Source: Candidatus Latescibacterota bacterium (lineage in GTDB: Bacteria > Latescibacterota > UBA2968 > UBA8231). Taken from it: 64,000 nucleotides of DNA. The notes beneath the pieces are model-generated. The model saw only the letters and a list, made by a program, of their open reading frames with translations. It had not been told where the DNA came from and searched no databases. The stretch lies in the NCBI GenBank assembly GCA_965203175.1, contig OZ241867.1:5344001-5408000 (forward strand), in the 5' to 3' direction. Both the position numbers and the translations under genes were made by a program. Within the stretch, counting starts at the first letter, position 1. Every line of letters starts with the position of its first letter. Below are positions 1 to 64,000 of this stretch, one piece after another.

Positions 1-109
1 CGCCTTCGACAGTCGCTGCTGGACAGTTCCTTCGCTGGCCAATGGCCGCCTCTATATGCGCGACGAAAGCGAGATCGTCTGCCTCAACGTGCAAGGAGCG
101 ACCCAATGA
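1..109 (+). CDS. 3' end of an upstream PQQ-like beta-propeller paralogue (partial)
   Basis: Frame 2 reads AFDSRCWTVPSLANGRLYMRDESEIVCLNVQGATQ*, nearly identical to the C-terminus of 106..1323. Its TGA overlaps the next ATG (ATGA). Confidence 0.85.
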   Translation, partial: AFDSRCWTVPSLANGRLYMRDESEIVCLNVQGATQ

Positions 110-1323
110 ACATCGCGTGCAACGCCCTGTTAGCCCTCGTCTTATACGCCTTTCCAACCTTGGCCCAAGACTGGCCGCAATGGCTCGGCCCCGACCGCAA
201 CGGCATCTCGCCGGAGACCGGCCTGTTCGGCGACGAGCCGTCTTTTACAGAGTCTTGGCGCGTCCAAGGCGGGAAGGGCTTTTCCGGCTTGTCCATCGTC
301 GGCGATCGCATCTATACGATGTACATCCACAGCGGAGATGAATACGCGGTCTGCCTCGACGCCAGCAACGGCGAAGTGATATGGCGCACCCGCACCGATA
401 GGATGTTAGAGGAACGACAGGGCGGCGACGGTCCGCGCGCTACGCCTACTGTTGACGACGGGATGGTCTATGTCTTCAGCGCCTACGGCAAACTCCACGC
501 TCTCGATAGCCAGACCGGCACCCAACAATGGAGCCACGACCTAGTCAGCGAATTCGGCATCAAGAAACCTAACTGGGGTTTTTGCGCGTCGCCACTAGTC
601 GAGGGAGACCTCGTCTTGATTGAGGCTGGTGGCAAGCGTGGCCATTCGCTGATGGCCTTTGATAAAACTAGCGGCGAGGTCGTCTGGGCCACTGGCAGCG
701 ACAAGACGGGATACTCCTCTCCCATCACCACCACCATCGGCCAAACGCGCCAAGCGGTGTTTTTCACTGGCTACGGGCTGATCTCGGTCGCGCCGCGACA
801 CGGCCGGGTGCTGTGGAGACACCCCTGGAAGACCAGCCACGACATCAACATCGCTACCCCGGTTTTCATCCCGCCTAACCGCTTCTTTATCTCCTCCGAC
901 TACGGCACGGGTGGCTCCGTGGTAGAGATCTCCCCCACAGACCGCGGCTATGCGGTGGCGGAGGTCTGGCGCAACAAAAAGATGAAAAACCACTTCGCTA
1001 CCTCCATCCACTACCAAGACCACCTCTACGGTTTCGACAGCTCGATCCTCAAATGCCTCGACGCCAGCAACGGCGAGGAAAAGTGGAAGACCCGAGGCTA
1101 CGCCAAGGGCACCCTGATCGTCGCCGACGGCCACCTTATCCTATTGGGCGAACAAGGCAATCTCGGCATAGCCGAAGCCACGCCTGAGGGCTTCGTCGAA
1201 AAGGCCAGCTACCCCGCCTTCAACAGCCGCTGCTGGACGGCCCCTTCGCTGGCCAATGGCCGCCTCTATATGCGCGACGAAAGCGAGATCGTCTGCCTCA
1301 ACGTGCAAGGAGCGACCCAATGA
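106..1323 (+). CDS. Exported PQQ-binding-like (BamB-like) beta-propeller protein
   Basis: Signal peptide followed by DWPQWLGPDRNG; repeated A/CLDAxxGExxW propeller motifs. Confidence 0.9.
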   Translation: MNIACNALLALVLYAFPTLAQDWPQWLGPDRNGISPETGLFGDEPSFTESWRVQGGKGFSGLSIVGDRIYTMYIHSGDEYAVCLDASNGEVIWRTRTDRMLEERQGGDGPRATPTVDDGMVYVFSAYGKLHALDSQTGTQQWSHDLVSEFGIKKPNWGFCASPLVEGDLVLIEAGGKRGHSLMAFDKTSGEVVWATGSDKTGYSSPITTTIGQTRQAVFFTGYGLISVAPRHGRVLWRHPWKTSHDINIATPVFIPPNRFFISSDYGTGGSVVEISPTDRGYAVAEVWRNKKMKNHFATSIHYQDHLYGFDSSILKCLDASNGEEKWKTRGYAKGTLIVADGHLILLGEQGNLGIAEATPEGFVEKASYPAFNSRCWTAPSLANGRLYMRDESEIVCLNVQGATQ

Positions 1324-2561
1324 GTATCGCACGCAACGCCCTGTTAGTCCTCGTCTTATGCGCCTTTCCAGCCTTGGCCCAGGATTGGTCGCGCTGGCAA
1401 TCGACAGGCTGGCCGCAATGGCTCGGTCCCGACCGCAACGGCATCTCGCCGGAGACCGGCTTGTTCGGCGACGTGCCATCGTTTGAAGAATCCTGGCGCG
1501 TCCAAGGCGGAAAGGGCTTTTCCGGTCTAGCCATCGTCGGCAATCGCATCTATACGATGTACATCCACAGCGGGGATGAATACGCGGTCTGCCTCGACGC
1601 CAGTAATGGCGAAGTGCTTTGGCGCACCCGCACCGACCACAATCTCCCGGAACGGCAGGGCGGCGACGGTCCGCGTGCCACCCCCACCGTGGACGACGGG
1701 ATGGTCTACGTCTCTAGCGCCTATGGCAAACTCTATGCGCTCGACAGCCAGACCGGCTCGCAAAAATGGAGCCACGACCTAGTGCGCGAATTCGGCAGCA
1801 AGAAGCCCCGCTGGGGTTTTTGCCCATCGCCCCTAGTCGCAGGAGACCTAGTCCTAATCGAAGCCGGCGGTACGGGCGGTCATTCGCTGATAGCCTTTGA
1901 CAAAACCAGCGGCGACATCGCCTGGAAAACCGGCAGCGACAGGCTGGGCTACTCCTCTCCTATCACCGCCACCATAGGCCAAACGCACCAAGCGGTGTTT
2001 TTTACCGGCAACGGGCTGATCGCGGTCGCGCCACAACACGGCCAGATCCTGTGGAAACACTCCTGGACGACTAGGCACAACGTCAACGCCGCTACCCCGG
2101 TTTTCATCCCACCCAATCGCTTCTTTATCTCCTCCGGCTACGGCACGGGTGCCAGTGTGGTGGAGGTCTCCGCTACAGATCGCGGTTATAGTGTGAAGGA
2201 GGTCTGGCGCAACAAAGAGATGGAAAATCACTTCGCCACTTCCATCTACTATCAAGGCCACCTCTACGGCTTTGACGGCTCGATCCTCAAATGTCTCGAC
2301 GCCGAGACCGGCGCGGAAAAGTGGAAGGCCCGAGGCTACGGCAAGGGCACCTTGATCGTCGCCGACGGCCATCTCATCCTGTTGGGCGAACAAGGCAACC
2401 TCGGCATAGCCGAAGCCACGCCTAAAGGCTTTGTCGAAAAGGCCAACACCCAAGTCCTCCGCAGCAAATGCTGGACCACCCCCTCACTCGCCGATGGCCG
2501 AATTTACCTCCGCAACGATAAGGAAATCGTCCGCATAGACGTGGTGGGGACAGCCCAATGA
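1320..2561 (+). CDS. Exported PQQ-binding-like beta-propeller protein, tandem paralogue
   Basis: Colinear and highly similar to 106..1323; ATGA overlap. Confidence 0.9.
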   Translation: MSIARNALLVLVLCAFPALAQDWSRWQSTGWPQWLGPDRNGISPETGLFGDVPSFEESWRVQGGKGFSGLAIVGNRIYTMYIHSGDEYAVCLDASNGEVLWRTRTDHNLPERQGGDGPRATPTVDDGMVYVSSAYGKLYALDSQTGSQKWSHDLVREFGSKKPRWGFCPSPLVAGDLVLIEAGGTGGHSLIAFDKTSGDIAWKTGSDRLGYSSPITATIGQTHQAVFFTGNGLIAVAPQHGQILWKHSWTTRHNVNAATPVFIPPNRFFISSGYGTGASVVEVSATDRGYSVKEVWRNKEMENHFATSIYYQGHLYGFDGSILKCLDAETGAEKWKARGYGKGTLIVADGHLILLGEQGNLGIAEATPKGFVEKANTQVLRSKCWTTPSLADGRIYLRNDKEIVRIDVVGTAQ

Positions 2562-3802
2562 TTATCGCGCGCACCGCCCTGTTCGCCCTCGTCTTAGGCA
2601 CCCCGCCAGCCTTGGCCCAAGATTGGTCGCACTGGCAATGGACGGGCTGGCCGCAATGGCTTGGCCCCCACCGCAACGGAATCTCGCCGGAGACGGGTCT
2701 GTTCGGCAAAGCGCCCTCTTTTAGAGAGTCCTGGCGCGTCCATGCCGGGCAGGGCTCTTCCGGCCTGTCCATAGTCGGGGATCGCCTCTATACAATGTAC
2801 ATCCACAGTGGAGATGAATACGCAGTCTGTCTCGACGCCCGCAATGGCGAAGTGATATGGCGCACCCGCACCACCGGCCACGGTCCCTCGGCAAGGCGAG
2901 GCGGCAGTCCGCGTGCCACCCCCACGGTTGACGGCAAGATGGTCTACGTCTTCAGCGCCCATGGCGAACTCCACGCGCTCGACAGCCAGTTCGGCACCCA
3001 ACGATGGAGCCGCGATATAATGCTCGAATTCGACAGTGAGGGTCCCGGTCGAAGCTTTGCAGCGTCGCCGCTAGTCGAGAGGAACCTCGTCTTAATCGAA
3101 GCAGGCAGTAAGAGTGGCCATTCGCTGCTGGCCTTTGACAAAACTAGCGGCGAGGTCGCCTGGACCGCTGGCAGCGACGAGAGGGGCTATTCCTCTCCCA
3201 TCATCGCCACCATCGGCCAAACGCGCCAAGCGGTATTTTTCACCGCCTACGGGCTGATCGCGGTTGCGCCGCAAAAAGGCCGGGTGCTGTGGAAATATCC
3301 CTGGATAAGCAGACAACACATCAACGCTGTCACCCCGGTTTTTATTCCACCCAATCGCTTCTTTATCTCCTCCGGCTCCGGCATGGGCGGCGCTGTGGTG
3401 GAAGTCACCTCCACAGATAAGGGCTATGAAGTGGCGGAGATCTGGCGCAATAATAACATGCAAAACCACACCACCACCTCAATCTACTACCAAGGGCACC
3501 TCTACGGTTTTGACGGCTCGGTCCTCAAATGCCTCGACGCCGAGACTGGCGCGGAAAAGTGGCAGACTCGGGGCTATGGCATGGGTGCCCTGATCGTCGC
3601 CGATGGCCACCTCGTCATCTTGGGTGAACGCTGCAATCTCGGAATAGCCGAAGCCACGCCCGCTGGCTTCGGCGAAAAAGCCAACATCTCAGTCTTCTTC
3701 CACAGCATATGCGAGACCGTCCCCTCGCTCGTCAACGGTCAGATCTACCTCCGCGACAATAAAGAAATCGTCGGCATAAACATAGTGGGGGCAACTCAAT
3801 GA
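2558..3802 (+). CDS. Exported PQQ-binding-like beta-propeller protein, more divergent tandem paralogue
   Basis: Same architecture (WPQWLGPHRNG, CLDAxxG repeats); ATGA overlap. Confidence 0.9.
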   Translation: MIIARTALFALVLGTPPALAQDWSHWQWTGWPQWLGPHRNGISPETGLFGKAPSFRESWRVHAGQGSSGLSIVGDRLYTMYIHSGDEYAVCLDARNGEVIWRTRTTGHGPSARRGGSPRATPTVDGKMVYVFSAHGELHALDSQFGTQRWSRDIMLEFDSEGPGRSFAASPLVERNLVLIEAGSKSGHSLLAFDKTSGEVAWTAGSDERGYSSPIIATIGQTRQAVFFTAYGLIAVAPQKGRVLWKYPWISRQHINAVTPVFIPPNRFFISSGSGMGGAVVEVTSTDKGYEVAEIWRNNNMQNHTTTSIYYQGHLYGFDGSVLKCLDAETGAEKWQTRGYGMGALIVADGHLVILGERCNLGIAEATPAGFGEKANISVFFHSICETVPSLVNGQIYLRDNKEIVGINIVGATQ

Positions 3803-5934
3803 GAAATCTGTACGGCGCGCTGCTATTTTTTGCCTTGTCGCTAACGGCACCCCTCGCCCTCGCCCAGAGCGCCGACGACTCACTCCACGTCGTCGACGAG
3901 ACCATTGTCACCGGCTCGCGACTGGCCATCCCCCGCGCCAACGCCATCGCCACCAAAATGCCACTGCCCCTGCGCAAGACTCCCTTGAGCGTCGGTATCG
4001 TCCCCCAAGCCCTGATCGAAACGCAGGACGGCGCAACGCTCAGCGACGCACTGGCCAATGTCAGCGGCGTCGGCGTCCACACCAATTTCGGCGTCCACGA
4101 CCTGTTCTACCTGCGCGGCTTCGACTCGCTCGCCAACGGCTTGGTACTCTCCGACGGAGTCCCTGAACCCGAAGCGACCTTCTATCAACTCTACAATGTT
4201 GACCGCGTCGAGGCCCTCAAAGGCCCCGGTGCCTTCCTCTACGGCGGCAACCCCCTGTCGGGCACCATCAACCTCGTCCGCAAACGGCCAGACCCGGTGA
4301 ACGACTTTGCCCGCGTCAACGCTTCCCTAGGGAGTTTCTCCACCTACCGCGCCACCTTCGACGCCAGCCGCGCCCTACCCGACCAGAGCCTCGCCCTGCG
4401 TCTCAACGCCCTGTGGCAAGACGCGGAAGGCTACCGCGACGACAAAAACAGCTCGATTCTCGCCGTAAACCCAACGCTGCGGCTGAACCTCGGCGAGCGC
4501 TCGACGCTGCACCTCGACTTCGAGTACTTGACGAGCGAACATAGCTCCGACTCGGGGCTGCCCATCGTCGGCGGCGCACTGCCCGATGTGCCGCGCACTC
4601 GCTCATACCAGTCGCCCTTTGACCTTTCCGAACAGACCATCGTGCGCTTGCGCGCTGATTACGAATGGCATTTAGCGTCTAATTTCACTTTGCGCGACAA
4701 ACTCTACTACACCAGCCTCGACTGGCCCTCGCAGGGGACCCTCTTCAATGGGGCTTTTCCCAACGCGGCCGGTTCGCTGGACCTCGCCCGCACGCTGCTC
4801 GACCTCGACGACCAGCAGCGGATCGTCGGCAACCAACTCGAAGGCCTGCTGGAATTGCAAACCGGCGGAATCGAGCACCAACTCCTCTTTGGCTTTGAAG
4901 TCGCCCGCCTCGCAGATGACTTCACCCTCGACGTGGCGTTGCTTTCGTTCGTCGATCTGTTCACACTCGACGCGACGTTGCCGCCGAGTTTGGCCCCCTT
5001 CATGCCAGCAGAAGCCGGGACCGATTCCCTCGTGGTCCCCCTGCCTGACCAAGCGACGGCCGCCCAAGCGACCGCACAATCCCTCGCACCCTACTTTGTC
5101 GACCGCATAATTTTCAGCCCCCACTTCGAGCTACTGCTCGGGGGCCGCTTCGACCGGATCGATTACGAGGACGACCTCACTGCCACCAAGCGCGATTACC
5201 GGCAGCTAAGCCCGATGCTCGGCGCGATCTTCGCCCCCACGCAGACCTTCTCGCTCTACGCCAATACAGGCCGCGCCTTTGCCCCGCCTTCCTCTCAAGT
5301 CGTCGGCGACCGCGAACCCGAGGAAAGCACCCAGTACGAAATCGGAGCCAAAGCCGCGCTACTCGACGGCAACCTCAGCGCCAACCTCGCCGTCTTTAAC
5401 CTCGACAAAGAGCATATCGCCATCCCGGATGACAACGGGGTCACCCAGCAGCTCGGCGACCAGCGCACCCGGGGCTTGGAGTTGGAACTAGCAGCGCGTC
5501 TGGCCCAAGGATGGTACGCCCAAGGCACCTATGCCTTTTTAGACGCCGAACTGACGCGCTTCAACGAAGCCGTATTGGTCCCCACCGCCGACGGCTTCGT
5601 CCCCCTAATTTTCGACCGCACGGGCAATGTGCCAGCCTTCGCGCCCGAACACCTTTTGACGTTGTGGGCCGCCCGCGACTTGGGCGAAAACCTCACCTTG
5701 GCCGCTGGCATTCGCTACGTCGGCAGCCAGTTCGTCGCCGAGGACAATGTCTATGAGATCGACGGCGCGCTGACACTCGACTGCGGGCTGACCTACCGTC
5801 AGGGTCCGGCCCTCTTGCGGATAAACCTCAAGAACGCAACCAACAGCGAATACGAGACCCGGGGATTCGGTGCCTACTCGGTCATCCCGGCTGCCCCTTT
5901 CTCCTTCAAAGCGACCCTAGGTTATTCGCTGTGA
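3799..5934 (+). CDS. TonB-dependent receptor (siderophore-receptor-like)
   Basis: Signal peptide, TonB-box-like ETIVT, plug motif RVEALKGPGAFLYG..GTINLV, terminal NLKNATN..Y and final beta strand. Confidence 0.92.
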   Translation: MRNLYGALLFFALSLTAPLALAQSADDSLHVVDETIVTGSRLAIPRANAIATKMPLPLRKTPLSVGIVPQALIETQDGATLSDALANVSGVGVHTNFGVHDLFYLRGFDSLANGLVLSDGVPEPEATFYQLYNVDRVEALKGPGAFLYGGNPLSGTINLVRKRPDPVNDFARVNASLGSFSTYRATFDASRALPDQSLALRLNALWQDAEGYRDDKNSSILAVNPTLRLNLGERSTLHLDFEYLTSEHSSDSGLPIVGGALPDVPRTRSYQSPFDLSEQTIVRLRADYEWHLASNFTLRDKLYYTSLDWPSQGTLFNGAFPNAAGSLDLARTLLDLDDQQRIVGNQLEGLLELQTGGIEHQLLFGFEVARLADDFTLDVALLSFVDLFTLDATLPPSLAPFMPAEAGTDSLVVPLPDQATAAQATAQSLAPYFVDRIIFSPHFELLLGGRFDRIDYEDDLTATKRDYRQLSPMLGAIFAPTQTFSLYANTGRAFAPPSSQVVGDREPEESTQYEIGAKAALLDGNLSANLAVFNLDKEHIAIPDDNGVTQQLGDQRTRGLELELAARLAQGWYAQGTYAFLDAELTRFNEAVLVPTADGFVPLIFDRTGNVPAFAPEHLLTLWAARDLGENLTLAAGIRYVGSQFVAEDNVYEIDGALTLDCGLTYRQGPALLRINLKNATNSEYETRGFGAYSVIPAAPFSFKATLGYSL

Positions 5935-7208
5935 ACAACTGCGAACATCTCAGCCGCGACGCGCTGGCGGAGCATCAACTCAACCGCCTGCATACCCTAC
6001 TAGACTCTGTGCTGGCGACGAACGCATTTTACCGCCAGAAACTCAACGCAGCCGGTATCACGCAGGCCGAGGACATCGCCCAACTCGACGACTTAGGCCG
6101 CCTCCCCTTCACCACCCGCGCCGAACTGTCTGCCGACCAAGTCGCCCATCCCCCCTATGGCACGAACCTCACCTATCCGCCCAAATGCTACACCCGCATC
6201 CACCAGACCTCCGGCACCACCGGTCAGCGACTGCGTTGGCTCGACACGGCTGAAAGCTGGGACTGGTGGGGCCGCTGCTGGGCCCAGGTCTATCGCGCCG
6301 CGGGCGTCGACGACCGCGACCGCATCTTCTTCGCCTTCTCCTTTGGCCCCTTCATCGGCTTCTGGAGCGGACACCAAGGAGCCAGCCACATCGGCGCGCT
6401 GATCGTCCCCGGCGGCGGCATGTCTTCGGCGCAGCGCCTAGACGCCATCATCGAAAACGAAATCACCGTCCTCGTCTGTACACCGACGTATGCCTTGCAC
6501 CTAGGAGAAGTCGCCCGCGAGCGCGGCCTCGACCTCGCCGCCAGCAGCGTACACACCACCATCCACGCGGGCGAGCCAGGCGCAAATCTCCCCGCTACCC
6601 GTGCCCAACTCGAGCGCACTTGGGGTGCCCGCTGCTTCGATCACGCCGGAGCCACCGAGGTCGGCGCTTGGGGTTTTGACTGCCGCGAACAGGCTGGCTT
6701 GCACCTCAACGAGGGCGAGTTCATCTGCGAGATCGTCGATCCGCAAAGCGATGCACCAGCCGATGAAGGCGAACTGGTCATCACCAATCTCGGCCGCACG
6801 GGCATGCCGGTTATCCGTTATCGCACCGGCGACCGCGTCGCCCTCAATCGCACGCCCTGCGACTGTGGCCGCACCTTCCAGCGGCTCCAAGGCGGCGTCA
6901 TCGGCCGCCTCGACGACGCCTTGCTCATCCGCGGCGTGGTCGTCTATCCCAGCGCCATCGAAAACGTCGTGCGCCAGTTCCCCGCAATCACCGAATTCGC
7001 CGTTGACGTCCACCGGCGCAAAGCACTGGACGAGTTGGAGGTGCGCCTAGAACTCAACGGCAATGCCAACGACACCGCCGACCAAGTAGCACGCGCCCTC
7101 GCCCACCGGCTCGGCCTGCGCGCCGACATCCAAATCGCCGCGCCGAACACCCTGCCGCGCTTTGAACTCAAAGCCCAGCGCTTCACCGATCACAGGAGCA
7201 ACCCGTGA
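5931..7208 (+). CDS. Phenylacetate-CoA ligase family (aryl-CoA ligase)
   Basis: HQTSGTTG P-loop, HAGEPG, DHAGATEVG and RYRTGD motifs; GTG start overlapping the upstream stop. Confidence 0.88.
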   Translation: MNNCEHLSRDALAEHQLNRLHTLLDSVLATNAFYRQKLNAAGITQAEDIAQLDDLGRLPFTTRAELSADQVAHPPYGTNLTYPPKCYTRIHQTSGTTGQRLRWLDTAESWDWWGRCWAQVYRAAGVDDRDRIFFAFSFGPFIGFWSGHQGASHIGALIVPGGGMSSAQRLDAIIENEITVLVCTPTYALHLGEVARERGLDLAASSVHTTIHAGEPGANLPATRAQLERTWGARCFDHAGATEVGAWGFDCREQAGLHLNEGEFICEIVDPQSDAPADEGELVITNLGRTGMPVIRYRTGDRVALNRTPCDCGRTFQRLQGGVIGRLDDALLIRGVVVYPSAIENVVRQFPAITEFAVDVHRRKALDELEVRLELNGNANDTADQVARALAHRLGLRADIQIAAPNTLPRFELKAQRFTDHRSNP

Positions 7209-8461
7209 GCGACGTCATCGTCATCGGCGGCGGTCCCGCTGGCAGCACCGCAGCCGCCCTCGTCGCCGAAACCGGCCGCCAAGTCCGGCTCTTCGAGCGG
7301 GAGCAATTCCCCCGCTTCACAATCGGCGAGTCTCTGATGCCGGAGACCTATTGGACCTTCAAACGGCTCGGCGTGCTCGACCGACTCAGAGACAGCGCCT
7401 TCCCCCGCAAGCACAGCGTGCAGTTTTTCGGCAAGTCGGGTCGCGGCTCAACGCCCTTTTACTTTTCGGACACCAACCCCCACGAAAGCGCAATAACTTG
7501 GCAGGTCTTGCGCGGCCCATTCGACGCGATGCTCCTCGACAACGCCCGCGCCAAAGGTGCCCAAGTACATCAGGGTGCCCGGGTACTCGAAGTGCTGTTC
7601 GAGGGAGACCGCGCCACCGGCGTGCGCGCCAAACTCGCCGACGGCCAAACCCGCGATTTTGCCGCACAAGTCGTCGTCGATGCCACCGGCCAGAGCACGC
7701 TGATCGGCCGCAAGCTCAAGCTGACCCAACCCGAGCCCGAACTGAAGAAGGCATCGATCTACACCCACTATCGCGGCGGCCAGCGCGACGAGGGCATCGA
7801 CGAAGGCGCGACCTTGATCCTCCACACCGAGAACCGGGACTCTTGGTTCTGGTACATCCCCCTGCCCGACGACAAGGTCAGCGTCGGCGTGGTCGGCGCG
7901 ATCTCCTACTTGGTCCAAGGCCGCCGCGAAGACGCACAGACCATTTTCGATCAAGAGCTGGCCAAGTGCCGACCCATGCAGGAGCGCCTGCAAAACGCCG
8001 AGCAACTCTTTCCGGTCAAAACCACCAAGGACTTTTCCTATCGCGCCAGCCGCATCGCCGGCGAGGGCTGGGTACTGGTCGGCGATGCGTTCTGTTTTCT
8101 CGACCCGATGTACTCCTCGGGTGTGTACCTAGCCCTCAAATCCGGCGAGATGGCCGCCGACGCCATTGCCGAGGCGTTTGCCAAAGGCGACTTTTCTGCC
8201 GAGCAATTGGGCGGTTTCGGTCCCGAACTAGTGCGCGGCATGGAAGCGGTGCGCAAAATGGTGTACGCTTTCTACTCCAAGGACTTCAGCTTCGCCGAAT
8301 TCCTCAAACGCCATCCCGAATGCAAACAGGGGGTCATCGACGTCCTCAGCGGCAACCTCTTCAGCGAACGCGTCGATCCCATTTTCGGGCCGATGAGCGA
8401 GGTGTGCGAGATGCCCGCCGCCGTCCCCTTAACCCCACAACCTTCAGGAGCAACACCGTGA
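7205..8461 (+). CDS. FAD-dependent oxidoreductase, flavin-dependent halogenase family
   Basis: GGGPAGS FAD motif, ERExFPRFxIGESL, Lys in FPRKHS, WxWxIP motif (WFWYIP), GDAFCFLDPMYSSGV. Confidence 0.82.
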   Translation: MSDVIVIGGGPAGSTAAALVAETGRQVRLFEREQFPRFTIGESLMPETYWTFKRLGVLDRLRDSAFPRKHSVQFFGKSGRGSTPFYFSDTNPHESAITWQVLRGPFDAMLLDNARAKGAQVHQGARVLEVLFEGDRATGVRAKLADGQTRDFAAQVVVDATGQSTLIGRKLKLTQPEPELKKASIYTHYRGGQRDEGIDEGATLILHTENRDSWFWYIPLPDDKVSVGVVGAISYLVQGRREDAQTIFDQELAKCRPMQERLQNAEQLFPVKTTKDFSYRASRIAGEGWVLVGDAFCFLDPMYSSGVYLALKSGEMAADAIAEAFAKGDFSAEQLGGFGPELVRGMEAVRKMVYAFYSKDFSFAEFLKRHPECKQGVIDVLSGNLFSERVDPIFGPMSEVCEMPAAVPLTPQPSGATP

Positions 8462-8682
8462 ACGCCACCGTCCGTCGGCTCCTCTACTTGGGGCTTTTCG
8501 TCCTCTATCTCCTGCATAACGACCTCTGGCTCTGGAACGATCCGCGCATCGTCTTGGGGCTGCCCATCGGCTTGCTCTACCATATCGGCTTCTGCGTGGC
8601 CGCTACCGGGCTGATGATCTTGCTGGTCAACTACGCTTGGCCGTCCGAGTTAGACGCAGAGGACGAGGAGCAAGCCGCATGA
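8458..8682 (+). CDS. Small two-TM partner of the sodium:solute symporter (DUF3311-like)
   Basis: GTG start overlapping the upstream stop; LHNDLWLW...LGLPIGLLYH pattern; lies directly before the SSS gene. It is the real 3' part of the 7162..8682 ORF. Confidence 0.8.
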   Translation: MNATVRRLLYLGLFVLYLLHNDLWLWNDPRIVLGLPIGLLYHIGFCVAATGLMILLVNYAWPSELDAEDEEQAA

Positions 8683-10133
8683 CCACGATCATCATCTTAT
8701 GCTACCTCGGCCTAGTACTCTGCATCGGCGTCCTCTCCAATCGCTTCTTTCGCGGCACCGGCGAGGACTACTTCGTCGCCAGCCGCTCCATCGGTCCCTT
8801 CCTGCTGCTGATGTCGCTGTTTGGCACCAACATGACCGCGTTCGCCATTTTGGGAGCCTCCGGCGAAGCCTATCACACGGGTATCGGCGTCTTCGCCCTG
8901 ATGCCTTCGGGCGCGGCCCTGATTATTCCCACCGTCTTCTTCTTCATCGGCACCCGCGTCTGGGCACTCGGCAAGCGCCACAACCTCCTCACGCAGGTCC
9001 AGTACTTCCGCCGCCGCTGGGACTCCGACGGCTTGGGGCTCCTGCTCTTCGTCGTCATGATCGCGCTGCTGATACCCTACCTGCTCATCGGCGTCATGGG
9101 CGGCGGCATCACCCTCGCTCAAGTCACCAAGGGGCAGATTCCCCAGTGGGCCGGCGGCCTGCTGGTCTGCTTGGTGGTGCTGGCCTACGTCAGCTTCGGT
9201 GGCATGCGTGGCACCGCCTGGGCCAACGCCTTCCAAACGCTGGTTTTTATGATCCTCGGCGGCGTGACCTTCTTCGTCATCGTCGATAAGCTGGGTGGGC
9301 TAGACAGCGCGCTAGCGCAAGTCGCGGCCGCGCACCCCGAGCTGCTGATCAAAGGGGACAATATCAGTCCAATCAAACTGTTGACCTACACCTGCATCCC
9401 GCTGTCAGTGGGCATGTTCCCCCACCTCTTCACCCATTGGCTGACCGCTAAAAGTGCCCGCACCTTTCGCTATCCGCTGATGTTCTACCCTCTGTGCATC
9501 GCCATCGTCTGGATCCCCAGCGTGCTCTTGGGAATCTTCGGCAGCATTGACTTCCCCGGTCTCAAGGGAGCAGCCGCCAACTCCGTGCTAGTCAAGATGA
9601 TCGACCTACACGCCCCTGGTGCCCTAGCCGGCCTGCTCGCCGCCGGGGTCTTTGCCGCCATCATGTCGTCGCTCGACTCGCAGGTGCTGTCCATCAGCAA
9701 CATGTTCACCCAAGATGTCGTCCGCCACTACCGCAAAGGCGACGAGTTAAGCGAAAAGGCCCAAGTCCTGTGGGGCCGCCTCTTCGTGATCGCCATCTTC
9801 GCCGTTACCTACGTGCTCTCGCTGGTCTCAGCCCGCAGCATCTTCACCCTCGCCGTCTGGTCCTTCACCGGCTTTGCAGCGCTCTTCCCGGTAGTCGTCG
9901 CCGCCCTGTTCTGGAAGCGCAGCACCAAGTACGGTGCCTTTGCCTCCGTGCTCACCGTGGCCGCGCTGTGGTGCTATTTCTTCTTTCAGGGGTGGAAAAT
10001 CCCCGGCTATACGGTCGGCATGACCGGGGTAATGCCGGTGGTAGTGATCCTCGCCGCTTCTGCCGTAGCCATGGTCGTCGGCTCACTGCTGACCAAGCCA
10101 CCGGCCAAAAGCACCGTCGATAAATTCTTCTAG
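8679..10133 (+). CDS. Sodium:solute symporter (SSS) family
   Basis: EDYFVASRSIG, GGMRGTAW and AAIMSSLDS motifs; many TM segments; ATGA overlap at 8679. Confidence 0.92.
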   Translation: MTTIIILCYLGLVLCIGVLSNRFFRGTGEDYFVASRSIGPFLLLMSLFGTNMTAFAILGASGEAYHTGIGVFALMPSGAALIIPTVFFFIGTRVWALGKRHNLLTQVQYFRRRWDSDGLGLLLFVVMIALLIPYLLIGVMGGGITLAQVTKGQIPQWAGGLLVCLVVLAYVSFGGMRGTAWANAFQTLVFMILGGVTFFVIVDKLGGLDSALAQVAAAHPELLIKGDNISPIKLLTYTCIPLSVGMFPHLFTHWLTAKSARTFRYPLMFYPLCIAIVWIPSVLLGIFGSIDFPGLKGAAANSVLVKMIDLHAPGALAGLLAAGVFAAIMSSLDSQVLSISNMFTQDVVRHYRKGDELSEKAQVLWGRLFVIAIFAVTYVLSLVSARSIFTLAVWSFTGFAALFPVVVAALFWKRSTKYGAFASVLTVAALWCYFFFQGWKIPGYTVGMTGVMPVVVILAASAVAMVVGSLLTKPPAKSTVDKFF

Positions 10134-10135
10134 CG

Positions 10136-11419
10136 ATGCGCGTCGCCTACATCACGGCCGGTGCCGCCAGTATGTACTGCGGTAGCTGCATCCACGACAA
10201 CGCGCTCGCTGCCGCCCTCTCGCGCCGCAATGCCGATGTCGCCCTGATCCCGACCTATACGCCGCTGCGCACGGACGAAGAAAACGTCTCGCTGGACCGC
10301 GTCTTCTACGGCGGCGTCAGCATCTTCCTGCAACAGCAGTGGTCGTTTTTTCGCCGTACGCATCGCCTCTTCGACCGCGTCCTCGACTCGCCGTTTCTAA
10401 TCCGCACCCTCGCGCGCTTTGGCTCCTCTACCAACGCCCGCGACCTAGGACCGCTCACCGTCTCAATCCTCGCCGGCGAAGAGGGCAATCAACAAAAGGA
10501 ACTCACCCGCCTCATCGCTTGGCTCCAGCGCGACTTCAAACCCGACCTCATCCAGCTAACCAACGCCATGTTCGTCGGCATGGCCCGGCAATTAAAAGCA
10601 CAACTCGGGGTCCCGGTCCTCTGCGCCCTCCAAGGTGAGGACCTGTTCTTAGACGGCCTGCCCGAACCCTCGAAGACCCAAGCCCTAGATACCCTACGCC
10701 AACGCACCCAAGACATCGACGCCTTCATCGCCCCGTGTGCGTATTACCAAGAACACATGGCCGAGTACTTACAGATACCGCGCACAAAAATCCACGTGGT
10801 GCCGCTCGGCCTCAATCTGACCGGACACGGCCAAGAGCCACCGCCCACCGACGGCCCCTACAAAATCGGCTACCTCGCCCGCATCTGTCCTGAAAAGGGC
10901 TTTCACCTACTCGTCGATGCCTTCCAGCAGTTAAAAGCGCAACCCGAGTTTGCCTCCCTCCGCCTCGAAGCCGCAGGCTACCTCAGCGCGTACGACAAGC
11001 CCTACTTTGCCGAGCAGGTGCAAAAAATCCGCCGCTGGGGACTAGCCGATTCGTTCACCTACCACGGCGAAGTCGATCGCCGCGAAAAAATCCGCTTCCT
11101 CTCCTCGCTCCACGTCTTCTCCGTACCCTCGGTTTACGCCGACCCCAAAGGTCTATCTATCCTCGAAGCCTTAGCCAACGGCATCCCGGTCATCCAGCCC
11201 GACCACGGCGCGTTCCCCGAACTGATCGCAGCCACCAGCGGCGGTCTCCTCGTCGCACCCCATTCCCCGAAGATCCTAGCCAACGAGCTTGCCGCCTTGC
11301 TACGCGACGAACAGCGGAGACGCCAGCTCGGACAGACCGGCCAAGAGGCGGTCCACAGTCGCTTCCACGCCGATGCCATGGCTGAGGGGACGCTCGCCGT
11401 GTATGAGCAGTATCTGTAG
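10136..11419 (+). CDS. Glycosyltransferase family 4 (GT-B)
   Basis: GYLARICPEKG and PKGLSILEALANGIPVI motifs; unusual N-terminal MYCGSC. Confidence 0.88.
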   Translation: MRVAYITAGAASMYCGSCIHDNALAAALSRRNADVALIPTYTPLRTDEENVSLDRVFYGGVSIFLQQQWSFFRRTHRLFDRVLDSPFLIRTLARFGSSTNARDLGPLTVSILAGEEGNQQKELTRLIAWLQRDFKPDLIQLTNAMFVGMARQLKAQLGVPVLCALQGEDLFLDGLPEPSKTQALDTLRQRTQDIDAFIAPCAYYQEHMAEYLQIPRTKIHVVPLGLNLTGHGQEPPPTDGPYKIGYLARICPEKGFHLLVDAFQQLKAQPEFASLRLEAAGYLSAYDKPYFAEQVQKIRRWGLADSFTYHGEVDRREKIRFLSSLHVFSVPSVYADPKGLSILEALANGIPVIQPDHGAFPELIAATSGGLLVAPHSPKILANELAALLRDEQRRRQLGQTGQEAVHSRFHADAMAEGTLAVYEQYL

Positions 11420-11514
11420 AAAGAGATCGACAACAACTATAGGGTGACGTAGTGCTGACCATTGGTCAGGGCTAGTGTTTTGACAGATTTACGATTAAAT
11501 CGTAAATCTGCCGG

Positions 11515-11736
11515 TCGCAAGACCGGCCATGAGGTTGATCTACTGGTGGAACAAGGATCGGCGCTCTACCCAATTGAGATCAAGTCTGGACAAACGGTCG
11601 GCTCGGATGCGTTCACCGCACTTACATGGTGGAGCCGCACCGCCGACAGAATCTTGCGAATGCTTCGCTGATCTATGGCGGCGACCGCGCGTACCGGCGC
11701 AACAAAGTGGCGGTGCAGCCGTGGTTTGCTATTTGA
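11515..11736 (+). pseudogene. Frameshifted C-terminal remnant of an AAA+/DUF4143-type protein
   Basis: GHEVDLLVEQGSALYPIEIKSG in one frame, continuing LIYGGDRAYRRNKVAVQPWFAI* in another; no ATPase N-terminus present. Confidence 0.65.
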
Positions 11737-11860
11737 AGAAAATTTTCCTACCCACGAAATTCCCTATACTATACTTATGATCACTTGGTCTCCTAAAGGC
11801 GGGTCGGCAAAAAGCCTTATGGCGCGTATGAAGGGAATCAACTAACCTCGGAGTGCAAAT

Positions 11861-12097
11861 ATGACCCATCCCGAACTCCTCAAGCGCATCACGGTGCGTC
11901 CAGATATTTTTGATGGCAAGCCCATTATTCGCGACATGCGTATCTCGGTGGAACTTATCCTGAGCTTGTTAGCCCAAGGTGTAAAGCCAGAGGCCATTTT
12001 AGCCGATTACCCCGAACTCGAAGAAGCCGACCTACAGGCGTGTGTTGCCTACGCGCACGCGGTGAAACACTACCCCGATGCGATGCCGAGACTTTGA
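11861..12097 (+). CDS. DUF433 family protein (antitoxin-like), no partner toxin adjacent
   Basis: RITVRPDIFDGKPIIRDMRISVELIL...YPELEEADL..CVAYA pattern; GGAG RBS. Confidence 0.88.
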   Translation: MTHPELLKRITVRPDIFDGKPIIRDMRISVELILSLLAQGVKPEAILADYPELEEADLQACVAYAHAVKHYPDAMPRL

Positions 12098-12100
12098 GCG

Positions 12101-12994
12101 TTAAATCTTCCCTGCAGCAATAAATTCCCGCAACAGTCCCAAGAAAGCCTCTGTCGCCGGCGAACGCCGTCGCTGCCGGTGCTCGATTAGGCCTATTTGG
12201 CGTTTGGCCAATCCATTGACCTGTATAGCGCGCACTTTCCCTGCGGCGACTTCTGCTTCCACCGCCACCTCTGGCACCAGCGCAATACCCAACCCAATCT
12301 CCACGTAGCGCTTGATAATCTCGATCCCGCCGAGGGTCATTTCGACCTGCAACGCCAAGCCCTCCCGCTGGAAAACCTCGTCGAGCAACTGCCGGCTAGT
12401 GCTCCCGCGTTCCAAGACCAGAAACGGATATTCGGCAAGCTGTTTGAGCCCTATCCTACGCCTTTTGCCCAGCGCGTGGTCCGGAGGACAAATGAGTACA
12501 TCCCGCCGCTCGAAAAGCGACTCGCTGACCAAGTCGCGGTGCTTGACCGGTAATGTCGCCAACCCGAACTCCACTTCGTCGTTGAGCACTAGGTTACTCA
12601 CCTCCGGCGACATTCGATTGCGGATGTCTAACTCGACCGCTGGGTAGCGAGTTCGGAACTCGGCGAGCACGTTGGGCAAAACATAGGTGCAGTTGGTATC
12701 GCTAGTCCCGATCGCCAGTCGCCCGCGCAAAACCTGCTTGAGCGCCGCAATATCGTCGCGCGCCTTCTCCAGCCGGGAGAGAACCTCTTTCGCATGAGCA
12801 AAGAGAATCTCGCCGGCCGGCGTCAGACGGAACTGTCGCCTATTGCGCTCAAGTAGGATCTCGTCCAGTTCGTTCTCCAATGCCTTGATCTGCAGGCTGA
12901 TGGCCGGCTGAGTCAGAAAGAGTTTATCGGCCGCCCGCGTAAAGCTCTGCTCGCGGACGATTTCGTAGAAACTGCGCAATTGGTAGAGATCCAT
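12101..12994 (-). CDS. LysR family transcriptional regulator
   Basis: N-terminal HTH SFTRAADKLFLTQPAISLQIKALE, LTPAG; 297 aa. Confidence 0.95.
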   Translation of the reverse strand: MDLYQLRSFYEIVREQSFTRAADKLFLTQPAISLQIKALENELDEILLERNRRQFRLTPAGEILFAHAKEVLSRLEKARDDIAALKQVLRGRLAIGTSDTNCTYVLPNVLAEFRTRYPAVELDIRNRMSPEVSNLVLNDEVEFGLATLPVKHRDLVSESLFERRDVLICPPDHALGKRRRIGLKQLAEYPFLVLERGSTSRQLLDEVFQREGLALQVEMTLGGIEIIKRYVEIGLGIALVPEVAVEAEVAAGKVRAIQVNGLAKRQIGLIEHRQRRRSPATEAFLGLLREFIAAGKI

Positions 12995-13037
12995 TCGGAG
13001 TCCTTTATTTATATTATTTATTCTAAAGATAATATAT

Positions 13038-13060
13038 ATAAATTTTTATTATGCTACAAT
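13038..13060 (+). promoter_or_regulatory. LysR-type box ATAA-N7-TTAT overlapping an extended -10 (TGcTACAAT)
   Basis: 13038-13052 ATAAatttttaTTAT fits the T-N11-A dyad; 13052-13060 TGCTACAAT; AT-rich divergent intergenic region. Confidence 0.6.
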
Positions 13061-13113
13061 TTCACTTATCGTCAGAGGCGTCAACCAATTCACTCTTTAA
13101 AAGGAGGTGCGCC

Positions 13114-14133
13114 ATGAGCGCCATCATCGTCGTTGACGCCTTCTGGGGCGATTCGGGTAAAGGCAAGGTCGCCGCCTTCCTCGCACAAAAACACCAAGCC
13201 GCCTACAGTGTCCGAGCCGGGGTCGGTACCAATGCCGGGCACAGTATCCTCTTTGCCGACGGCAGCGAGATTCGCACTCGGCAGTTACCCTGCGGCTTTC
13301 TCCATCCCGATACGCAACTGCGCGTCGGCAGCGGCGTCGCCGTCGATCCCGAGCAGTTTTTTGCCGAACTAGATCTACTAGACCCGAGCTATGGGCTGCG
13401 CGAGCGGACCCGCGTCGATTACCGCTGCCCGCTGATCCTGCCCGAGTACCGCCAACGCGAAGAAACCGACAGCTTTCTGCAGGAACACGGCACCACCGCC
13501 AGCGGCAGCGGCGTCGCCCGCGCCGAATTCGCCCTGCGCAAAGCGCGCCAAGCCCGCGACGAGGACATCCTCGCAGATTACACCGCCGACGTAGCCCGCG
13601 AACTCAACGAGAGCTGCCTGCGCGGTGAAACCATCGTCGTCGAGGGCAGCCAAGGCACCCACCTGTCGCTAGCCCTGAGCGATGACTATCCCGACTGCAC
13701 CTCGGACAACTGCACCACCGCCGCCTTTGCCGATGACGTCGGACTCAACTGGCGTCACATCGAAGAAGTCTGCTTGGTGGTCAAAGCACTGCCTAGCCGC
13801 GTCGGCACTGGCCCCCTACCACTGCAATTGACGCTAGCAGAAGAGGAATGCCGGGGCCTCGCCGAATACGGCGTGGCGACCGGGCGACGGCGGCGCAAAG
13901 CCTCGGGTATCTCTTGGCCTCATTTGGAAACAGCCGTCCTACTCAACGGTCCCACCCAGTTGGCCTTAACCTTCTGCGACCACCTCGACCCCGAGGTCAC
14001 CGGCGCACGCCAGCACAGCGCATTGACCGCGCCCATCCGACACCTCATCGACGAACTAGAGACGCGATTTAACATCCCCGTATCGCTCTGCGATTGTGGG
14101 GTACACTTCGAGAACCTCGTCGAGATCGCATGA
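13114..14133 (+). CDS. Adenylosuccinate synthetase family, short archaeal-type, divergent (339 aa)
   Basis: WGDSGKGK, GVGTNAGH, EGSQG, EYGVATGRRRR and TFCD motifs; AAGGAGG RBS before ATG 13114. Confidence 0.85.
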   Translation: MSAIIVVDAFWGDSGKGKVAAFLAQKHQAAYSVRAGVGTNAGHSILFADGSEIRTRQLPCGFLHPDTQLRVGSGVAVDPEQFFAELDLLDPSYGLRERTRVDYRCPLILPEYRQREETDSFLQEHGTTASGSGVARAEFALRKARQARDEDILADYTADVARELNESCLRGETIVVEGSQGTHLSLALSDDYPDCTSDNCTTAAFADDVGLNWRHIEEVCLVVKALPSRVGTGPLPLQLTLAEEECRGLAEYGVATGRRRRKASGISWPHLETAVLLNGPTQLALTFCDHLDPEVTGARQHSALTAPIRHLIDELETRFNIPVSLCDCGVHFENLVEIA

Positions 14134-14198
14134 CCCTCGACAGCAGCGAGTCTCCTAACCACATTATGTGCGAAACGCGCAAGCGAAAGGATTATCCC

Positions 14199-14669
14199 AT
14201 GACTTGGCTCGTATTCGCACTCCTCACTGTCTCTTGTTGGGGTCTCTACGGCGTCCTGCTACACACCGGCCAGATCGCCATGGCCGATCCGGTAAACGGC
14301 CGCTACAAAGCCTTCCTCTTCGTCGGCTTGGCCTACCTGCTCACCGCGGTCTTCGGTTCGCTGATCGTCCTAGCCTACAATGGCGCGAGTTGGATCTACC
14401 CGGCTAAGGGCGTCTTCTGGTCCACCGCCGCTGGCATCGCCGGAGCCATCGGCGCATTGGGCGTCCTCCTCGCCTTCGGGGCCAGGGGAACGCCGGCCGT
14501 GGTCATGTCCATCGTCTTTGCCGGTGCTCCCATCGTCAACGCGGTCGTCGCCGTGCTCGTGCATCCGCCCGCTGGCGGCTGGGCAGCCGTGCGTTGGCCC
14601 TTTGTCCTCGGCATCGTCTTGGCCGCTATGGGCGGCTGCCTAGTCACTTTCTTCCGACCCGGCAACTGA
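14199..14669 (+). CDS. Small membrane protein, DMT/EamA-like half
   Basis: About five hydrophobic segments; WGLYG and GAPIVNA motifs. Confidence 0.6.
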   Translation: MTWLVFALLTVSCWGLYGVLLHTGQIAMADPVNGRYKAFLFVGLAYLLTAVFGSLIVLAYNGASWIYPAKGVFWSTAAGIAGAIGALGVLLAFGARGTPAVVMSIVFAGAPIVNAVVAVLVHPPAGGWAAVRWPFVLGIVLAAMGGCLVTFFRPGN

Positions 14670-14670
14670 C

Positions 14671-15087
14671 GTGTCCGTCGAATTCCACACCTGCCGCCGC
14701 GTCGAGTGGGCCGACACCGATCAGGCTGGCATCGTCCATTTTGCGCGCTTCTTCGTCTTCATGGAAGCCGCTGAGCACGCCTTCTGGCGCAGCTTGGATC
14801 TGAGCGTCCACAGTCAACGCGACGGCGACATCATTAGCTGGCCTCGCCTCGTCGCCGAATGCGAGTACTTCCGCCCCGTCTCCTTTGAGGATATCCTCGA
14901 CATCCATGTACACCTCGAAAAACAGGGCGAGAAGTCTCTCAGCTTTCGCTTCGACTTCCACTGCGGAGACGAACATATAGCCCAAGGCCGACTCAAGATC
15001 GCCTGCTGCGTCTGCAATCCGGGCGAGGCCATCCGCGCCATCCCCATCCCGAACTTTATCACCCGCAAACTGGCGGCGCACCTATGA
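14671..15087 (+). CDS. Acyl-CoA thioesterase (4HBT/YbgC hotdog family)
   Basis: RVEWADTDQAGIVHFARFFVFME motif. Confidence 0.9.
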   Translation: MSVEFHTCRRVEWADTDQAGIVHFARFFVFMEAAEHAFWRSLDLSVHSQRDGDIISWPRLVAECEYFRPVSFEDILDIHVHLEKQGEKSLSFRFDFHCGDEHIAQGRLKIACCVCNPGEAIRAIPIPNFITRKLAAHL

Positions 15088-15761
15088 ACGCAGCCCCGGC
15101 TCTCGCCGCAACCGACGTCTGCAAGCACTTCGCCCTCGGCGACCAGACCGTCGACGTGCTGCGCGGCGTCTCGCTGCACGTCGAGATGGGTCAGTCCTTG
15201 GCGCTTATTGGTCCGTCCGGCTCGGGCAAGAGCACCTTGCTGCACCTGCTCGGCACCCTCGAACCTCCAACCTCGGGCCAAATCGCCATCAGTGGCCAAG
15301 ACCCACTAGCCCTCCCCGAACCGCAACTCGCCCGCTTCCGCAACCAGCACATCGGCTTCGTCTTCCAAAACCACCACCTGCTGCCCCAGTACTCAGCCCT
15401 CGAAAACGCCCTAATCCCCACCCTCGCCTTTCCCCAAGCCGACCGGCGCGAGCGCGCCTGTGATCTTTTAACCGCCGTCGGTCTAGCAGAACGCCTGCAC
15501 CACCGCCCCGCCGAGCTTTCCGGCGGCGAGTGCCAGCGCGTGGCCGTGGCGCGTGCCTTGATCAACAAGCCCGGTCTCTTGCTCTGCGACGAGCCTACCG
15601 GCAGCCTCGACCGCCAGACAGCCACCACCGTCGCCGACCTGCTCTTCACACTGCACCGCGCCGAACAAGCTGCTCTCGTCATCGCAACCCACGACCTCGA
15701 ACTAGCTGCGCGCTGCGACCACCGCCTGCATCTGCGCGAGGGGACGTGCGTCGAAGCCTAG
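15084..15761 (+). CDS. ABC transporter ATP-binding protein (LolD/MacB-like)
   Basis: GPSGSGKST, GFVFQ, LSGGECQR and LLLCDEPTG motifs. Confidence 0.95.
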   Translation: MNAAPALAATDVCKHFALGDQTVDVLRGVSLHVEMGQSLALIGPSGSGKSTLLHLLGTLEPPTSGQIAISGQDPLALPEPQLARFRNQHIGFVFQNHHLLPQYSALENALIPTLAFPQADRRERACDLLTAVGLAERLHHRPAELSGGECQRVAVARALINKPGLLLCDEPTGSLDRQTATTVADLLFTLHRAEQAALVIATHDLELAARCDHRLHLREGTCVEA

Positions 15762-18700
15762 TCTACTACTGGCGGGTTCACCTAGGGCTGCTGCTAGGGA
15801 CCGCTGTCGCCACAACCGCCCTGACTGGCGCGCTCCTAGTCGGCGACTCCATGCGCGGCAGTCTGCGCGATTTGGCTTTAGAGCGCCTAGGTCAGACCGA
15901 TTACGCACTGCTCGCTGCGCACTTCTTCCGCAGCGACTTGACCACCGAACTGCCTGGAGGCCATGCACCTGTCATCCTCCTCAACGGCAGCGCCCGCCAC
16001 GCCGAGACCCAAGCGCTCGCCGCTGGCGTGCAAATCCAAGGCATCGACGTCCGCTTCTCCGCGCTCTTTCCCGAAAGCGGCTCCGCCTTGCGCGATGCCC
16101 TCAAACCAGCGCCCGACCAGCCGTTTCCTCCACTCGTCGTCAGTGCCTCACTGCAACGCGCCCTCGGCCTTGAACTAGGCGATGCGATCCTGCTCTCGCT
16201 GGAGCGCCCCAGCCCAACCTACCGCGAATCCCTCTTTGGCCGCCGCGCTACCGGCGATCTCGTCACCACTCTGCGCGTGGTGCTCACTGGCGTCTTGCCC
16301 GACAGCGGGGCGGGGCGCTTCGGCCTGCGACTGCAGCAGCACCTGCCGCTCAACGCATACCTCAACCTCCAAGTCCTCCAGCGCGCGCTCGACCAACAGG
16401 GTCGCGTCAACACCCTGCTCATTGCCGCGCCCAACAGTCAACACCAAGACCTGCAACACGCCCTCGCCCAGCACCTGAGCCTTGCCGACCGCAAGCTAGA
16501 CCTCGCGCTGCACGCCAACTACATCGAGCTCACCAGCACCCGCTTTGTCCTCGACGATTCGATTCGCACCGCCGCCTTGGCGAGCGCAGCCGCCTTACAA
16601 CTCAAAACCGCAACCTTCTCGACCTATCTGGCCAACGCCATTGAGGGGAACGGTCGCCAAGTCCCCTACTCAACCGTTACCGCCCTCGACGATCCTACCG
16701 GCCTCTACCTCGCCGACGGACGGCCCGCGCCACCCCTCGCCGCCGACGCCCTCTACCTCGACACCTGGACAGCCCAAGAACTGGCCACAACTCCCGGCGA
16801 TTCGGTCTCCCTGACCTATTACGTAGTCGGCCCGCGCCATGAACTCCGGACCGAGCAAGCCCACTTCCGCCTCCAAGGGATTGTGCAGATGCGCGGCTTG
16901 GCCATTGACCCAACCCTGACGCCTGCCTATCCAGGGTTGCAGGAAGAAGACGATATAACTGCCTGGGATGCGCCCTTCCCCATCGACATGGGGCAAATTC
17001 GCCCGCAGGACGAAGCCTACTGGGACCAGTACGGGGCCGCGCCCAAAGCCTTCGTCGCCTCCCATACAGGACAGCGCCTGTGGGGCAGCCGACACGGCGC
17101 GCTGACCGCCATCCGCTTCTATCCGTCCTCGTCCACTTACTACCAGACCTTGCGCCAAGACCTGCTAGTGCGCCTGTCTCCTGTGGCAGCAGGCTTCTCC
17201 TTGCGCCCCGTCCGCCAAGAGGCCCAGTTAGCATCAACTGGGGCCACGGACTTCAGCGGCCTTTTTATCGGCTTCAGCCTCTTCCTCATTGCCTCGGCTG
17301 CATTACTAGTAGTTTTGCTGTGCAAGTTCGGCCTCGAACAACGCGCCCGCGAAGCAGGGCTGCTGCTCGCCACCGGCTACCCGCTCACCGCGGTGGGCCG
17401 ACGCTTTTTGGGCGAGGGCATTGCCTTGGCCGCGCTGGGCGCACTGCTCGGTCTAGCCGGTGCTCCGCTCTACGCCTATTTGATGCTGGTCGGCTTGCAC
17501 ACTTTGTGGTTGGAGGCTATCGGCACATCCTTTCTCTCCCTCCACGTTAGCTGGCTCAGTCTGGCGGTGGGTTATCTATCCACCTTACTGCTGGTCTCGC
17601 TAGCGCTGTGGCGCACCGTGCAGCGCTTCCACCGCCTGCCCGTCCGAGCCCTACTCGCTGGTACCCTCGACACCGCACCGCGTCTCCCGCGCCGTCGCAG
17701 TGCCGTCCTCGCCGCACTTGGTCTGGTTATAGCTCTTACCTTAAGCGTTCTCGCCAGTATGGCCGACGCAGCAACGGCCGCTGCGCTTTTCTTAGGCAGC
17801 GGCACCGCGGCCCTGTTGGCGCTATTGGCCCTTTTCGCGGTATGGTTGCGCGCTCCAACATCGGGCCGCCTCAACTCCAGCCTCGGCTTGGGCCTCCTCA
17901 ACAGCACCCGCAAACCAAGCCGCAGCACCCTCTGCACCTCCCTCGTCGCCTGCGCCACCTTTGTCATCGTCGCCGCTGGAGCTCACCGACAGGTCGAGTG
18001 GTCAGACGATCCGGGCACGGGCGGTTTATCACTAGTCGCCGAGGCAGAAATTCCCCTGCACCAAGACCTCAACAGTGCGGATGGCCGCTTCGAGTTAGGT
18101 CTATCAACAGACTTGGGCACCGCGCGCTTCTTCCCCTTCCGCGTCCTGCCCGGCGACGACGTGAGCTGCCTCAACCTCTACATACCCCAGACCCCGCGCG
18201 TCCTCGGCGCACCGGCCGAGTTCATCCAACGCGGCGGCTTGCCCTTCCGACAGACGCTCCCCCTAACGCCAGACGAGCGCGCCAATCCCTGGCGACTGCT
18301 CCAGCGCGATTTGGGGCCAGGCGTCATCCCAGCTATCGGCGACTTTAATTCAGCGCAATGGATTTTGCACAAACGTCTGGGCGACGACATCCCGATTGCG
18401 GAGGGATTGGCCGTGCGGTTAGTCGGCCTGTTGGACGGCAGTCTGTTCCAGAGCGAGCTGCTCATTGCCGAGGACCGCTTCGCCGCGCATTTCCCCGAAC
18501 GCGAAGGCTACGGCTACTTCCTAGTCGAAACGGAACAACCAGCCGCCGTCACCGCCGCGCTCGAAAAGGGACTAGCAGCCTACGGCCTCGACGCCACCTT
18601 GAGCGCCGAGCGCCTCCGAGGCTTTCGCGCCGTCGAAAACACGTACCTGGCGACCTTTCAGACGCTGGGTTTGCTCGGGCTGCTCTTGGGTACCCTGGGT

Positions 18701-19018
18701 TTGGGGATCCTCATTCTGCGCAACGTCCTCGAGCGCAGTGGCGAGTTGGCGGCCTTGAGCGCCTGTGGTTTTCGCCGCGCCCGCCTAGGGGCGATGCTGC
18801 TCTACGAGCACGGCTTCCTCCTGCTAGCGGGAGAAGGGATCGGCAGCGCCGCCGCCCTCATCGCCGTGGCCCCCCGCCTTTTCGATCCTACCCCCTTGCC
18901 TTGGGCCTCGTTGATCTTCTCGCTTGGCTTGGTCTTCGCCGCTGGTCTGTTGGCGTGTGCTGTCGCTAGTCACTCGGCCTTGCGTCGCCCCCTGCTCGCG
19001 GCCCTCAAGGCCGAGTAA
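15746..19018 (+). CDS. Large FtsX/MacB-like ABC permease with duplicated permease domains
   Basis: Likely GTG start at 15746 (RRSLVYYWR...GALLVGDSMRGSL); two FtsX-like motifs (EQRAREAGLLLATG, ERSGELAALSACG). Confidence 0.85.
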   Translation: MRRSLVYYWRVHLGLLLGTAVATTALTGALLVGDSMRGSLRDLALERLGQTDYALLAAHFFRSDLTTELPGGHAPVILLNGSARHAETQALAAGVQIQGIDVRFSALFPESGSALRDALKPAPDQPFPPLVVSASLQRALGLELGDAILLSLERPSPTYRESLFGRRATGDLVTTLRVVLTGVLPDSGAGRFGLRLQQHLPLNAYLNLQVLQRALDQQGRVNTLLIAAPNSQHQDLQHALAQHLSLADRKLDLALHANYIELTSTRFVLDDSIRTAALASAAALQLKTATFSTYLANAIEGNGRQVPYSTVTALDDPTGLYLADGRPAPPLAADALYLDTWTAQELATTPGDSVSLTYYVVGPRHELRTEQAHFRLQGIVQMRGLAIDPTLTPAYPGLQEEDDITAWDAPFPIDMGQIRPQDEAYWDQYGAAPKAFVASHTGQRLWGSRHGALTAIRFYPSSSTYYQTLRQDLLVRLSPVAAGFSLRPVRQEAQLASTGATDFSGLFIGFSLFLIASAALLVVLLCKFGLEQRAREAGLLLATGYPLTAVGRRFLGEGIALAALGALLGLAGAPLYAYLMLVGLHTLWLEAIGTSFLSLHVSWLSLAVGYLSTLLLVSLALWRTVQRFHRLPVRALLAGTLDTAPRLPRRRSAVLAALGLVIALTLSVLASMADAATAAALFLGSGTAALLALLALFAVWLRAPTSGRLNSSLGLGLLNSTRKPSRSTLCTSLVACATFVIVAAGAHRQVEWSDDPGTGGLSLVAEAEIPLHQDLNSADGRFELGLSTDLGTARFFPFRVLPGDDVSCLNLYIPQTPRVLGAPAEFIQRGGLPFRQTLPLTPDERANPWRLLQRDLGPGVIPAIGDFNSAQWILHKRLGDDIPIAEGLAVRLVGLLDGSLFQSELLIAEDRFAAHFPEREGYGYFLVETEQPAAVTAALEKGLAAYGLDATLSAERLRGFRAVENTYLATFQTLGLLGLLLGTLGLGILILRNVLERSGELAALSACGFRRARLGAMLLYEHGFLLLAGEGIGSAAALIAVAPRLFDPTPLPWASLIFSLGLVFAAGLLACAVASHSALRRPLLAALKAE

Positions 19019-19024
19019 CCAGCG

Positions 19025-20305
19025 CTACTGGCCAATGCAGTACAGGTGCGACTCCGTCCGCAGAAAAATCCGCCCTCCGGCGATGGCCAGCGACGACAGC
19101 GTATAGGCCCCGTCGAGTTCGTTAGTCGCCAGTACCTTGTACTCTGGTCCGGCCTGCAGCACAGTCGTCACCGCGTTTTCGTTGACCACGTAGAGCTTGC
19201 CGTCGGCCAAGACCGGCGAGGAGCTGACCGACCCCTGGGCCGTGCGCTCCGGACCCCACACTACCGCACCCGTCTTGGCGTCGAGGCAGGTAGCCCGCCC
19301 GCGATCATCGACCATGTAGAAATAGTTACCATCGGTAACAGCCGAAGGCACGTCTGGTCCGCCCGCCCCCGTCCACTTCCACGCCAAGTGACTCTCGCTA
19401 ACGTCTCCCGTGCCACCAGCGCGGAACGCTAGCACCGGATTGCGGCGACTGGTCGCGTACACCATCCCAGCAACCGCAACCGGCGAACCAACCACTCGGT
19501 AATTCCGCTCCTTGCCCGGATTCAAGCCGCCTGCCCTCCACACCTCCTCGCCGGTAGCCGGATCGTGGCCGGTGAGGTAGTCCCCACCGGAGACGACGAT
19601 TTGCGTCTGGCCATCGTATTCTAGGACCACAGGCGTGGTATAAGCATCCGGCGACTCGCCCGGCGCGTCGGTTGGCCGCTCCTGCCACCACGCGACCTTA
19701 CCGGTGGCCGCGTCAAAGGCGATCAGGTAGGAAGGATCGTCCGTGTTCATCCCGTGCAGGACCTCGACGAAGAGCTTGCCATCGTAGAGCAAGGGCGAGG
19801 AGGCGTAGCCCCACATCAGGCCGAAGTCGCCGTGCTCGGCCTGCAAGTCGTAGTGCCACAGTTCCTCACCATCCATGTCAAAGGCCCGGATCATTCCCGT
19901 GCCCGTAACGGCCAGCACGCGCTCGCCGTCCGTGACCGGCGAAGGCGAGGTGTTGTTGTGCTTGCGCCAATAGGCATTGCCCTCGTCGAGCGTGCGCTGC
20001 CACAACACGCTGCCATCAGCCGCTGACAAGCAGCCCAAAAGCAGTTTTTCGCCGCCCTGGATCTCCTCGCCCGTATTGGGCGACATCAAAAAGACCCGCT
20101 CGCCCCACACCACCGGCGTACTCCCGCTCCAAGAAGGCAGCTTCCTACTCCAGACTACATTCTCGCTCGTACTCCAAGTCGTCGGCAGGTTCACGGCTTG
20201 GCTAACGCCGTTGTGGTCGGGACCGCGCCACTGGGGCCAGTATTCTTCAGCACTGGCGCGCAAAGCGGCCAAAAATAGCAGTGAGACGATTGCGTAATTT
20301 TTCAT
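19025..20305 (-). CDS. Exported PQQ-binding-like beta-propeller protein (different subfamily)
   Basis: Signal peptide, YWPQWRGPDHNG, AFDAATGKVAW and CLDAKTGAVVW repeats. Confidence 0.9.
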   Translation of the reverse strand: MKNYAIVSLLFLAALRASAEEYWPQWRGPDHNGVSQAVNLPTTWSTSENVVWSRKLPSWSGSTPVVWGERVFLMSPNTGEEIQGGEKLLLGCLSAADGSVLWQRTLDEGNAYWRKHNNTSPSPVTDGERVLAVTGTGMIRAFDMDGEELWHYDLQAEHGDFGLMWGYASSPLLYDGKLFVEVLHGMNTDDPSYLIAFDAATGKVAWWQERPTDAPGESPDAYTTPVVLEYDGQTQIVVSGGDYLTGHDPATGEEVWRAGGLNPGKERNYRVVGSPVAVAGMVYATSRRNPVLAFRAGGTGDVSESHLAWKWTGAGGPDVPSAVTDGNYFYMVDDRGRATCLDAKTGAVVWGPERTAQGSVSSSPVLADGKLYVVNENAVTTVLQAGPEYKVLATNELDGAYTLSSLAIAGGRIFLRTESHLYCIGQ

Positions 20306-20336
20306 GATCTGCTCCTATCCATTAACTAAGTTCAAC

Positions 20337-21320
20337 TCACTCCTCCCAGTCGAGCAACACCCCAAGCGCCTCGTCCATGTCGTTGTAAAGCAAGTCAAAG
20401 GCTTTTGCCGCCTCAAAAAAAGGAAAGCGGTGCGTGGTCATTCGCTCTGTCTGAATAATTCCTGCCTGCAATAGCTCCATCGCCCGGCGTGCGGTCCCCG
20501 AGCCTATGCCCTGTCCATAATAGCCGCCCAGGATCCTGCGTCGCTGGATCTTGCCCGACATCAGCGGCAAAGGCGCGTCCTCGTAAAGCCCAATCAAGTG
20601 CAATAACCCGCCAACGGCCAGCATATCCAACCCCTGGTCGAATGCTTTAACCCCCGCCGGGCCACCGACCGCATAGACGACGATATCGGCATCAGCTCCC
20701 GCTGTTAGCCTACGCACCGCAGCAATAGGATCCTCTTCGGCGGCGTTGACTACCGCGTCGGCCCCCAACTCCTCGGCCAGTGTGCAGCGACTCTCCAGCG
20801 CATCAACGGCGATGATTCGACCCTTGCCATTGTGCTTGGCCACCTGCAACATCAGGCTCCCAACCAGTCCCTGGCCCAAAATCACTACCGTGTGGTTGGG
20901 TCCGATCTCCTCGATATCCACCCAAGTCACCGCACCCGAGACCAGGGGCCAGTACGGTGCCACGTCGAATTCCACGCCAGGCGGCATCGCCACCACCTGC
21001 GGCTGGTCCTGCGGCGCAGATAACACCGCTGGGCGCACCACGTATTCAGCGTGCGGTGCCAGCGCTACTACCCGGTCGCCTATAGCGTAGCAGTCGACAC
21101 CCTCTCCCAAAGCGTCTATCACCCCTGCCAGCGAATAGCCCATAATCTCGGGACTGACCGCGTGCTCACGCGTATAGCGTGCGCCGATCTCCGATCCCCG
21201 GCTGATCAGGCTGCACACCGCCTTGACCCGCACTTCCCCCGGCCCCGGCTCGGGCACCGGGACTTCCTCGATTTCGATATTAAACTGCCCTGTTGGTTTG
21301 ATAACTCGTTTCATCTCCAT
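20337..21320 (-). CDS. MDR-family (zinc-type alcohol) dehydrogenase
   Basis: EEVPVPEPGPGEVRVK, SLISRGSE...MGYS and GQGLVG Rossmann motif. Start estimated; the longer ORF overlaps cbiB. Confidence 0.85.
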   Translation of the reverse strand: MEMKRVIKPTGQFNIEIEEVPVPEPGPGEVRVKAVCSLISRGSEIGARYTREHAVSPEIMGYSLAGVIDALGEGVDCYAIGDRVVALAPHAEYVVRPAVLSAPQDQPQVVAMPPGVEFDVAPYWPLVSGAVTWVDIEEIGPNHTVVILGQGLVGSLMLQVAKHNGKGRIIAVDALESRCTLAEELGADAVVNAAEEDPIAAVRRLTAGADADIVVYAVGGPAGVKAFDQGLDMLAVGGLLHLIGLYEDAPLPLMSGKIQRRRILGGYYGQGIGSGTARRAMELLQAGIIQTERMTTHRFPFFEAAKAFDLLYNDMDEALGVLLDWEE

Positions 21321-21333
21321 GCCCCCCATTTTC

Positions 21334-22299
21334 CTAGGAACTAGCATATACGAGATAGCCTGCCGCCAACCCCACGCTGAGCAAGCAGGTAGCAACGACA
21401 AATACGCACGTGCGGCGCATATCCTCGGGCCGGCCACCTTCCAGGTCGTTCGCATCGCCCAACCACAAGTCTGTAATCTGCATCCCGTCCTGCCAAATAG
21501 GTCCAACCAACCGCCTTTGTAGCGCGCCGGCCGCGGTTGCTTCGCTCCACCCAGAATTTGGTCCCGGAACGAGCGCGTGCTGCTGCCACCCAACCACAAG
21601 AGCCTTGCGCGCCGAACAACGCGGCAAAAAAAACGCGACCACAATCATCAATACATACGTCAAGCGCGCTGGCAAAAAATTCAACACATCGTCGAGCCGC
21701 GCACCACACCAGCCAAAACAGCGGTAGCGCGGCGTCTTAAAGCCAACCATGGAATCCATCGTGCTGATGACCTTAAAAAGCACGAGGCCCGGTAGCCCCA
21801 AAAGCGCGTAGTAAAAAATCGGCGCGATAAAACCATCCACCGCATTTTCGCTCAAACTCTCCATACCCGCCCGCCGACACGCCGCCGCATCCATCCTCTC
21901 AATATCGCGGCCCACGAGCATTGCCGTTGCCTGACGCGCACCGTCCAAATCTGCGGCGCGGTCAATGGCCAAGCCGTGTTTGCATAGGTCTTTGAGCGCA
22001 ATGAGGCTGTACAAGACAAAGGCGTGAAAAAGCCAACCGATCTCCGCATGGACGCGATACAATGCAATCGCCAACGCGCATATCAACCCCACCCAAAACG
22101 CCGCCAAAACGCAAAACAGCACGCACCCACCGACGTATCCATCCAAGCGCAAGCCGCGCAGCACTCGCTCAAAAAAAGACAGCGTCGCACCCACCAAGCG
22201 AATGGGATGCAACGCATAGACCGGATCGCCGACAAGACCGTCGCAAACAACCGCGCAAACGAGCAACAGCAGATCGGGCGCGAGTATGGTCAGGTCCAT
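21334..22299 (-). CDS. cbiB: Adenosylcobinamide-phosphate synthase CbiB
   Basis: GDP...HPI, LVGRD, ESLSENAVDG, STMDSMVG, ARLDDVLNFLPARL and PNSGWSEA motifs. Confidence 0.92.
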   Translation of the reverse strand: MDLTILAPDLLLLVCAVVCDGLVGDPVYALHPIRLVGATLSFFERVLRGLRLDGYVGGCVLFCVLAAFWVGLICALAIALYRVHAEIGWLFHAFVLYSLIALKDLCKHGLAIDRAADLDGARQATAMLVGRDIERMDAAACRRAGMESLSENAVDGFIAPIFYYALLGLPGLVLFKVISTMDSMVGFKTPRYRCFGWCGARLDDVLNFLPARLTYVLMIVVAFFLPRCSARKALVVGWQQHALVPGPNSGWSEATAAGALQRRLVGPIWQDGMQITDLWLGDANDLEGGRPEDMRRTCVFVVATCLLSVGLAAGYLVYASS

Positions 22300-23393
22300 T
22301 TCAAACGCCACCCCAAGGCCAAAGCATCGTACGCAATCGCCAGCCAGTCGTCTTCATTTGTCCGCAGTTGCTCGAAACACGACAAATAGGCCTCTGGTTT
22401 GGCAGCCAGCGCAGTCGCCAAGATAGCAGCTTGCTGACGCAACACCGGAGCGGCCAACTCCTGCGACAACGTACCATAGCGCACGCGATCCCAAACCGCG
22501 GCCAACGCATACGCCGCGGCGGCAACGCGCGGCTCGTACACCACGGACTTGAGATTCTTTTGCAACAGCGCAAAATCGTCCGCGCTCAGGCGCTTGCTCA
22601 TCTCTGCCAACAAGCATTCCTCTCTCATACCAAAGCGCCTAAGCGCGTGCACGATGCTGCGCGTATGCGACGGCTCTAGGCCATTTTGCCAGCGCAAGCC
22701 CTCCAACGTGGCCTTGCGCACGGCCTTGCCGATCAATTCGCCCAATTTGGCGTGATGCCCGGCGCTAGTTTTCGGCTTTCTGGTGGAGTCTAAAGGAGTG
22801 GCTATGCCGTATTGATCCGTGCCCGTGCCCGTTGCCAAATCGGGCGAATAGCGGCTCGCAACCGCGAGATCGCGCAGAGCCGCGGACTTGCCTTCGGTCA
22901 TAGTCACCACAGCCCGCGCCATCGCGCCCGGGGTGAGTGGCCAATTGACGAACAGCATAGTGTTGATCGTGCCCACATGGGGATCGTCTTCTTCGTGCCA
23001 CGTCGCCCGGTCGCCCGCACACCCCGCATTGCCCTCCACCCCAGCGGTTACAATAGCACACACGCGCAATTCAGCATGCGTTTCTACGACGCAAGCCGCA
23101 TAGTTCACATTGGCTGCCGTGCCCATCAGGGCGACTTGGTCTGGGGGCCAGTTGTGCTCCGCGCATACGTGGTGGTGATAGCCGGTCTCGCCGAGTTGTT
23201 TGAGCAAGACAAAGCGCGCGTCGTGCCCTTTGCCCTCGCAACTTTGGTGATTGACCAAGTAGCGAATGTCAGTGCTCAGACCTCCGTTACAGGCCGATGT
23301 ACTCAGCACCTGATGCGGCGTCTGCAAGCGAGCAATCAGAAAGCGCCCCTCGCGCGTCAGGTCGTAACACTCGTGCCGATCAATAACGTCCAT
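22290..23393 (-). CDS. cbiZ: Adenosylcobinamide amidohydrolase CbiZ (long form)
   Basis: LSTS..NGG, MGTAA, VTAGVEGNA, GTIN, TEGKS and ATGTGTD motifs; ATG at 23393. Confidence 0.88.
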   Translation of the reverse strand: MDVIDRHECYDLTREGRFLIARLQTPHQVLSTSACNGGLSTDIRYLVNHQSCEGKGHDARFVLLKQLGETGYHHHVCAEHNWPPDQVALMGTAANVNYAACVVETHAELRVCAIVTAGVEGNAGCAGDRATWHEEDDPHVGTINTMLFVNWPLTPGAMARAVVTMTEGKSAALRDLAVASRYSPDLATGTGTDQYGIATPLDSTRKPKTSAGHHAKLGELIGKAVRKATLEGLRWQNGLEPSHTRSIVHALRRFGMREECLLAEMSKRLSADDFALLQKNLKSVVYEPRVAAAAYALAAVWDRVRYGTLSQELAAPVLRQQAAILATALAAKPEAYLSCFEQLRTNEDDWLAIAYDALALGWRLKWT

Positions 23394-23395
23394 CC

Positions 23396-24178
23396 CTAGC
23401 GAATGCCCGGCGCAAACGGCACCCACGGCTCGCCGTACTCGTTGCCAGCCCGATCCCGGCCCCGCGCCAGGTACACCGCGTGTGCTGCGTGCGGTCCCGT
23501 ACTCCGCACCTTCACCGTCGCTGGCATGTAGCGCATGGTGTAGCCACAGCGCCGCTTGGCGCTGGTGTTGGGATTGGAGCCGTGAATCATTTTGGAGTGA
23601 TGGATGTGGCATTGGCCCTCGCGGACCTCCAAATCGACGACCCGCGACATATCAACTTGCTCGGCGACAATCTCCCGCCCGAAGACATGAGTATTGCGAT
23701 CGACCTCCACATAGTCCGAAAAGCCGTGTCGATGCGAATCAGCCACCACCCGCATACAGCCGTTTTCGCGCGTCGAGTCGTCGATGGCCAGCCACACGGT
23801 CAGCACCTCGTGCTCGCTGAGCCGCTCATTCCAATACGCCGAGTCCTCGTGCCAGGGCACGCGCTTGCCGTCGCCGGGCGGCTTGCTGATAAAGTGGCTC
23901 GACCACAAGACGATGTCCGGGCCGATAAACGCCTCGACAAAATCGAGCACCTCATCGGCGAGTAGCCACTCGAAAAGCTCTGGGTGGGCAAAATGCGGCA
24001 CGTCCATAGCTTCGGGTCGTTTCCCCGGAGGCAAATCGGCCAACAAGCCAGCGAAGAAGGCCTGCAAGCGCTGGAACTTTTCAGCGGGAAAGAGCGGCTG
24101 TTGATAGACGAAATAACCGTGATCGCGGTAAAACTGCACGTCCTCGGTGGTCACGTGCAGGGGGTGGGAAATGCTCAT
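23396..24178 (-). CDS. Phytanoyl-CoA dioxygenase (PhyH) family Fe/2OG enzyme
   Basis: KPPG...PWHED (HxD), ENGCM and HGSNPNTS..RR motifs. Confidence 0.9.
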   Translation of the reverse strand: MSISHPLHVTTEDVQFYRDHGYFVYQQPLFPAEKFQRLQAFFAGLLADLPPGKRPEAMDVPHFAHPELFEWLLADEVLDFVEAFIGPDIVLWSSHFISKPPGDGKRVPWHEDSAYWNERLSEHEVLTVWLAIDDSTRENGCMRVVADSHRHGFSDYVEVDRNTHVFGREIVAEQVDMSRVVDLEVREGQCHIHHSKMIHGSNPNTSAKRRCGYTMRYMPATVKVRSTGPHAAHAVYLARGRDRAGNEYGEPWVPFAPGIR

Positions 24179-24227
24179 CGGCGAATACCTTTCCTCGTAG
24201 TTGCAGCCTCAATATACGGCAATCCAC

Positions 24228-26213
24228 TCACCCGTGCAGAATCGGATGCCCCGCGCCTTTAAACCAGATGCAGTCGAGGACAAACGACAGAAAAACCCCG
24301 CAGAAAAACCCGACCACCAGCCCGATAAACAACGGCTTGAGCCGCTGGTAGAGCGCCACGCCGCCGAGACGCAAGATCAACGCCTTGCATGCCCACGCCA
24401 AGAAGACTGAGAACACAATCCGCTTGACCATCCAAGTCGAGGCTACGGCCAATCCCACCGGGTGCAAGGGCCACCACGCGATCCGATAGTGCAAAAACGC
24501 CAACACCAAATAGCCCACCACCCCACTGCCGGCCAAGCCGAGCTTGTCCCAGTCGACGGACGCGGGATTGCGCGTTTGTTCGCCGACCCAGTCAAACGCT
24601 AGGCCGCCCGCACCACCCGCGGCATTGAAAAACCACGAGCGCAGATTGCTCGCCCCGTAGTCGTAGCACAAGTAGATCATAAAGCTGGTAGTCGCGACAA
24701 AGCTGACCACCACCGCCAAGCCAATGGCCAAGGCCAACCCGCCGCTGCGTCGATGCGTGTAGTAGTCGTGCAGCTTGAGCGCGTTGGCTGCCGACGGCAT
24801 AAAGGTGGATTGCACATCGCTGCACCACGCAAAGGTCAGTGCCAGCGCGACCAAATTCTGTGGCCCCAAGGCCGAGCCAGCCGCAGCCACGACCATGCCC
24901 TGAGCGCTCATAGGCGTCGTCAAATAGTGCAGACCCGCTTGTACCACCAGTCGCGTAATGCCCAAAAAGATCGTCAGCGCGGCCGCCAAATAGAAGACCG
25001 CCAAGTGCAGGTCCAAGCCGCTGCGCCACAACCAGCCGAGGATAAAACACAACCCGGCCAATCCACCACCCACGGCGACCCGATAGGAAATCATCTCGTC
25101 GCTGTCGTCGATCTGTCCGGCGCGGCCCAGCGCAGTGCGCCACACGGCCGCGAGGTGACTTCGCGCTATCCACAAGGTCCACCCCACCATCGCCACAAAG
25201 GCTCCCCAAGACTGCCACGACAAGGGCGGCCCGCTGTATACAAACGGGTCGGCGCGCAAATTGAAAAGGCCCATTTCGGTGATCAGGCCCAGTTGCACCA
25301 AGTAGAGCAGATGGAAGAACCAGACGCTGAACGAAATGGCCAGCGGAGCCAGATACATAAACCCCAAGACCGGGAAGTACAGAATCAGGTTGAGGGGCGG
25401 TGCCTGGGGAACTAGGGTAAAGGTCCATTCTTGAAAGACGGGCACTTGCGCCAAGCCGGGGTGAAAATAGCTGGGAACATTGAAGGCGATCAGGCCGAAC
25501 GGAATGGCAAAGCCAATCCAGAAAACACGAGTCTTGAGCACGGGCGGCAACGCCGATCCCGGGGCCTCTTCAGTCAGCATCAAGGCCACTTCAGTCAGGG
25601 GGAAGGTCAGCCGCTCGCGCTCCATCCAATGCCGACGCAGCACCACCACCGAGCACAGGCCGACGAAGTATATGGCCAGCACCAGCAGCAGCCACCACAA
25701 CAGCGGCTCGACCCACGCCCCCCACGGAATGGCCAAGTCTTTGCTCGGCAGGCCCTCGTAGAAAAAGCGCATGGCGTCGTGAGCTGGGTCGGGGATGGCC
25801 CAATCCGGCAGGTAGGGATGGACGTATTCGGCCCACTGGTTGGTCGGGAGCGCGCCGTAATAGGGCTTGGAGATGATGCTGAGAATCAGGCCGACCATGA
25901 AGATGGGCATACCGCTGGCGACCAGCCCCATGATGATGATGGTGATCAGCTCGGCCGCGCTAAGGGCGCGTCTGAGCAGCGCATTGCCCAAGACCAAGAG
26001 AAACAGCGGCGCACCCACGGCAATGGGAAAGTACGACCACGTCATTTCCGACGAGCCGACCATCCATATCGAATAGGGGCTGCCAATACTGATGGCGACG
26101 ACCAACCCTAGGCCGAGCAACATAGACCGCCAACTCAGGCCGGACCCGGGCAATTCCACGAGATAGCGGTCGCTGAGATGGGCGAGGTAATGGGTGGGGA
26201 TTCTCTTTTGCAC
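24228..26213 (-). CDS. DUF6785/DUF6784-like polytopic membrane protein (putative transporter)
   Basis: ERLTFPL, WWPLHPVG and ILRLGG..LY...PLFIGL motifs shared with 56097..58034 and 62351..64000. Confidence 0.72.
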   Translation of the reverse strand: MQKRIPTHYLAHLSDRYLVELPGSGLSWRSMLLGLGLVVAISIGSPYSIWMVGSSEMTWSYFPIAVGAPLFLLVLGNALLRRALSAAELITIIIMGLVASGMPIFMVGLILSIISKPYYGALPTNQWAEYVHPYLPDWAIPDPAHDAMRFFYEGLPSKDLAIPWGAWVEPLLWWLLLVLAIYFVGLCSVVVLRRHWMERERLTFPLTEVALMLTEEAPGSALPPVLKTRVFWIGFAIPFGLIAFNVPSYFHPGLAQVPVFQEWTFTLVPQAPPLNLILYFPVLGFMYLAPLAISFSVWFFHLLYLVQLGLITEMGLFNLRADPFVYSGPPLSWQSWGAFVAMVGWTLWIARSHLAAVWRTALGRAGQIDDSDEMISYRVAVGGGLAGLCFILGWLWRSGLDLHLAVFYLAAALTIFLGITRLVVQAGLHYLTTPMSAQGMVVAAAGSALGPQNLVALALTFAWCSDVQSTFMPSAANALKLHDYYTHRRSGGLALAIGLAVVVSFVATTSFMIYLCYDYGASNLRSWFFNAAGGAGGLAFDWVGEQTRNPASVDWDKLGLAGSGVVGYLVLAFLHYRIAWWPLHPVGLAVASTWMVKRIVFSVFLAWACKALILRLGGVALYQRLKPLFIGLVVGFFCGVFLSFVLDCIWFKGAGHPILHG

Positions 26214-26300
26214 GGGGCGCGCTTCTTGGCAAAATTAACAGGAGGGCAAAAAAGGAGACGGTGCATCAATCGTCAAGGCCGCTCGTAGAAAGGAACTGGT

Positions 26301-27869
26301 ATGCGCGTCGAATTATTTCCCGGTAAGCATTTATTCGTGGACGAGCATCGCATTGAAACGCTTACCGCGGCCAAGCGGGTGCTCAATCAGCCGCAGAAGC
26401 ACCCGCAACCGGTCATGCAGGCCGAACGGCCGTGGGAGCAAAAGGGGATTCACCTCGGCAAAGTCTTGTACGACCGCGACCGCCAGCGCTTTCGCCTGTG
26501 GTACACGGCGCAGGCTGAAACCGTCATTGGCACGCGGGTGCTGGTGCGAGACAATCCGCCCAAAAATGTCCATGAATCGCACATCTGTTACGCCGAGTCG
26601 GCCGATGGGGTACACTGGGAGCGGCCCACCCTCGACATCGTCGAACGCGAGCGCTATCCGGGCAACAACATTTGCCTGCCCTCAATGCGCCCGCCGGGCC
26701 GGACCTTTTTGAGCCACTTAGTCGACGACCCGTTTGCCGACGATCCGCAACAGCGTTTCAAGATGATTTACCTCGACCAAGCGGATGAGGGCGCGGTCGG
26801 CGGCGGCTTAGCCCCGGATCAAAAACTGCGCTTGCACGCGCACTCGGCCGACGGCCTGCACTGGCACTCCTATTCTTGGAAAGAACACCACGTCGCCCGG
26901 CTCTTCGGCGTCTTAGCGTACTTAAGCGAAGTACCCTCTGGCCCCATCGACCCGGACGCCCGCTACATCCTCTACGGGCAGCGCGGCTCTCCGTGGAAGA
27001 CTCGTCAGATTGGCCGCCGCGACAGCAGCGACTTTATCAACTGGAGCGACAACTGGCCAGTGCTAGAAAGCCGCCTAAGCGACACACCTGGGTTGGAGTT
27101 TTACCACATGCAAGGGCCGACTATCAACCAAACGTACGCTGGCCTGCATTTCGGCATGCTCGGCGCGTATTACGCCGACTTGCGGCGCAAGTTCGATCCC
27201 GCGCGCAACGACGGACTAACCGAAAGCCACTTGGCCTTCAGCCGCGATTCCGTGCGCTGGGAGCGCTGGGACGCGCCCTTTATTCCGCGCGGCGAGGCCG
27301 GGGCTTTTGATTGGGGCGGCGTGTATTGCGAATATCCGGCCATCGGCGACGACCAACTCTATTTCATGTACACCGGCGAGAGCACGCGCCACGGCATTCC
27401 CGGTATGCCGAGCTTTGGCTTGGCGACCTTGCGGCTCGATGGGTTTGTCTCGGTTGAAACGATCGGCTTCATGGAGGGGACGCTCGTCACCCGGCCGCAT
27501 CACTGGAATGCGGCTGAGGTGCGGGTCAATGTGCAATCGCCGACGGGCGGGTTGAGGGTGCAGCTTCAGGATGAAACCGGACGGGCGTTCGCCGGCTTTG
27601 GCGCGGAGGATTGCGAACCCATCGTTGACGACGTCCTAGATGCACCCGTGCGCTGGCGCGGATCGGGCGACGTGCGCTCGTTGAGCGGCAAAATGGTCGC
27701 GCTCCAGTTTAGCTTCTTGCCGGAGGACAAGCTGTATTCATATACGTTGCGTGCGGGGAGCTATTCAACAGTTCATCTTGAAGTAGCCGGCAACAACGAA
27801 GCAGTCGGCAGTCGGCGTATGGCCGCGCCGGCTTGCTGGTCAGCGGCAACTAGATCGAACTGCGCCTGA
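26301..27869 (+). CDS. Five-bladed beta-propeller glycoside-hydrolase-like protein (GH32/43-like)
   Basis: YAESADGVHWERP, SADGLHW and FSRDSVRWER repeats; LATLRLDGF. Confidence 0.65.
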   Translation: MRVELFPGKHLFVDEHRIETLTAAKRVLNQPQKHPQPVMQAERPWEQKGIHLGKVLYDRDRQRFRLWYTAQAETVIGTRVLVRDNPPKNVHESHICYAESADGVHWERPTLDIVERERYPGNNICLPSMRPPGRTFLSHLVDDPFADDPQQRFKMIYLDQADEGAVGGGLAPDQKLRLHAHSADGLHWHSYSWKEHHVARLFGVLAYLSEVPSGPIDPDARYILYGQRGSPWKTRQIGRRDSSDFINWSDNWPVLESRLSDTPGLEFYHMQGPTINQTYAGLHFGMLGAYYADLRRKFDPARNDGLTESHLAFSRDSVRWERWDAPFIPRGEAGAFDWGGVYCEYPAIGDDQLYFMYTGESTRHGIPGMPSFGLATLRLDGFVSVETIGFMEGTLVTRPHHWNAAEVRVNVQSPTGGLRVQLQDETGRAFAGFGAEDCEPIVDDVLDAPVRWRGSGDVRSLSGKMVALQFSFLPEDKLYSYTLRAGSYSTVHLEVAGNNEAVGSRRMAAPACWSAATRSNCA

Positions 27870-28075
27870 AGGTTCAGCCAGAATTGAGGCTCTATGCCGA
27901 ACCAGTGTCCAAACCGCAAGGCCGTGTCGCCCGTCACTGACCGCTTGCCCGCAATGATCTGGCCAACGCGGTTCGGCGGCACATTGATCTGACGCGCAAA
28001 TGCCGTGGGCGCGATACCCATCCCGTCGAGCTCGTCTTTCAGGACTTCACCAGGATGTACGGCGCGTTTGAGCAT
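27773..28075 (-). CDS. higA: HigA family antitoxin, orphan
   Basis: VHPGEVL...IIAGKRSVTGDTALR...FWLNLQ; no higB upstream. Confidence 0.9.
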   Translation of the reverse strand: MLKRAVHPGEVLKDELDGMGIAPTAFARQINVPPNRVGQIIAGKRSVTGDTALRFGHWFGIEPQFWLNLQAQFDLVAADQQAGAAIRRLPTASLLPATSR

Positions 28076-28122
28076 ATTATCCTACCGCCTTTTCTAAACT
28101 CTTACACAATCAATCTAGTAAG

Positions 28123-28156
28123 TTGACAGGGTTCTAGTCATCTATACATATGTATA
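28123..28156. promoter_or_regulatory. TTGACA hexamer plus 14-bp perfect palindrome TATACATATGTATA
   Basis: TTGACA at 28123-28128 and palindrome at 28143-28156, between divergent higA and the MTase. Confidence 0.45.
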
Positions 28157-28186
28157 ACTTAATTCAGAATATCGAGAGGTGGTAGC

Positions 28187-29032
28187 ATGAGCACTCTAAC
28201 AGCCGTTGAACCGCCAACATCCATCGAAGATCCCCAGATACTGCACGGTGACTGCCTAGAGGTGATCCAGTCCGGCAGGGTCAAGGCTGAATCGGTCAGT
28301 CTGATTTTCACTTCGCCGCCCTATGCCGATCAAAGAAAGAGCAACTACGGCGGCATTCATCCAGATGATTATGTGGAGTGGTTCTTGCCGAGGGCGGAGG
28401 CACTGAAGAAGAGCCTCAAGCCGGACGGTTCCTTTGTTTTGAACATCAAAGAAAAGGCGGTTGGCGGCCAAAGACACACTTATGTCTTAGAACTTATACT
28501 GGCCCTGAAGAAACAGGGTTGGCTATGGGTTGAGGAATACTGCTGGCACAAGAAGAATTGCTATCCGGGAAAGTGGCCCAATCGGTTTAGAGATTCGTGG
28601 GAGCGTTTGCTGCACTTCACGATCAACAAGAAGTTCAAGATGCGCCAAGAATCCGTGATGGTGCCGATGGGCGACTGGAAGACGGCGCGACTGCGGAATC
28701 TGTCGAAAACCGACTACACTAGAGACGAGTCAAAGAACGATAACGGCTTTGGCAAGAAGGTCGAAAACTGGATTGGGCGCGACATGGCGTACCCGACAAA
28801 TGTCCTGCATCTATCTACAGAGTGTGGCTACAAGGGCCATCCAGCCGCATTCCCACTGTCTCTACCCAACTGGTTCATTCGCCTATTTACTGATCCAGGT
28901 GATATGGTTCTCGATCCTTTCGCCGGTTCGGGCACTGCGCTAGTTGCCGCTAGGGATCTCGACAGGATCAGCATAGGCATTGATACATCTTTGGACTACT
29001 GCGACCTAATGCGCGAGAGGCTGTCAAAATGA
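28187..29032 (+). CDS. Site-specific DNA methyltransferase, beta class (N4-C/N6-A), no adjacent endonuclease
   Basis: Motif IV TSPPY precedes motif I VLDPFAGSGT; HPAAFP. Confidence 0.92.
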   Translation: MSTLTAVEPPTSIEDPQILHGDCLEVIQSGRVKAESVSLIFTSPPYADQRKSNYGGIHPDDYVEWFLPRAEALKKSLKPDGSFVLNIKEKAVGGQRHTYVLELILALKKQGWLWVEEYCWHKKNCYPGKWPNRFRDSWERLLHFTINKKFKMRQESVMVPMGDWKTARLRNLSKTDYTRDESKNDNGFGKKVENWIGRDMAYPTNVLHLSTECGYKGHPAAFPLSLPNWFIRLFTDPGDMVLDPFAGSGTALVAARDLDRISIGIDTSLDYCDLMRERLSK

Positions 29033-29112
29033 ATCCGGCGGAGGCGGAGACCGATTGCCGTGGGGACAAGAAATGGAGCTTCAAGGGAAAGGCGCGTGGG
29101 GATACCGGGTGC

Positions 29113-29523
29113 TCAGAGCTTGATGACGGCGATAAGGACGCCAGTGATGGTCACCAACGTGCCCATCATCCAAAGGAAATAGATGTCTATACGCTTGTGG
29201 ACGGCGCGAATCTGTTCGCCCAACGAGCGGTTGGTCTCGTCAATGCGGTTGTTGGTCTCGTCAATGCGACTGTTGGTCTCATTTATACGGCCATCCAATG
29301 AGCGGTTGAACTCATGGATCTGTTCGCTTAATGAACGGTTGGTCTCAAGAATTTGTTCGCTCAACGAGCGATTAACCTCGTCTATGCGGTTGTTGACGGC
29401 CCCTATTTGGGTACGCAGGTCTTGACGCAGGTCCTGAATGTCGTCGTGCAGATAGCTAATGACCCAAGGCATTTCTTCGGGCTTGGGGGTCGCACGAGTT
29501 TGGGGGTCAGTGCTTTCGCTCAT
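29113..29523 (-). CDS. Small coiled-coil repeat protein with C-terminal TM anchor (DUF1640/CCDC90-like)
   Basis: Repeats NRIDETN and NRSLSEQI.E, then WMMGTLVTITGVLIAVIKL; GAGG RBS. Confidence 0.7.
   Translation of the reverse strand: MSESTDPQTRATPKPEEMPWVISYLHDDIQDLRQDLRTQIGAVNNRIDEVNRSLSEQILETNRSLSEQIHEFNRSLDGRINETNSRIDETNNRIDETNRSLGEQIRAVHKRIDIYFLWMMGTLVTITGVLIAVIKL
29210..29395 (-). repeat. Imperfect intragenic tandem repeats (21-bp and 33-bp units)
   Basis: Recurring ttggtctcgtcaatgcg and tgttcgc..aa.ga.cg.tt units encoding 7-aa and 11-aa repeats. Confidence 0.75.
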
Positions 29524-29599
29524 GGCTGGTTTCCTCAGCGGAAAATATAAATAAACGAAGGACTAAAAACCACCAACAGGTGGCTTCCGCTGCATGTAA

Positions 29600-29615
29600 T
29601 GCAACATTCATGCCA
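29600..29615 (-). promoter_or_regulatory. Putative sigma54 -24/-12 promoter
   Basis: Minus strand TGGCATGAATGTTGCA has correct GG-N10-GC spacing, 77 bp upstream of ATG 29523. Confidence 0.6.
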
Positions 29616-29751
29616 GCACCGACGGTCACCTTATCGGATGGCTTGTAACCGGCGCAAGCTGTGTCGAACGGTATCCATCAATGCGTTGTTTAGGTACCTT
29701 TGCCGCTTGGGGAATTCGCCCCCTGATGCAATCAAGCACTGCGGGACTTCC

Positions 29752-31746
29752 CTACGGCGTCAGTTGCTCTTCCACGAGCCGCAAAAAGTGCGCCTCCTGT
29801 CCAACTTCTCCTCCCACCAAACGAGCGTATTCCCGCGCATCCTCAACCCGCCCAGCCCAAACCAATTCAAACGCCAACGCCTGAAACAAACTCAACGCAT
29901 AGCGCCGGCGAAAATCCTCGGCCAAAAAAGCGCGCTCCAAGTGCAGCAAGGCCGGATCGCGTTCTTCAAGCAGATGATAGAGCTGGCCCTTGACAAAATC
30001 GACGAAGGACGCGCCCACAGCCGGATCGTGCGCGAGGAACCCCGCCTGTTTCAGCGCGGCTCGCACCTCGTCCCGCTGCTCGTTGGTAAACGCCCTCCCC
30101 TGCATCTTGATGCACCACCCCCACTGCACCGCCGCCCACAACCCGCGCCGCGTAAACGGCACCTCGCGCCGCGCAGCCGCGTAATAAACCTGCGCCCGCG
30201 CGAAATCCCGCTCGGTAAAAAGCTGATCCGCCACCGCTAATACCAATGGCCCCTGCCGCCCCTGCTCAATCCACTGCTTAACGCCGCGCCGTTCCCCCAG
30301 AGACAGCCGCTGCCCCTCCATGGCCGCCAGTTGTTTGAGATAGCGCGCATTGTGCCCATTGTATTGGTGCAAGGGCGCTTGCGCGAGCATCGCCCCCATC
30401 TTGTTGTACGCGACCACGCGCTCCACCGGCAGGTCGCCTAAAGCGCGCCGATACGCCTCCGCACTCCGCAACAATCCCAAGTCAATGTTCTGCAATCTGG
30501 CGACGCTGTGGAGAACAGTCCGCGCCAACAAAGCCTGCCCAGCTACAGAGAAGTGAACGTGATCCACCATCCACTCCCAACCCACGCCCTGCGCGGGCGC
30601 AGCGTCCACAAACGCAGCCTCCACATCCGCCAACACCGCCCCATGCTCTTTGGCGACTGCGCGAATCACAGCATTGTGCGCCGTGGGAGCGCGCCACGGC
30701 ATGGTGTCCAAATCCCGCGCCTTGCGAAAGGCCCGCTGCGCTTGGGCATCCCGTCCCAATCGTTCCAACGCCCGGCCTTGCAAATACCACAACCAAGCGT
30801 GTTCGCTCGAAAGAGCCGCCGCTTGCTCCAATTGCTGCAGCGCATCCTCAGCATCCTCCGGCGCAACGTAACCCCGCGTCAATGCCTGCGCCGCTTGCTC
30901 CACCTGCGCCTCCCACACCTCATCCCCCTCCGTCGATCCCACCGGCGCAAATCCCGCGTCATTCGCCACAATAGTACACAGCACTAAGGGCACCTGCGCT
31001 CGCTCGCAGAGCTGACTGACGCGCCGCAAATTGCCGCGCAAATTCTGCTCCGCCGTCGTTCGACCAGAGCCGTGCAACGGCACCTCGCCGCGCGCAGCCG
31101 CCATTTTTATCAAATCCGTCGGCTCGTCCCTAGTCCCAATACCCCCTATCAACTCATCCACCAGATGCGTCAAATGCAGTTGCCGCAAAAAGTACTGTAG
31201 CCGCTGATGCCGCCCGGCCCCGTACAACCCATAGAATTCATTGTGCCCGGTATAGACGACGACCAGATCCGGCGACAGCACCAACGCATCTTCTACCACT
31301 TGCGCCACCGCAAAGCTGGCAATAGACGTGATCCCCAAATTGACAACCTCCACCTCCCGCTCCGGCCAAGCATCCGCCAGCATCGCCTGCAAAAAAGACG
31401 CCGCGGCCAAACGTCGCGGATGGGGAAAACCCTGCACCGTGGAAGCCCCGACAAACACGACGCGATAGCGGTTTGCTGGCGCAGGTCCTACAAAGAAGTG
31501 CTCGCCCATCTGCCCCGCTGCGGCCAGCCGGCCTTTGTACTGCGTGAAAAATCGCTGCGCATAAAACCGACTCGTCGCGTGCAGCGATTCACCAGTCGCC
31601 TCATCCTCGGCCAAAGTCACTACCAACGGCGACGGCCCCAATCCCGGCACGAGCCGCAGCAAGCCTTCGCCCACCACCACCAAGGCCGCACCAACTACCA
31701 AGGTCGCCAAACGAAAAAGCCAGACTCTATTCGTCGCTGCCATCAC
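29752..31746 (-). CDS. Membrane-anchored SGNH/GDSL-like domain plus TPR protein
   Basis: N-terminal TM, GASTVQGFP, EVVNLG, YTGHNEFYG and DHVH motifs; TPR-like helices. Confidence 0.8.
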   Translation of the reverse strand: MMAATNRVWLFRLATLVVGAALVVVGEGLLRLVPGLGPSPLVVTLAEDEATGESLHATSRFYAQRFFTQYKGRLAAAGQMGEHFFVGPAPANRYRVVFVGASTVQGFPHPRRLAAASFLQAMLADAWPEREVEVVNLGITSIASFAVAQVVEDALVLSPDLVVVYTGHNEFYGLYGAGRHQRLQYFLRQLHLTHLVDELIGGIGTRDEPTDLIKMAAARGEVPLHGSGRTTAEQNLRGNLRRVSQLCERAQVPLVLCTIVANDAGFAPVGSTEGDEVWEAQVEQAAQALTRGYVAPEDAEDALQQLEQAAALSSEHAWLWYLQGRALERLGRDAQAQRAFRKARDLDTMPWRAPTAHNAVIRAVAKEHGAVLADVEAAFVDAAPAQGVGWEWMVDHVHFSVAGQALLARTVLHSVARLQNIDLGLLRSAEAYRRALGDLPVERVVAYNKMGAMLAQAPLHQYNGHNARYLKQLAAMEGQRLSLGERRGVKQWIEQGRQGPLVLAVADQLFTERDFARAQVYYAAARREVPFTRRGLWAAVQWGWCIKMQGRAFTNEQRDEVRAALKQAGFLAHDPAVGASFVDFVKGQLYHLLEERDPALLHLERAFLAEDFRRRYALSLFQALAFELVWAGRVEDAREYARLVGGEVGQEAHFLRLVEEQLTP

Positions 31747-33424
31747 GCCTCGGCTTCCCCATCATTGCGTGCACCCTCTCCAATGCCGCGTATATATCCT
31801 CGCGCGGTGCCGCCACCACAGCCTGTTCGAGAACCTCGGCCGCCTGCTGATATTGCCCCAACCCCACATAGACGCCGGCCACATTGCTCCACACGTCAGC
31901 GCGTTCCCGCTCGTGCTCCAACACGTTCAGGAGGATGGGCAACGCGCCGCGCAAATCGCCGCGCATCGCTCGCAATGAGCCGAGATTGAACCAAGCCTGC
32001 CAATACATCGAATCGAGCCGCGTGGCCTGTTCGTATTTCAGCAGCGCCAAATCGTAGCGGCCTTGTTGCAGGTAGGCATTGCCTAGGTCGTTATGCGTGG
32101 CGGCCTTGCCCCGCCCATCCATCGGCGGCAGATCCCAATTCACCAACAGCACCAAGAGAGCGAAAACAGCCGTCGGCAAAAGCGCTTGGCGCAAGGGTCG
32201 TTGTCGCCACAGCCAGTTCCCCCCGTACGCAGCGAATAGAATCAGCAGCGGCACAATCGGCAGGCGATAGCGCGCCGCGACAAAAAAGGAAATTACCGCG
32301 AAGCTATAGCCGAGGACGAAAAGTACCGGCAGCACAAAGCCTTGCCTCCGGATGTACACTATCAGACCCAGCAGCGCGAGAGGGCTTACCAAACCAAAGG
32401 GAAAAGCCACCCCCCATTTCCACAAGGTACCCGCGAGAACGCTTGAATACTTGCGCCAATAGTACATTTCCTGATTGCGCTCTATTTCATCGCCGCGCCA
32501 AAATTGGGCAGTTTTTGCCGCCAGCAATCCCATGTAATCGAGAGGCGCATTCTGTATGTACTCAAGAGCCTGCCTGTAAAAGAACAGGGACTTGCCCGAA
32601 GGGTGCGTGATTCCTTCCCGCAGAGGCAGAGCAACCAGCTCCTCCCACTCCCATCCCGGGCGCAAAGCGAGCGTCTGCTCGGCGTTTGCGTTGTTCCCTA
32701 TGTAGAAATTCACCCCGCCGTTATAGGAGATCGGCACAAAGTCCCCACCGATGGTGTAATTTCTCAGCGTTACCGGCGCAATCGCCAGCACCGCTCCCAG
32801 TAGAAAAGCAACGACTGCCGGAGCGGCGTTTTTCCGCAACCAATAGAACAGCCAGATGGCCACGCCCGGAATCAAGGCCGCGAGAATCGCCGCGGTAAGC
32901 GATGCCAGCCCCAGCGCAAAACCCGCAGCCGTAAAAATGGATTTCGTCGACCGCTCGACCGCGCGCATTAACAGCAAGAGACTGACAAGGGTAAAAAAGG
33001 TGGCTAACCCAGCCGGCAATAGCCGGGCATCAAAATAGATCAGCGGCCCGTACATCGCCGCAATGAGGCCGCCGATAAAACCGACACCTGGGCCAAAAAG
33101 TCGCCGCCCGACCAAGTACAGCAACGCACAGGTAACGCTGCCAATTAGCACCTGCACAAAGCGGGATACGTAGTAAAAGGATTCTGGGAATGCGAGCTTG
33201 ATTACGCCTATAAAATAAGGATAGAGCGGGGGTTGCCAGAACGGGCCTTGGCCACGTCCCAACCAATTGCCTGAGGCTAGACTGGCCGCCTGTTCGGAAT
33301 ATGTAGCCGCGTCCACCGCCGGCATAGTAAAAAGAGGACTCGCCGACATCTGGAACGCATGCACCAAACGCAGACTCAGCGCCAGTACAAAGACGATCCC
33401 TCCCCAATGCCAGAGTCGCCTCAT
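31727..33424 (-). CDS. GT-C glycosyltransferase (ArnT/PMT family 39-like) with C-terminal TPRs
   Basis: D...Y...A, QPPLYPYF, GGVNFYIGNN and RYRLP motifs, followed by TPR repeats (HNDLGNAY, AWFNLG). Confidence 0.8.
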   Translation of the reverse strand: MRRLWHWGGIVFVLALSLRLVHAFQMSASPLFTMPAVDAATYSEQAASLASGNWLGRGQGPFWQPPLYPYFIGVIKLAFPESFYYVSRFVQVLIGSVTCALLYLVGRRLFGPGVGFIGGLIAAMYGPLIYFDARLLPAGLATFFTLVSLLLLMRAVERSTKSIFTAAGFALGLASLTAAILAALIPGVAIWLFYWLRKNAAPAVVAFLLGAVLAIAPVTLRNYTIGGDFVPISYNGGVNFYIGNNANAEQTLALRPGWEWEELVALPLREGITHPSGKSLFFYRQALEYIQNAPLDYMGLLAAKTAQFWRGDEIERNQEMYYWRKYSSVLAGTLWKWGVAFPFGLVSPLALLGLIVYIRRQGFVLPVLFVLGYSFAVISFFVAARYRLPIVPLLILFAAYGGNWLWRQRPLRQALLPTAVFALLVLLVNWDLPPMDGRGKAATHNDLGNAYLQQGRYDLALLKYEQATRLDSMYWQAWFNLGSLRAMRGDLRGALPILLNVLEHERERADVWSNVAGVYVGLGQYQQAAEVLEQAVVAAPREDIYAALERVHAMMGKPRRDGSDE

Positions 33425-33445
33425 AGGACTCTCAGTTCGACCGTT

Positions 33446-34540
33446 TTAGCGGACGATCACGTCCCACACCTTCGACATCCGCGCCTTCCCCTCGGGGCCT
33501 TCGACGTAGAGCGTGACTGTATAGGTCGTCCCAGGCTCTGCGTACTGGTGGATGGGGTGTTGCTCGGTCGAGGTGTTGCCATCGCCGAAATCCCAACGCC
33601 ATGAGCGGATATCCCCGTAGGACAAATCCTTGAAAGCGACCAAGCGGCGTTCCATATCGAGGACGGTAAATTCCCATTGCGCCTCGACCGGGTCGCGCAA
33701 GGCTTTCTCCAGCGGCATCAGCCGGAAGCCGACCAGTTCGGAGGCGTTGCCGAACATGGTCGTCTTGTGGGATAGGTTCCAAAAGCCCTCAAACTCCTGC
33801 TGTTTGACCTCCACATCATCGTAGTCGAGGATGCACCAACTCAGGCCGATCAAGGCACCCTCTTCGAGCTTCGACTCTACGGCGCGCTCCGGTCCATCGG
33901 CGGGGGCGTAATCGAAAGGGGTGATCCAGAATTCGAGCGTGTAGTGCCCGCTGTCGCCAGGCGCAAAATCGTAGTGCGCCGCCGCATTGGCCCAAGGCAG
34001 CTCGTAAATCCACTGATTGGCACCCCAGACCATAGTCCAGGGCTTGCCGTCAGCCGGGGTCAGGACGTGGTAGTTCTGGGCGTGGACGCCGTGGAATTTG
34101 AAGTGGCCGTCGAGGCCCTCTAGCCCGTTGGTATCCTTGTCCTCGCGCAGTTGGGGGATCAAAGGACCGCCGGACAAATCGCCATCGACGACGATCTCCA
34201 AAATATCGTTGTGCAGATCGCGGTGGCTGAAATCCCAATAGTCGTCATAGGCTTCGTAGAGGAAGTAGAGCCGGTTTAGTCCCTTGACCCAGCCAACGCG
34301 CATGGTGACATCTAGATCGGTAGTATCGATCGGACTGTCGTGTACGGTGTCTTTCAACTGATCGATGCCGATGGCGTAGTCAGCAGGAACCATGCCCCAA
34401 TCGGATACATCTCCATCGACGCGAGGAATCTGATCGGCGGGGAACTGAAAAATTTTGAAGGTGGTATCCGGCCGTTCCAGTGCGGAGGCGGACAGTGCCC
34501 ACAGCACGCCAACGGTTAGGATCGCGCTGCACTTTTGCAT
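33446..34540 (-). CDS. Exported CBM9/DOMON-like protein with C-terminal PKD domain
   Basis: Signal peptide from ATG 34540; PRVDGDVSDW; PKD motif SWRWDFGDGNTSTEQHPIHQY. Confidence 0.78.
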   Translation of the reverse strand: MQKCSAILTVGVLWALSASALERPDTTFKIFQFPADQIPRVDGDVSDWGMVPADYAIGIDQLKDTVHDSPIDTTDLDVTMRVGWVKGLNRLYFLYEAYDDYWDFSHRDLHNDILEIVVDGDLSGGPLIPQLREDKDTNGLEGLDGHFKFHGVHAQNYHVLTPADGKPWTMVWGANQWIYELPWANAAAHYDFAPGDSGHYTLEFWITPFDYAPADGPERAVESKLEEGALIGLSWCILDYDDVEVKQQEFEGFWNLSHKTTMFGNASELVGFRLMPLEKALRDPVEAQWEFTVLDMERRLVAFKDLSYGDIRSWRWDFGDGNTSTEQHPIHQYAEPGTTYTVTLYVEGPEGKARMSKVWDVIVR

Positions 34541-34556
34541 GTGCCGGTTCCTCCGG

Positions 34557-35708
34557 TCAAATCCGGTTGTCATCGATATAATCCCAGTTATAGGCCATCC
34601 CCAACCCCGGTTCCTGCGATACGAGTACGCACCCTTCATCGTCCAAGGGATCGACAATCTGATCGAGATGCGGCGGGCTCTCGTCGTAATCGCGCCCAAG
34701 CCGCAGGAGACCACGCTCGTAATAGCGGCAGGTGGCCTCGGGGGCAGCCGCGGCCAAATGCACGTGCGGGGCACCAACCCCGTGTATTTCGCACTGCACG
34801 CCGTAGAGCTGGCACAAATTGATGAGCTTCCAGCAGCCAGTGATGCCGCCGTAGTTCACATCAATGCGCAGCATGTCGCAGCCCCCCTGCAACAGCCACT
34901 CGGCCCGCGCAAAGGGACCGCCCTTGACGTGTTCGGGGGAACAGATGGCAATGGAGGTCTGCTGCGTCAAGCGGCGATAGGCCTCCACCCGCGTCTCGAC
35001 CATCGGGTGTTCCAACCAGTAGTAGTTCAACTCTTCTAATTCCCGCGCCACCCACAGCGATTCCTCCAAGGTATAGACGCCGAACGGATCGAGCATCAGC
35101 ACAATATCGTCGCCCACGGCCTCGCGCACGGCGCGACAAATCTCCACATCCTCCTTGGGAAATCCCGGCAGTTGCGGCGCTGGCTCCCGCGTGTGCGGAT
35201 TCCAGCAGATGTTGGCGTGTACTTTGAAGGCTTTATAACCGCGCGCTACGCACTCTCGCGCCAGTTCTTGATACACCTCGGGGCCACCCAAGTTCGGGTA
35301 CGTGCTGGCGTATGCTTCGACCTTGTCGCGGGTGCCGCCCAAAAGTTGGTACACGGGTATACCAGCTTTTTGCCCAGCCAGATCCCACAGCGCGCAATCG
35401 ACAATGCCGAGTTCGTGTTCGGCGAGGCTGTGGCTAAACGTGGACATTTGATCCATCCAATGCCATAACTTCTCGCGGTTGAGGGGGTCCTCGCCAACTA
35501 GGAGGTTTTTGATGGCACCTTCCATAGTCGCTTTGTTGCCGCCCAGCATGTGTCCTGTGACGCCCTCGTCGGTGGAGATTCTAGTGATCGCACTAGTGCC
35601 TTCCACTTCCTCGTCATCAATCCACACGCCATAGCCCCAGCGCGAGCTAGCACTCCGGCCGCGGTGTTTGGTGCGAAAATGAATGACTTCGACATCGGTG
35701 ATTTTCAC
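34557..35708 (-). CDS. Mandelate racemase/enolase superfamily enzyme
   Basis: VDCALWDLAG..G.PVYQLLGG, FKVH, MLD, WLEHP, EIH and PGLG motifs; AAGGAGG RBS with GTG start. Confidence 0.9.
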   Translation of the reverse strand: MKITDVEVIHFRTKHRGRSASSRWGYGVWIDDEEVEGTSAITRISTDEGVTGHMLGGNKATMEGAIKNLLVGEDPLNREKLWHWMDQMSTFSHSLAEHELGIVDCALWDLAGQKAGIPVYQLLGGTRDKVEAYASTYPNLGGPEVYQELARECVARGYKAFKVHANICWNPHTREPAPQLPGFPKEDVEICRAVREAVGDDIVLMLDPFGVYTLEESLWVARELEELNYYWLEHPMVETRVEAYRRLTQQTSIAICSPEHVKGGPFARAEWLLQGGCDMLRIDVNYGGITGCWKLINLCQLYGVQCEIHGVGAPHVHLAAAAPEATCRYYERGLLRLGRDYDESPPHLDQIVDPLDDEGCVLVSQEPGLGMAYNWDYIDDNRI

Positions 35709-35953
35709 GATTTGTCCTCCTTAATTTTTTGATCAAATTTATGCCACATTTCTTTCCGAACTTCGGCTATGTCCTGAGAGGTTATTGGCTGCGCCTGCTC
35801 CCACAATCCTTCAGGATTAAAGAGCTTGTCTTGACCGGAGCCAGACGAACTTGGTATGTCTGCCATAAGAACGAGTTTAACAGCCAAACCGCTTTCCTCG
35901 ATGATAACCACTTCCTCGCCATTGGCCACTTCTTTGACCAGTGCCGCAAGACA
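35705..35953 (-). pseudogene. 5'-truncated Phd/YefM-like antitoxin
   Basis: LAALVKEVANGEEVVI..VKLV pattern; N-terminus missing; no toxin downstream. Confidence 0.55.
35733..35779. repeat. 47-bp imperfect direct repeat, copy 1
   Basis: 40/47 identical to 37101-37147 by manual alignment. Confidence 0.8.
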
Positions 35954-36252
35954 GCTATCGGCACCCCAGCGTGAAAAGCATATTCAAATAGCTGTCTCTC
36001 TGCCCCATCACTCTGCCCCACTTGCTTAACCTCAATAAAAACCATCGGCTTTAATGCAGGATGGCATGGAGCGAAATCTACCCTTCCGCCCGGCACCGGG
36101 TATTCAGGAATGACAATTTGTGGATTAAACTGTGGCCAATCCAGGGCGTCAAGTAGGCGACGCACGATGCCCTGTGAAACTAATGCCTCACTTGTAAACT
36201 GCTTTCTTCTTAAAGCGTCGCGTATGTCGTCAATGTGCTCCTTGAGTTCCAT
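35947..36252 (-). pseudogene. Truncated type I restriction HsdR N-terminal-like (PD-(D/E)xK) protein
   Basis: PEY...RVDF...FIEVK...QLFEYAF..GVPIAVL, then an abrupt switch into antitoxin-derived DNA. Confidence 0.7.
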
Positions 36253-36326
36253 TACCCATATCTCCTTTTCCCAATTGTAGTGCGATAGCACTGATTGTCG
36301 AAGTTGAACAGAATGTTGTAAACTGT

Positions 36327-36815
36327 TTAGGCTTTATCAGCCAATTCTAAAACTCTTCGTTTTAAGTCTTCGGACAACCACATTCCAGCATTTTCAAGAT
36401 CATTGAGAAAGGGGGCCACAGATGTGATCATATTTTTTTGCTTGGCAGAAGCCAATAGACCAACAGTGCCAACAACTCGGAGACCACATATTTCGGCCTG
36501 ATGTCTGGCGTTTAGATCATCCAAAATCACCCAGTCAGCATGACCGTCAAGCGCAAGAAGAATTACTTCTCGCTCACCAGCCCCAAGTGAGTCCACTGCT
36601 TCTGATACAGATCGGAGTTCTATTTGCTGAATCTCAATCCAAGGATAATCGGTAAGATCGGGGACACTGACACCTTGTGCCCTTCCCCTTGCCAACTCTG
36701 TGACCACAGCTTCAGGCACGAGTACCCTATCAAATTGGCAGCGGAGCAAAGTCAGTTGGTCTATTCGGTAAAGGTAGAGTAATGGGGATGTATCGACGCT
36801 ACAGATCTTTGGCAC
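36327..36815 (-). CDS. DUF3368 PIN-like putative toxin
   Basis: DTSPL, VPEAVVTEL, LGAGEREVI, LDDLNAR and VVGTVGLL motifs. Confidence 0.85.
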   Translation of the reverse strand: MPKICSVDTSPLLYLYRIDQLTLLRCQFDRVLVPEAVVTELARGRAQGVSVPDLTDYPWIEIQQIELRSVSEAVDSLGAGEREVILLALDGHADWVILDDLNARHQAEICGLRVVGTVGLLASAKQKNMITSVAPFLNDLENAGMWLSEDLKRRVLELADKA

Positions 36816-37059
36816 GGAAAAAGTCCTTTGCCAATTCTTCAGGGGACAGATTGATGGCCGATACTTGGTAGGACTTCAAGGCATCTAAAAACACGACGCG
36901 ATCCATATCTGCAAACCGAGCAGCTTGCCCAGAAGACAGACGTCCGAGTTCAAATAGTTTGATGGCTATCAGTAGCCGTCCTTTTTCGGCGAAGCGTTCA
37001 GGCGTTTCGCTAAGGGTTTGCAGTATGTCATCTGGACATTCAAATGTAATTTTAGACAT
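36799..37059 (-). CDS. UPF0175 family protein (putative antitoxin)
   Basis: AIKLFELGRLSSGQAARFADM.R..F..L; overlaps the DUF3368 gene. Confidence 0.85.
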   Translation of the reverse strand: MSKITFECPDDILQTLSETPERFAEKGRLLIAIKLFELGRLSSGQAARFADMDRVVFLDALKSYQVSAINLSPEELAKDFFRAKDL

Positions 37060-37100
37060 TGTGTACTCCTCCTGAAAAATCGCTTTCGGCTTCTACGATC

Positions 37101-37147
37101 TCAAATTTACGCCACATTTCTTTTTTAACTTCATCTATGTCCTGCGA
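37101..37147. repeat. 47-bp imperfect direct repeat, copy 2 (antitoxin C-terminal remnant)
   Basis: Minus strand encodes SQDIDEVKKEMWRKF versus SQDIAEVRKEMWHKF in copy 1. Confidence 0.8.
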
Positions 37148-37174
37148 TAATAGTGATAACGTACACAGCTCTGC

Positions 37175-38881
37175 CTATTGGGGCAATAACGTCTTGATGT
37201 TGTCTTCATATACGACGATCCTATCTCCGTAGTCCCGCCGCAGCCCCATCAAAAACGCATCCGCCAAGCGGCTCTCCTCGGCGCGTTTCAATAGCGCCCG
37301 CGCCCGCTTCGCCGCCGTATCAAAAGGCTCGGGAGCACTGCCAAAATTCGACTTCAGCACCTTGAACATCGAGTAGTACTCGCCGCCCCGAGGCATGGTC
37401 TCCGGCCCGACCACTTGGGCGGCCTGTGCCGTCACCGCTAGCGGGCCGTACAACCGGCCGACCTCGGCGCTGCGCACGACGTCGATCAATTCTGGATAAA
37501 AGGACTGTTCAAAGGCGTGGATGTGAAATGTGCCCTGCGCGCCCTTGCCTGCCGTCCGCAAGGTGTATTCGTCGGCGAGTGCACCCATATCCTCCTCCGC
37601 CTCGATTCTCGCCTTAATCTCCACGGCCTCCTCCCAAGTTTGCACCATGATCTCCTGCAGCGTGACCTCCTCCGGTGCGGTGAATAACTCGGGCCGCTCG
37701 TCGTATAATTTCCTAACCGCCTCCGGCTCGATCTCGACTTGGTCCTTGACCGCCGTCTGCCTAAGTGCCAACAGCAACAATGCGTCTTTGCGGCGCTCAT
37801 ACCAGCGCACGATCTGCTCTTCGCGGTCAATCCCCCTTTCATAGGCCACGTGCAGGAATAAGGTACGGGGCAGCAACACGTCCTCGGCAAACCACCGCAC
37901 CGACTCGACAATGTCACCTGAAAAACCCATCTTCAACTCTGCGGCGTAATCCCAGAAATCGCCCACCGTGACACTACCTTCGCGAAATTGAAAGAGTACC
38001 GCTGCGCGCTCTGCCTCGGTGTACTCTCTGCGCCCTGCCGCGACCCATTGCTGTAGCTGCTGCAAGGTCTCGTCATCGGCCTGCAAGTCGATGTCGGCCC
38101 GCAGTTGCGCCAAGAATGTCTCTATCAGTTCGGTCGTCTTTTCCTCTCGCAGCTTGGCTTCCAACTCGTTGCTCGCGGTGGCAAAACTCACGGGCCGGGC
38201 GTGCATGACTTGATAGATCCCGAACTGGCCATTGGGCAGGCGGATCGGCTCGGAGTACTCGCCGACCGCAAGCGCGTTTATGTATTCTTGCAAATAGACC
38301 GGGATGCGTTTGGGAGGCAGATAGCCGTCCAGTTCCCCACCTTGTGGTGCCGTCGATTTGTGCTGCGATCGGCTGTGCGCCAGTTCGGCGAAATCCCGGC
38401 CGGCGGCAAGGCTTTGCCCGATCTCCTCGGCTTCTGCCTGGGTGTCGACGATGATCAGGCGCAGCTTGACCTCGCGCTCCTTGTCCGCGGCTTCGTAAGC
38501 CGCCCGCAACTCCTGCTCATCGACGTGGACCTTGGCGAGAAATTCGCGCTCGAACAACAAGCTCAACACCCGTTCGGCTTTTTCCTTCCGTAGCTTCTGC
38601 GCCACCTCCGGCACCTCGTCGAGTCCCCTTTTGATCGCTTCTTGGAGGAAAATCTCTTTGTCGATGACTGTCTGTAAGTAATCGCGGTAGCCGTCTAAGC
38701 CTGACTTCTTCGTCTTTAGCTGCGCCGGCAAGCGCTGTTCAAAGTCGATCAGTTGAGAAGCCGTTATCCGGCGGTCTCCCACTTCGGCCAAAACGGGATC
38801 TTCTAGTTCCTCGGCATCTTTTGCACAACCCATAAGTGCTAGGAAAACTCCACTGCAAACCAAGGACAGGTGCGCTTTCAT
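37175..38881 (-). CDS. Lipoprotein peptidyl-prolyl isomerase with two parvulin domains (PrsA/SurA-like)
   Basis: Lipobox LALMGC after ATG 38881; DFAELA..S....GGEL and a second MGALADEYT...G domain. Confidence 0.85.
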   Translation of the reverse strand: MKAHLSLVCSGVFLALMGCAKDAEELEDPVLAEVGDRRITASQLIDFEQRLPAQLKTKKSGLDGYRDYLQTVIDKEIFLQEAIKRGLDEVPEVAQKLRKEKAERVLSLLFEREFLAKVHVDEQELRAAYEAADKEREVKLRLIIVDTQAEAEEIGQSLAAGRDFAELAHSRSQHKSTAPQGGELDGYLPPKRIPVYLQEYINALAVGEYSEPIRLPNGQFGIYQVMHARPVSFATASNELEAKLREEKTTELIETFLAQLRADIDLQADDETLQQLQQWVAAGRREYTEAERAAVLFQFREGSVTVGDFWDYAAELKMGFSGDIVESVRWFAEDVLLPRTLFLHVAYERGIDREEQIVRWYERRKDALLLLALRQTAVKDQVEIEPEAVRKLYDERPELFTAPEEVTLQEIMVQTWEEAVEIKARIEAEEDMGALADEYTLRTAGKGAQGTFHIHAFEQSFYPELIDVVRSAEVGRLYGPLAVTAQAAQVVGPETMPRGGEYYSMFKVLKSNFGSAPEPFDTAAKRARALLKRAEESRLADAFLMGLRRDYGDRIVVYEDNIKTLLPQ

Positions 38882-38947
38882 AGACTTAGTAAACTCACAA
38901 TTTTTTGGGTGGAATGGATTAAACTGCGGTGCGGCGACCAACAGGCG

Positions 38948-41782
38948 CTAGCGGACGCTGCCATATACCGTCACGAAGGAGAGGGCGCCCGTCTCCCGAG
39001 CGCTCGGCTGTTCAAAGCGCTCTAGGTAACGTCTGCTCACCCTTATCCCCATCAGGGTTTGCAGGGAATAGCCCAGATACGGCTTGTCGATGGAAAATTG
39101 CACGGCGAGCGAAGTTTCGTTGAAATCCCCGGTCGTATCCCCGACGCGTAAACCAGCAGTGGCCGTCTCGTCCTGGATAAAATCGCGGAAGATCAGGTGC
39201 TCAATGCCCAACTGCAGCGACACGTGGTTCAAAAAGGAACGCCGCAGCAAGAGCGAGGAGATCCCGCTCCAGTCTTGGCGCTCGGCGGTCGAGGCGCTGG
39301 TTAGGCGGCCGATATTGTAGGGGGTGTCGTCCATGAAGAGTTCGTGCTTGAAGCGCGGTTGCACTGTCAGCCGGCCCAGCGAAAATTGGTAATCTATGCG
39401 GTTGATCAGCCCCAGCCGCCGCGTGTTGCGGGCGATCTCGCGGCCAGCCCGGTCGCGGGCATTGGCGTCGCGCTGCCGAATGAATTCGTGGATGAACTTG
39501 CCTTCGCTATGGATACCCTTGTAGGTCTTGCCAGTGAAGCCAGCCCACAGCCGATTGACTATGGCGTTGCGCATCGCCAGCGGATCCATAACCGGCTGCA
39601 TCGCCCCTGGCGAGTCCAGCGGCCGACCCAGCTCGGGCCGCGCTGTCACCCACTGGACCACGTCGTCGGCGATGTCATCCTGTACCAGCTTAAACATGTT
39701 GTAAAAGGCAACATTTCCCATCGTCGAGAAATTGCGCTCATAGGCCAACAGAGCATAGCGAGTCAGATTCTTTGCGTCGGTGGACAAGCGCTGCACTTGC
39801 TCTTGCCCCACCATCCACTTCAGCTCCGGCGTCAGCCACGCCCCTAAGTAGGCGTTGTACCCGCGCCGGTCGCGCTTATAGGGATAATCCGGCTCGTCGT
39901 CGTTTTCAAAGCGCTCGCCCCAACCATTGTTGTTCAAGTCGATAGCGAAGACGAATTCCGGCCGATCGACGTAGTGACGCAGGAACTGCTCTTCGTAGTC
40001 GGGCATGAAATTGGGGCGCACTGGAGTGTTGTTCTGGTTGAAATCGGAAATAAAGTCGTTGTTTTCGTCGAGACCGGGAAACACCGCTCCGTCAGCTAGC
40101 CCCTCCTTGTCGCGCCGCTGGTCGAGGCGGATGTCGTTGTCGTCGTTGTCATCTACCAAGTCGTAGAGAAACTCCGACCGCGCCTCTTCGTCGTCGCTGT
40201 AATTGATTCGCCCACCCTGATCGACGAGGAACGACGTGGTGTTGTACTCGGCATCCATGCTGAACGCCTCGCCGAACAGGAAGAAGGGGTAGAATTCTCT
40301 GGCGACGTTGACCATCCAACCCGTCGCCGACTCATCCCCCAACACGCCGGACGCGCTGTGGTGCGTCTGCCGAGCGATGTTGGGGTACTGCCGGAACTGG
40401 TGGTTGACATTGTACTCGCCGTACATCCGAAAGCCCGCCCAATCGCTGACCTCGAAGCTAAAGCCGAAGACCTGGGTCGCTGTCGGCAGGCCGTAGTCGA
40501 AAACAACCCACCGCTGATTGGAATTGTCTTGGACATTGCCGTCTGCCCGCACCACGTTTAAAAACTTGGATTGGGCACCCAACGGTTCATTGTCGGTCTG
40601 GACGTCCGAGGTGATATCGATCCGGTAGTCGTTGTTGAGTAGGAAGCGGAACTTCACCGCGGTGATATTGTTGACCAAGTCGGCATCGTCGATGATGTCT
40701 TCCAGCGCCATCACCGCCGGGTCTTCAGAAGAGAAATTGTACCGATAGGTAATCTCGCCCTCGCTGCCAACTCCTTCGGCAACGGGAAAACCATTGCGCG
40801 TGGTGCCACCCTCTATCTGCGGCAGAAAACCAAGCTGGCTGCCGACCAGCACGGTGTCGCGACCGCCGATTTGAGTATGCACCTCAATATCTTGGTTGAA
40901 AACCGTAGGGCCGCCCACGCCGTCCTCGGGTGAGTCGTCTGTTATGCGGACGATGATCCAGTTGATGCGATTTTCTAGTTGGCCGTTAGTCAGCTTGCCC
41001 TTGAAGGGATTGCCGCCGCGGTCGGATTGCGATCGGTCGTTGTGGGCGTTGACAAAGGTCGCGCCCAAGCGCACGGCGTTGAGGACTTTCCACTCGCCCC
41101 TGATGCCCAGCAAGTTGGTAAAGTTCTCGGTGACGATGGGGACGCGCACGCCCGGGGCGATCTGATGCACAGGCAGACTAATCCGCGACATCAGCACCGT
41201 AGCGGCCAAGCGGTCGGCAGCATAGTCAAATTGCACTCCGTTGAACCTAGTTTTGCGGAACGTCATCGGCGTCAGCGTAGTGTTGATCAGGTCGCCGATG
41301 GTCACCCCCAAATAGTGCTGGCCCTTGGTATCGGTGGCGATGAGCAGGTTGCTAAACCACGAGTCGTAGCGCCCGGACGGCTTGAGCAGTCCCGAGCCTC
41401 CCGAGCTGGTCGGCTGCCGCTGCCGCCAGTCGTACACCAGCCAACCCTTGGTCAAATAGCGCCCGTACAGGTCGTAGAAATAGTCGCCTTCCTGCCCGGG
41501 AGAAAAGTAGCGCCGGTAGGGATCCCTAGCGTAATTGGTGTACTCCCACTGCCAGCGGTATTCGGAGACGATTTCCTGCGGCATGTACCAGCGCTTCAAC
41601 GCGGGAACAAACGCCGCCTGCTGCATGAGTGGGCCGGAGGCATAATAGGAAACCCGGTCCTCCTCGTTGGTCCCCAAACGGTTGCCGTAGTCGGGTTGGG
41701 CACTCGCCGGCACCAGCCCGGCCAGCAAGCAAACCGCCGCCCACCGCATGCACGTCCCCATTGTTAGATCGCGTCGCATCAT
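38948..41782 (-). CDS. Large exported hypothetical protein, putative outer-membrane protein (paralogue B)
   Basis: Signal peptide, amphipathic aromatic strands, acidic DDNDD/DENND loops; colinear with 41779..44571. Exact start uncertain. Confidence 0.6.
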   Translation of the reverse strand: MMRRDLTMGTCMRWAAVCLLAGLVPASAQPDYGNRLGTNEEDRVSYYASGPLMQQAAFVPALKRWYMPQEIVSEYRWQWEYTNYARDPYRRYFSPGQEGDYFYDLYGRYLTKGWLVYDWRQRQPTSSGGSGLLKPSGRYDSWFSNLLIATDTKGQHYLGVTIGDLINTTLTPMTFRKTRFNGVQFDYAADRLAATVLMSRISLPVHQIAPGVRVPIVTENFTNLLGIRGEWKVLNAVRLGATFVNAHNDRSQSDRGGNPFKGKLTNGQLENRINWIIVRITDDSPEDGVGGPTVFNQDIEVHTQIGGRDTVLVGSQLGFLPQIEGGTTRNGFPVAEGVGSEGEITYRYNFSSEDPAVMALEDIIDDADLVNNITAVKFRFLLNNDYRIDITSDVQTDNEPLGAQSKFLNVVRADGNVQDNSNQRWVVFDYGLPTATQVFGFSFEVSDWAGFRMYGEYNVNHQFRQYPNIARQTHHSASGVLGDESATGWMVNVAREFYPFFLFGEAFSMDAEYNTTSFLVDQGGRINYSDDEEARSEFLYDLVDDNDDNDIRLDQRRDKEGLADGAVFPGLDENNDFISDFNQNNTPVRPNFMPDYEEQFLRHYVDRPEFVFAIDLNNNGWGERFENDDEPDYPYKRDRRGYNAYLGAWLTPELKWMVGQEQVQRLSTDAKNLTRYALLAYERNFSTMGNVAFYNMFKLVQDDIADDVVQWVTARPELGRPLDSPGAMQPVMDPLAMRNAIVNRLWAGFTGKTYKGIHSEGKFIHEFIRQRDANARDRAGREIARNTRRLGLINRIDYQFSLGRLTVQPRFKHELFMDDTPYNIGRLTSASTAERQDWSGISSLLLRRSFLNHVSLQLGIEHLIFRDFIQDETATAGLRVGDTTGDFNETSLAVQFSIDKPYLGYSLQTLMGIRVSRRYLERFEQPSARETGALSFVTVYGSVR

Positions 41783-44571
41783 TCTACGCCAGCGTACACC
41801 GAGATAAAGCTAGTGCCGAAGGAGCGACTCTCGCTCTGTTTCACAAGGCCATCGTCACTCAACACCACGGCCTCGTCCCACCGCTTGGTATAGCTAACGC
41901 CAAACTGCGTGGTGAGCTTGTAGCCGAGATAGTGTCCGAGGGTCGTCCACTGCACGGCCAAGACCAAGTTGCGGAAATCACCCGTGTCTTGAGTCGGACC
42001 ATCGTCCAGCAAGGCGTCTTCGTCTAAGACCAGCTCGCGGAAAACCGAATACTCCACTCCGCTTTCGAGAAAGGAGTTGTTCAACACAGGCAGCCGCGCC
42101 TGTAAAATGCCGATCCCCATCCACTCCTTGCGGTCGGGATCGGCCTGTAAAAAGGCCGTCTGATTGAGGTATTCGCTTTTCACCTTGGGTTGCAGCACGA
42201 ACTGGCCGATCTTGCGGGTGTAATCCGCCTTATTGATCAAACCCAGAAACTGCGAGCTTTCATTGAGAATGGGCGCATCGCCGCTTTTGAAAGCCTGACC
42301 GCGCTGACTGAATAGGCTGTATTTGAATTTGTTGATCACATTCAGCTTTTTGAGCGGTTCGTAATCGAATTGCACGTAGCTGTCATTGACCCAGGTGTCT
42401 CTGGCCGGCAGGATGTCCTCAACAAGGGCCAGCGAGACTGTTTGCAGGTATAGCGTCGGCTCGCGGCGCACGTCGGGGATATTGTCCGCGACCTTTTTCA
42501 GCGAATTGAAAAACCGCAAGCGGCCCCATTGCGGGTGGTCGCGGTCGTACGCGAAAACGCCGTAGGTCGCGTGGCTGCGGCGATTGGAGGATATCTCGTC
42601 CTCGCGCAGTCTCCCCACTGTCAATCGCGCCTCCGGCGTCAGGTGTTGGCCAACGTAGACATTGTAGCCCCGGTGATTCCTGCGGTAGGGGTAGTCGGGC
42701 AAGTCGTCGTTTTCAAACCGATCGATCCAGTTGTTGTTGTTGAGGTCAATGCCAAAGAGAAATTCTGGCCGATCGACGTTGTAGCGGAAAAACGGCTCCT
42801 CGTAGTCCGGGATGCGATTGCTCAGCGAGATGTTGTCGTTTTGGTTGAAATCCGAGACGAAGTCGTTGTTTTCGTCCCAACCGGGGAAGACGATCGGGTC
42901 GGGGCCACCTTGACCCCTGCGGCTCCAATCAGGCGTGCGATCTTGGTCGTCGTTGTCATCGACAAACTCATACATTGAGGTGCGTTCGTCGTCGTAGTAC
43001 ACGTTGCCGCCTGAATCGACGATAAACGCCGTCGTCGAGTAATCGGGATCCATGCTGAAGGCTTCGCCAAACAAGAAAAACGGATAGGCCTGCTTGGAAA
43101 CGTTGACCATCCAAGCCGCGGCGTCGCGGGCGTGGGTGCTCAGGTTGCGGTCCGCGTTGGCGAGCGTGAGATTGGGGTACTGGGTGTAGTCGCGATTAAT
43201 GTCGTACTCGGCATAGGCGTCAAAGCCCATCAACTGCAACACTTCCATGGTGAATCCGAACACCATGTTGGCCGATGGCAGCCCGTAGTCAAAGACGACG
43301 CGCTGCTGATTTGAATTGTCTGTCACATTGCCTGCGGCGCTGCGGACATCGAACAGCACGGCACCCGCCTGCGCCAAGTCCAAACCCGTAAGCGGCGGGC
43401 TGGGCAAGCTGCCGCGCCCGATCTGGCGATCCGACCACACCTGGATCTTGTAGTCGTTGGCCACCACGAGATCGAACTGGATATCGACGATCTCCGTCGG
43501 CCGCGGGCCAATGTACGCTAGGTCTGTGAAGTCGTAGTTGATGACGATCTGTTCTTCTCCGTCGGCAGCCAGAAACCCCTCCCGGGGAAAGCCGCCGGTA
43601 ATCACCGGCCATTTGGTCGGATCGACTACCACCTCCCGCAAGCGGAATTTCGTGCGCTTCTTGGTGTCAAAATCCTCGGCGGTAATGATGATGTCGTGGG
43701 CAAACAACGCGGCACCGCCTTGGCCGTCTTCTGGGGAATCGTCGCTCAGCACCACAGCGAGGACCCGGATCGGGTCGCTGCCTTGTCCGGCCCCCAAGGA
43801 ACCGATGAACGGGTTGCGTTCAAACGCCTCGGCTAGCGTCTGCGAGTGGTGGGCATTGACCATAGTCGCGCCGACCTTAACAAAATCCCCCACCTGCACC
43901 GTCGCCCGCCCCCCCATCATATTGGTCGCGTTGGTCGAGACGTTGGGCTGGCGCTCGGGGGTGGTGCCGAGGATCGCCTCGCTGGCGCGGGAGAACAACA
44001 GCGTCGCCTCGTATTTGTTCGCGGCAAAATCCATCTGGATGCCGTTGAAACGCGGCTTCGAAAAGGTTAGCGGGGTCAGGGCGGTGCGGATGCGCTCGCC
44101 GATGGTGATCGCCAAGTAATACTGATCGCGCGAGTCAGAGGAGACCGTGACGGCGTTGAACCACGAATTGAACTTGGGGTCTTTGTAGATCGACGAACCG
44201 AATTGGCCCGGTTGTGTCTGGTTCCAGTCGAAAACCAGCCAGCCCCAAGTCTGATAATTCCCATACAGGTCGTAAAACGGCCCGCCTTGGCGGTTGGTGT
44301 TGACGTAGCGCTGGTATAAGTCTCTGGCGTAATTCGAGTACTCCCACTGGCGAAAGCCGTAATCGACGTATAACTCCTGCGGCACGTACCATTTCTTGAG
44401 CGCCGGATCGAGCGCATCGAAGAGGACGCCCGGGCCGCGCGGCTCAAAGGTGAGTTGGGCTCCGCGCTGGGTCCCGAAACGACGGTCCAACGACTGGCCG
44501 GTCACCTCAGTCGCCAGCAATACCAGTGCAAAGAGGACCAGCCACGCAGGCATCCCCCTAGTTCTGCCCAT
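41779..44571 (-). CDS. Large exported hypothetical protein, putative outer-membrane protein (paralogue A)
   Basis: Signal peptide; KKWYVPQE, DDSPEDG and PGWDENNDFVSDFNQND motifs shared with paralogue B; GGAGG RBS. Confidence 0.6.
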   Translation of the reverse strand: MGRTRGMPAWLVLFALVLLATEVTGQSLDRRFGTQRGAQLTFEPRGPGVLFDALDPALKKWYVPQELYVDYGFRQWEYSNYARDLYQRYVNTNRQGGPFYDLYGNYQTWGWLVFDWNQTQPGQFGSSIYKDPKFNSWFNAVTVSSDSRDQYYLAITIGERIRTALTPLTFSKPRFNGIQMDFAANKYEATLLFSRASEAILGTTPERQPNVSTNATNMMGGRATVQVGDFVKVGATMVNAHHSQTLAEAFERNPFIGSLGAGQGSDPIRVLAVVLSDDSPEDGQGGAALFAHDIIITAEDFDTKKRTKFRLREVVVDPTKWPVITGGFPREGFLAADGEEQIVINYDFTDLAYIGPRPTEIVDIQFDLVVANDYKIQVWSDRQIGRGSLPSPPLTGLDLAQAGAVLFDVRSAAGNVTDNSNQQRVVFDYGLPSANMVFGFTMEVLQLMGFDAYAEYDINRDYTQYPNLTLANADRNLSTHARDAAAWMVNVSKQAYPFFLFGEAFSMDPDYSTTAFIVDSGGNVYYDDERTSMYEFVDDNDDQDRTPDWSRRGQGGPDPIVFPGWDENNDFVSDFNQNDNISLSNRIPDYEEPFFRYNVDRPEFLFGIDLNNNNWIDRFENDDLPDYPYRRNHRGYNVYVGQHLTPEARLTVGRLREDEISSNRRSHATYGVFAYDRDHPQWGRLRFFNSLKKVADNIPDVRREPTLYLQTVSLALVEDILPARDTWVNDSYVQFDYEPLKKLNVINKFKYSLFSQRGQAFKSGDAPILNESSQFLGLINKADYTRKIGQFVLQPKVKSEYLNQTAFLQADPDRKEWMGIGILQARLPVLNNSFLESGVEYSVFRELVLDEDALLDDGPTQDTGDFRNLVLAVQWTTLGHYLGYKLTTQFGVSYTKRWDEAVVLSDDGLVKQSESRSFGTSFISVYAGVE

Positions 44572-44603
44572 TAAATCCCTCCGTTAGAAAACAAATCTTC
44601 TTA

Positions 44604-44630
44604 GTCATGCTGAGCGCAGCGAAGCATCTC
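44604..44630. repeat. Half of a REP-like palindromic element
   Basis: GTCATGCTGAGCGCAGCGAAGCATCTC resembles the arm of a widespread intergenic repeat family as I recall it; no second arm seen here. Confidence 0.4.
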
Positions 44631-44643
44631 ATACCCACATGCG

Positions 44644-46842
44644 TTAATAAACCATCTCGACGATACCCACCACCGCATCCTCTTTGGCATCGGTGGCCAA
44701 ATGGACACGGAAGAGGTAAATACCCGGAGGCATCTGTTGTCCGGCAGCATTCGTGCCGTCCCACTGCGCGGAGAAACTCCCACCTCCTTGCTCGCCTGCA
44801 AAGAGCGTGCGGACGAGGTGTCCGGCTAGATCGAACACGCGCACAGTAAGCGGCGCGGCATCGACCAACCGCACCAAATCGCAGTGTATCCGCGTTTCGT
44901 CATTGATCCCATCTCCGTTGGGACTGAAGATACGCGGTTGGGCCGCGACGTTGATCATGAGGCGGCCTCCTGCCAGCGGCACTCTTACCGCTAAGTCGTT
45001 CGGGTCGGCGGCCCCGATAGGTATTAGATCGTCGTCCGCCTCCCCCAGATCGGCCGCATTGCCGCCGATGACCCGCTGGCCAAGGTCGTCGGTAGCACTG
45101 TTCCAAGCGGTGCCGGTAAAGGTCGTGCCAAACCTCAGCACGCGGCACTTGAAGCGAATTTTGACCAGCGCCGCCCGGCCCTTGGCCAAATCGCTTTCCG
45201 TGATTGCGGGAAAGCGCACCCGCAGATGCCGCTCGGCCACCGATTCCACGGCAAAAAGACCGCTGTCGTCTTGCACGGGTAGATTAGTCAGGTCCACGCC
45301 CGTGAAATCCGCTGTTTGCACTTGGCCGTCTGCGTGTACCACTTCGATAGTCTCAACCTCTTCAGAGCGCACGGGCGTGGCGATCTCAAAAACATCGAAA
45401 CCTATATCGACGCCCTGGCGCATCTTGGTCGGCAGGACGGCATACGTAAACGACACCGGAACGCCCAGTTCGACTTGGCGCGGGACGACCTCGCTGATGA
45501 TCCGCTCCGTCAGCGGCGGGTTGGACACTGTAAAGGCGAGCGCACCCAACACCCGGGCGGATTCCAAGTTTTGGCTGTTGAATTCAGCCTTCAACTGGAA
45601 ATAACGACGCGGGCCGGGCGAGAGGATGGGTACGCCCTGTGCGTCGTCGCCGATGTTTGCGGCGTTTACAGTACCCGCAGTTAGCTTATAGGGCGGCGAC
45701 CAGCGGCTCCAAGCGACTAAGTCGTCGCGCACGTCGCCCTTATCCGCCTTTTTCAAATCGTCGTACTCGTCCTGCGTCAACGCCACCCGGCTGCGCTCGT
45801 CAATGGGCAGGGCGTTGAAGAAGTCGAGGGCTTCTTCAACATCGTCAACCGCGTCTAAGTCAATCGCATCGCCTGTCGCCGTATTCGCAACCGCTCCTTC
45901 CCGCCACGGCACCTCTTCACCGCTGCCTGGATGCAGGCGAGTGAATTCCAACGGCGTATCGTCCCAGCCGCTGCGCGAACTGATCAGCAAGCGCGACAGG
46001 CGTTCTGTACCAAAGTGCTCCTCCTCCCAGCGGATGCGTCCCCACAGCGCCAATTCCTCGCCAAAATCGAAGATGTTGGAAAGGTAGTCGGCGCGGGGCA
46101 CAAACCCGGAGCCAAAGACGCGGAATTCCGCAACCTCAAACCCCACGGTGGTCTGCGATTTCAGGCGGATATAGCGGACGTATTGCGGCGGGATGGTCAG
46201 TTCGACGACCGGCTGTTCGTTTTCCGTCTCCAGTTCGACGGTGGTCAGCACCGGCTGATTGGCCACCTGCGTTTCTTCGCTGCCGTCGTTGAGCAGCAGT
46301 TCAAAGCCGCGCAGGAAATCGTTCTGGAACGGGAAATCGGGGGCGGGAAAATCGGGGTGCGCGTTGCGGGGGAAAAACTGGATTCGCTCGACGCCGAACC
46401 GCGCGCCGAGATCGAAGTCCATGATTACCCCAAGTGAGTTGACCTGGCTCGCCCCGCGGGCTGTCTTGCGCTCAAAGGCGGTCGTGGGATCGTCGTCGAT
46501 CATAAAAATTAGCTGGTCTTTTATGACCTGCGACAATATGGTCGGCGCGCCGAGGCGACCGCCGCGGTCGAGGAGGTCCAAAGCGATATTTACGGTCTCA
46601 TCCGCCTGTTGCGGCGACAACCAGCCCACCCGGCCGTCGGCATCAAACTCGAGCACATTGCCCGGGGTATTGCTAACCTCGACCTCGGTCGGACCGGTTT
46701 GTATTAAGGCCGCGATAGTCCCACCGCCGCTCGCCCACTCCAACCCATCCTCGCCACCCATGACAATAGTGCGGCGCTCCGCCCCTAGATTTTGAACCGC
46801 CAACAATACCAGCACCAGCGCCTGCGCGCGCGGATACAACAC
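44644..46842 (-). CDS. Exported protein with discoidin-like region and C-terminal FlgD-Ig/CHU_C-like domain
   Basis: Signal peptide; DFDLG..F.VERIQF; C-terminal FSPNGDGIND...VFDLAGHLVR...WDG...PPGIY. Confidence 0.75.
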   Translation of the reverse strand: MLYPRAQALVLVLLAVQNLGAERRTIVMGGEDGLEWASGGGTIAALIQTGPTEVEVSNTPGNVLEFDADGRVGWLSPQQADETVNIALDLLDRGGRLGAPTILSQVIKDQLIFMIDDDPTTAFERKTARGASQVNSLGVIMDFDLGARFGVERIQFFPRNAHPDFPAPDFPFQNDFLRGFELLLNDGSEETQVANQPVLTTVELETENEQPVVELTIPPQYVRYIRLKSQTTVGFEVAEFRVFGSGFVPRADYLSNIFDFGEELALWGRIRWEEEHFGTERLSRLLISSRSGWDDTPLEFTRLHPGSGEEVPWREGAVANTATGDAIDLDAVDDVEEALDFFNALPIDERSRVALTQDEYDDLKKADKGDVRDDLVAWSRWSPPYKLTAGTVNAANIGDDAQGVPILSPGPRRYFQLKAEFNSQNLESARVLGALAFTVSNPPLTERIISEVVPRQVELGVPVSFTYAVLPTKMRQGVDIGFDVFEIATPVRSEEVETIEVVHADGQVQTADFTGVDLTNLPVQDDSGLFAVESVAERHLRVRFPAITESDLAKGRAALVKIRFKCRVLRFGTTFTGTAWNSATDDLGQRVIGGNAADLGEADDDLIPIGAADPNDLAVRVPLAGGRLMINVAAQPRIFSPNGDGINDETRIHCDLVRLVDAAPLTVRVFDLAGHLVRTLFAGEQGGGSFSAQWDGTNAAGQQMPPGIYLFRVHLATDAKEDAVVGIVEMVY

Positions 46843-46867
46843 AGCCGACTATCTCCTCATAGGTTGG

Positions 46868-49441
46868 TCAATACGCCACGTGCAGCAGGCGCTGCACTCC
46901 CGTTTGCCGCACTCCGCGATGCGAATCCGCGTCAATGTCGATGCGCAAGATGTAAATCCCAGGCGGCACCAGCCGTCCCTGCTGGTCATCGGCCACCCAG
47001 TCGAGCACGTATTTCCCCGCCACTAAGGACTTCTGAGCATCAAGTCGGCGCACCAACCGCCCGCCTAGATCGTAGATTCGCACTTTGACCGGGCGCACGC
47101 CGCTCAACCGACGTACAGTAAAATCAATGGTTAGCGCGTCGTTGACCCCGTCGCCGTTGGGAGTCACTACTTCCGGCTGGATGCCTAGGTCGCCGAGCAC
47201 GTTGTTGTCCTGCACCGAAGCTAGGATCTGCAGCCCCTGACTCTGGGCCAATTCGGTCACGTCCGCCGGATCGACCCGTTGCCACGAGTTGGCCAACGAC
47301 GAATTGCCCATCGCCGCTTGGAGCACTGCTCCGGGGGAAAACAGAGCCGTCGTAAACCGCACCTCGATCAGATCGACCTGTCCGCCCTGCTTTACCAGCC
47401 GGTCGAGGCGCAACCAGAGTGAGTCGGAGCGCGTCTCCATCACCTGCACATTGGCCAGCTCTTCGGCTTGGCCGCTTTCCCATTGTGCCGTGCTGCCCAA
47501 GCGCAATGCGCCGAATTCGAGCGACATGTCTGGCGGGGTGCGCACTAGGATCTCGTCGAAGCCCAAATCCTGCGACGTGAAGATCGGCTTGACAAATAGC
47601 GAAACCTCCTGCGGCGCGCCCAAGCGCGCAAAGACCCCCGCGTCCAGTTCGCCTTGCAGTTGTTTCGCTACCGGCGGGTTGAAGTTCAAGCGAATGGAGT
47701 GCAGACTGGCTGCATCCAGGGGATCTGGGGTCGTCAACCGGGCGCGCAATAGCAGGTATTGGCGCGGGCTAGGCGAAGCAATCGGATCGCCGGACCGCGC
47801 GTAGGGCGCACTCCAGTTGCTCCAGTCGGACCCAGCCACCTGTAGGGTGTCGATCCGGCCCTTTTTAAAAAAGCCCAACTTCGCGTATTTGCCCTCCGAG
47901 ACTTCCGTGCCACCACTGTCGTAGTACCGGTATGCTTCGGCGACCTCATTACCGGTGCGGGTCTGGATTTGCACGGACGTGCCTGGAGGCGTGTCCGCCT
48001 CCCATTCAATCGATATCAAATTCTTCGCACTGCCCAGCGGAATCAGACCCGAAACCAGTTCCACCTCCGGGTGGTAGCCTTCGCCGTACAACTGGACTTC
48101 GCGGATCCGCGCTTTGGTTCCCTCGCCGCGCACCGACTTATCGATGAAGGGATAGGAAACGCGCACGAAGCGGGCGGGCATAGGTTGAAACCTGTTGGTT
48201 TCGGTATCCCTGCCTATGCCGCGCACCTGTTCGGGTGCGGTCCATATTAGACCGCCGCCCGCCGCCGGCGTGCCGTCCGAAATCTGAATTTCGTATATGT
48301 TGAAGCTGGCCCCGGAAAGCCGCCCACCGCCTGCGAAGAGATTGTACCACATCTGTACGGTATCCAGCCAGAACGACACTCCCAAGTCGAACTCCAAGAA
48401 TCGCTCCCCGAATGTGACACTCCCAGAGGCAAATGCCGCGAGGTTGAAGGTCAAGTAGGTTCCTTCGCCGTCGAGCAGGTTGGCCGCCGACCCCTCGTGG
48501 GAACTCTCCGCGCTACCCTTGCGATCCGCGATCAACCCTTGGGAGATATTCCGGCCCACTTCATAGACTTCTAACTCGGCTAAGCGCGGCCGCTCGCGGC
48601 GATAATAGCGGACGGTGCCGCGCACTTGGGGATCGATTACCTCGTAGATCTCCGGCTCGATCTCAACTTCCCCTTCTCCCACCCTCTTGTAGTAAACCAC
48701 ATCCCCTCGATTGGCCTCTGTGAGTGTCTCGTACTCCCCTTCCGATACCTCTTGTCCCCTCATACCATTGCTCTCGGTCACCACAACCTGCACAAAGCGC
48801 ACCATATCGCCTTCAAAATCTCGGCCCGGCACCATGTGAACCAACTCCCCGCCGTCCAGATCTACCACGAATAAACGCTGGCTCTTGTTGTCACTGGGAG
48901 TCCGGAAAACCTGTTTAGTGGGGACTATGCCCGCGATCTGGGCACCCTTGTCGGCGTTGTCGGCGGTCAGCACTACAAATTGCAGAAAGGGGTCGCCCTC
49001 CCCTTCGGGTACGAACTTCAGTCCGATCCGAGTGGCGTTGATCAAGCGACCCATATCGACCTCGAACCACCAATCCTGCAACGGGCTATCCGGGTCGGGT
49101 TCCCAGTAGGTTGTCTCGTCCCCATCGAAGAGATTGGGGATATCCTCCTCGTTGGAACCCGCTTTTATAGCATCGAGGATGGTCACGCTCTCGGGTTTTC
49201 CAGCGGAGCGCAGCAGATGTTCGAGAATGTCCGTCACGGCGTTGTGGTCCTTGGGGACAAAGGCCGGGCGAACCTCGCCGCTGGGAGCAATAGCCAGCGT
49301 CCCCGGGACGAACGTCCAATGGCTCCAGTGGCTCTGGGTGTTCACCACCACTTGGTTGGATCCCAGACTGTGATCCTGTCCCCAAACGAAATTGCACAAC
49401 CCGAGGCTCATCCCCAGTAAGACCATGATCCTTCTGCTCAT
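46868..49441 (-). CDS. Exported protein with discoidin-like regions and C-terminal FlgD-Ig/CHU_C-like domain
   Basis: LFDGDETTYW, WFEVDMG; C-terminal TPNGDGVND...IYDLGGRLVR...VPPGIY. Confidence 0.75.
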   Translation of the reverse strand: MSRRIMVLLGMSLGLCNFVWGQDHSLGSNQVVVNTQSHWSHWTFVPGTLAIAPSGEVRPAFVPKDHNAVTDILEHLLRSAGKPESVTILDAIKAGSNEEDIPNLFDGDETTYWEPDPDSPLQDWWFEVDMGRLINATRIGLKFVPEGEGDPFLQFVVLTADNADKGAQIAGIVPTKQVFRTPSDNKSQRLFVVDLDGGELVHMVPGRDFEGDMVRFVQVVVTESNGMRGQEVSEGEYETLTEANRGDVVYYKRVGEGEVEIEPEIYEVIDPQVRGTVRYYRRERPRLAELEVYEVGRNISQGLIADRKGSAESSHEGSAANLLDGEGTYLTFNLAAFASGSVTFGERFLEFDLGVSFWLDTVQMWYNLFAGGGRLSGASFNIYEIQISDGTPAAGGGLIWTAPEQVRGIGRDTETNRFQPMPARFVRVSYPFIDKSVRGEGTKARIREVQLYGEGYHPEVELVSGLIPLGSAKNLISIEWEADTPPGTSVQIQTRTGNEVAEAYRYYDSGGTEVSEGKYAKLGFFKKGRIDTLQVAGSDWSNWSAPYARSGDPIASPSPRQYLLLRARLTTPDPLDAASLHSIRLNFNPPVAKQLQGELDAGVFARLGAPQEVSLFVKPIFTSQDLGFDEILVRTPPDMSLEFGALRLGSTAQWESGQAEELANVQVMETRSDSLWLRLDRLVKQGGQVDLIEVRFTTALFSPGAVLQAAMGNSSLANSWQRVDPADVTELAQSQGLQILASVQDNNVLGDLGIQPEVVTPNGDGVNDALTIDFTVRRLSGVRPVKVRIYDLGGRLVRRLDAQKSLVAGKYVLDWVADDQQGRLVPPGIYILRIDIDADSHRGVRQTGVQRLLHVAY

Positions 49442-49463
49442 CGCACCTATCTCCTGAACACCC

Positions 49464-51494
49464 TCAATAGACGACCGATACGACCCCAGATTTTGTCTCC
49501 CGTCCCTCCTCGGTAGAAGCTTCCACCCGGCAGATGTAGAGCCCCGGGCTTACCTTTTGTCCGCTCCCATCCATCCCGTCCCACCGCTGCACGTGCCGCC
49601 CCGCAGTATCGAGACCATTGTATACCTCCCGCACCCGCCGTCCCGCTAGATCCCGGACCTCCACGATCACCGGCGAGGGTGCTGTCAGCTTGAGCAGGTC
49701 ATAGGAGATGTCCAACCCATCGTTGACGCCGTCCCCATTAGGTGTGAAGATTCCTAAGCTCAGCGACAGCGAGCCTAAAAGCTGACCACCCAGCGACAAC
49801 GACTGGACCGATAGGGTGTTGCCATCGAGGAGCGCCGTAGAGTTACCGGGCTGGATCGGCTGCCGGATATCCTGCGGCATCTCGCTATTGAACACCCGGC
49901 CCGCGAAGATCGCCCCGAAGCGGAATATCTCGCCGTTGAACACCACTTCTATCAACTCCTCGGTCCGATTGAAATCGACCTTCGGCATCGCTACTACTAG
50001 GCGGTCCTCCCCCACTTCCAACTCGGTGAAAGCCACTTCTTCCCCACCGATCCGCACCGCGTCAACGTCCGCCAACCGCCCTCCGTCAACGGATATCTCT
50101 AAGCGGTCAAAACCCGGGGAGTCCAACCCGATTGTGGGCCGGATAGCATAGGTAAACCGAGTCAGTTTGGCGGTCTCCACCTGCCAAGGTTCGATCTCAC
50201 CCACCAGTTCCGCTGCCGCCGGCGGCGACGCGGCGAACTCCACATAGCGCAACTCACTGCCCGCAGCGGCATCCGATTCAAAATCCACTTGGAATTGGAT
50301 GAACTGGCGCGGCCTAGCCGCCGTCAGCGGCACGCCTAGACTGTCGGCGAAGTCGTAGGGGATGGACCACAGATCCCAATTTTCCGCGTCGCGAGTGATC
50401 TTGCCTTGCTCGGATAGTTCCAGCCGCCGGTACGCCCCTCGGGTCAGCGGCCGGCCCCGATCGTTGTAGTTTACCTGTTCGTCGCCCCGGAACGTCTTGC
50501 GCCAGTAGATATTGGGATTGGCGTCGCTCCCGCTCTGGCTGCGGATGGCAACTTTGGCCGCAGCGTCTTTGTGCCCCGACCAGCGGACCCAACCCAGCAC
50601 CATTTCCTCCTCTAGATCGAGGATATTGGACGCGTAAGAGGCCGTGGGCACATAGCCTGGGGCGAAAATTTCGAACTCTGCGATTTCCCAGTCTCGGTTT
50701 TGTGACGACACGAAGAGCGCCAAGCGACGGATGTACTCCCCCGATAGCTCCACATCGACGGTAGGCTTAGTATTTTCCGTGACCTTCCGTTCGGCGTGGA
50801 ACAGCAGATCCTTGCGAAAGAAAAGATCTGCATGCGCCCTGTTGACAAGGCCCACACAGTTGCCGAGATGTCCCGCTCCGCTCGTCGAACACAGATCTGC
50901 GAAGCCGATTCCTAGTTCGGTGTTGGTCGCCGTATTGGTCCATACTTGGAAAGCCTCGATGTAATTTTCTTGGTTTTCGGTTCGCGTGAAAAATCGAATC
51001 TTATTCACGGCAAAGAGACCACCCAAGTCGAACAGAAAGGTCTTCCCGACCGTCAGATATTCCCCCACATTCGACCCACAGCCAACGCGTATCTCGCGCC
51101 TGCAATCAGCGCCTTGCAAGCCGACGTACGCCGTTTCTCTGTCGAGGTCGGTGATCTGCTGTATATCGTCCGCTTCGACCCAAGCTTGGAAGCCCTGAGT
51201 TTGCAAATAGCCGCCCCGCTCCCATACCGTCGGAGCAATGTTCTCCTCTGCGGTAAAGAACAACGGTGAAATCGCGTCGGCTCCGATGATCAGGGACTCG
51301 CCGGACCCGAGTCGAGCCGCCTCGATATCGGCCCAGCTAAACTGGCGCAAGTCGGCTTCACCGCGTTCGACCTCCGGCGGCGGCGGTAGATTCTCACCAC
51401 CCAGCCGATAGATCGTCAATCCCGCGACCGGGACGCCCATCGCTAAGGTCATAAACAGCGCGACTAAGAAGCGACACAAAGGCATTTTGGCCAT
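49464..51494 (-). CDS. Exported protein with discoidin-like region and C-terminal FlgD-Ig/CHU_C-like domain
   Basis: GGAGG RBS before ATG 51494; FDLGGLFAVNKIRF; C-terminal FTPNGDGVND...DLAGRRVR...WDG...SPGLY. Confidence 0.75.
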   Translation of the reverse strand: MAKMPLCRFLVALFMTLAMGVPVAGLTIYRLGGENLPPPPEVERGEADLRQFSWADIEAARLGSGESLIIGADAISPLFFTAEENIAPTVWERGGYLQTQGFQAWVEADDIQQITDLDRETAYVGLQGADCRREIRVGCGSNVGEYLTVGKTFLFDLGGLFAVNKIRFFTRTENQENYIEAFQVWTNTATNTELGIGFADLCSTSGAGHLGNCVGLVNRAHADLFFRKDLLFHAERKVTENTKPTVDVELSGEYIRRLALFVSSQNRDWEIAEFEIFAPGYVPTASYASNILDLEEEMVLGWVRWSGHKDAAAKVAIRSQSGSDANPNIYWRKTFRGDEQVNYNDRGRPLTRGAYRRLELSEQGKITRDAENWDLWSIPYDFADSLGVPLTAARPRQFIQFQVDFESDAAAGSELRYVEFAASPPAAAELVGEIEPWQVETAKLTRFTYAIRPTIGLDSPGFDRLEISVDGGRLADVDAVRIGGEEVAFTELEVGEDRLVVAMPKVDFNRTEELIEVVFNGEIFRFGAIFAGRVFNSEMPQDIRQPIQPGNSTALLDGNTLSVQSLSLGGQLLGSLSLSLGIFTPNGDGVNDGLDISYDLLKLTAPSPVIVEVRDLAGRRVREVYNGLDTAGRHVQRWDGMDGSGQKVSPGLYICRVEASTEEGRETKSGVVSVVY

Positions 51495-51541
51495 GGCTAC
51501 ACCTCCCCAAGGGATTTCGGAGAGTCTAAAAGGGCGGCACT

Positions 51542-51584
51542 TAAATCCAAAGGGGAGATGTGGCCACATCTCCCCTTGGATTTA
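51542..51584. terminator. Strong intergenic hairpin (terminator/attenuator or mRNA-stabilising stem)
   Basis: 28-bp perfect palindrome AAGGGGAGATGTGGCCACATCTCCCCTT (51550-51577), extendable with one bulge. Confidence 0.65.
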
Positions 51585-51612
51585 TGCTGTTTCCCAATGA
51601 CTTGGGATCGGG

Positions 51613-52563
51613 CTACTGCTGAATATAAGCGGCCTTGATGCGACCCCAGCTTTCTTCCTCGACCGCCGTCCCCGTCACCATTTGGCTGAAGTCCACGCGT
51701 GGGTCAGTCGGCGCGAGAAGGAAGTCCGAGCAGTTACCGCAATCGAACCACATCTGGATGTTGGGGTTGATACCCCAGCCGCCAGTGCTGCCGGAATTGT
51801 CTTCGGCATCATTGTCCATATCGTGGACCACCCAACCGAGGCCGATAGTATTGCCTTCGACGAAGGTGTGCTCCGGCTCGCTTTCTGTGGGGCCTACCCA
51901 GTGAAAATCATCCCAAGCGGCCGACATGATCTCGATGCGGGCAGTAACTTCGCCGGCGTTCGACTCCCCGTCTAGCTGGAAGCCGTAATCGCCCCACGGC
52001 GGGACGTCATGCCAAGTCGACTTGCTTTGGAACCACCACTTCCAGCCAAAAGGCTCCAGCGGCGGAAAACGGCAGTGGGCGTTTTGTGCGTAACGGCCCT
52101 GGTTGCGCTGGTGCTCCTCTTCGCTTTCGAAATCGCCGGCCGCGTACCAATGCTGGTCGCCGCCGTGGTCGGAGTCAATCATAATCTCCCAGCTATCGTC
52201 GCCGCCGGCGACCGCGCCGACGCCATTGCGATCCCAGTAGTTGTCGAAGCGCTCCATCATGAAATAGAGGCGATTAGTGCCTTGGCTCCAACCGGCAACG
52301 ACCCTGAAGGACAGATTGCTCTCGTCATTTTCGTGTCCCAACCCAAGATAGTATTCGAAGTGGGACTCAAAGGGCACGTAATAATCCTCAGGGACGATAT
52401 CCCATTCGGACAAGTCGCCATCCAGCGTGGGTTCCATACCAGCAGGGAACTGGAACAGGGTACCGGATTCAATGCCAACGATGTCGACATGAGCCGATAC
52501 CGCGCTGGCCTGTAGCATGATGCCTAAGGCCAAAATACTCGCGATGCTCAAAATCTTCTTCAT
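51613..52563 (-). CDS. Exported CBM9/DOMON-like protein with C-terminal TAVEEESWGRIKA tail
   Basis: Signal peptide from ATG 52563; PTLDGDLSEW and GWSQGTNRLYF; homologous to the N-domain of 33446..34540. Confidence 0.75.
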   Translation of the reverse strand: MKKILSIASILALGIMLQASAVSAHVDIVGIESGTLFQFPAGMEPTLDGDLSEWDIVPEDYYVPFESHFEYYLGLGHENDESNLSFRVVAGWSQGTNRLYFMMERFDNYWDRNGVGAVAGGDDSWEIMIDSDHGGDQHWYAAGDFESEEEHQRNQGRYAQNAHCRFPPLEPFGWKWWFQSKSTWHDVPPWGDYGFQLDGESNAGEVTARIEIMSAAWDDFHWVGPTESEPEHTFVEGNTIGLGWVVHDMDNDAEDNSGSTGGWGINPNIQMWFDCGNCSDFLLAPTDPRVDFSQMVTGTAVEEESWGRIKAAYIQQ

Positions 52564-52692
52564 AACGCAATTCACCTCATGGGTTCGTGGTTTGAATATT
52601 CGTCAAAAAAACGAAAAGTGAGCTTCTAATGCCTAAAACGGCCTCTCTTTACCTCCTTTCAACAGCTCTTAATAGTTGCTAAATATCGGCAC

Positions 52693-52722
52693 AATATAAA
52701 TAAAGAGGAGAGCAAAAGACAA
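52693..52722 (-). promoter_or_regulatory. Possible sigma70-type promoter for the surface operon
   Basis: Minus strand TTGTCT-N18-TATATT in an AT-rich intergenic region. Confidence 0.35.
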
Positions 52723-52728
52723 CTACCT

Positions 52729-54720
52729 CTATTTTTCGCCTCCTTCCTCCAAATACCAAGTCTCCGGATAGTACGGCCACGTCCAGCGCGAATCCCAACC
52801 CCAATAGCCCTGGGGCGGCACATTGCGCAGCTTGCGACTGACCACGACCGGATGCGGCCCCAAGCCAATGACGCCAAGTGCCCACAGGTTCTCAGCTTGG
52901 CTGCGGAGGATCTTCTTGCCCATCGCAATGCGTTCGTCCTCGTCCGTGGTGCGGCGCAGTATCTCCCACCAGCCGATCAGCTCCTTGATCTGCGCCGGCG
53001 GCTCCCACCCAAGCGCGCCGTCGGAGAAGTACCACCGCGTCCACTTGGACCATTGACTCTGCTCCCAGCCGCCATTGGTCGGCACATACCAGTACGGCTC
53101 AATGGGGAAGAGGATATCCGCATTGCGGTCGGCGTGCCAGATGGTCATGTCCATCAAACCCGCCCTAGCGCGGATCCGCTGCAGCGTGCCGCTGATCTGT
53201 TTGAGATTGACGTTTACCCCCACCTCGCGCCAGTAAGCCGAAACCAAGTCTAGGGTAACCTGCTTGGGCGTCTCGCCGATCATGTACTCCAAGGTGATTT
53301 GCAATGGCTTGCCGTCGAACCGCTCGCGCCGGCCATCTCCATCGCGATCGACAAGTCCCATTTCGTCGAACAGGGCACGCGCTCGCACCGGGTCAAACTC
53401 TGCCCAAGCCGTGGCAAATTCTGGCTCGAAGTAGCGACTTGCAGACACTACCGTAAGTTGACGCGGCACCCCATAACCAAAGTAAACGATGTCGTTGATT
53501 TCCTCCCGATTGATGGCCAGCGACATCGCCCGGCGGAAGCGCACGTCTTGGAAAATCCGCCGCAGCCCCTCGTCGGGATGATTCAAATTGAACTGCAACA
53601 CCACGTCCGAGCCGTACGGCCGCGGCCAGACGTACGTGGAATAGTCGTTGTGCTGCTCAAAGCGCTTAAACAGCGGAATATCGGCTGTCATAAATTGCCG
53701 TCCGGCAAAGTCAACCTGTCCGGTCGAGGCTTTGGCCGCCATAATCTCGGGGCTATCGACCCGCTGTACCTCCAGATAGTCGATGTAGGGCAACTGGTTG
53801 CCTGCGGGATCCACCTTGAAATAGTAGGGATTGCGGCGCAATAGGGCGCGCGTCGAGGTCCGGCTGACTAGTACGTACGCCGTCAGCACGGGGCGGTTGA
53901 AGTGAATCAGATCAGTCGTGCTGTTGACCGCCACGAAATAGGTGAGCCAATCCTGCAAACCCAGCTCTTCGGCTTCGCGCTCCAACTGCGCGGGATCGGT
54001 AAACGCCGGGTGGTAGCGGCGCATGAAGTGCGCAGGCATCACCAAGCGCGAACTGTTGTGGGCGAGATGGTTGACAAACAGCGGCATCGGCTGGGGAAAG
54101 TGATAACTAAAACTGTGCGCATCGTGCTTTTCGATTCGCGCGCCCTTGAACCGAGGCTCTACCACCGGCGTGAGTTCCTCGTTCATCAGCACGTGGTCGA
54201 ACCAGAACGCGTAGTCGTCAGCCGTTACGGGATGGCCGTCGGACCACTTGTGGCCGGGGCGCAGAGTAATCCGCAAGGTCCGCGCACCGTTGAGGTATTC
54301 GGCCTTTGCCGCAAAATTCGGCAGATTCAACCGCATTTGCGGCCCCGGACGCAGCACTCCCTCGGGCACGTTGATCAGACTTTCACCCGCGAAAAACAGC
54401 CGGGCCGTGCCTCCGTAGCGGCCAATCTCGCCGAAAGGTTGGACCACCACAGGGTCGTCGGGCAGGCGCTCGGCGACCGGCGGCAATTCACCGGCAGCCA
54501 CCAATTCATCGAGCGCGGGCGATTGGCGAAAGGTCTGCAATCCCACTGCCGAAGCCGTGGCCGGCGGCCGGAACCAAGCCTCTGGCCACGCACTCTGCGG
54601 GATGTCGCCCGTCGTCGACGCCTCAGCCGCGATCGGACGCTCCGCTTCGACCGGAATACAACCCAACCACGCAACTGCGCCGATACTCCACACCATCTTG
54701 CCCCATCCAATCACCTGCAT
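52729..54720 (-). CDS. ABC transporter substrate-binding protein, family 5
   Basis: GELPPVAERLP, GRYGG, KWSDGHPVTADD, RNPYYFKVD..GNQLPYID and FRRAMSLAINR motifs. Confidence 0.9.
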   Translation of the reverse strand: MQVIGWGKMVWSIGAVAWLGCIPVEAERPIAAEASTTGDIPQSAWPEAWFRPPATASAVGLQTFRQSPALDELVAAGELPPVAERLPDDPVVVQPFGEIGRYGGTARLFFAGESLINVPEGVLRPGPQMRLNLPNFAAKAEYLNGARTLRITLRPGHKWSDGHPVTADDYAFWFDHVLMNEELTPVVEPRFKGARIEKHDAHSFSYHFPQPMPLFVNHLAHNSSRLVMPAHFMRRYHPAFTDPAQLEREAEELGLQDWLTYFVAVNSTTDLIHFNRPVLTAYVLVSRTSTRALLRRNPYYFKVDPAGNQLPYIDYLEVQRVDSPEIMAAKASTGQVDFAGRQFMTADIPLFKRFEQHNDYSTYVWPRPYGSDVVLQFNLNHPDEGLRRIFQDVRFRRAMSLAINREEINDIVYFGYGVPRQLTVVSASRYFEPEFATAWAEFDPVRARALFDEMGLVDRDGDGRRERFDGKPLQITLEYMIGETPKQVTLDLVSAYWREVGVNVNLKQISGTLQRIRARAGLMDMTIWHADRNADILFPIEPYWYVPTNGGWEQSQWSKWTRWYFSDGALGWEPPAQIKELIGWWEILRRTTDEDERIAMGKKILRSQAENLWALGVIGLGPHPVVVSRKLRNVPPQGYWGWDSRWTWPYYPETWYLEEGGEK

Positions 54721-54835
54721 GACCTCTCTCCTTTTCCCATCTTCTTGACGAGTTGGACGAAGTTTAATAATCTGTACCCCACCAACACAAAGCGTCCCCC
54801 TTGCGCAACTAATTGTGCCACCAGGAAAAACCGCC

Positions 54836-56086
54836 ATGACCGTGACCGCACAGCCCCAATTACAACAAGAGCAAGAGCAAGCCCCGCCCCCTCAGCCTCA
54901 ATGTACGGCTGCCCGCCTGATCCACGCCGCCCTCGCCGACATCCCCATCCCCTGTCAGTTTACCTTTGCACAAGGTGAGACCTTGCGCTTAGGACCAGCG
55001 GGCGAACCGGCCTTTAGCGTCGTCTTCCACTCCGACGAGGTGCTCGGCAAAAGACTCGACGAATACGCCATCGGTCGCGCTTACGTCGAGGGCCAGATCG
55101 AAATCGAGGGCGATGTGCTCTCCTTCCTAGATCTGCGCCAGTACGCCAAGGGCAAGGTCAGCCCCGGCTTCCTGCTGCGGGCCTATCTACAACTCCTCTG
55201 GAGCAACCGCATCCGCCTCAATCGCGCTGCCATCGCGCACCACTATAACTTCGGCGACGATTTCTACTTGGCGTTCGTCGATCGCCAGTACCATCTCTAC
55301 TCACACTGCCTCTTTCACGACGATGACGAAACACTGGAGCAGGCCGCCGAGCACAAATTTGCCACTATGGCCCAAGCCCTGCGCCTGCAAGCGGGCGACC
55401 GCCTGCTCGACATCGGCGCGGGCTGGGGCGCAGTTACCCGCTACGCCGGCCCGCGCGGCATCCACAGCACGGCCCTGACCATTGCCGAGGACTCGCACCG
55501 ACTGCACCGAGAACTCATCGCCGAACAAGGGCTGACGAACTGCCAAATCCTCCTTGAAGATTTCCTCGAGCACGACCCGCCCGAACCGTACGACGCTATC
55601 GTCATCTTCGGCGTCATTGAGCATATCCCACACTACCGCGACTTTGCCGCGCAAGTGTGGAAATGCCTCAAACCCGGAGGGCGCATCTATTTGGACGCCT
55701 CGGCCACGCTTGAGAAATACAAGGTGAGCAACTTCGTGCGTCGCTATATCTACCCCGGCACTCACACGTACCTGTGCCTACCCGACCTGCTGCAAGAGTT
55801 CCTCATGCACGGCTTCAAGGTGGAGGAAGTGGTAGATGAAACTCACGAGTACGCCCTGACGCTGGAGCACTGGGCCTCTCGCTTTGAGGCCAACCGCCAG
55901 ACCATGGTTGAACGCTGGGGCGAAGCGGTTTTCCGCGCCTTCCGCCTGTACTTGTGGGGCGGGTCCCACGCCATGCACAACCACCAACTCCAAGCCTACC
56001 ACGTGGTGGCCCAACGCACCGAGGACCCCGGCATCCGGCCAAGTTTTTTCAAGCGCCTGCTCTACTTCATCCGCAGTCTCAAATAG
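54836..56086 (+). CDS. Cyclopropane-fatty-acyl-phospholipid synthase family SAM methyltransferase
   Basis: IAHHYN, YS..F, LEQA..K, LLDIGAGWG, IEHI, FVRRYIYPG and HYA-like EYALTL..W motifs. Confidence 0.85.
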   Translation: MTVTAQPQLQQEQEQAPPPQPQCTAARLIHAALADIPIPCQFTFAQGETLRLGPAGEPAFSVVFHSDEVLGKRLDEYAIGRAYVEGQIEIEGDVLSFLDLRQYAKGKVSPGFLLRAYLQLLWSNRIRLNRAAIAHHYNFGDDFYLAFVDRQYHLYSHCLFHDDDETLEQAAEHKFATMAQALRLQAGDRLLDIGAGWGAVTRYAGPRGIHSTALTIAEDSHRLHRELIAEQGLTNCQILLEDFLEHDPPEPYDAIVIFGVIEHIPHYRDFAAQVWKCLKPGGRIYLDASATLEKYKVSNFVRRYIYPGTHTYLCLPDLLQEFLMHGFKVEEVVDETHEYALTLEHWASRFEANRQTMVERWGEAVFRAFRLYLWGGSHAMHNHQLQAYHVVAQRTEDPGIRPSFFKRLLYFIRSLK

Positions 56087-56096
56087 GCGGTTCCCC

Positions 56097-58034
56097 ACGT
56101 CCCGCACCACCCCTCTACCCTCTTTCTCTCTGCGCGCCGTCCTCACGGGTTTGCTCCTCGTGGGGGCGATCAGCGTGCTGAGTCCTTGGGGCATTCTCAT
56201 AGTCAAGGGCTCGCAGATTACCAGCAATGCCATCCCCTTAATCGCCGTCCTTTTTCTTTTTCTGCTGACAGCCGTAGCCCTGCCCCTGCTCAAGCTGCTA
56301 GGCCGCACGTGGGCCTTTTCCCGCACCGAACTCATCGCCGTGTACGCCATGATGCTGGTCGGCGCGGTCGTGGTTACCACCGGCTTCACCGGCAGCTTCC
56401 TGTCGGTCATCACCGGGGCCGCGTACTACGCCACGCCGGAGAATGCCTGGCAGGAACTCTTCGTCGAATACATCCATCCCTGGCTGGTTCCCGCCGATAC
56501 CGAGGCCGTGCGCCTGTTCTACGAAGGGCTGCCCCAGGGCAGCGCCATACCATGGGCCGCCTGGAGCCGCCCACTATTCGCCTGGATATGCTTTATCTTC
56601 GTCTTCTACTGGGTCCTCTTTTGCCTCGGCGTGTTGCTCAGAGGCCAGTGGATCGCCAACGAGCGGCTTGTCTTTCCCCTCACCCGCCTGCCTCTCGCCA
56701 TGCTCGAAGACGCAGACTCCGCGCCCCTCTTCAGCGGCCTGTTTAAAAACCGCCTGCTGTGGCTGGGCTTTGCCGTGCCGCTCCTCCTCCACTCGTGGAA
56801 CTCGCTCAACTACTACCACGACGCCTTCCAGCCTATAGCCCTGAACGGCAGATTGTCCCTGCTCCAAGGCAGCGTCAGCCTGCCCTGGCTGATCAACCTG
56901 CCGATCCTGGGCCTAGCTTACCTGATGGCGCTCAGCGTCTCCTTCAGCATTTGGTTTTTCTTTTTGTTCTACACCCTAGAAAAAGTCGTCTTCGCCCGCA
57001 TCGGCCTCGTAATCGGCGGAGGCGATATTTGGACCTCGGGCGGTGGCTCAGTCCCCATCTCTCACCAGCAGGCCGGCGGCCTCTTGGTGCTGACCCTCTT
57101 CGTGTTGTGGACCGCCCGCACTCATCTGCGCCGCCTGTGGAGCCAAGCGTTAAAAGGCGAGCCAGCCCCCGGCGAACTCATGGCCCCGCGCACGGCCTTT
57201 GGCGGCCTAGCAGCCGGCGTGGCGTTCATGGTTGCCTGGCTGACCCTCACTGGCCTCTCCCTGTACGCGGCGGTGCTGCTGGTGGTAGGGGCGCTCATCG
57301 TCTTTATCGGTCTGTCGCGCATCGTCTGTGAGGCTGGTATCCCCGGCTGCCAGACGCCGATGGCACCACAGGCCTTCATCACCCGAGGTATTGGCCCCGA
57401 GACCCTCGGCCTTGGCAACATGACCGGCTTGGGTCTGAGCACGGTGTGGATGGGCGAGACCGCGGCCAACATGATGAACGCCATCATGCACAGCCTCAAG
57501 CTCACCTCCGGCGACTCGCCCGCGCCGCGCTGGCTGCCTTGGGCCTTGTTTGCCGCCATCGCCGTGGGGCTACTCGGCTCCATCTGGTTTACCATGACCC
57601 TAGCCTATACCTATGGCGGCATCAACCTGCACGGCTGGTACTTTAGCGGCGCGCCGCGCTGGCCCTTTACCTATATGGCGTCAGTGTACAACGCGCCCGA
57701 GCCGTCATTTGCCCCGCGCCTCGCCTTCACCGCCAGCGGGAGCTTTGTCATGGCAGCCCTGCTCTTTTTGCGCCACCGCTTCACGTGGTGGCCACTGCAT
57801 CCTTTGGGTTTTCCCATCGCCTCCACCTTCACCATTGTTTACTATGGCTGGTTGTCCATCTTTTTGGCCTGGTTACTCAAGGCGACCATCCTGCGTTACG
57901 GCGGGGTGCGCACCTACCGCGCCCTGCTGCCGTTCTTTTTGGGCCTGATCCTCGGCGACTTCACCACAGCTTGCCTGTGGCTCTTCATCGACGGGGCCTA
58001 CGGCGTCGAGGGCAACATGATCTTCAACTTCTGA
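56097..58034 (+). CDS. DUF6785/DUF6784-like polytopic membrane protein (start uncertain, ACG proposed)
   Basis: YYATPENAW, ERLVFPL, WWPLHPLG and ILRYGG...PFFLGL motifs; no ATG/GTG/TTG between the upstream stop and the first TM. Confidence 0.72.
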   Translation, partial: TSRTTPLPSFSLRAVLTGLLLVGAISVLSPWGILIVKGSQITSNAIPLIAVLFLFLLTAVALPLLKLLGRTWAFSRTELIAVYAMMLVGAVVVTTGFTGSFLSVITGAAYYATPENAWQELFVEYIHPWLVPADTEAVRLFYEGLPQGSAIPWAAWSRPLFAWICFIFVFYWVLFCLGVLLRGQWIANERLVFPLTRLPLAMLEDADSAPLFSGLFKNRLLWLGFAVPLLLHSWNSLNYYHDAFQPIALNGRLSLLQGSVSLPWLINLPILGLAYLMALSVSFSIWFFFLFYTLEKVVFARIGLVIGGGDIWTSGGGSVPISHQQAGGLLVLTLFVLWTARTHLRRLWSQALKGEPAPGELMAPRTAFGGLAAGVAFMVAWLTLTGLSLYAAVLLVVGALIVFIGLSRIVCEAGIPGCQTPMAPQAFITRGIGPETLGLGNMTGLGLSTVWMGETAANMMNAIMHSLKLTSGDSPAPRWLPWALFAAIAVGLLGSIWFTMTLAYTYGGINLHGWYFSGAPRWPFTYMASVYNAPEPSFAPRLAFTASGSFVMAALLFLRHRFTWWPLHPLGFPIASTFTIVYYGWLSIFLAWLLKATILRYGGVRTYRALLPFFLGLILGDFTTACLWLFIDGAYGVEGNMIFNF

Positions 58035-58127
58035 AGTCTGCTTTTGACACGTAATACACGCTCAATTTGACTCAGCGGACTAAATGCCAGACACTTGGCA
58101 CAACCTAAAGAAAAGGAGCAAACGGCC

Positions 58128-58442
58128 ATGATTCGCAAAGCCTTTGTCATGCAAGTCAATCCCGACCAACACGCCGAATACGAAGCGCGCCACAACCCCA
58201 TCTGGCCCGAGTTGGAGCAGACCCTCAAAGAACACGGCGTCCACAACTATTCCATCTTCCTCGACGCAGACACCCATCAGCTTTTTGCCTACGTGGAGCT
58301 CGAAGACGAAGAGCGCTGGAATAGCATTGCCGAGACGCCGAATTGCCGCCGGTGGTGGACCTACATGAAGGACATCATGGCCACCAACCCCGACGACAGC
58401 CCCCGTGCCAAGGACCTGCGCGAGGTCTTCCACATCGACTGA
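58128..58442 (+). CDS. rhaM: L-rhamnose mutarotase
   Basis: MIRKAFVM...[13 protein letters not shown]...NYSIFL...RRWW.YM...EVFHID; 104 aa; AAGGAG RBS. Confidence 0.93.
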
Positions 58443-58512
58443 GTTAGCGTTGGCAGCACATCGTCCTTAGCTTCTGTACTCTAACTTCGCTGCGGAATTT
58501 GCCTGAAAAACC

Positions 58513-59856
58513 ATGCACATTTTGGTCATAGGTGCCGGAGCTATCGGTTTCCAGTTGAGCAAGCAACTGAGCCAAGACGGGCACGACATTACCCAGATCG
58601 ACACCGATCCCAGCCGCGTCAAGCGCGTCAGCGAACAGCTCGACATCATCGTTGCCGAGGGCAATGGCACCAGTTTGCAGGACTTGCGCGGGCTCGGCAT
58701 CGAAAAGGTAGATCTCGTCGCCGCCATGACCACCAACGACGAGGTCAACCTGCTCGCCTGTAGAATGGCCAAGAAGCTAGGCGTCCAATCGGCCATCGCC
58801 CGCATCCGCAATCCCGAATTCACCGCGCCCGATTTTATCTTCAGTCCTCAAGAACTCGGAGTCGATCAGTTCATCCACCCCGAGAAGGAAACCGCCGACG
58901 CCATCGTCCGCCTCATCCGCCAGTCCAGTGCCACCGACTTAGTCGAATTTGCCGAGGGCAAGCTCGTCTTGCTCGGCATGCGCCTCGATCACCAGTCCTC
59001 CCTGCTCCACGCTCCTTTGACCGAATTGGGGCGGCAGTTTGCCGACATTCCCATGCGCATCGTCGCCATCCAGCGCAAGCAGCAGACCTTGATCCCCCGC
59101 GGCAACACCACGCTGCTGCCAGAGGACCGGATCTTCGTCATCAGCGATCCCGACTTCATCCCTTCAGTGGTCAGCTTGACCGGCCTTGCCGACCACCGCA
59201 TCGAGGATATTGCGATCCTCGGCGGCGGCCTCATCGGCCAGTTCGTCGCCCAGGAGCTTTCCTCGCAGATGCGCGTCAGGCTCATCGAAAGCCGCGCCGA
59301 TCGGTCCCGGCAAATCGCCGACCAACTCGCCAACGTGCTGGTCATCCAAGGCGACGGCACAGACTACGATCTGTTAGCAGTCGAAGGCTTAGCCGACATG
59401 GACGCCTTTATCGCCGTTACTGGCAACGACGAAGTCAACATCATCTCGACGCTGGTCGCCAAGCACCTCGAAGTGCCGCGCGCCATCGCCTTGGTCAACA
59501 ACGTCGATTACATGCCCATCACTCCAGCCATCGGCCTCGATTCGGTATTGAGCAAACAGCTCCTGACCGTCAACGCCGTCCAGCGCTACGTGCGACACCA
59601 GCGCATCGCTTCCATCGCCGGCCTGCCCGGCCTCGACGTGGAAGCGATCGAATACATCGCCCACGACGGCAGCAAAATCACCCAAAAACCCCTGGTCTCC
59701 ATCCGCCTACCCAAGGATTCGATCATCGGCGCCGTCGTCCATGGCGATCGCGTAATCATCCCCCGTGGAGATACGCGCATCCAGTCCGGCGACAAAGCCG
59801 TGGTCTTCGCCCGGCACTACGTCCATGAGGAAGTGAGAAAGAGCTTCGGGGGCTAG
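58513..59856 (+). CDS. trkA: Trk potassium uptake NAD-binding subunit
   Basis: Two RCK domains (GAGAIG, GGGLIG), DEVN motifs; 447 aa. Confidence 0.93.
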   Translation: MHILVIGAGAIGFQLSKQLSQDGHDITQIDTDPSRVKRVSEQLDIIVAEGNGTSLQDLRGLGIEKVDLVAAMTTNDEVNLLACRMAKKLGVQSAIARIRNPEFTAPDFIFSPQELGVDQFIHPEKETADAIVRLIRQSSATDLVEFAEGKLVLLGMRLDHQSSLLHAPLTELGRQFADIPMRIVAIQRKQQTLIPRGNTTLLPEDRIFVISDPDFIPSVVSLTGLADHRIEDIAILGGGLIGQFVAQELSSQMRVRLIESRADRSRQIADQLANVLVIQGDGTDYDLLAVEGLADMDAFIAVTGNDEVNIISTLVAKHLEVPRAIALVNNVDYMPITPAIGLDSVLSKQLLTVNAVQRYVRHQRIASIAGLPGLDVEAIEYIAHDGSKITQKPLVSIRLPKDSIIGAVVHGDRVIIPRGDTRIQSGDKAVVFARHYVHEEVRKSFGG

Positions 59857-59862
59857 GAACGC

Positions 59863-61311
59863 ATGCGCGCCGCAGTTGTATTTCGGGTCCTAGGCGTTCT
59901 GCTGACGCTGTTTAGCGTCAGCATGTTAGTGCCCGTCGGCGTATCCCTCCTCTACCGCGACGGAGCGGCAACCGCCTTTCTGTTGGCCTTTGCCATTACG
60001 CTCGTCACTGGACTTGCGTGCTGGTTGCCCACGCGCAAGCAGCGCGCCGAGTTGCGGATCCGGGACGGCTTTTTGGTAACAGTCTTGTTCTGGGCCGTCT
60101 TGGGCCTTTACGGCTCCTTTCCGCTGATGTTGTCTCACCAGCCCGAACTGAGCATTACTGACGCCGTATTCGAGTCCCTCTCTGGCTTGACCACGACCGG
60201 TGCCACCGTCATCCAAGGCCTAGACGACCTGCCCCGCTCTATCCTGTTATACCGCCAGCAGCTCCAGTGGTTGGGTGGCATGGGCATCATCGTCCTCGCC
60301 ATCGCCGTGTTGCCGATGCTCGGCATTGGTGGTATGCAGCTTTTTCGCGCTGAGATCACCGGCCCCATTAAGGATTCAAAGCTGACGCCTCGGATTACCC
60401 AGACCGCCAAAGCCCTTTGGTATATCTACTTGAGTTTGACTGTGGCCTGTGCCCTGGCCTATTGGCTGGCCGGCATGGAACCGTTCGACGCCATCGCCCA
60501 CAGCTTTTCAACGGTTGCCATCGGTGGTTTCTCAACCCACGACGCCAGCATCGGCTTTTTTAACAGCCAAGCCATCGAGCTGGTTGCCGTCTTTTTTATC
60601 GTGCTGTCGGGCATCAACTTCACGTTGCACTTCTACGCCTTCCGCCAGCGGTCGCTGCATCCGTATCGCATTGACCCGGAATGCCGCACCTACCTAGTTC
60701 TCTTACTAATCACCGCCCTAATCGCTTGGCTGATCCTCTTTACCCACAACGAGCACGACGCTCTCGCGTCCCTGCGCTACGGCCTCTTCGCCACTGTATC
60801 CATTGTAACCACCACGGGATTTAGCATTGCGGACCATTCGGTCTGGCCCAGCGTGCTGCCGTTTTTGTTGTTCCTCGGCTCGTTTACCGGTGGCTGCGCC
60901 GGCTCAACGGCAGGGGGCATAAAAGTGATGCGCCTGCTGCTCATTCTAAAGCAGGGTAACCGAGAGATTATGCGCCTGATCCATCCCAACGCCGTCCTCC
61001 CCATCAAGGTGGGGCTGCGGGCTGTCCCCGATCGGGTCATGGAAGCGGTGTGGGGATTTTTCTCGGTGTACGTACTGACGTTCACGATCATGTTCATCGC
61101 CGTGCTCGCCACCGATTTGGATCTGACTACGTCTTTTTCAGCGGTAGCCGCCTGCATCAACAACTTGGGACCGGGCTTGGGGGAAGTCGTCCACCATTAC
61201 GGCGACATCAATTCGGTCGCCAAGTGGATCCTCTGCTTTGCTATGCTGATTGGGAGACTGGAGGTTTTTACGCTCTTGGTGCTGTTCAGTCCGGCGTTTT
61301 GGCGCAAGTAA
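59863..61311 (+). CDS. trkH: Trk potassium uptake membrane subunit
   Basis: FESLSGLTTTGAT, QWLGGMG, GGCAGSTAGG and MLIGRLE motifs. Confidence 0.95.
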   Translation: MRAAVVFRVLGVLLTLFSVSMLVPVGVSLLYRDGAATAFLLAFAITLVTGLACWLPTRKQRAELRIRDGFLVTVLFWAVLGLYGSFPLMLSHQPELSITDAVFESLSGLTTTGATVIQGLDDLPRSILLYRQQLQWLGGMGIIVLAIAVLPMLGIGGMQLFRAEITGPIKDSKLTPRITQTAKALWYIYLSLTVACALAYWLAGMEPFDAIAHSFSTVAIGGFSTHDASIGFFNSQAIELVAVFFIVLSGINFTLHFYAFRQRSLHPYRIDPECRTYLVLLLITALIAWLILFTHNEHDALASLRYGLFATVSIVTTTGFSIADHSVWPSVLPFLLFLGSFTGGCAGSTAGGIKVMRLLLILKQGNREIMRLIHPNAVLPIKVGLRAVPDRVMEAVWGFFSVYVLTFTIMFIAVLATDLDLTTSFSAVAACINNLGPGLGEVVHHYGDINSVAKWILCFAMLIGRLEVFTLLVLFSPAFWRK

Positions 61312-61858
61312 TATCCGCGGCAATGGCCGCGAGTGCTTCCCACAGATAGGCCGCCAAGCTGTAATCGACCCACAGGCGGTACGCGCGCTGCCCATCCTCG
61401 CCGCGCGGCAACACCCCGCAAGCCGCCCCAGCCACCTGCGTGTACACCATCCGCTCTGCTGGCTCACGAGCCAAATCCACCGCGCAAGCCTGCGCCAAAA
61501 TGCCCTCGGCATCATTTCCTTGCACCACCAAGGTCACCGACTGCTGCTCCACCCGATAGACCCCGTCCTCCACAGCTTTCAACGCCGCGTCCAGACGCGC
61601 CCATAGCTCATCTTCGGGCTGGCACTCCAAGATCAGTTCGCCCGCGCCCACCCGCGCCAAAACCCCATCCGCTCCCACGGGCCGCGTGTCGTAGATCCGC
61701 TCCGGCAATGCGAGCGCGTGCTGCTCGGCCCACTCGACCAAGCGCGGACCTTTGGCCCCGAGCTTGACCATATCAACCGGATGATGCAAAGCGGCCTGCA
61801 CCGGAGCGGGTGCGTCGGCGACGAGATGGGCGATGGGGCTTTTGCGCGTCGTGGTCAT
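61286..61858 (-). CDS. Sarcosine oxidase gamma-subunit-like protein, orphan
   Basis: KGP....W, ILAQACAVDL, TQVAG, YRLWVDYSLAAYLWEAL motifs. Start could also be 61924 or 61936. Confidence 0.65.
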   Translation of the reverse strand: MTTTRKSPIAHLVADAPAPVQAALHHPVDMVKLGAKGPRLVEWAEQHALALPERIYDTRPVGADGVLARVGAGELILECQPEDELWARLDAALKAVEDGVYRVEQQSVTLVVQGNDAEGILAQACAVDLAREPAERMVYTQVAGAACGVLPRGEDGQRAYRLWVDYSLAAYLWEALAAIAADITCAKTPD

Positions 61859-61939
61859 AGGGTTGGCCCCGTTGTCGGTCTGCTCGCGCTCTGTGTTGGA
61901 AGGTGTCCGTCGCGTTGTAGTCATTGTGTTTCGCATTCT

Positions 61940-62245
61940 CTACGCCATTATCCGCCGAGGTTTAACGCGCTCGGCGATGCGCTGGCCCACCTCGATCTCG
62001 GCTCGGCGCAACTCATAGGTCTTCTGCAAATTCAACCAGACCTGCGGCGTCGTCCCGAAATAGCGCGCTAGCCTGAGCGCTATTTCGGCGGTTACATCAC
62101 GCTGACCGTTAAGGATCGCAGTAATGCAGTCCGGCGACACATCCAGCGCCTCAGCCAACTCGTTAGCCGACAAGCCGAGCGTCTCAAGTTCCTCGCACAA
62201 TATCTCACCCGGATGCACCGGTCTCATACCGTTTTTTACGCTCAT
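61940..62245 (-). CDS. higA: HigA family antitoxin
   Basis: MRPVHPGEIL...TAEIALRLARYFGTTPQVWLNLQ. Confidence 0.92.
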   Translation of the reverse strand: MSVKNGMRPVHPGEILCEELETLGLSANELAEALDVSPDCITAILNGQRDVTAEIALRLARYFGTTPQVWLNLQKTYELRRAEIEVGQRIAERVKPRRIMA

Positions 62246-62259
62246 GTCCTTACTCCCAG

Positions 62260-62340
62260 TTAGTGATAATCCACGATCTCTACGTCAAAAGGCTCATTAT
62301 CCTTCCAGCGGAAGCATATTCGCCATTGCCGATTGATCCG
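62260..62340 (-). pseudogene. higB: C-terminal remnant of a HigB (RelE-family) toxin
   Basis: Translates RINRQWRICFRWKDNEPFDVEIVDYH*, the typical HigB C-terminus; the N-terminal part is absent. Confidence 0.85.
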
Positions 62341-62350
62341 ATAACAAAAA

Positions 62351-64000
62351 TTAATACACCGGCAGACGATTGCCCACCATCCCCGTGAACCCATCGACGA
62401 TGAGCCAGATCCCCGCAGTAACGATCTGGCCGAGAGCTATGCCGAGGAAGAAGGGCACGGTCTTGTGATAGAGCGCCGCGCCCCCAAAGCGGAGCACCAA
62501 AGTCTTGAAGAACCAAGCGAGAAAAATCGCGAACCAGATATGGTTCATGACCCAAGCCATACTCGCGGCAAAGCCCAAAGGATGCAGCGGCCACCAAGCC
62601 CAGTGGTTGCGCGCACCAATCAACGCACTCATCAGCAGCGCACCACCGCCGGTCCACAGCCAGCCGACGGCGTCCGGGCCGGTGGGATGGAGTAGTTGCT
62701 GCGCGGCGAACTTGGACGGCTCGGCGGCAAAGGTGGAAAAATACTGCTGGTGGAGGTTGACGGCTCCGTGCGTATAGGCCAAGCGCAGCGTGTACCAAGT
62801 CGATAGCATAAGGCTGATGAACATGGCCGCGGCCAAGCCCCACAGCAACCGGCGGCGATCCCCCGCCAATTCGCTGCCCAAACGCAGACTATTGGCCAAA
62901 GGAGCGGTCATAAAAACCAACAGGTCGCCGACCCAGACCAAGGTATAGCCCAGCGCCACCACGCCCGGCGCACCCAAGGCTGGCACACCGACGGTACTGA
63001 TGGTAAATCCAGCGGGAATCATGCCCGAAGTAATAGTTGGAGTACCAGCCTCGGCGATGATGCGCGTCAGCGCGACCAAAAGACCCAGTGCCACCACCAC
63101 CACCAACGCGGCGACCCACACCGGTAACCCACTCTGCCACAGCCACAGCACCATGCCCGCCGTGCCCAAAACCAAGCCGACGACGGAGAAGCGATAGGAC
63201 GCCATTTCCCCTTCGTCTTGCCTAGGGCGCAAAAAGCGGCGTCCAACCTCGGTTAGATGGGCGCGGGCCGTCCACAAGCTATAAGCGACGAGCACGGCGC
63301 AGGCCCCTATCATCTGGTGCCCCATCCCCGGATCGGACCACGGCAATTCGGCGGTATGCTGCAAATGCAGACTGTGCAACAGGCCCTCTTGCAGGGCATG
63401 GATCAGATAGAAAACCCAAAGGCTAAAGGAGAGCTGAACGCCGATGAGATAGGCGAAGCCAAGCATCAGGAAGTTGACGTCGAGGCGCAGGACCACGATC
63501 TGCCGCAGCAGCGACAGCCGCGTATCCAGCACGGGCGAAGGCATGGCGGGGAAATAGTGATGCAGGGCCCCTAAGCTGCCGAGGAAAAAGGGAATAGCCA
63601 AGCCCAGCCAAACGAGGCGTTGGCGGAAAAAGGGCGCGAGCCTGCTTTCCTCCGCACCTTGAATCATAGCCAGCGGCACTTGCGCTAAAGGATAGGCCAG
63701 TCGCTCGTTATCGACCCACTGGCGGCGCAGGATATTCATCAGACATATCAGAGACAGATAGAACGCCGCGTAGAAGGCCAGCCAACGCCCCAAGGGCACC
63801 AACCAAGCGTCCCAAGGGATCGGCGCATCGCGGCCCACGCCCTCGTAAAAGTCCCGGATAGCCTCTATGTCCGCGACGACCATCCAGTCGGCCAAATGGG
63901 GATGGATCAACTCGGCCCACTGGTTTTCTGGAGTAGCGTAGTAGAAGGTGCCGGTGATCATCGGCAGGAGCAGCCCCACCACGCCGCGCGTGGGAATGGC
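62351..64000 (-). CDS. DUF6785/DUF6784-like polytopic membrane protein (5' partial)
   Basis: YYATPENQW, ERLAYPL, WWPLHPLG and VLRFGG...PFFLG motifs; frame open at the window edge. Confidence 0.75.
   Translation of the reverse strand, partial: AIPTRGVVGLLLPMITGTFYYATPENQWAELIHPHLADWMVVADIEAIRDFYEGVGRDAPIPWDAWLVPLGRWLAFYAAFYLSLICLMNILRRQWVDNERLAYPLAQVPLAMIQGAEESRLAPFFRQRLVWLGLAIPFFLGSLGALHHYFPAMPSPVLDTRLSLLRQIVVLRLDVNFLMLGFAYLIGVQLSFSLWVFYLIHALQEGLLHSLHLQHTAELPWSDPGMGHQMIGACAVLVAYSLWTARAHLTEVGRRFLRPRQDEGEMASYRFSVVGLVLGTAGMVLWLWQSGLPVWVAALVVVVALGLLVALTRIIAEAGTPTITSGMIPAGFTISTVGVPALGAPGVVALGYTLVWVGDLLVFMTAPLANSLRLGSELAGDRRRLLWGLAAAMFISLMLSTWYTLRLAYTHGAVNLHQQYFSTFAAEPSKFAAQQLLHPTGPDAVGWLWTGGGALLMSALIGARNHWAWWPLHPLGFAASMAWVMNHIWFAIFLAWFFKTLVLRFGGAALYHKTVPFFLGIALGQIVTAGIWLIVDGFTGMVGNRLPVY

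Follow-up and report, generated by a model that had tools for sequence, protein, structure and literature searches.

A many-copy Latescibacterota cassette of predicted giant outer-membrane barrels and lectin-like exported proteins: a possible add-on to the T9SS

Seven consecutive genes of a marine Latescibacterota bacterium, whose products appear to be exported, raise the question of whether they form an outer-membrane assembly or sorting system of their own or an extension of one already described. The locus lies in a stretch of 64,000 nucleotides (the window) of a closed genome of 6.58 Mb, and it had been proposed to be a seven-gene operon of exported proteins; ORF, Pfam, alignment and folding checks confirm this original prediction as to the genes, their places and strand, their paralogy, the hairpin and the tail of the first product. 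The cassette probably makes a structure that captures sugars at the cell surface, and it looks like an add-on to the T9SS.

Layout of the locus

The seven ORFs, g1 to g7, are all on the minus strand, at the positions originally given, and belong to four families, A, B, C and P. The features are, in window coordinates:

51613-52563, minus strand: g1 (family A), 316 aa from MKKIL, an exported CBM9-like protein; its signal peptide ends in ...VSA, before H
51616..51669, minus strand: C-terminal tag of g1, TAVEEESWGRIKAAYIQQ
51543..51583, minus strand: stem-loop between g1 and g2, with a core 10-bp perfect stem at 51552-51575
49464-51494, minus strand: g2 (family C), 676 aa, with a PNGDGVND C-terminal domain of FlgD_ig/CHU_C type at ~49467-49751
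46868-49441, minus strand: g3 (family C), 857 aa, with an F5/8 type C (CBM32-like) domain and a C-terminal PNGDGVND domain at ~46871-47176
44644-46842, minus strand: g4 (family C), 732 aa, with CBM32 at residues 81-245, a beta-sandwich stalk and a C-terminal PNGDGIND domain at 44647-44937
41779-44571, minus strand: g5 (family B), 930 aa, a predicted giant outer-membrane beta-barrel
38948-41782, minus strand: g6 (family B), 944 aa, in tandem with g5 as a second predicted barrel; the two genes overlap by 4 nt
37175-38881, minus strand: g7 (family P), 568 aa from MKAHL with lipobox LMGC, a double-parvulin lipoprotein
33446..34777, minus strand: downstream A-like paralog, 443 aa, class A by blastp at coverage >= 0.6, with a PKD Pfam match at residues 380-437

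The start of g2 is taken as the ATG that follows a GGAGG, since the start of the longer ORF (51569) falls within the hairpin. The 443-aa paralog is possibly an outlying member of the locus; it carries a PKD domain at its end in place of the tag, and the orthologous loci L023, L025, L027 and L028 contain this paralog as well. Intergenic gaps range from -4 to 118 nt, and contigs from the RNA libraries of two studies span the locus, bridging the junctions between g6 and g5, g4 and g3, and g3 and g2. Upstream lies an SBP_bac_5 gene, likewise in orthologous loci. In Pfam, the C-termini of g2-g4 match FlgD_ig and CHU_C, g3 also matches F5_F8_type_C, g7 matches Rotamase families, and g1, g5 and g6 match no family. 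An N-terminal hydrophobic segment, used as a proxy for an export signal, is present in most paralogs of each family (A 28/31, B 57/61, C 139/152, P 35/37).

The four protein families

The C proteins, with 28% identity between g2 and g4 (684 columns), 25% between g2 and g3 and 24% between g3 and g4, are predicted to be non-catalytic, lectin-type proteins made of CBM32- and Ig-like domains and a type-B-like T9SS C-terminal domain (CTD); sugar binding is likewise a prediction. FlgD_ig scores 24.7-49.6 bits over g2-g4 (37.2 in g2, 49.6 in g4), and CHU_C (PF13585, cut-off 27) is exceeded in g3 (35.2 bits) and g4 (36.8 bits), with g2 just under it (26.9). The assignment of the CTD to type B is insecure, because TIGR04131, the type B family, stays below its cut-off of 35 in both g4 (27.4 bits) and g3 (20.0 bits) and FlgD_ig scores at least as high as CHU_C. 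In g3 the F5_F8_type_C family (PF00754) reaches 32.9 bits, over a cut-off of 28.2. The AF2 model of g4 (pLDDT 86.6, pTM 0.77) fits many CBM32 structures at residues 81-245 (up to Z 15.3, rmsd 2.0, 123 of 126 residues), and by structure comparison its C-terminal part fits the C-terminus of PorU (Z 12.0). The model and its fold matches, with CBM32, beta-sandwiches and a CTD and no catalytic domain, agree with the earlier idea of lectin-like CTD-bearing subunits. In this genome 121 ORFs have the motif PNGDGxND 85-100 residues before their C-terminus, and all of them (121/121) belong to family C.

Family B proteins measure 861-1049 aa; g5 and g6 are 39% identical over 974 columns, and the family has no sequence match in Pfam, NCBIfam or the PDB. 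The AF2 model of g5, of modest confidence (pLDDT 64.9), shows ~24-29 long antiparallel strands that begin at residue 141 and continue to the C-terminus, and the best-conserved parts are the aromatic N-terminal 120 residues and a D/N-rich, calcium-loop-like segment at 528-626. Its best fold matches are LptD, MtrB, SlpA and FimD, with SlpA (7zgx_A) at Z 13.4 (416 residues aligned, rmsd 8.6) and MtrB at Z 12.6; the ushers FimD and PapC match with a Foldseek E of 2e-5 and a VIA Z of 9.1-9.7. The model and these matches suggest that B is a new family of giant outer-membrane beta-barrels, and they speak for the proposal that the 930-aa proteins are barrels and not soluble enzymes. No PorP_SprF match (PF11751 / TIGR03519) was obtained in g5, g6 or nine distant relatives, even at E <= 1, and neither Plug (PF07715) nor TonB_dep_Rec matched g5 or g6 at the same threshold; the Plug search did recover 30 Plug-bearing genes elsewhere in the genome. 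The SLH domain is not matched in B, and among the locus proteins Pfam finds neither usher nor PapD-like families. SlpA_C (PF21620, cut-off 35) gives 16.8 and 19.8 bits in two of the nine distant B relatives and nothing in g5 and g6.

The last product, g7, matches Rotamase, Rotamase_2 and Rotamase_3 (PF00639 / PF13145 / PF13616) with 46.5-51.9 bits against cut-offs of 21.7-27, and its nearest solved relative is PrsA (E 8e-8). Two parvulin-like stretches lie at 140-255 and 424-503 (numbering of the 588-aa ORF), the second detected with a family-specific HMM, and the N-terminal half aligns to the C-terminal half of the same protein with an E of 7e-8, which indicates an internal duplication. Sequence comparison thus describes g7 as a probable lipoprotein of two SurA/PrsA-like halves, each helical plus parvulin, with predicted PPIase activity. 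Two parvulin-like stretches are found in 34 of the 37 P paralogs, and a lipobox-like Cys, by regular expression, in 22 of the 37. Of the domains of PorE (TPR, beta-propeller, CRD, OmpA_C) Pfam finds none in g7, only the Rotamase families.

The first product, g1, ends in TAVEEESWGRIK. It has no Pfam or NCBIfam match and hmmscan gives no CBM9 even at E <= 1; the term CBM9-like refers to language-model neighbours only, the nearest clusters containing PF06452 in 13%, 37% and 94% of their members. An alignment of 29 homologs exhibits a conserved DxDH and acidic residues. The tail has the consensus TAVE-x2-3-[ST]WG-x-[IVL]K, followed by 3-8 residues to the end and without a transmembrane helix. It is carried by 28 of the 31 A paralogs of the genome and by 56 of 57 distinct A homologs of other genomes, and it stands also at the C-terminus of 65 non-A ORFs; at the DNA level its pattern occurs 46 times in the genome versus once for a reversed control. 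Nineteen tagged proteins that are not CBM9-like were scanned, and they contain PD40 (11), WD40 (1), Cache (4) or no recognised domain (3). The tail therefore appears, on sequence grounds, to be a newly recognised general C-terminal tag of ~93 small exported binding proteins. Some tagged proteins stand in arrays far from any B gene.

A strong hairpin after most A genes is also newly recognised: the one between g1 and g2 has an MFE of -38.8 kcal/mol (z = -5.7), with none of 200 shuffles folding as well, and a hairpin of <= -25 kcal/mol lies 3' of 23 of the 31 A genes, compared with 2% for C genes, 3% for B genes, 0% for P genes and 2% in a set of 300 random ORFs.

Copies in the phylum and the T9SS background

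The genome devotes 9.3% of its length to the four families, whose members (61 B, 152 C, 37 P and 31 A) are spread over 41 loci. All four families are present in 55 of 80 loci of other genomes, where gene order is kept, although neither the paralogs nor the related genomes are independent observations. A syntenic and multicopy gene set, as had been anticipated, is thus found. Immediately upstream of the 61 B genes stands a C in 39 cases, another B in 12, a P in one, an A in one, and some other gene or none in 8; elsewhere, the C gene upstream of B is of the g4 type in 74 of 74 distinct loci. Tandems of two B genes recur both in this genome and elsewhere, and A and P shift in position and strand between locus types, whereas the adjacency of C and B is fixed.

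Among 168 genomes of the phylum, B is present in 105, the tag pattern in 88 and the PNGDGxND pattern in 89. All three occur in families f1, f5, f6, f9, f11 and f12 and, bar single stray hits, are absent from f2, f3, f4 and f14, all four of which have SprA. That tag and B go together in the phylum is likewise newly recognised: of the 88 genomes with the tag, 87 also have B, and of the 63 without B, 62 are without the tag too. A scan of 82 flanking ORFs, out of 230 picked, revealed no carbohydrate-active enzyme, and in particular no glycoside hydrolase, lyase or peptidase, that is consistently linked to the loci. DUF6785 polytopic membrane proteins have 33 of their 56 copies within 15 kb of a B gene versus 21% expected, but they are equally expanded in families without B. 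The 61 B genes compare with 30 Plug-domain receptors and a single SusD-like gene in the genome.

The cassette had been proposed to be distinct from the canonical T9SS, and this part of the original prediction is not supported. The single SprA translocon of the genome (490+124 bits) and its PorU (632 bits) exceed their cut-offs, a PorV-like gene is present as well, and the co-occurrence of core T9SS genes, which had been put forward as a check, is found for sprA in 163 of the 168 genomes, including every family without barrels; given this phylum-wide presence, the cassette is not independent of the T9SS. Searches for GldL and GldM gave no match, but the controls were equally silent. No PorP/SprF was found in this genome, the best score being only 21.3 bits on the PorV-like gene, nor in any of the 75 genomes of the bacterium's family. 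Within f7, f9 and f12, some genomes have PorP/SprF-like matches as well as B, so that a replacement of PorP/SprF by B is not strict. Pfam and NCBIfam scans assign no member to a described system, as originally supposed, and literature searches found no paper describing the cassette.

Possible functions and comparison with known systems

The explanation that we favour, with a probability of roughly 0.45, is that the locus is one of 41 copies of a T9SS type-B-like module of cargo, shuttle barrel and lipoprotein, which would build surface lectin platforms. The C proteins would cross the outer membrane via SprA, and the cognate B would then take over and hold them, as PorP/SprF shuttles do in Bacteroidota; P may occupy the position of PorE, next to B on its periplasmic face, or it may be a dedicated foldase, while A, made in excess, would attach to the platform by its tag. 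Divergence among the 41 copies could provide differing specificities for the glycans of food particles or of a sponge or coral host, and the size of the barrel would allow B also to conduct captured substrate inward. The position of C directly upstream of B is counted in favour of this explanation, as the cargo-then-shuttle order of known type-B systems. So are the predicted folds of B and C, the confinement of PNGDGxND to C proteins, the T9SS genes and the lack of a PorP/SprF match in the genome, the phylum profiles of B, tag and PNGDGxND, the recurrence of the loci and the RNA contigs across gene junctions. Against it stand the size of B and its missing sequence relation to PorP/SprF, the lack of PorE domains in P, the TIGR04131 scores under cut-off, the absence of GldL and GldM matches (with silent controls), the genomes in which PorP/SprF-like matches and B occur together, the lack of a consistently linked carbohydrate-active enzyme among the 82 flanking ORFs scanned, the modest confidence of the B model and the non-independence of paralogs and related genomes. 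It leaves ~65 tagged proteins away from B loci unexplained, and it gives no reason for a large anchor barrel with a conserved N-terminus and calcium-loop-like motifs, nor for one parvulin protein per locus.

The scale and diversification of the loci (41, with 61 B genes versus 30 Plug receptors and one SusD-like gene) resemble those of PULs, and they can also be read as an uptake apparatus, in which B would be a substrate-conducting channel, the counterpart of SusC without a TonB plug, C the surface glycan binders, A a soluble, hemophore- or SusD-like shuttle docking on B via its tag and P an accessory, with copies differing in substrate. We consider this doubtful. The very large barrel, best conserved in its N-terminal 120 residues and acidic loops, the presence of the tag on small ligand-binding domain proteins and its co-distribution with B (87/88; 62/63), the hairpin that A genes have of their own, the upstream SBP_bac_5 gene, here and in orthologous loci, and the proximity of DUF6785 to B (33/56 within 15 kb, 21% expected) all fit it; however, neither a Plug or TonB-box domain nor a means of energy coupling is evident, the flanking ORFs scanned show no consistent link to a glycoside hydrolase, lyase or peptidase, A is given no route out of the periplasm, DUF6785 is equally expanded in families without B, and tagged proteins occur also in arrays distant from it. 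On a broader and still rather unlikely proposal, the ~900-aa barrels would be a new class of outer-membrane receptor or translocon that recognises a new short C-terminal sorting or docking tag (TAVE-x2-3-SWGxIK, without membrane anchor) on ~90 small ligand-binding proteins per genome; this sorting or ligand delivery would run parallel to the T9SS and, with the T9SS-delivered lectins, would constitute a fourth kind of apparatus for capturing nutrients on a large scale, next to SusCD, TonB receptors and cellulosomes.

Two other roles of the barrel are less likely. As with major pilin genes, the first gene encodes a small protein and has a strong hairpin behind it (23 of 31 A genes), each locus has one chaperone-type gene, FimD and PapC are among the matches, and the tag is a short, strand-like conserved C-terminus; B might then be an usher-like pore exporting or polymerising tagged A, with P as chaperone, the tag as secretion or donor-strand signal and C as T9SS-delivered tip or accessory adhesins. 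This is improbable: the ushers match less well than SlpA, MtrB and LptD, and every one of these matches is generic for barrels; Pfam recognises neither an usher nor a PapD-like family, A is a CBM9-like globular domain and not an incomplete Ig fold, A and P are mobile in position and strand while C-B adjacency is fixed, and many tagged proteins are encoded away from any B or P. Slightly more improbable still is an envelope scaffold, where SlpA-like pillars of B would organise a surface layer of A and C, and copy diversity would serve surface variation and not nutrient capture. SlpA is indeed the best structural match (Z 13.4), two distant B relatives have sub-threshold SlpA_C scores (16.8 and 19.8 against 35), and A seems an abundant component, judged from its own hairpin; but B has no SLH or coiled-coil domain, the matches are generic with high rmsd, and 41 co-existing loci with lectin domains fit a diversity of ligands better than a single lattice.

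Four protein families take up close to one tenth of this 6.6-Mb genome, and their share is comparable in dozens of relatives from sponges, corals and sea water; no family database includes the giant barrel or the tail of the tagged protein. Should the barrels be enlarged stand-ins for PorP/SprF, as in the T9SS-module explanation, they would show T9SS organisation outside Bacteroidota and a cargo-shuttle principle that scales to >100 cargo proteins; should they conduct substrate or receive tagged proteins, a new principle of outer-membrane transport or sorting would emerge. Either way, the cassette offers a concrete handle on the binding of host or food glycans by uncultured symbionts.

With SlpA of Deinococcus (the S-layer deinoxanthin-binding complex), MtrB, LptD and FimD/PapC, B shares a predicted barrel of >24 strands; it differs in having no significant sequence relation, SLH, decahaem partner, LptE or usher plug, and TM-scores are ~0.2. 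P resembles SurA, PrsA and PEB4 in its parvulin domains, SurA-type helical modules and PrsA-like lipoprotein anchor, but its whole module is tandem-duplicated, and there are 37 locus-specific paralogs versus one housekeeping gene. Bacteroidota PULs (SusC/SusD) are similar in their dozens of diverged loci and large genome share, and in combining a barrel of ~900-1000 aa and a lipoprotein of ~550 aa with non-catalytic surface proteins that bind carbohydrates (predicted here); unlike them, the cassette lacks a Plug/TonB-dependent receptor domain, the SusD fold, linked glycoside hydrolases and dedicated regulators, and its surface proteins are predicted T9SS cargo and not lipoproteins.

Two papers describe type-B substrate operons of Flavobacterium in which cargo is followed by a PorP/SprF shuttle, a PorE-like lipoprotein gene in five operons of F. 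johnsoniae, and PorP-PorE-PG1035 as the counterpart in Porphyromonas gingivalis (PMC12618676, PMC9143113). Like these operons, the cassette has cargo with a ~100-residue CTD of the CHU_C kind, a barrel gene directly 3' of the cargo gene, a lipoprotein gene in the operon, several diverged cargo/barrel pairs per genome, and SprA, PorU and a PorV-like gene; here, binding of the CTD by the barrel is a prediction. With PorE, g7 has in common only the lipoprotein signal and the operon position, being a double parvulin and not a TPR/propeller/OmpA_C protein. B, at 860-1050 aa and with ~26 strands, is ~3x larger than PorP/SprF (~300 aa, 14 strands) and gives no PF11751/TIGR03519 signal. Each cassette locus has 2-4 cargo genes, often two barrels and an extra tagged CBM9-like protein, and the loci number 41 versus ~10, in Latescibacterota and not in Bacteroidota.

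The operon and its copies

All seven genes of the original prediction were found on the minus strand between 37175 and 52563, in the order proposed, and they fall into the four families A, C, B and P.

Features of the operon, in transcription order
g1, minus strand, first gene: family A, CBM9-like protein with a C-terminal tag, 316 aa
between g1 and g2: stem-loop, -38.8 kcal/mol, z -5.7
g2, g3 and g4, minus strand: family C, proteins with a PNGDGxND-type C-terminal domain (CTD), 676, 857 and 732 aa
g5 and g6, minus strand: family B, 930 and 944 aa, overlapping by 4 nt
g7, minus strand: family P, 568 aa, lipobox LMGC

In Pfam, the C-termini of g2-g4 match FlgD_ig/CHU_C, g3 also has F5_F8_type_C, g7 matches parvulin families, and g1, g5 and g6 match nothing; for the seven proteins NCBIfam contributes sub-threshold matches only, to T9SS-CTD, FlgD and PPIase. 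The two B proteins share 39% identity and the three C proteins 24-28% pairwise, and g7 is internally duplicated, with two stretches of parvulin type, its closest solved relatives being the PrsA foldases.

The gene set, which had been proposed as a dedicated system, proved to be both multicopy and syntenic. When every ORF of 120 aa or more from the closed 6.58-Mb genome was compared by blastp with the seven proteins, at a query coverage of at least 60%, the gene counts were 61 for B, 152 for C, 37 for P and 31 for A, together spanning 613 kb or 9.3% of the genome. B genes occur in 41 loci, 23 of which contain all four families, the others being B+C+P (8), B alone (5), B+C (3) and A+B+C (2); two gene orders recur, A-C-C-C-B-(B)-P, which is that of the window, and P-C-B-C-C-(B)-A. 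Among 80 loci extracted with 10 kb on either side of B homologs in other genomes, many of the incomplete ones lying on short contigs, 55 comprise all four families, followed by ABC (11), BCP (7), BC (4), B (2) and BP (1), and the orthologs of the window locus retain its exact gene order.

The flanks of these 80 loci are varied: 82 scanned ORFs of 230 picked include SBP_bac_5, TPR, PMT_2+TPR, FG-GAP/ASPIC, pentapeptide, DUF6785, enolase-superfamily, AraC and restriction-modification genes, with no consistent enzyme or regulator among them, so that the substrate is not readable from gene context. A further locus type, P / C-B-B-x-A-C-C, has an extra protein of about 580 aa with C-terminal TPR repeats between the second barrel and A, and FG-GAP/ASPIC-UnbV, multi-TPR and pentapeptide-repeat genes repeatedly flank loci of this kind.

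Positions of the extra TPR protein in the extracted loci
L054:15747-17495
L055:14556-16310
L058:15790-17532
L062:15673-17409

In the window, a gene for a 702-aa SBP_bac_5 solute-binding protein (52729-54837, minus strand) lies directly upstream of the cassette on the same strand, a position kept in the orthologous loci L023, L024, L026 and L030. On the other side, a small gene pair (35782-36815, minus strand), one member of which has DUF3368, separates the cassette from the downstream genes and coincides with a G+C dip (0.51); it may be a toxin-antitoxin-like insertion. The segment 28001-30000, with a G+C content of 0.52 against about 0.60 and an N6_N4 DNA methylase gene at 28187-29032, is probably a restriction-modification or mobile islet. 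The window also encodes three polytopic membrane proteins, each with at least nine hydrophobic segments.

DUF6785+DUF6784 genes in the window
24228-26213, minus strand
55884-58034, plus strand
62351-63982, minus strand

Of the 56 DUF6785 copies in the genome, 33 lie no more than 15 kb from a B gene, where 21% would be expected; however, the family is just as multicopy in Latescibacterota families devoid of B (20-88 first-look candidates), and was therefore rejected as a specific component of the cassette.

Giant barrels, lectin-like proteins and the CBM9-like A

The prediction that the 930-aa proteins are outer-membrane barrels agrees with a structural model and with two structure searches, within the modest confidence of the model. 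The AlphaFold2 model of g5, built from a 35-sequence alignment (pLDDT 64.9, pTM 0.60), shows from about residue 141 to the C-terminus some 24-29 antiparallel strands, all of them long, and a beta-sandwich inserted among them. Foldseek ranked LptD, MtrB, Deinococcus SlpA and the FimD/PapC ushers at the top (E 1e-8 to 1e-4, with a TM of only about 0.2); in an independent structure search SlpA (Z 13.4) and MtrB (Z 12.6) lead, and every match is an outer-membrane barrel. Two segments of low model confidence are near-invariant in the alignment: the W- and Y-rich stretch of residues 18-149, and residues 528-626, whose runs DDNDDQD, DENNDF.SDFNQN and DLNNN.W.DRFENDD look like calcium-binding loops.

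By sequence, B matched no solved chain, the only two hits having an E of 0.36, and no Pfam family even at E up to 1, save a sub-threshold SlpA_C in two of nine distant relatives. The family is large, with 965 clusters at 50% identity among 1.84 billion representatives; a word-indexed search returned more than 1000 members, all annotated as 'hypothetical', and those with a named source are labelled Latescibacterota or Gemmatimonadota. A Plug-domain gene of the TonB-dependent receptor type, one of 30 in the genome, lies in the window (3799-5934, plus strand), so that conventional receptors coexist with the 61 giant barrels.

The lectin-type nature of the CTD-bearing proteins is likewise supported by the g4 model, which is of good quality (pLDDT 86.6). 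Residues 81-245 are predicted to form a CBM32 module, superposing on 123 of 126 residues of a Clostridium CBM32 (Z 15.3, rmsd 2.0), with dozens more CBM32 matches; the last 270 residues are similar to the C-terminal region of PorU, CTD included (Z 12.0), and no catalytic domain appears among the structure matches of g4.

For g1, which has no HMM match, CBM9 (PF06452) is found in 13-94% of the members of the nearest language-model clusters. The signal peptides of most A homologs end in ...A|H (52480-52490 in the window), so that the mature protein would begin with a histidine or have one close to its start, and in some homologs it lies a few residues further in; a DxDH motif is invariant, together with several acidic residues. 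As judged from the alignment, these residues suggest a metal site, and the N-terminus recalls the histidine brace of copper proteins, an LPMO-like idea.

The tag and the expression of the A genes

The A proteins end in a tag, TAVE-x2-3-[ST]WG-x-[IVL]K followed by 3-8 residues, which is present in 28 of the 31 paralogs, the other three ending in a PKD domain, and in 56 of 57 distinct A homologs of other genomes. Genome-wide, 101 of 12,211 ORFs have its core among their last 25 residues, and just 124 have it anywhere; when the preceding S/T is required, 65 carriers remain outside A. Some of these fill the A position in loci with no A detectable by blast, and others stand in tandem arrays of up to 11 genes, e.g., at L104:4533-19242 (G000:C1:1361532-1376241) and L105:11788-17947. 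The 19 non-A carriers scanned comprise 11 PD40 propellers, one WD40 and four Cache proteins, with three giving no match. Every carrier is a small exported protein with no membrane anchor, and the tag, which has no family model, resembles a sorting or docking signal of an undescribed, anchor-less kind.

At the DNA level the tag pattern has 46 hits in this genome against one for the reversed control, and the PNGDGxND pattern 109 against none. In the phylum profile the tag was detected in 88 of 168 genomes; B is present in 87 of these 88 and the tag is missing in 62 of 63 B-negative genomes, counts in which related genomes are non-independent and which represent only a handful of separate gains or losses. 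PNGDGxND occurs in the same families as B and the tag; the matching distributions indicate that B, the type-B-like CTD and the tag travel together.

In 23 of 31 A genes a hairpin of -25 kcal/mol or lower lies at most 90 nt past the stop codon, compared with about 2% of C genes, about 3% of B genes, no P gene and, among 300 random long ORFs, about 2%. The difference is significant, at a Mann-Whitney p of about 1e-13 for paralogs that are not independent, and thus sets A apart in expression from the remaining operon. RNA contigs from two studies (runs X15 and X16; X17 and X19) cover the locus and span the junctions g6|g5, g4|g3 and g3|g2. The g1 gene is on a separate contig, with depths of 167, about 250, 17.7 and 23.6 in the four runs, and g2-g6 have depths of 8-34 (X15, X16) and 2-13 (X17, X19), per-contig depth being unable to rank genes; the stretch 51532-51594, which holds the hairpin, is covered by no RNA contig, and uncovered parts prove nothing. 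Neither depth nor gap is counted as evidence for attenuation.

A possible place beside the type 9 secretion system

The proposal that the complex is distinct from the canonical T9SS was not supported. The genome has genes for SprA (2133 aa) and PorU, which both exceed the cut-off, and for a PorV-like protein adjoining PorU; SprA is found in 163 of 168 phylum genomes, including every member of the four B-less families, so that the cassette is no alternative to the T9SS. GldM (TIGR03517, PF12081) and GldL (TIGR03513) gave no match, but the TIGRFAM controls were silent too, and this does not indicate absence.

In 121 ORFs of the genome, all of family C, PNGDGxND stands 85-100 residues before the C-terminus. 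Of the 61 B genes, 39 have a C gene immediately upstream and another 12 follow the first B of a tandem; elsewhere the upstream C is of the g4 type in 74 of 74 distinct loci. PorP/SprF, the barrel receiving type-B cargo in Bacteroidota, was undetected in this genome and in all 75 genomes of its family, and 26 of 31 genomes of a B-less sister family have weak matches. The exclusivity of the motif, the adjacency and the missing PorP/SprF together tie C specifically to B. Co-folding of B (residues 29-930, alignment A1) with the g4 CTD (residues 636-732, alignment A3) scored 0.00 in both runs, which counts neither for nor against contact.

The favoured reading, to which we give a probability of roughly 0.45, is that the cassette is a T9SS accessory module. 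The folds, the confinement of the CTD to C, the adjacency of the genes, the lack of PorP in the family, the co-distribution and the copy numbers are shown, while all contacts between the proteins and the direction in which anything is transported are inferred. The CBM32 lectins C would exit through SprA and be taken over and held by their cognate giant barrel B, which would replace PorP/SprF in enlarged form; P, the parvulin lipoprotein, would act at the periplasmic face as a PorE analogue or dedicated foldase, and the abundant CBM9-like A would dock via its tag. The 41 diverged copies would then provide a repertoire of surface glycan-binding platforms.

The main rival, a PUL-like uptake device with B as the channel and the tagged proteins as ligand shuttles, accounts better for the size of the barrel, its conserved N-terminal segment and the kind of proteins that are tagged; it lacks an energy source and linked enzymes, and is considered rather unlikely; the two readings are compatible. 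Both are stronger than an usher-like assembly of A, which the FimD/PapC matches bring to mind and which seems improbable, and than an SlpA-like envelope scaffold, which, even with SlpA leading one structure search, appears slightly more improbable still.

No description of B, the tag or the cassette was found in searchable family databases or literature, and the cassette is unmentioned in the accessible text of the Latescibacteria genome papers PMC4454575 and PMC12993501. The nearest known arrangement is that of the Bacteroidota: according to the available portions of the respective papers, a PorE-like lipoprotein gene joins five F. johnsoniae operons in which cargo and shuttle are cognate pairs (PMC12618676), and PorP, which binds cargo and PorE, has a mass of about 33 kDa and forms a 14-strand barrel (PMC9143113). 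The order C-B-P of the window mirrors the layout of these operons; B and P, however, are unrelated to PorP and PorE in sequence and architecture, and family membership tests place B outside PorP/SprF and P outside PorE. The likeness to the T9SS cargo, shuttle and lipoprotein module would thus be one of layout and presumed working rather than of family.
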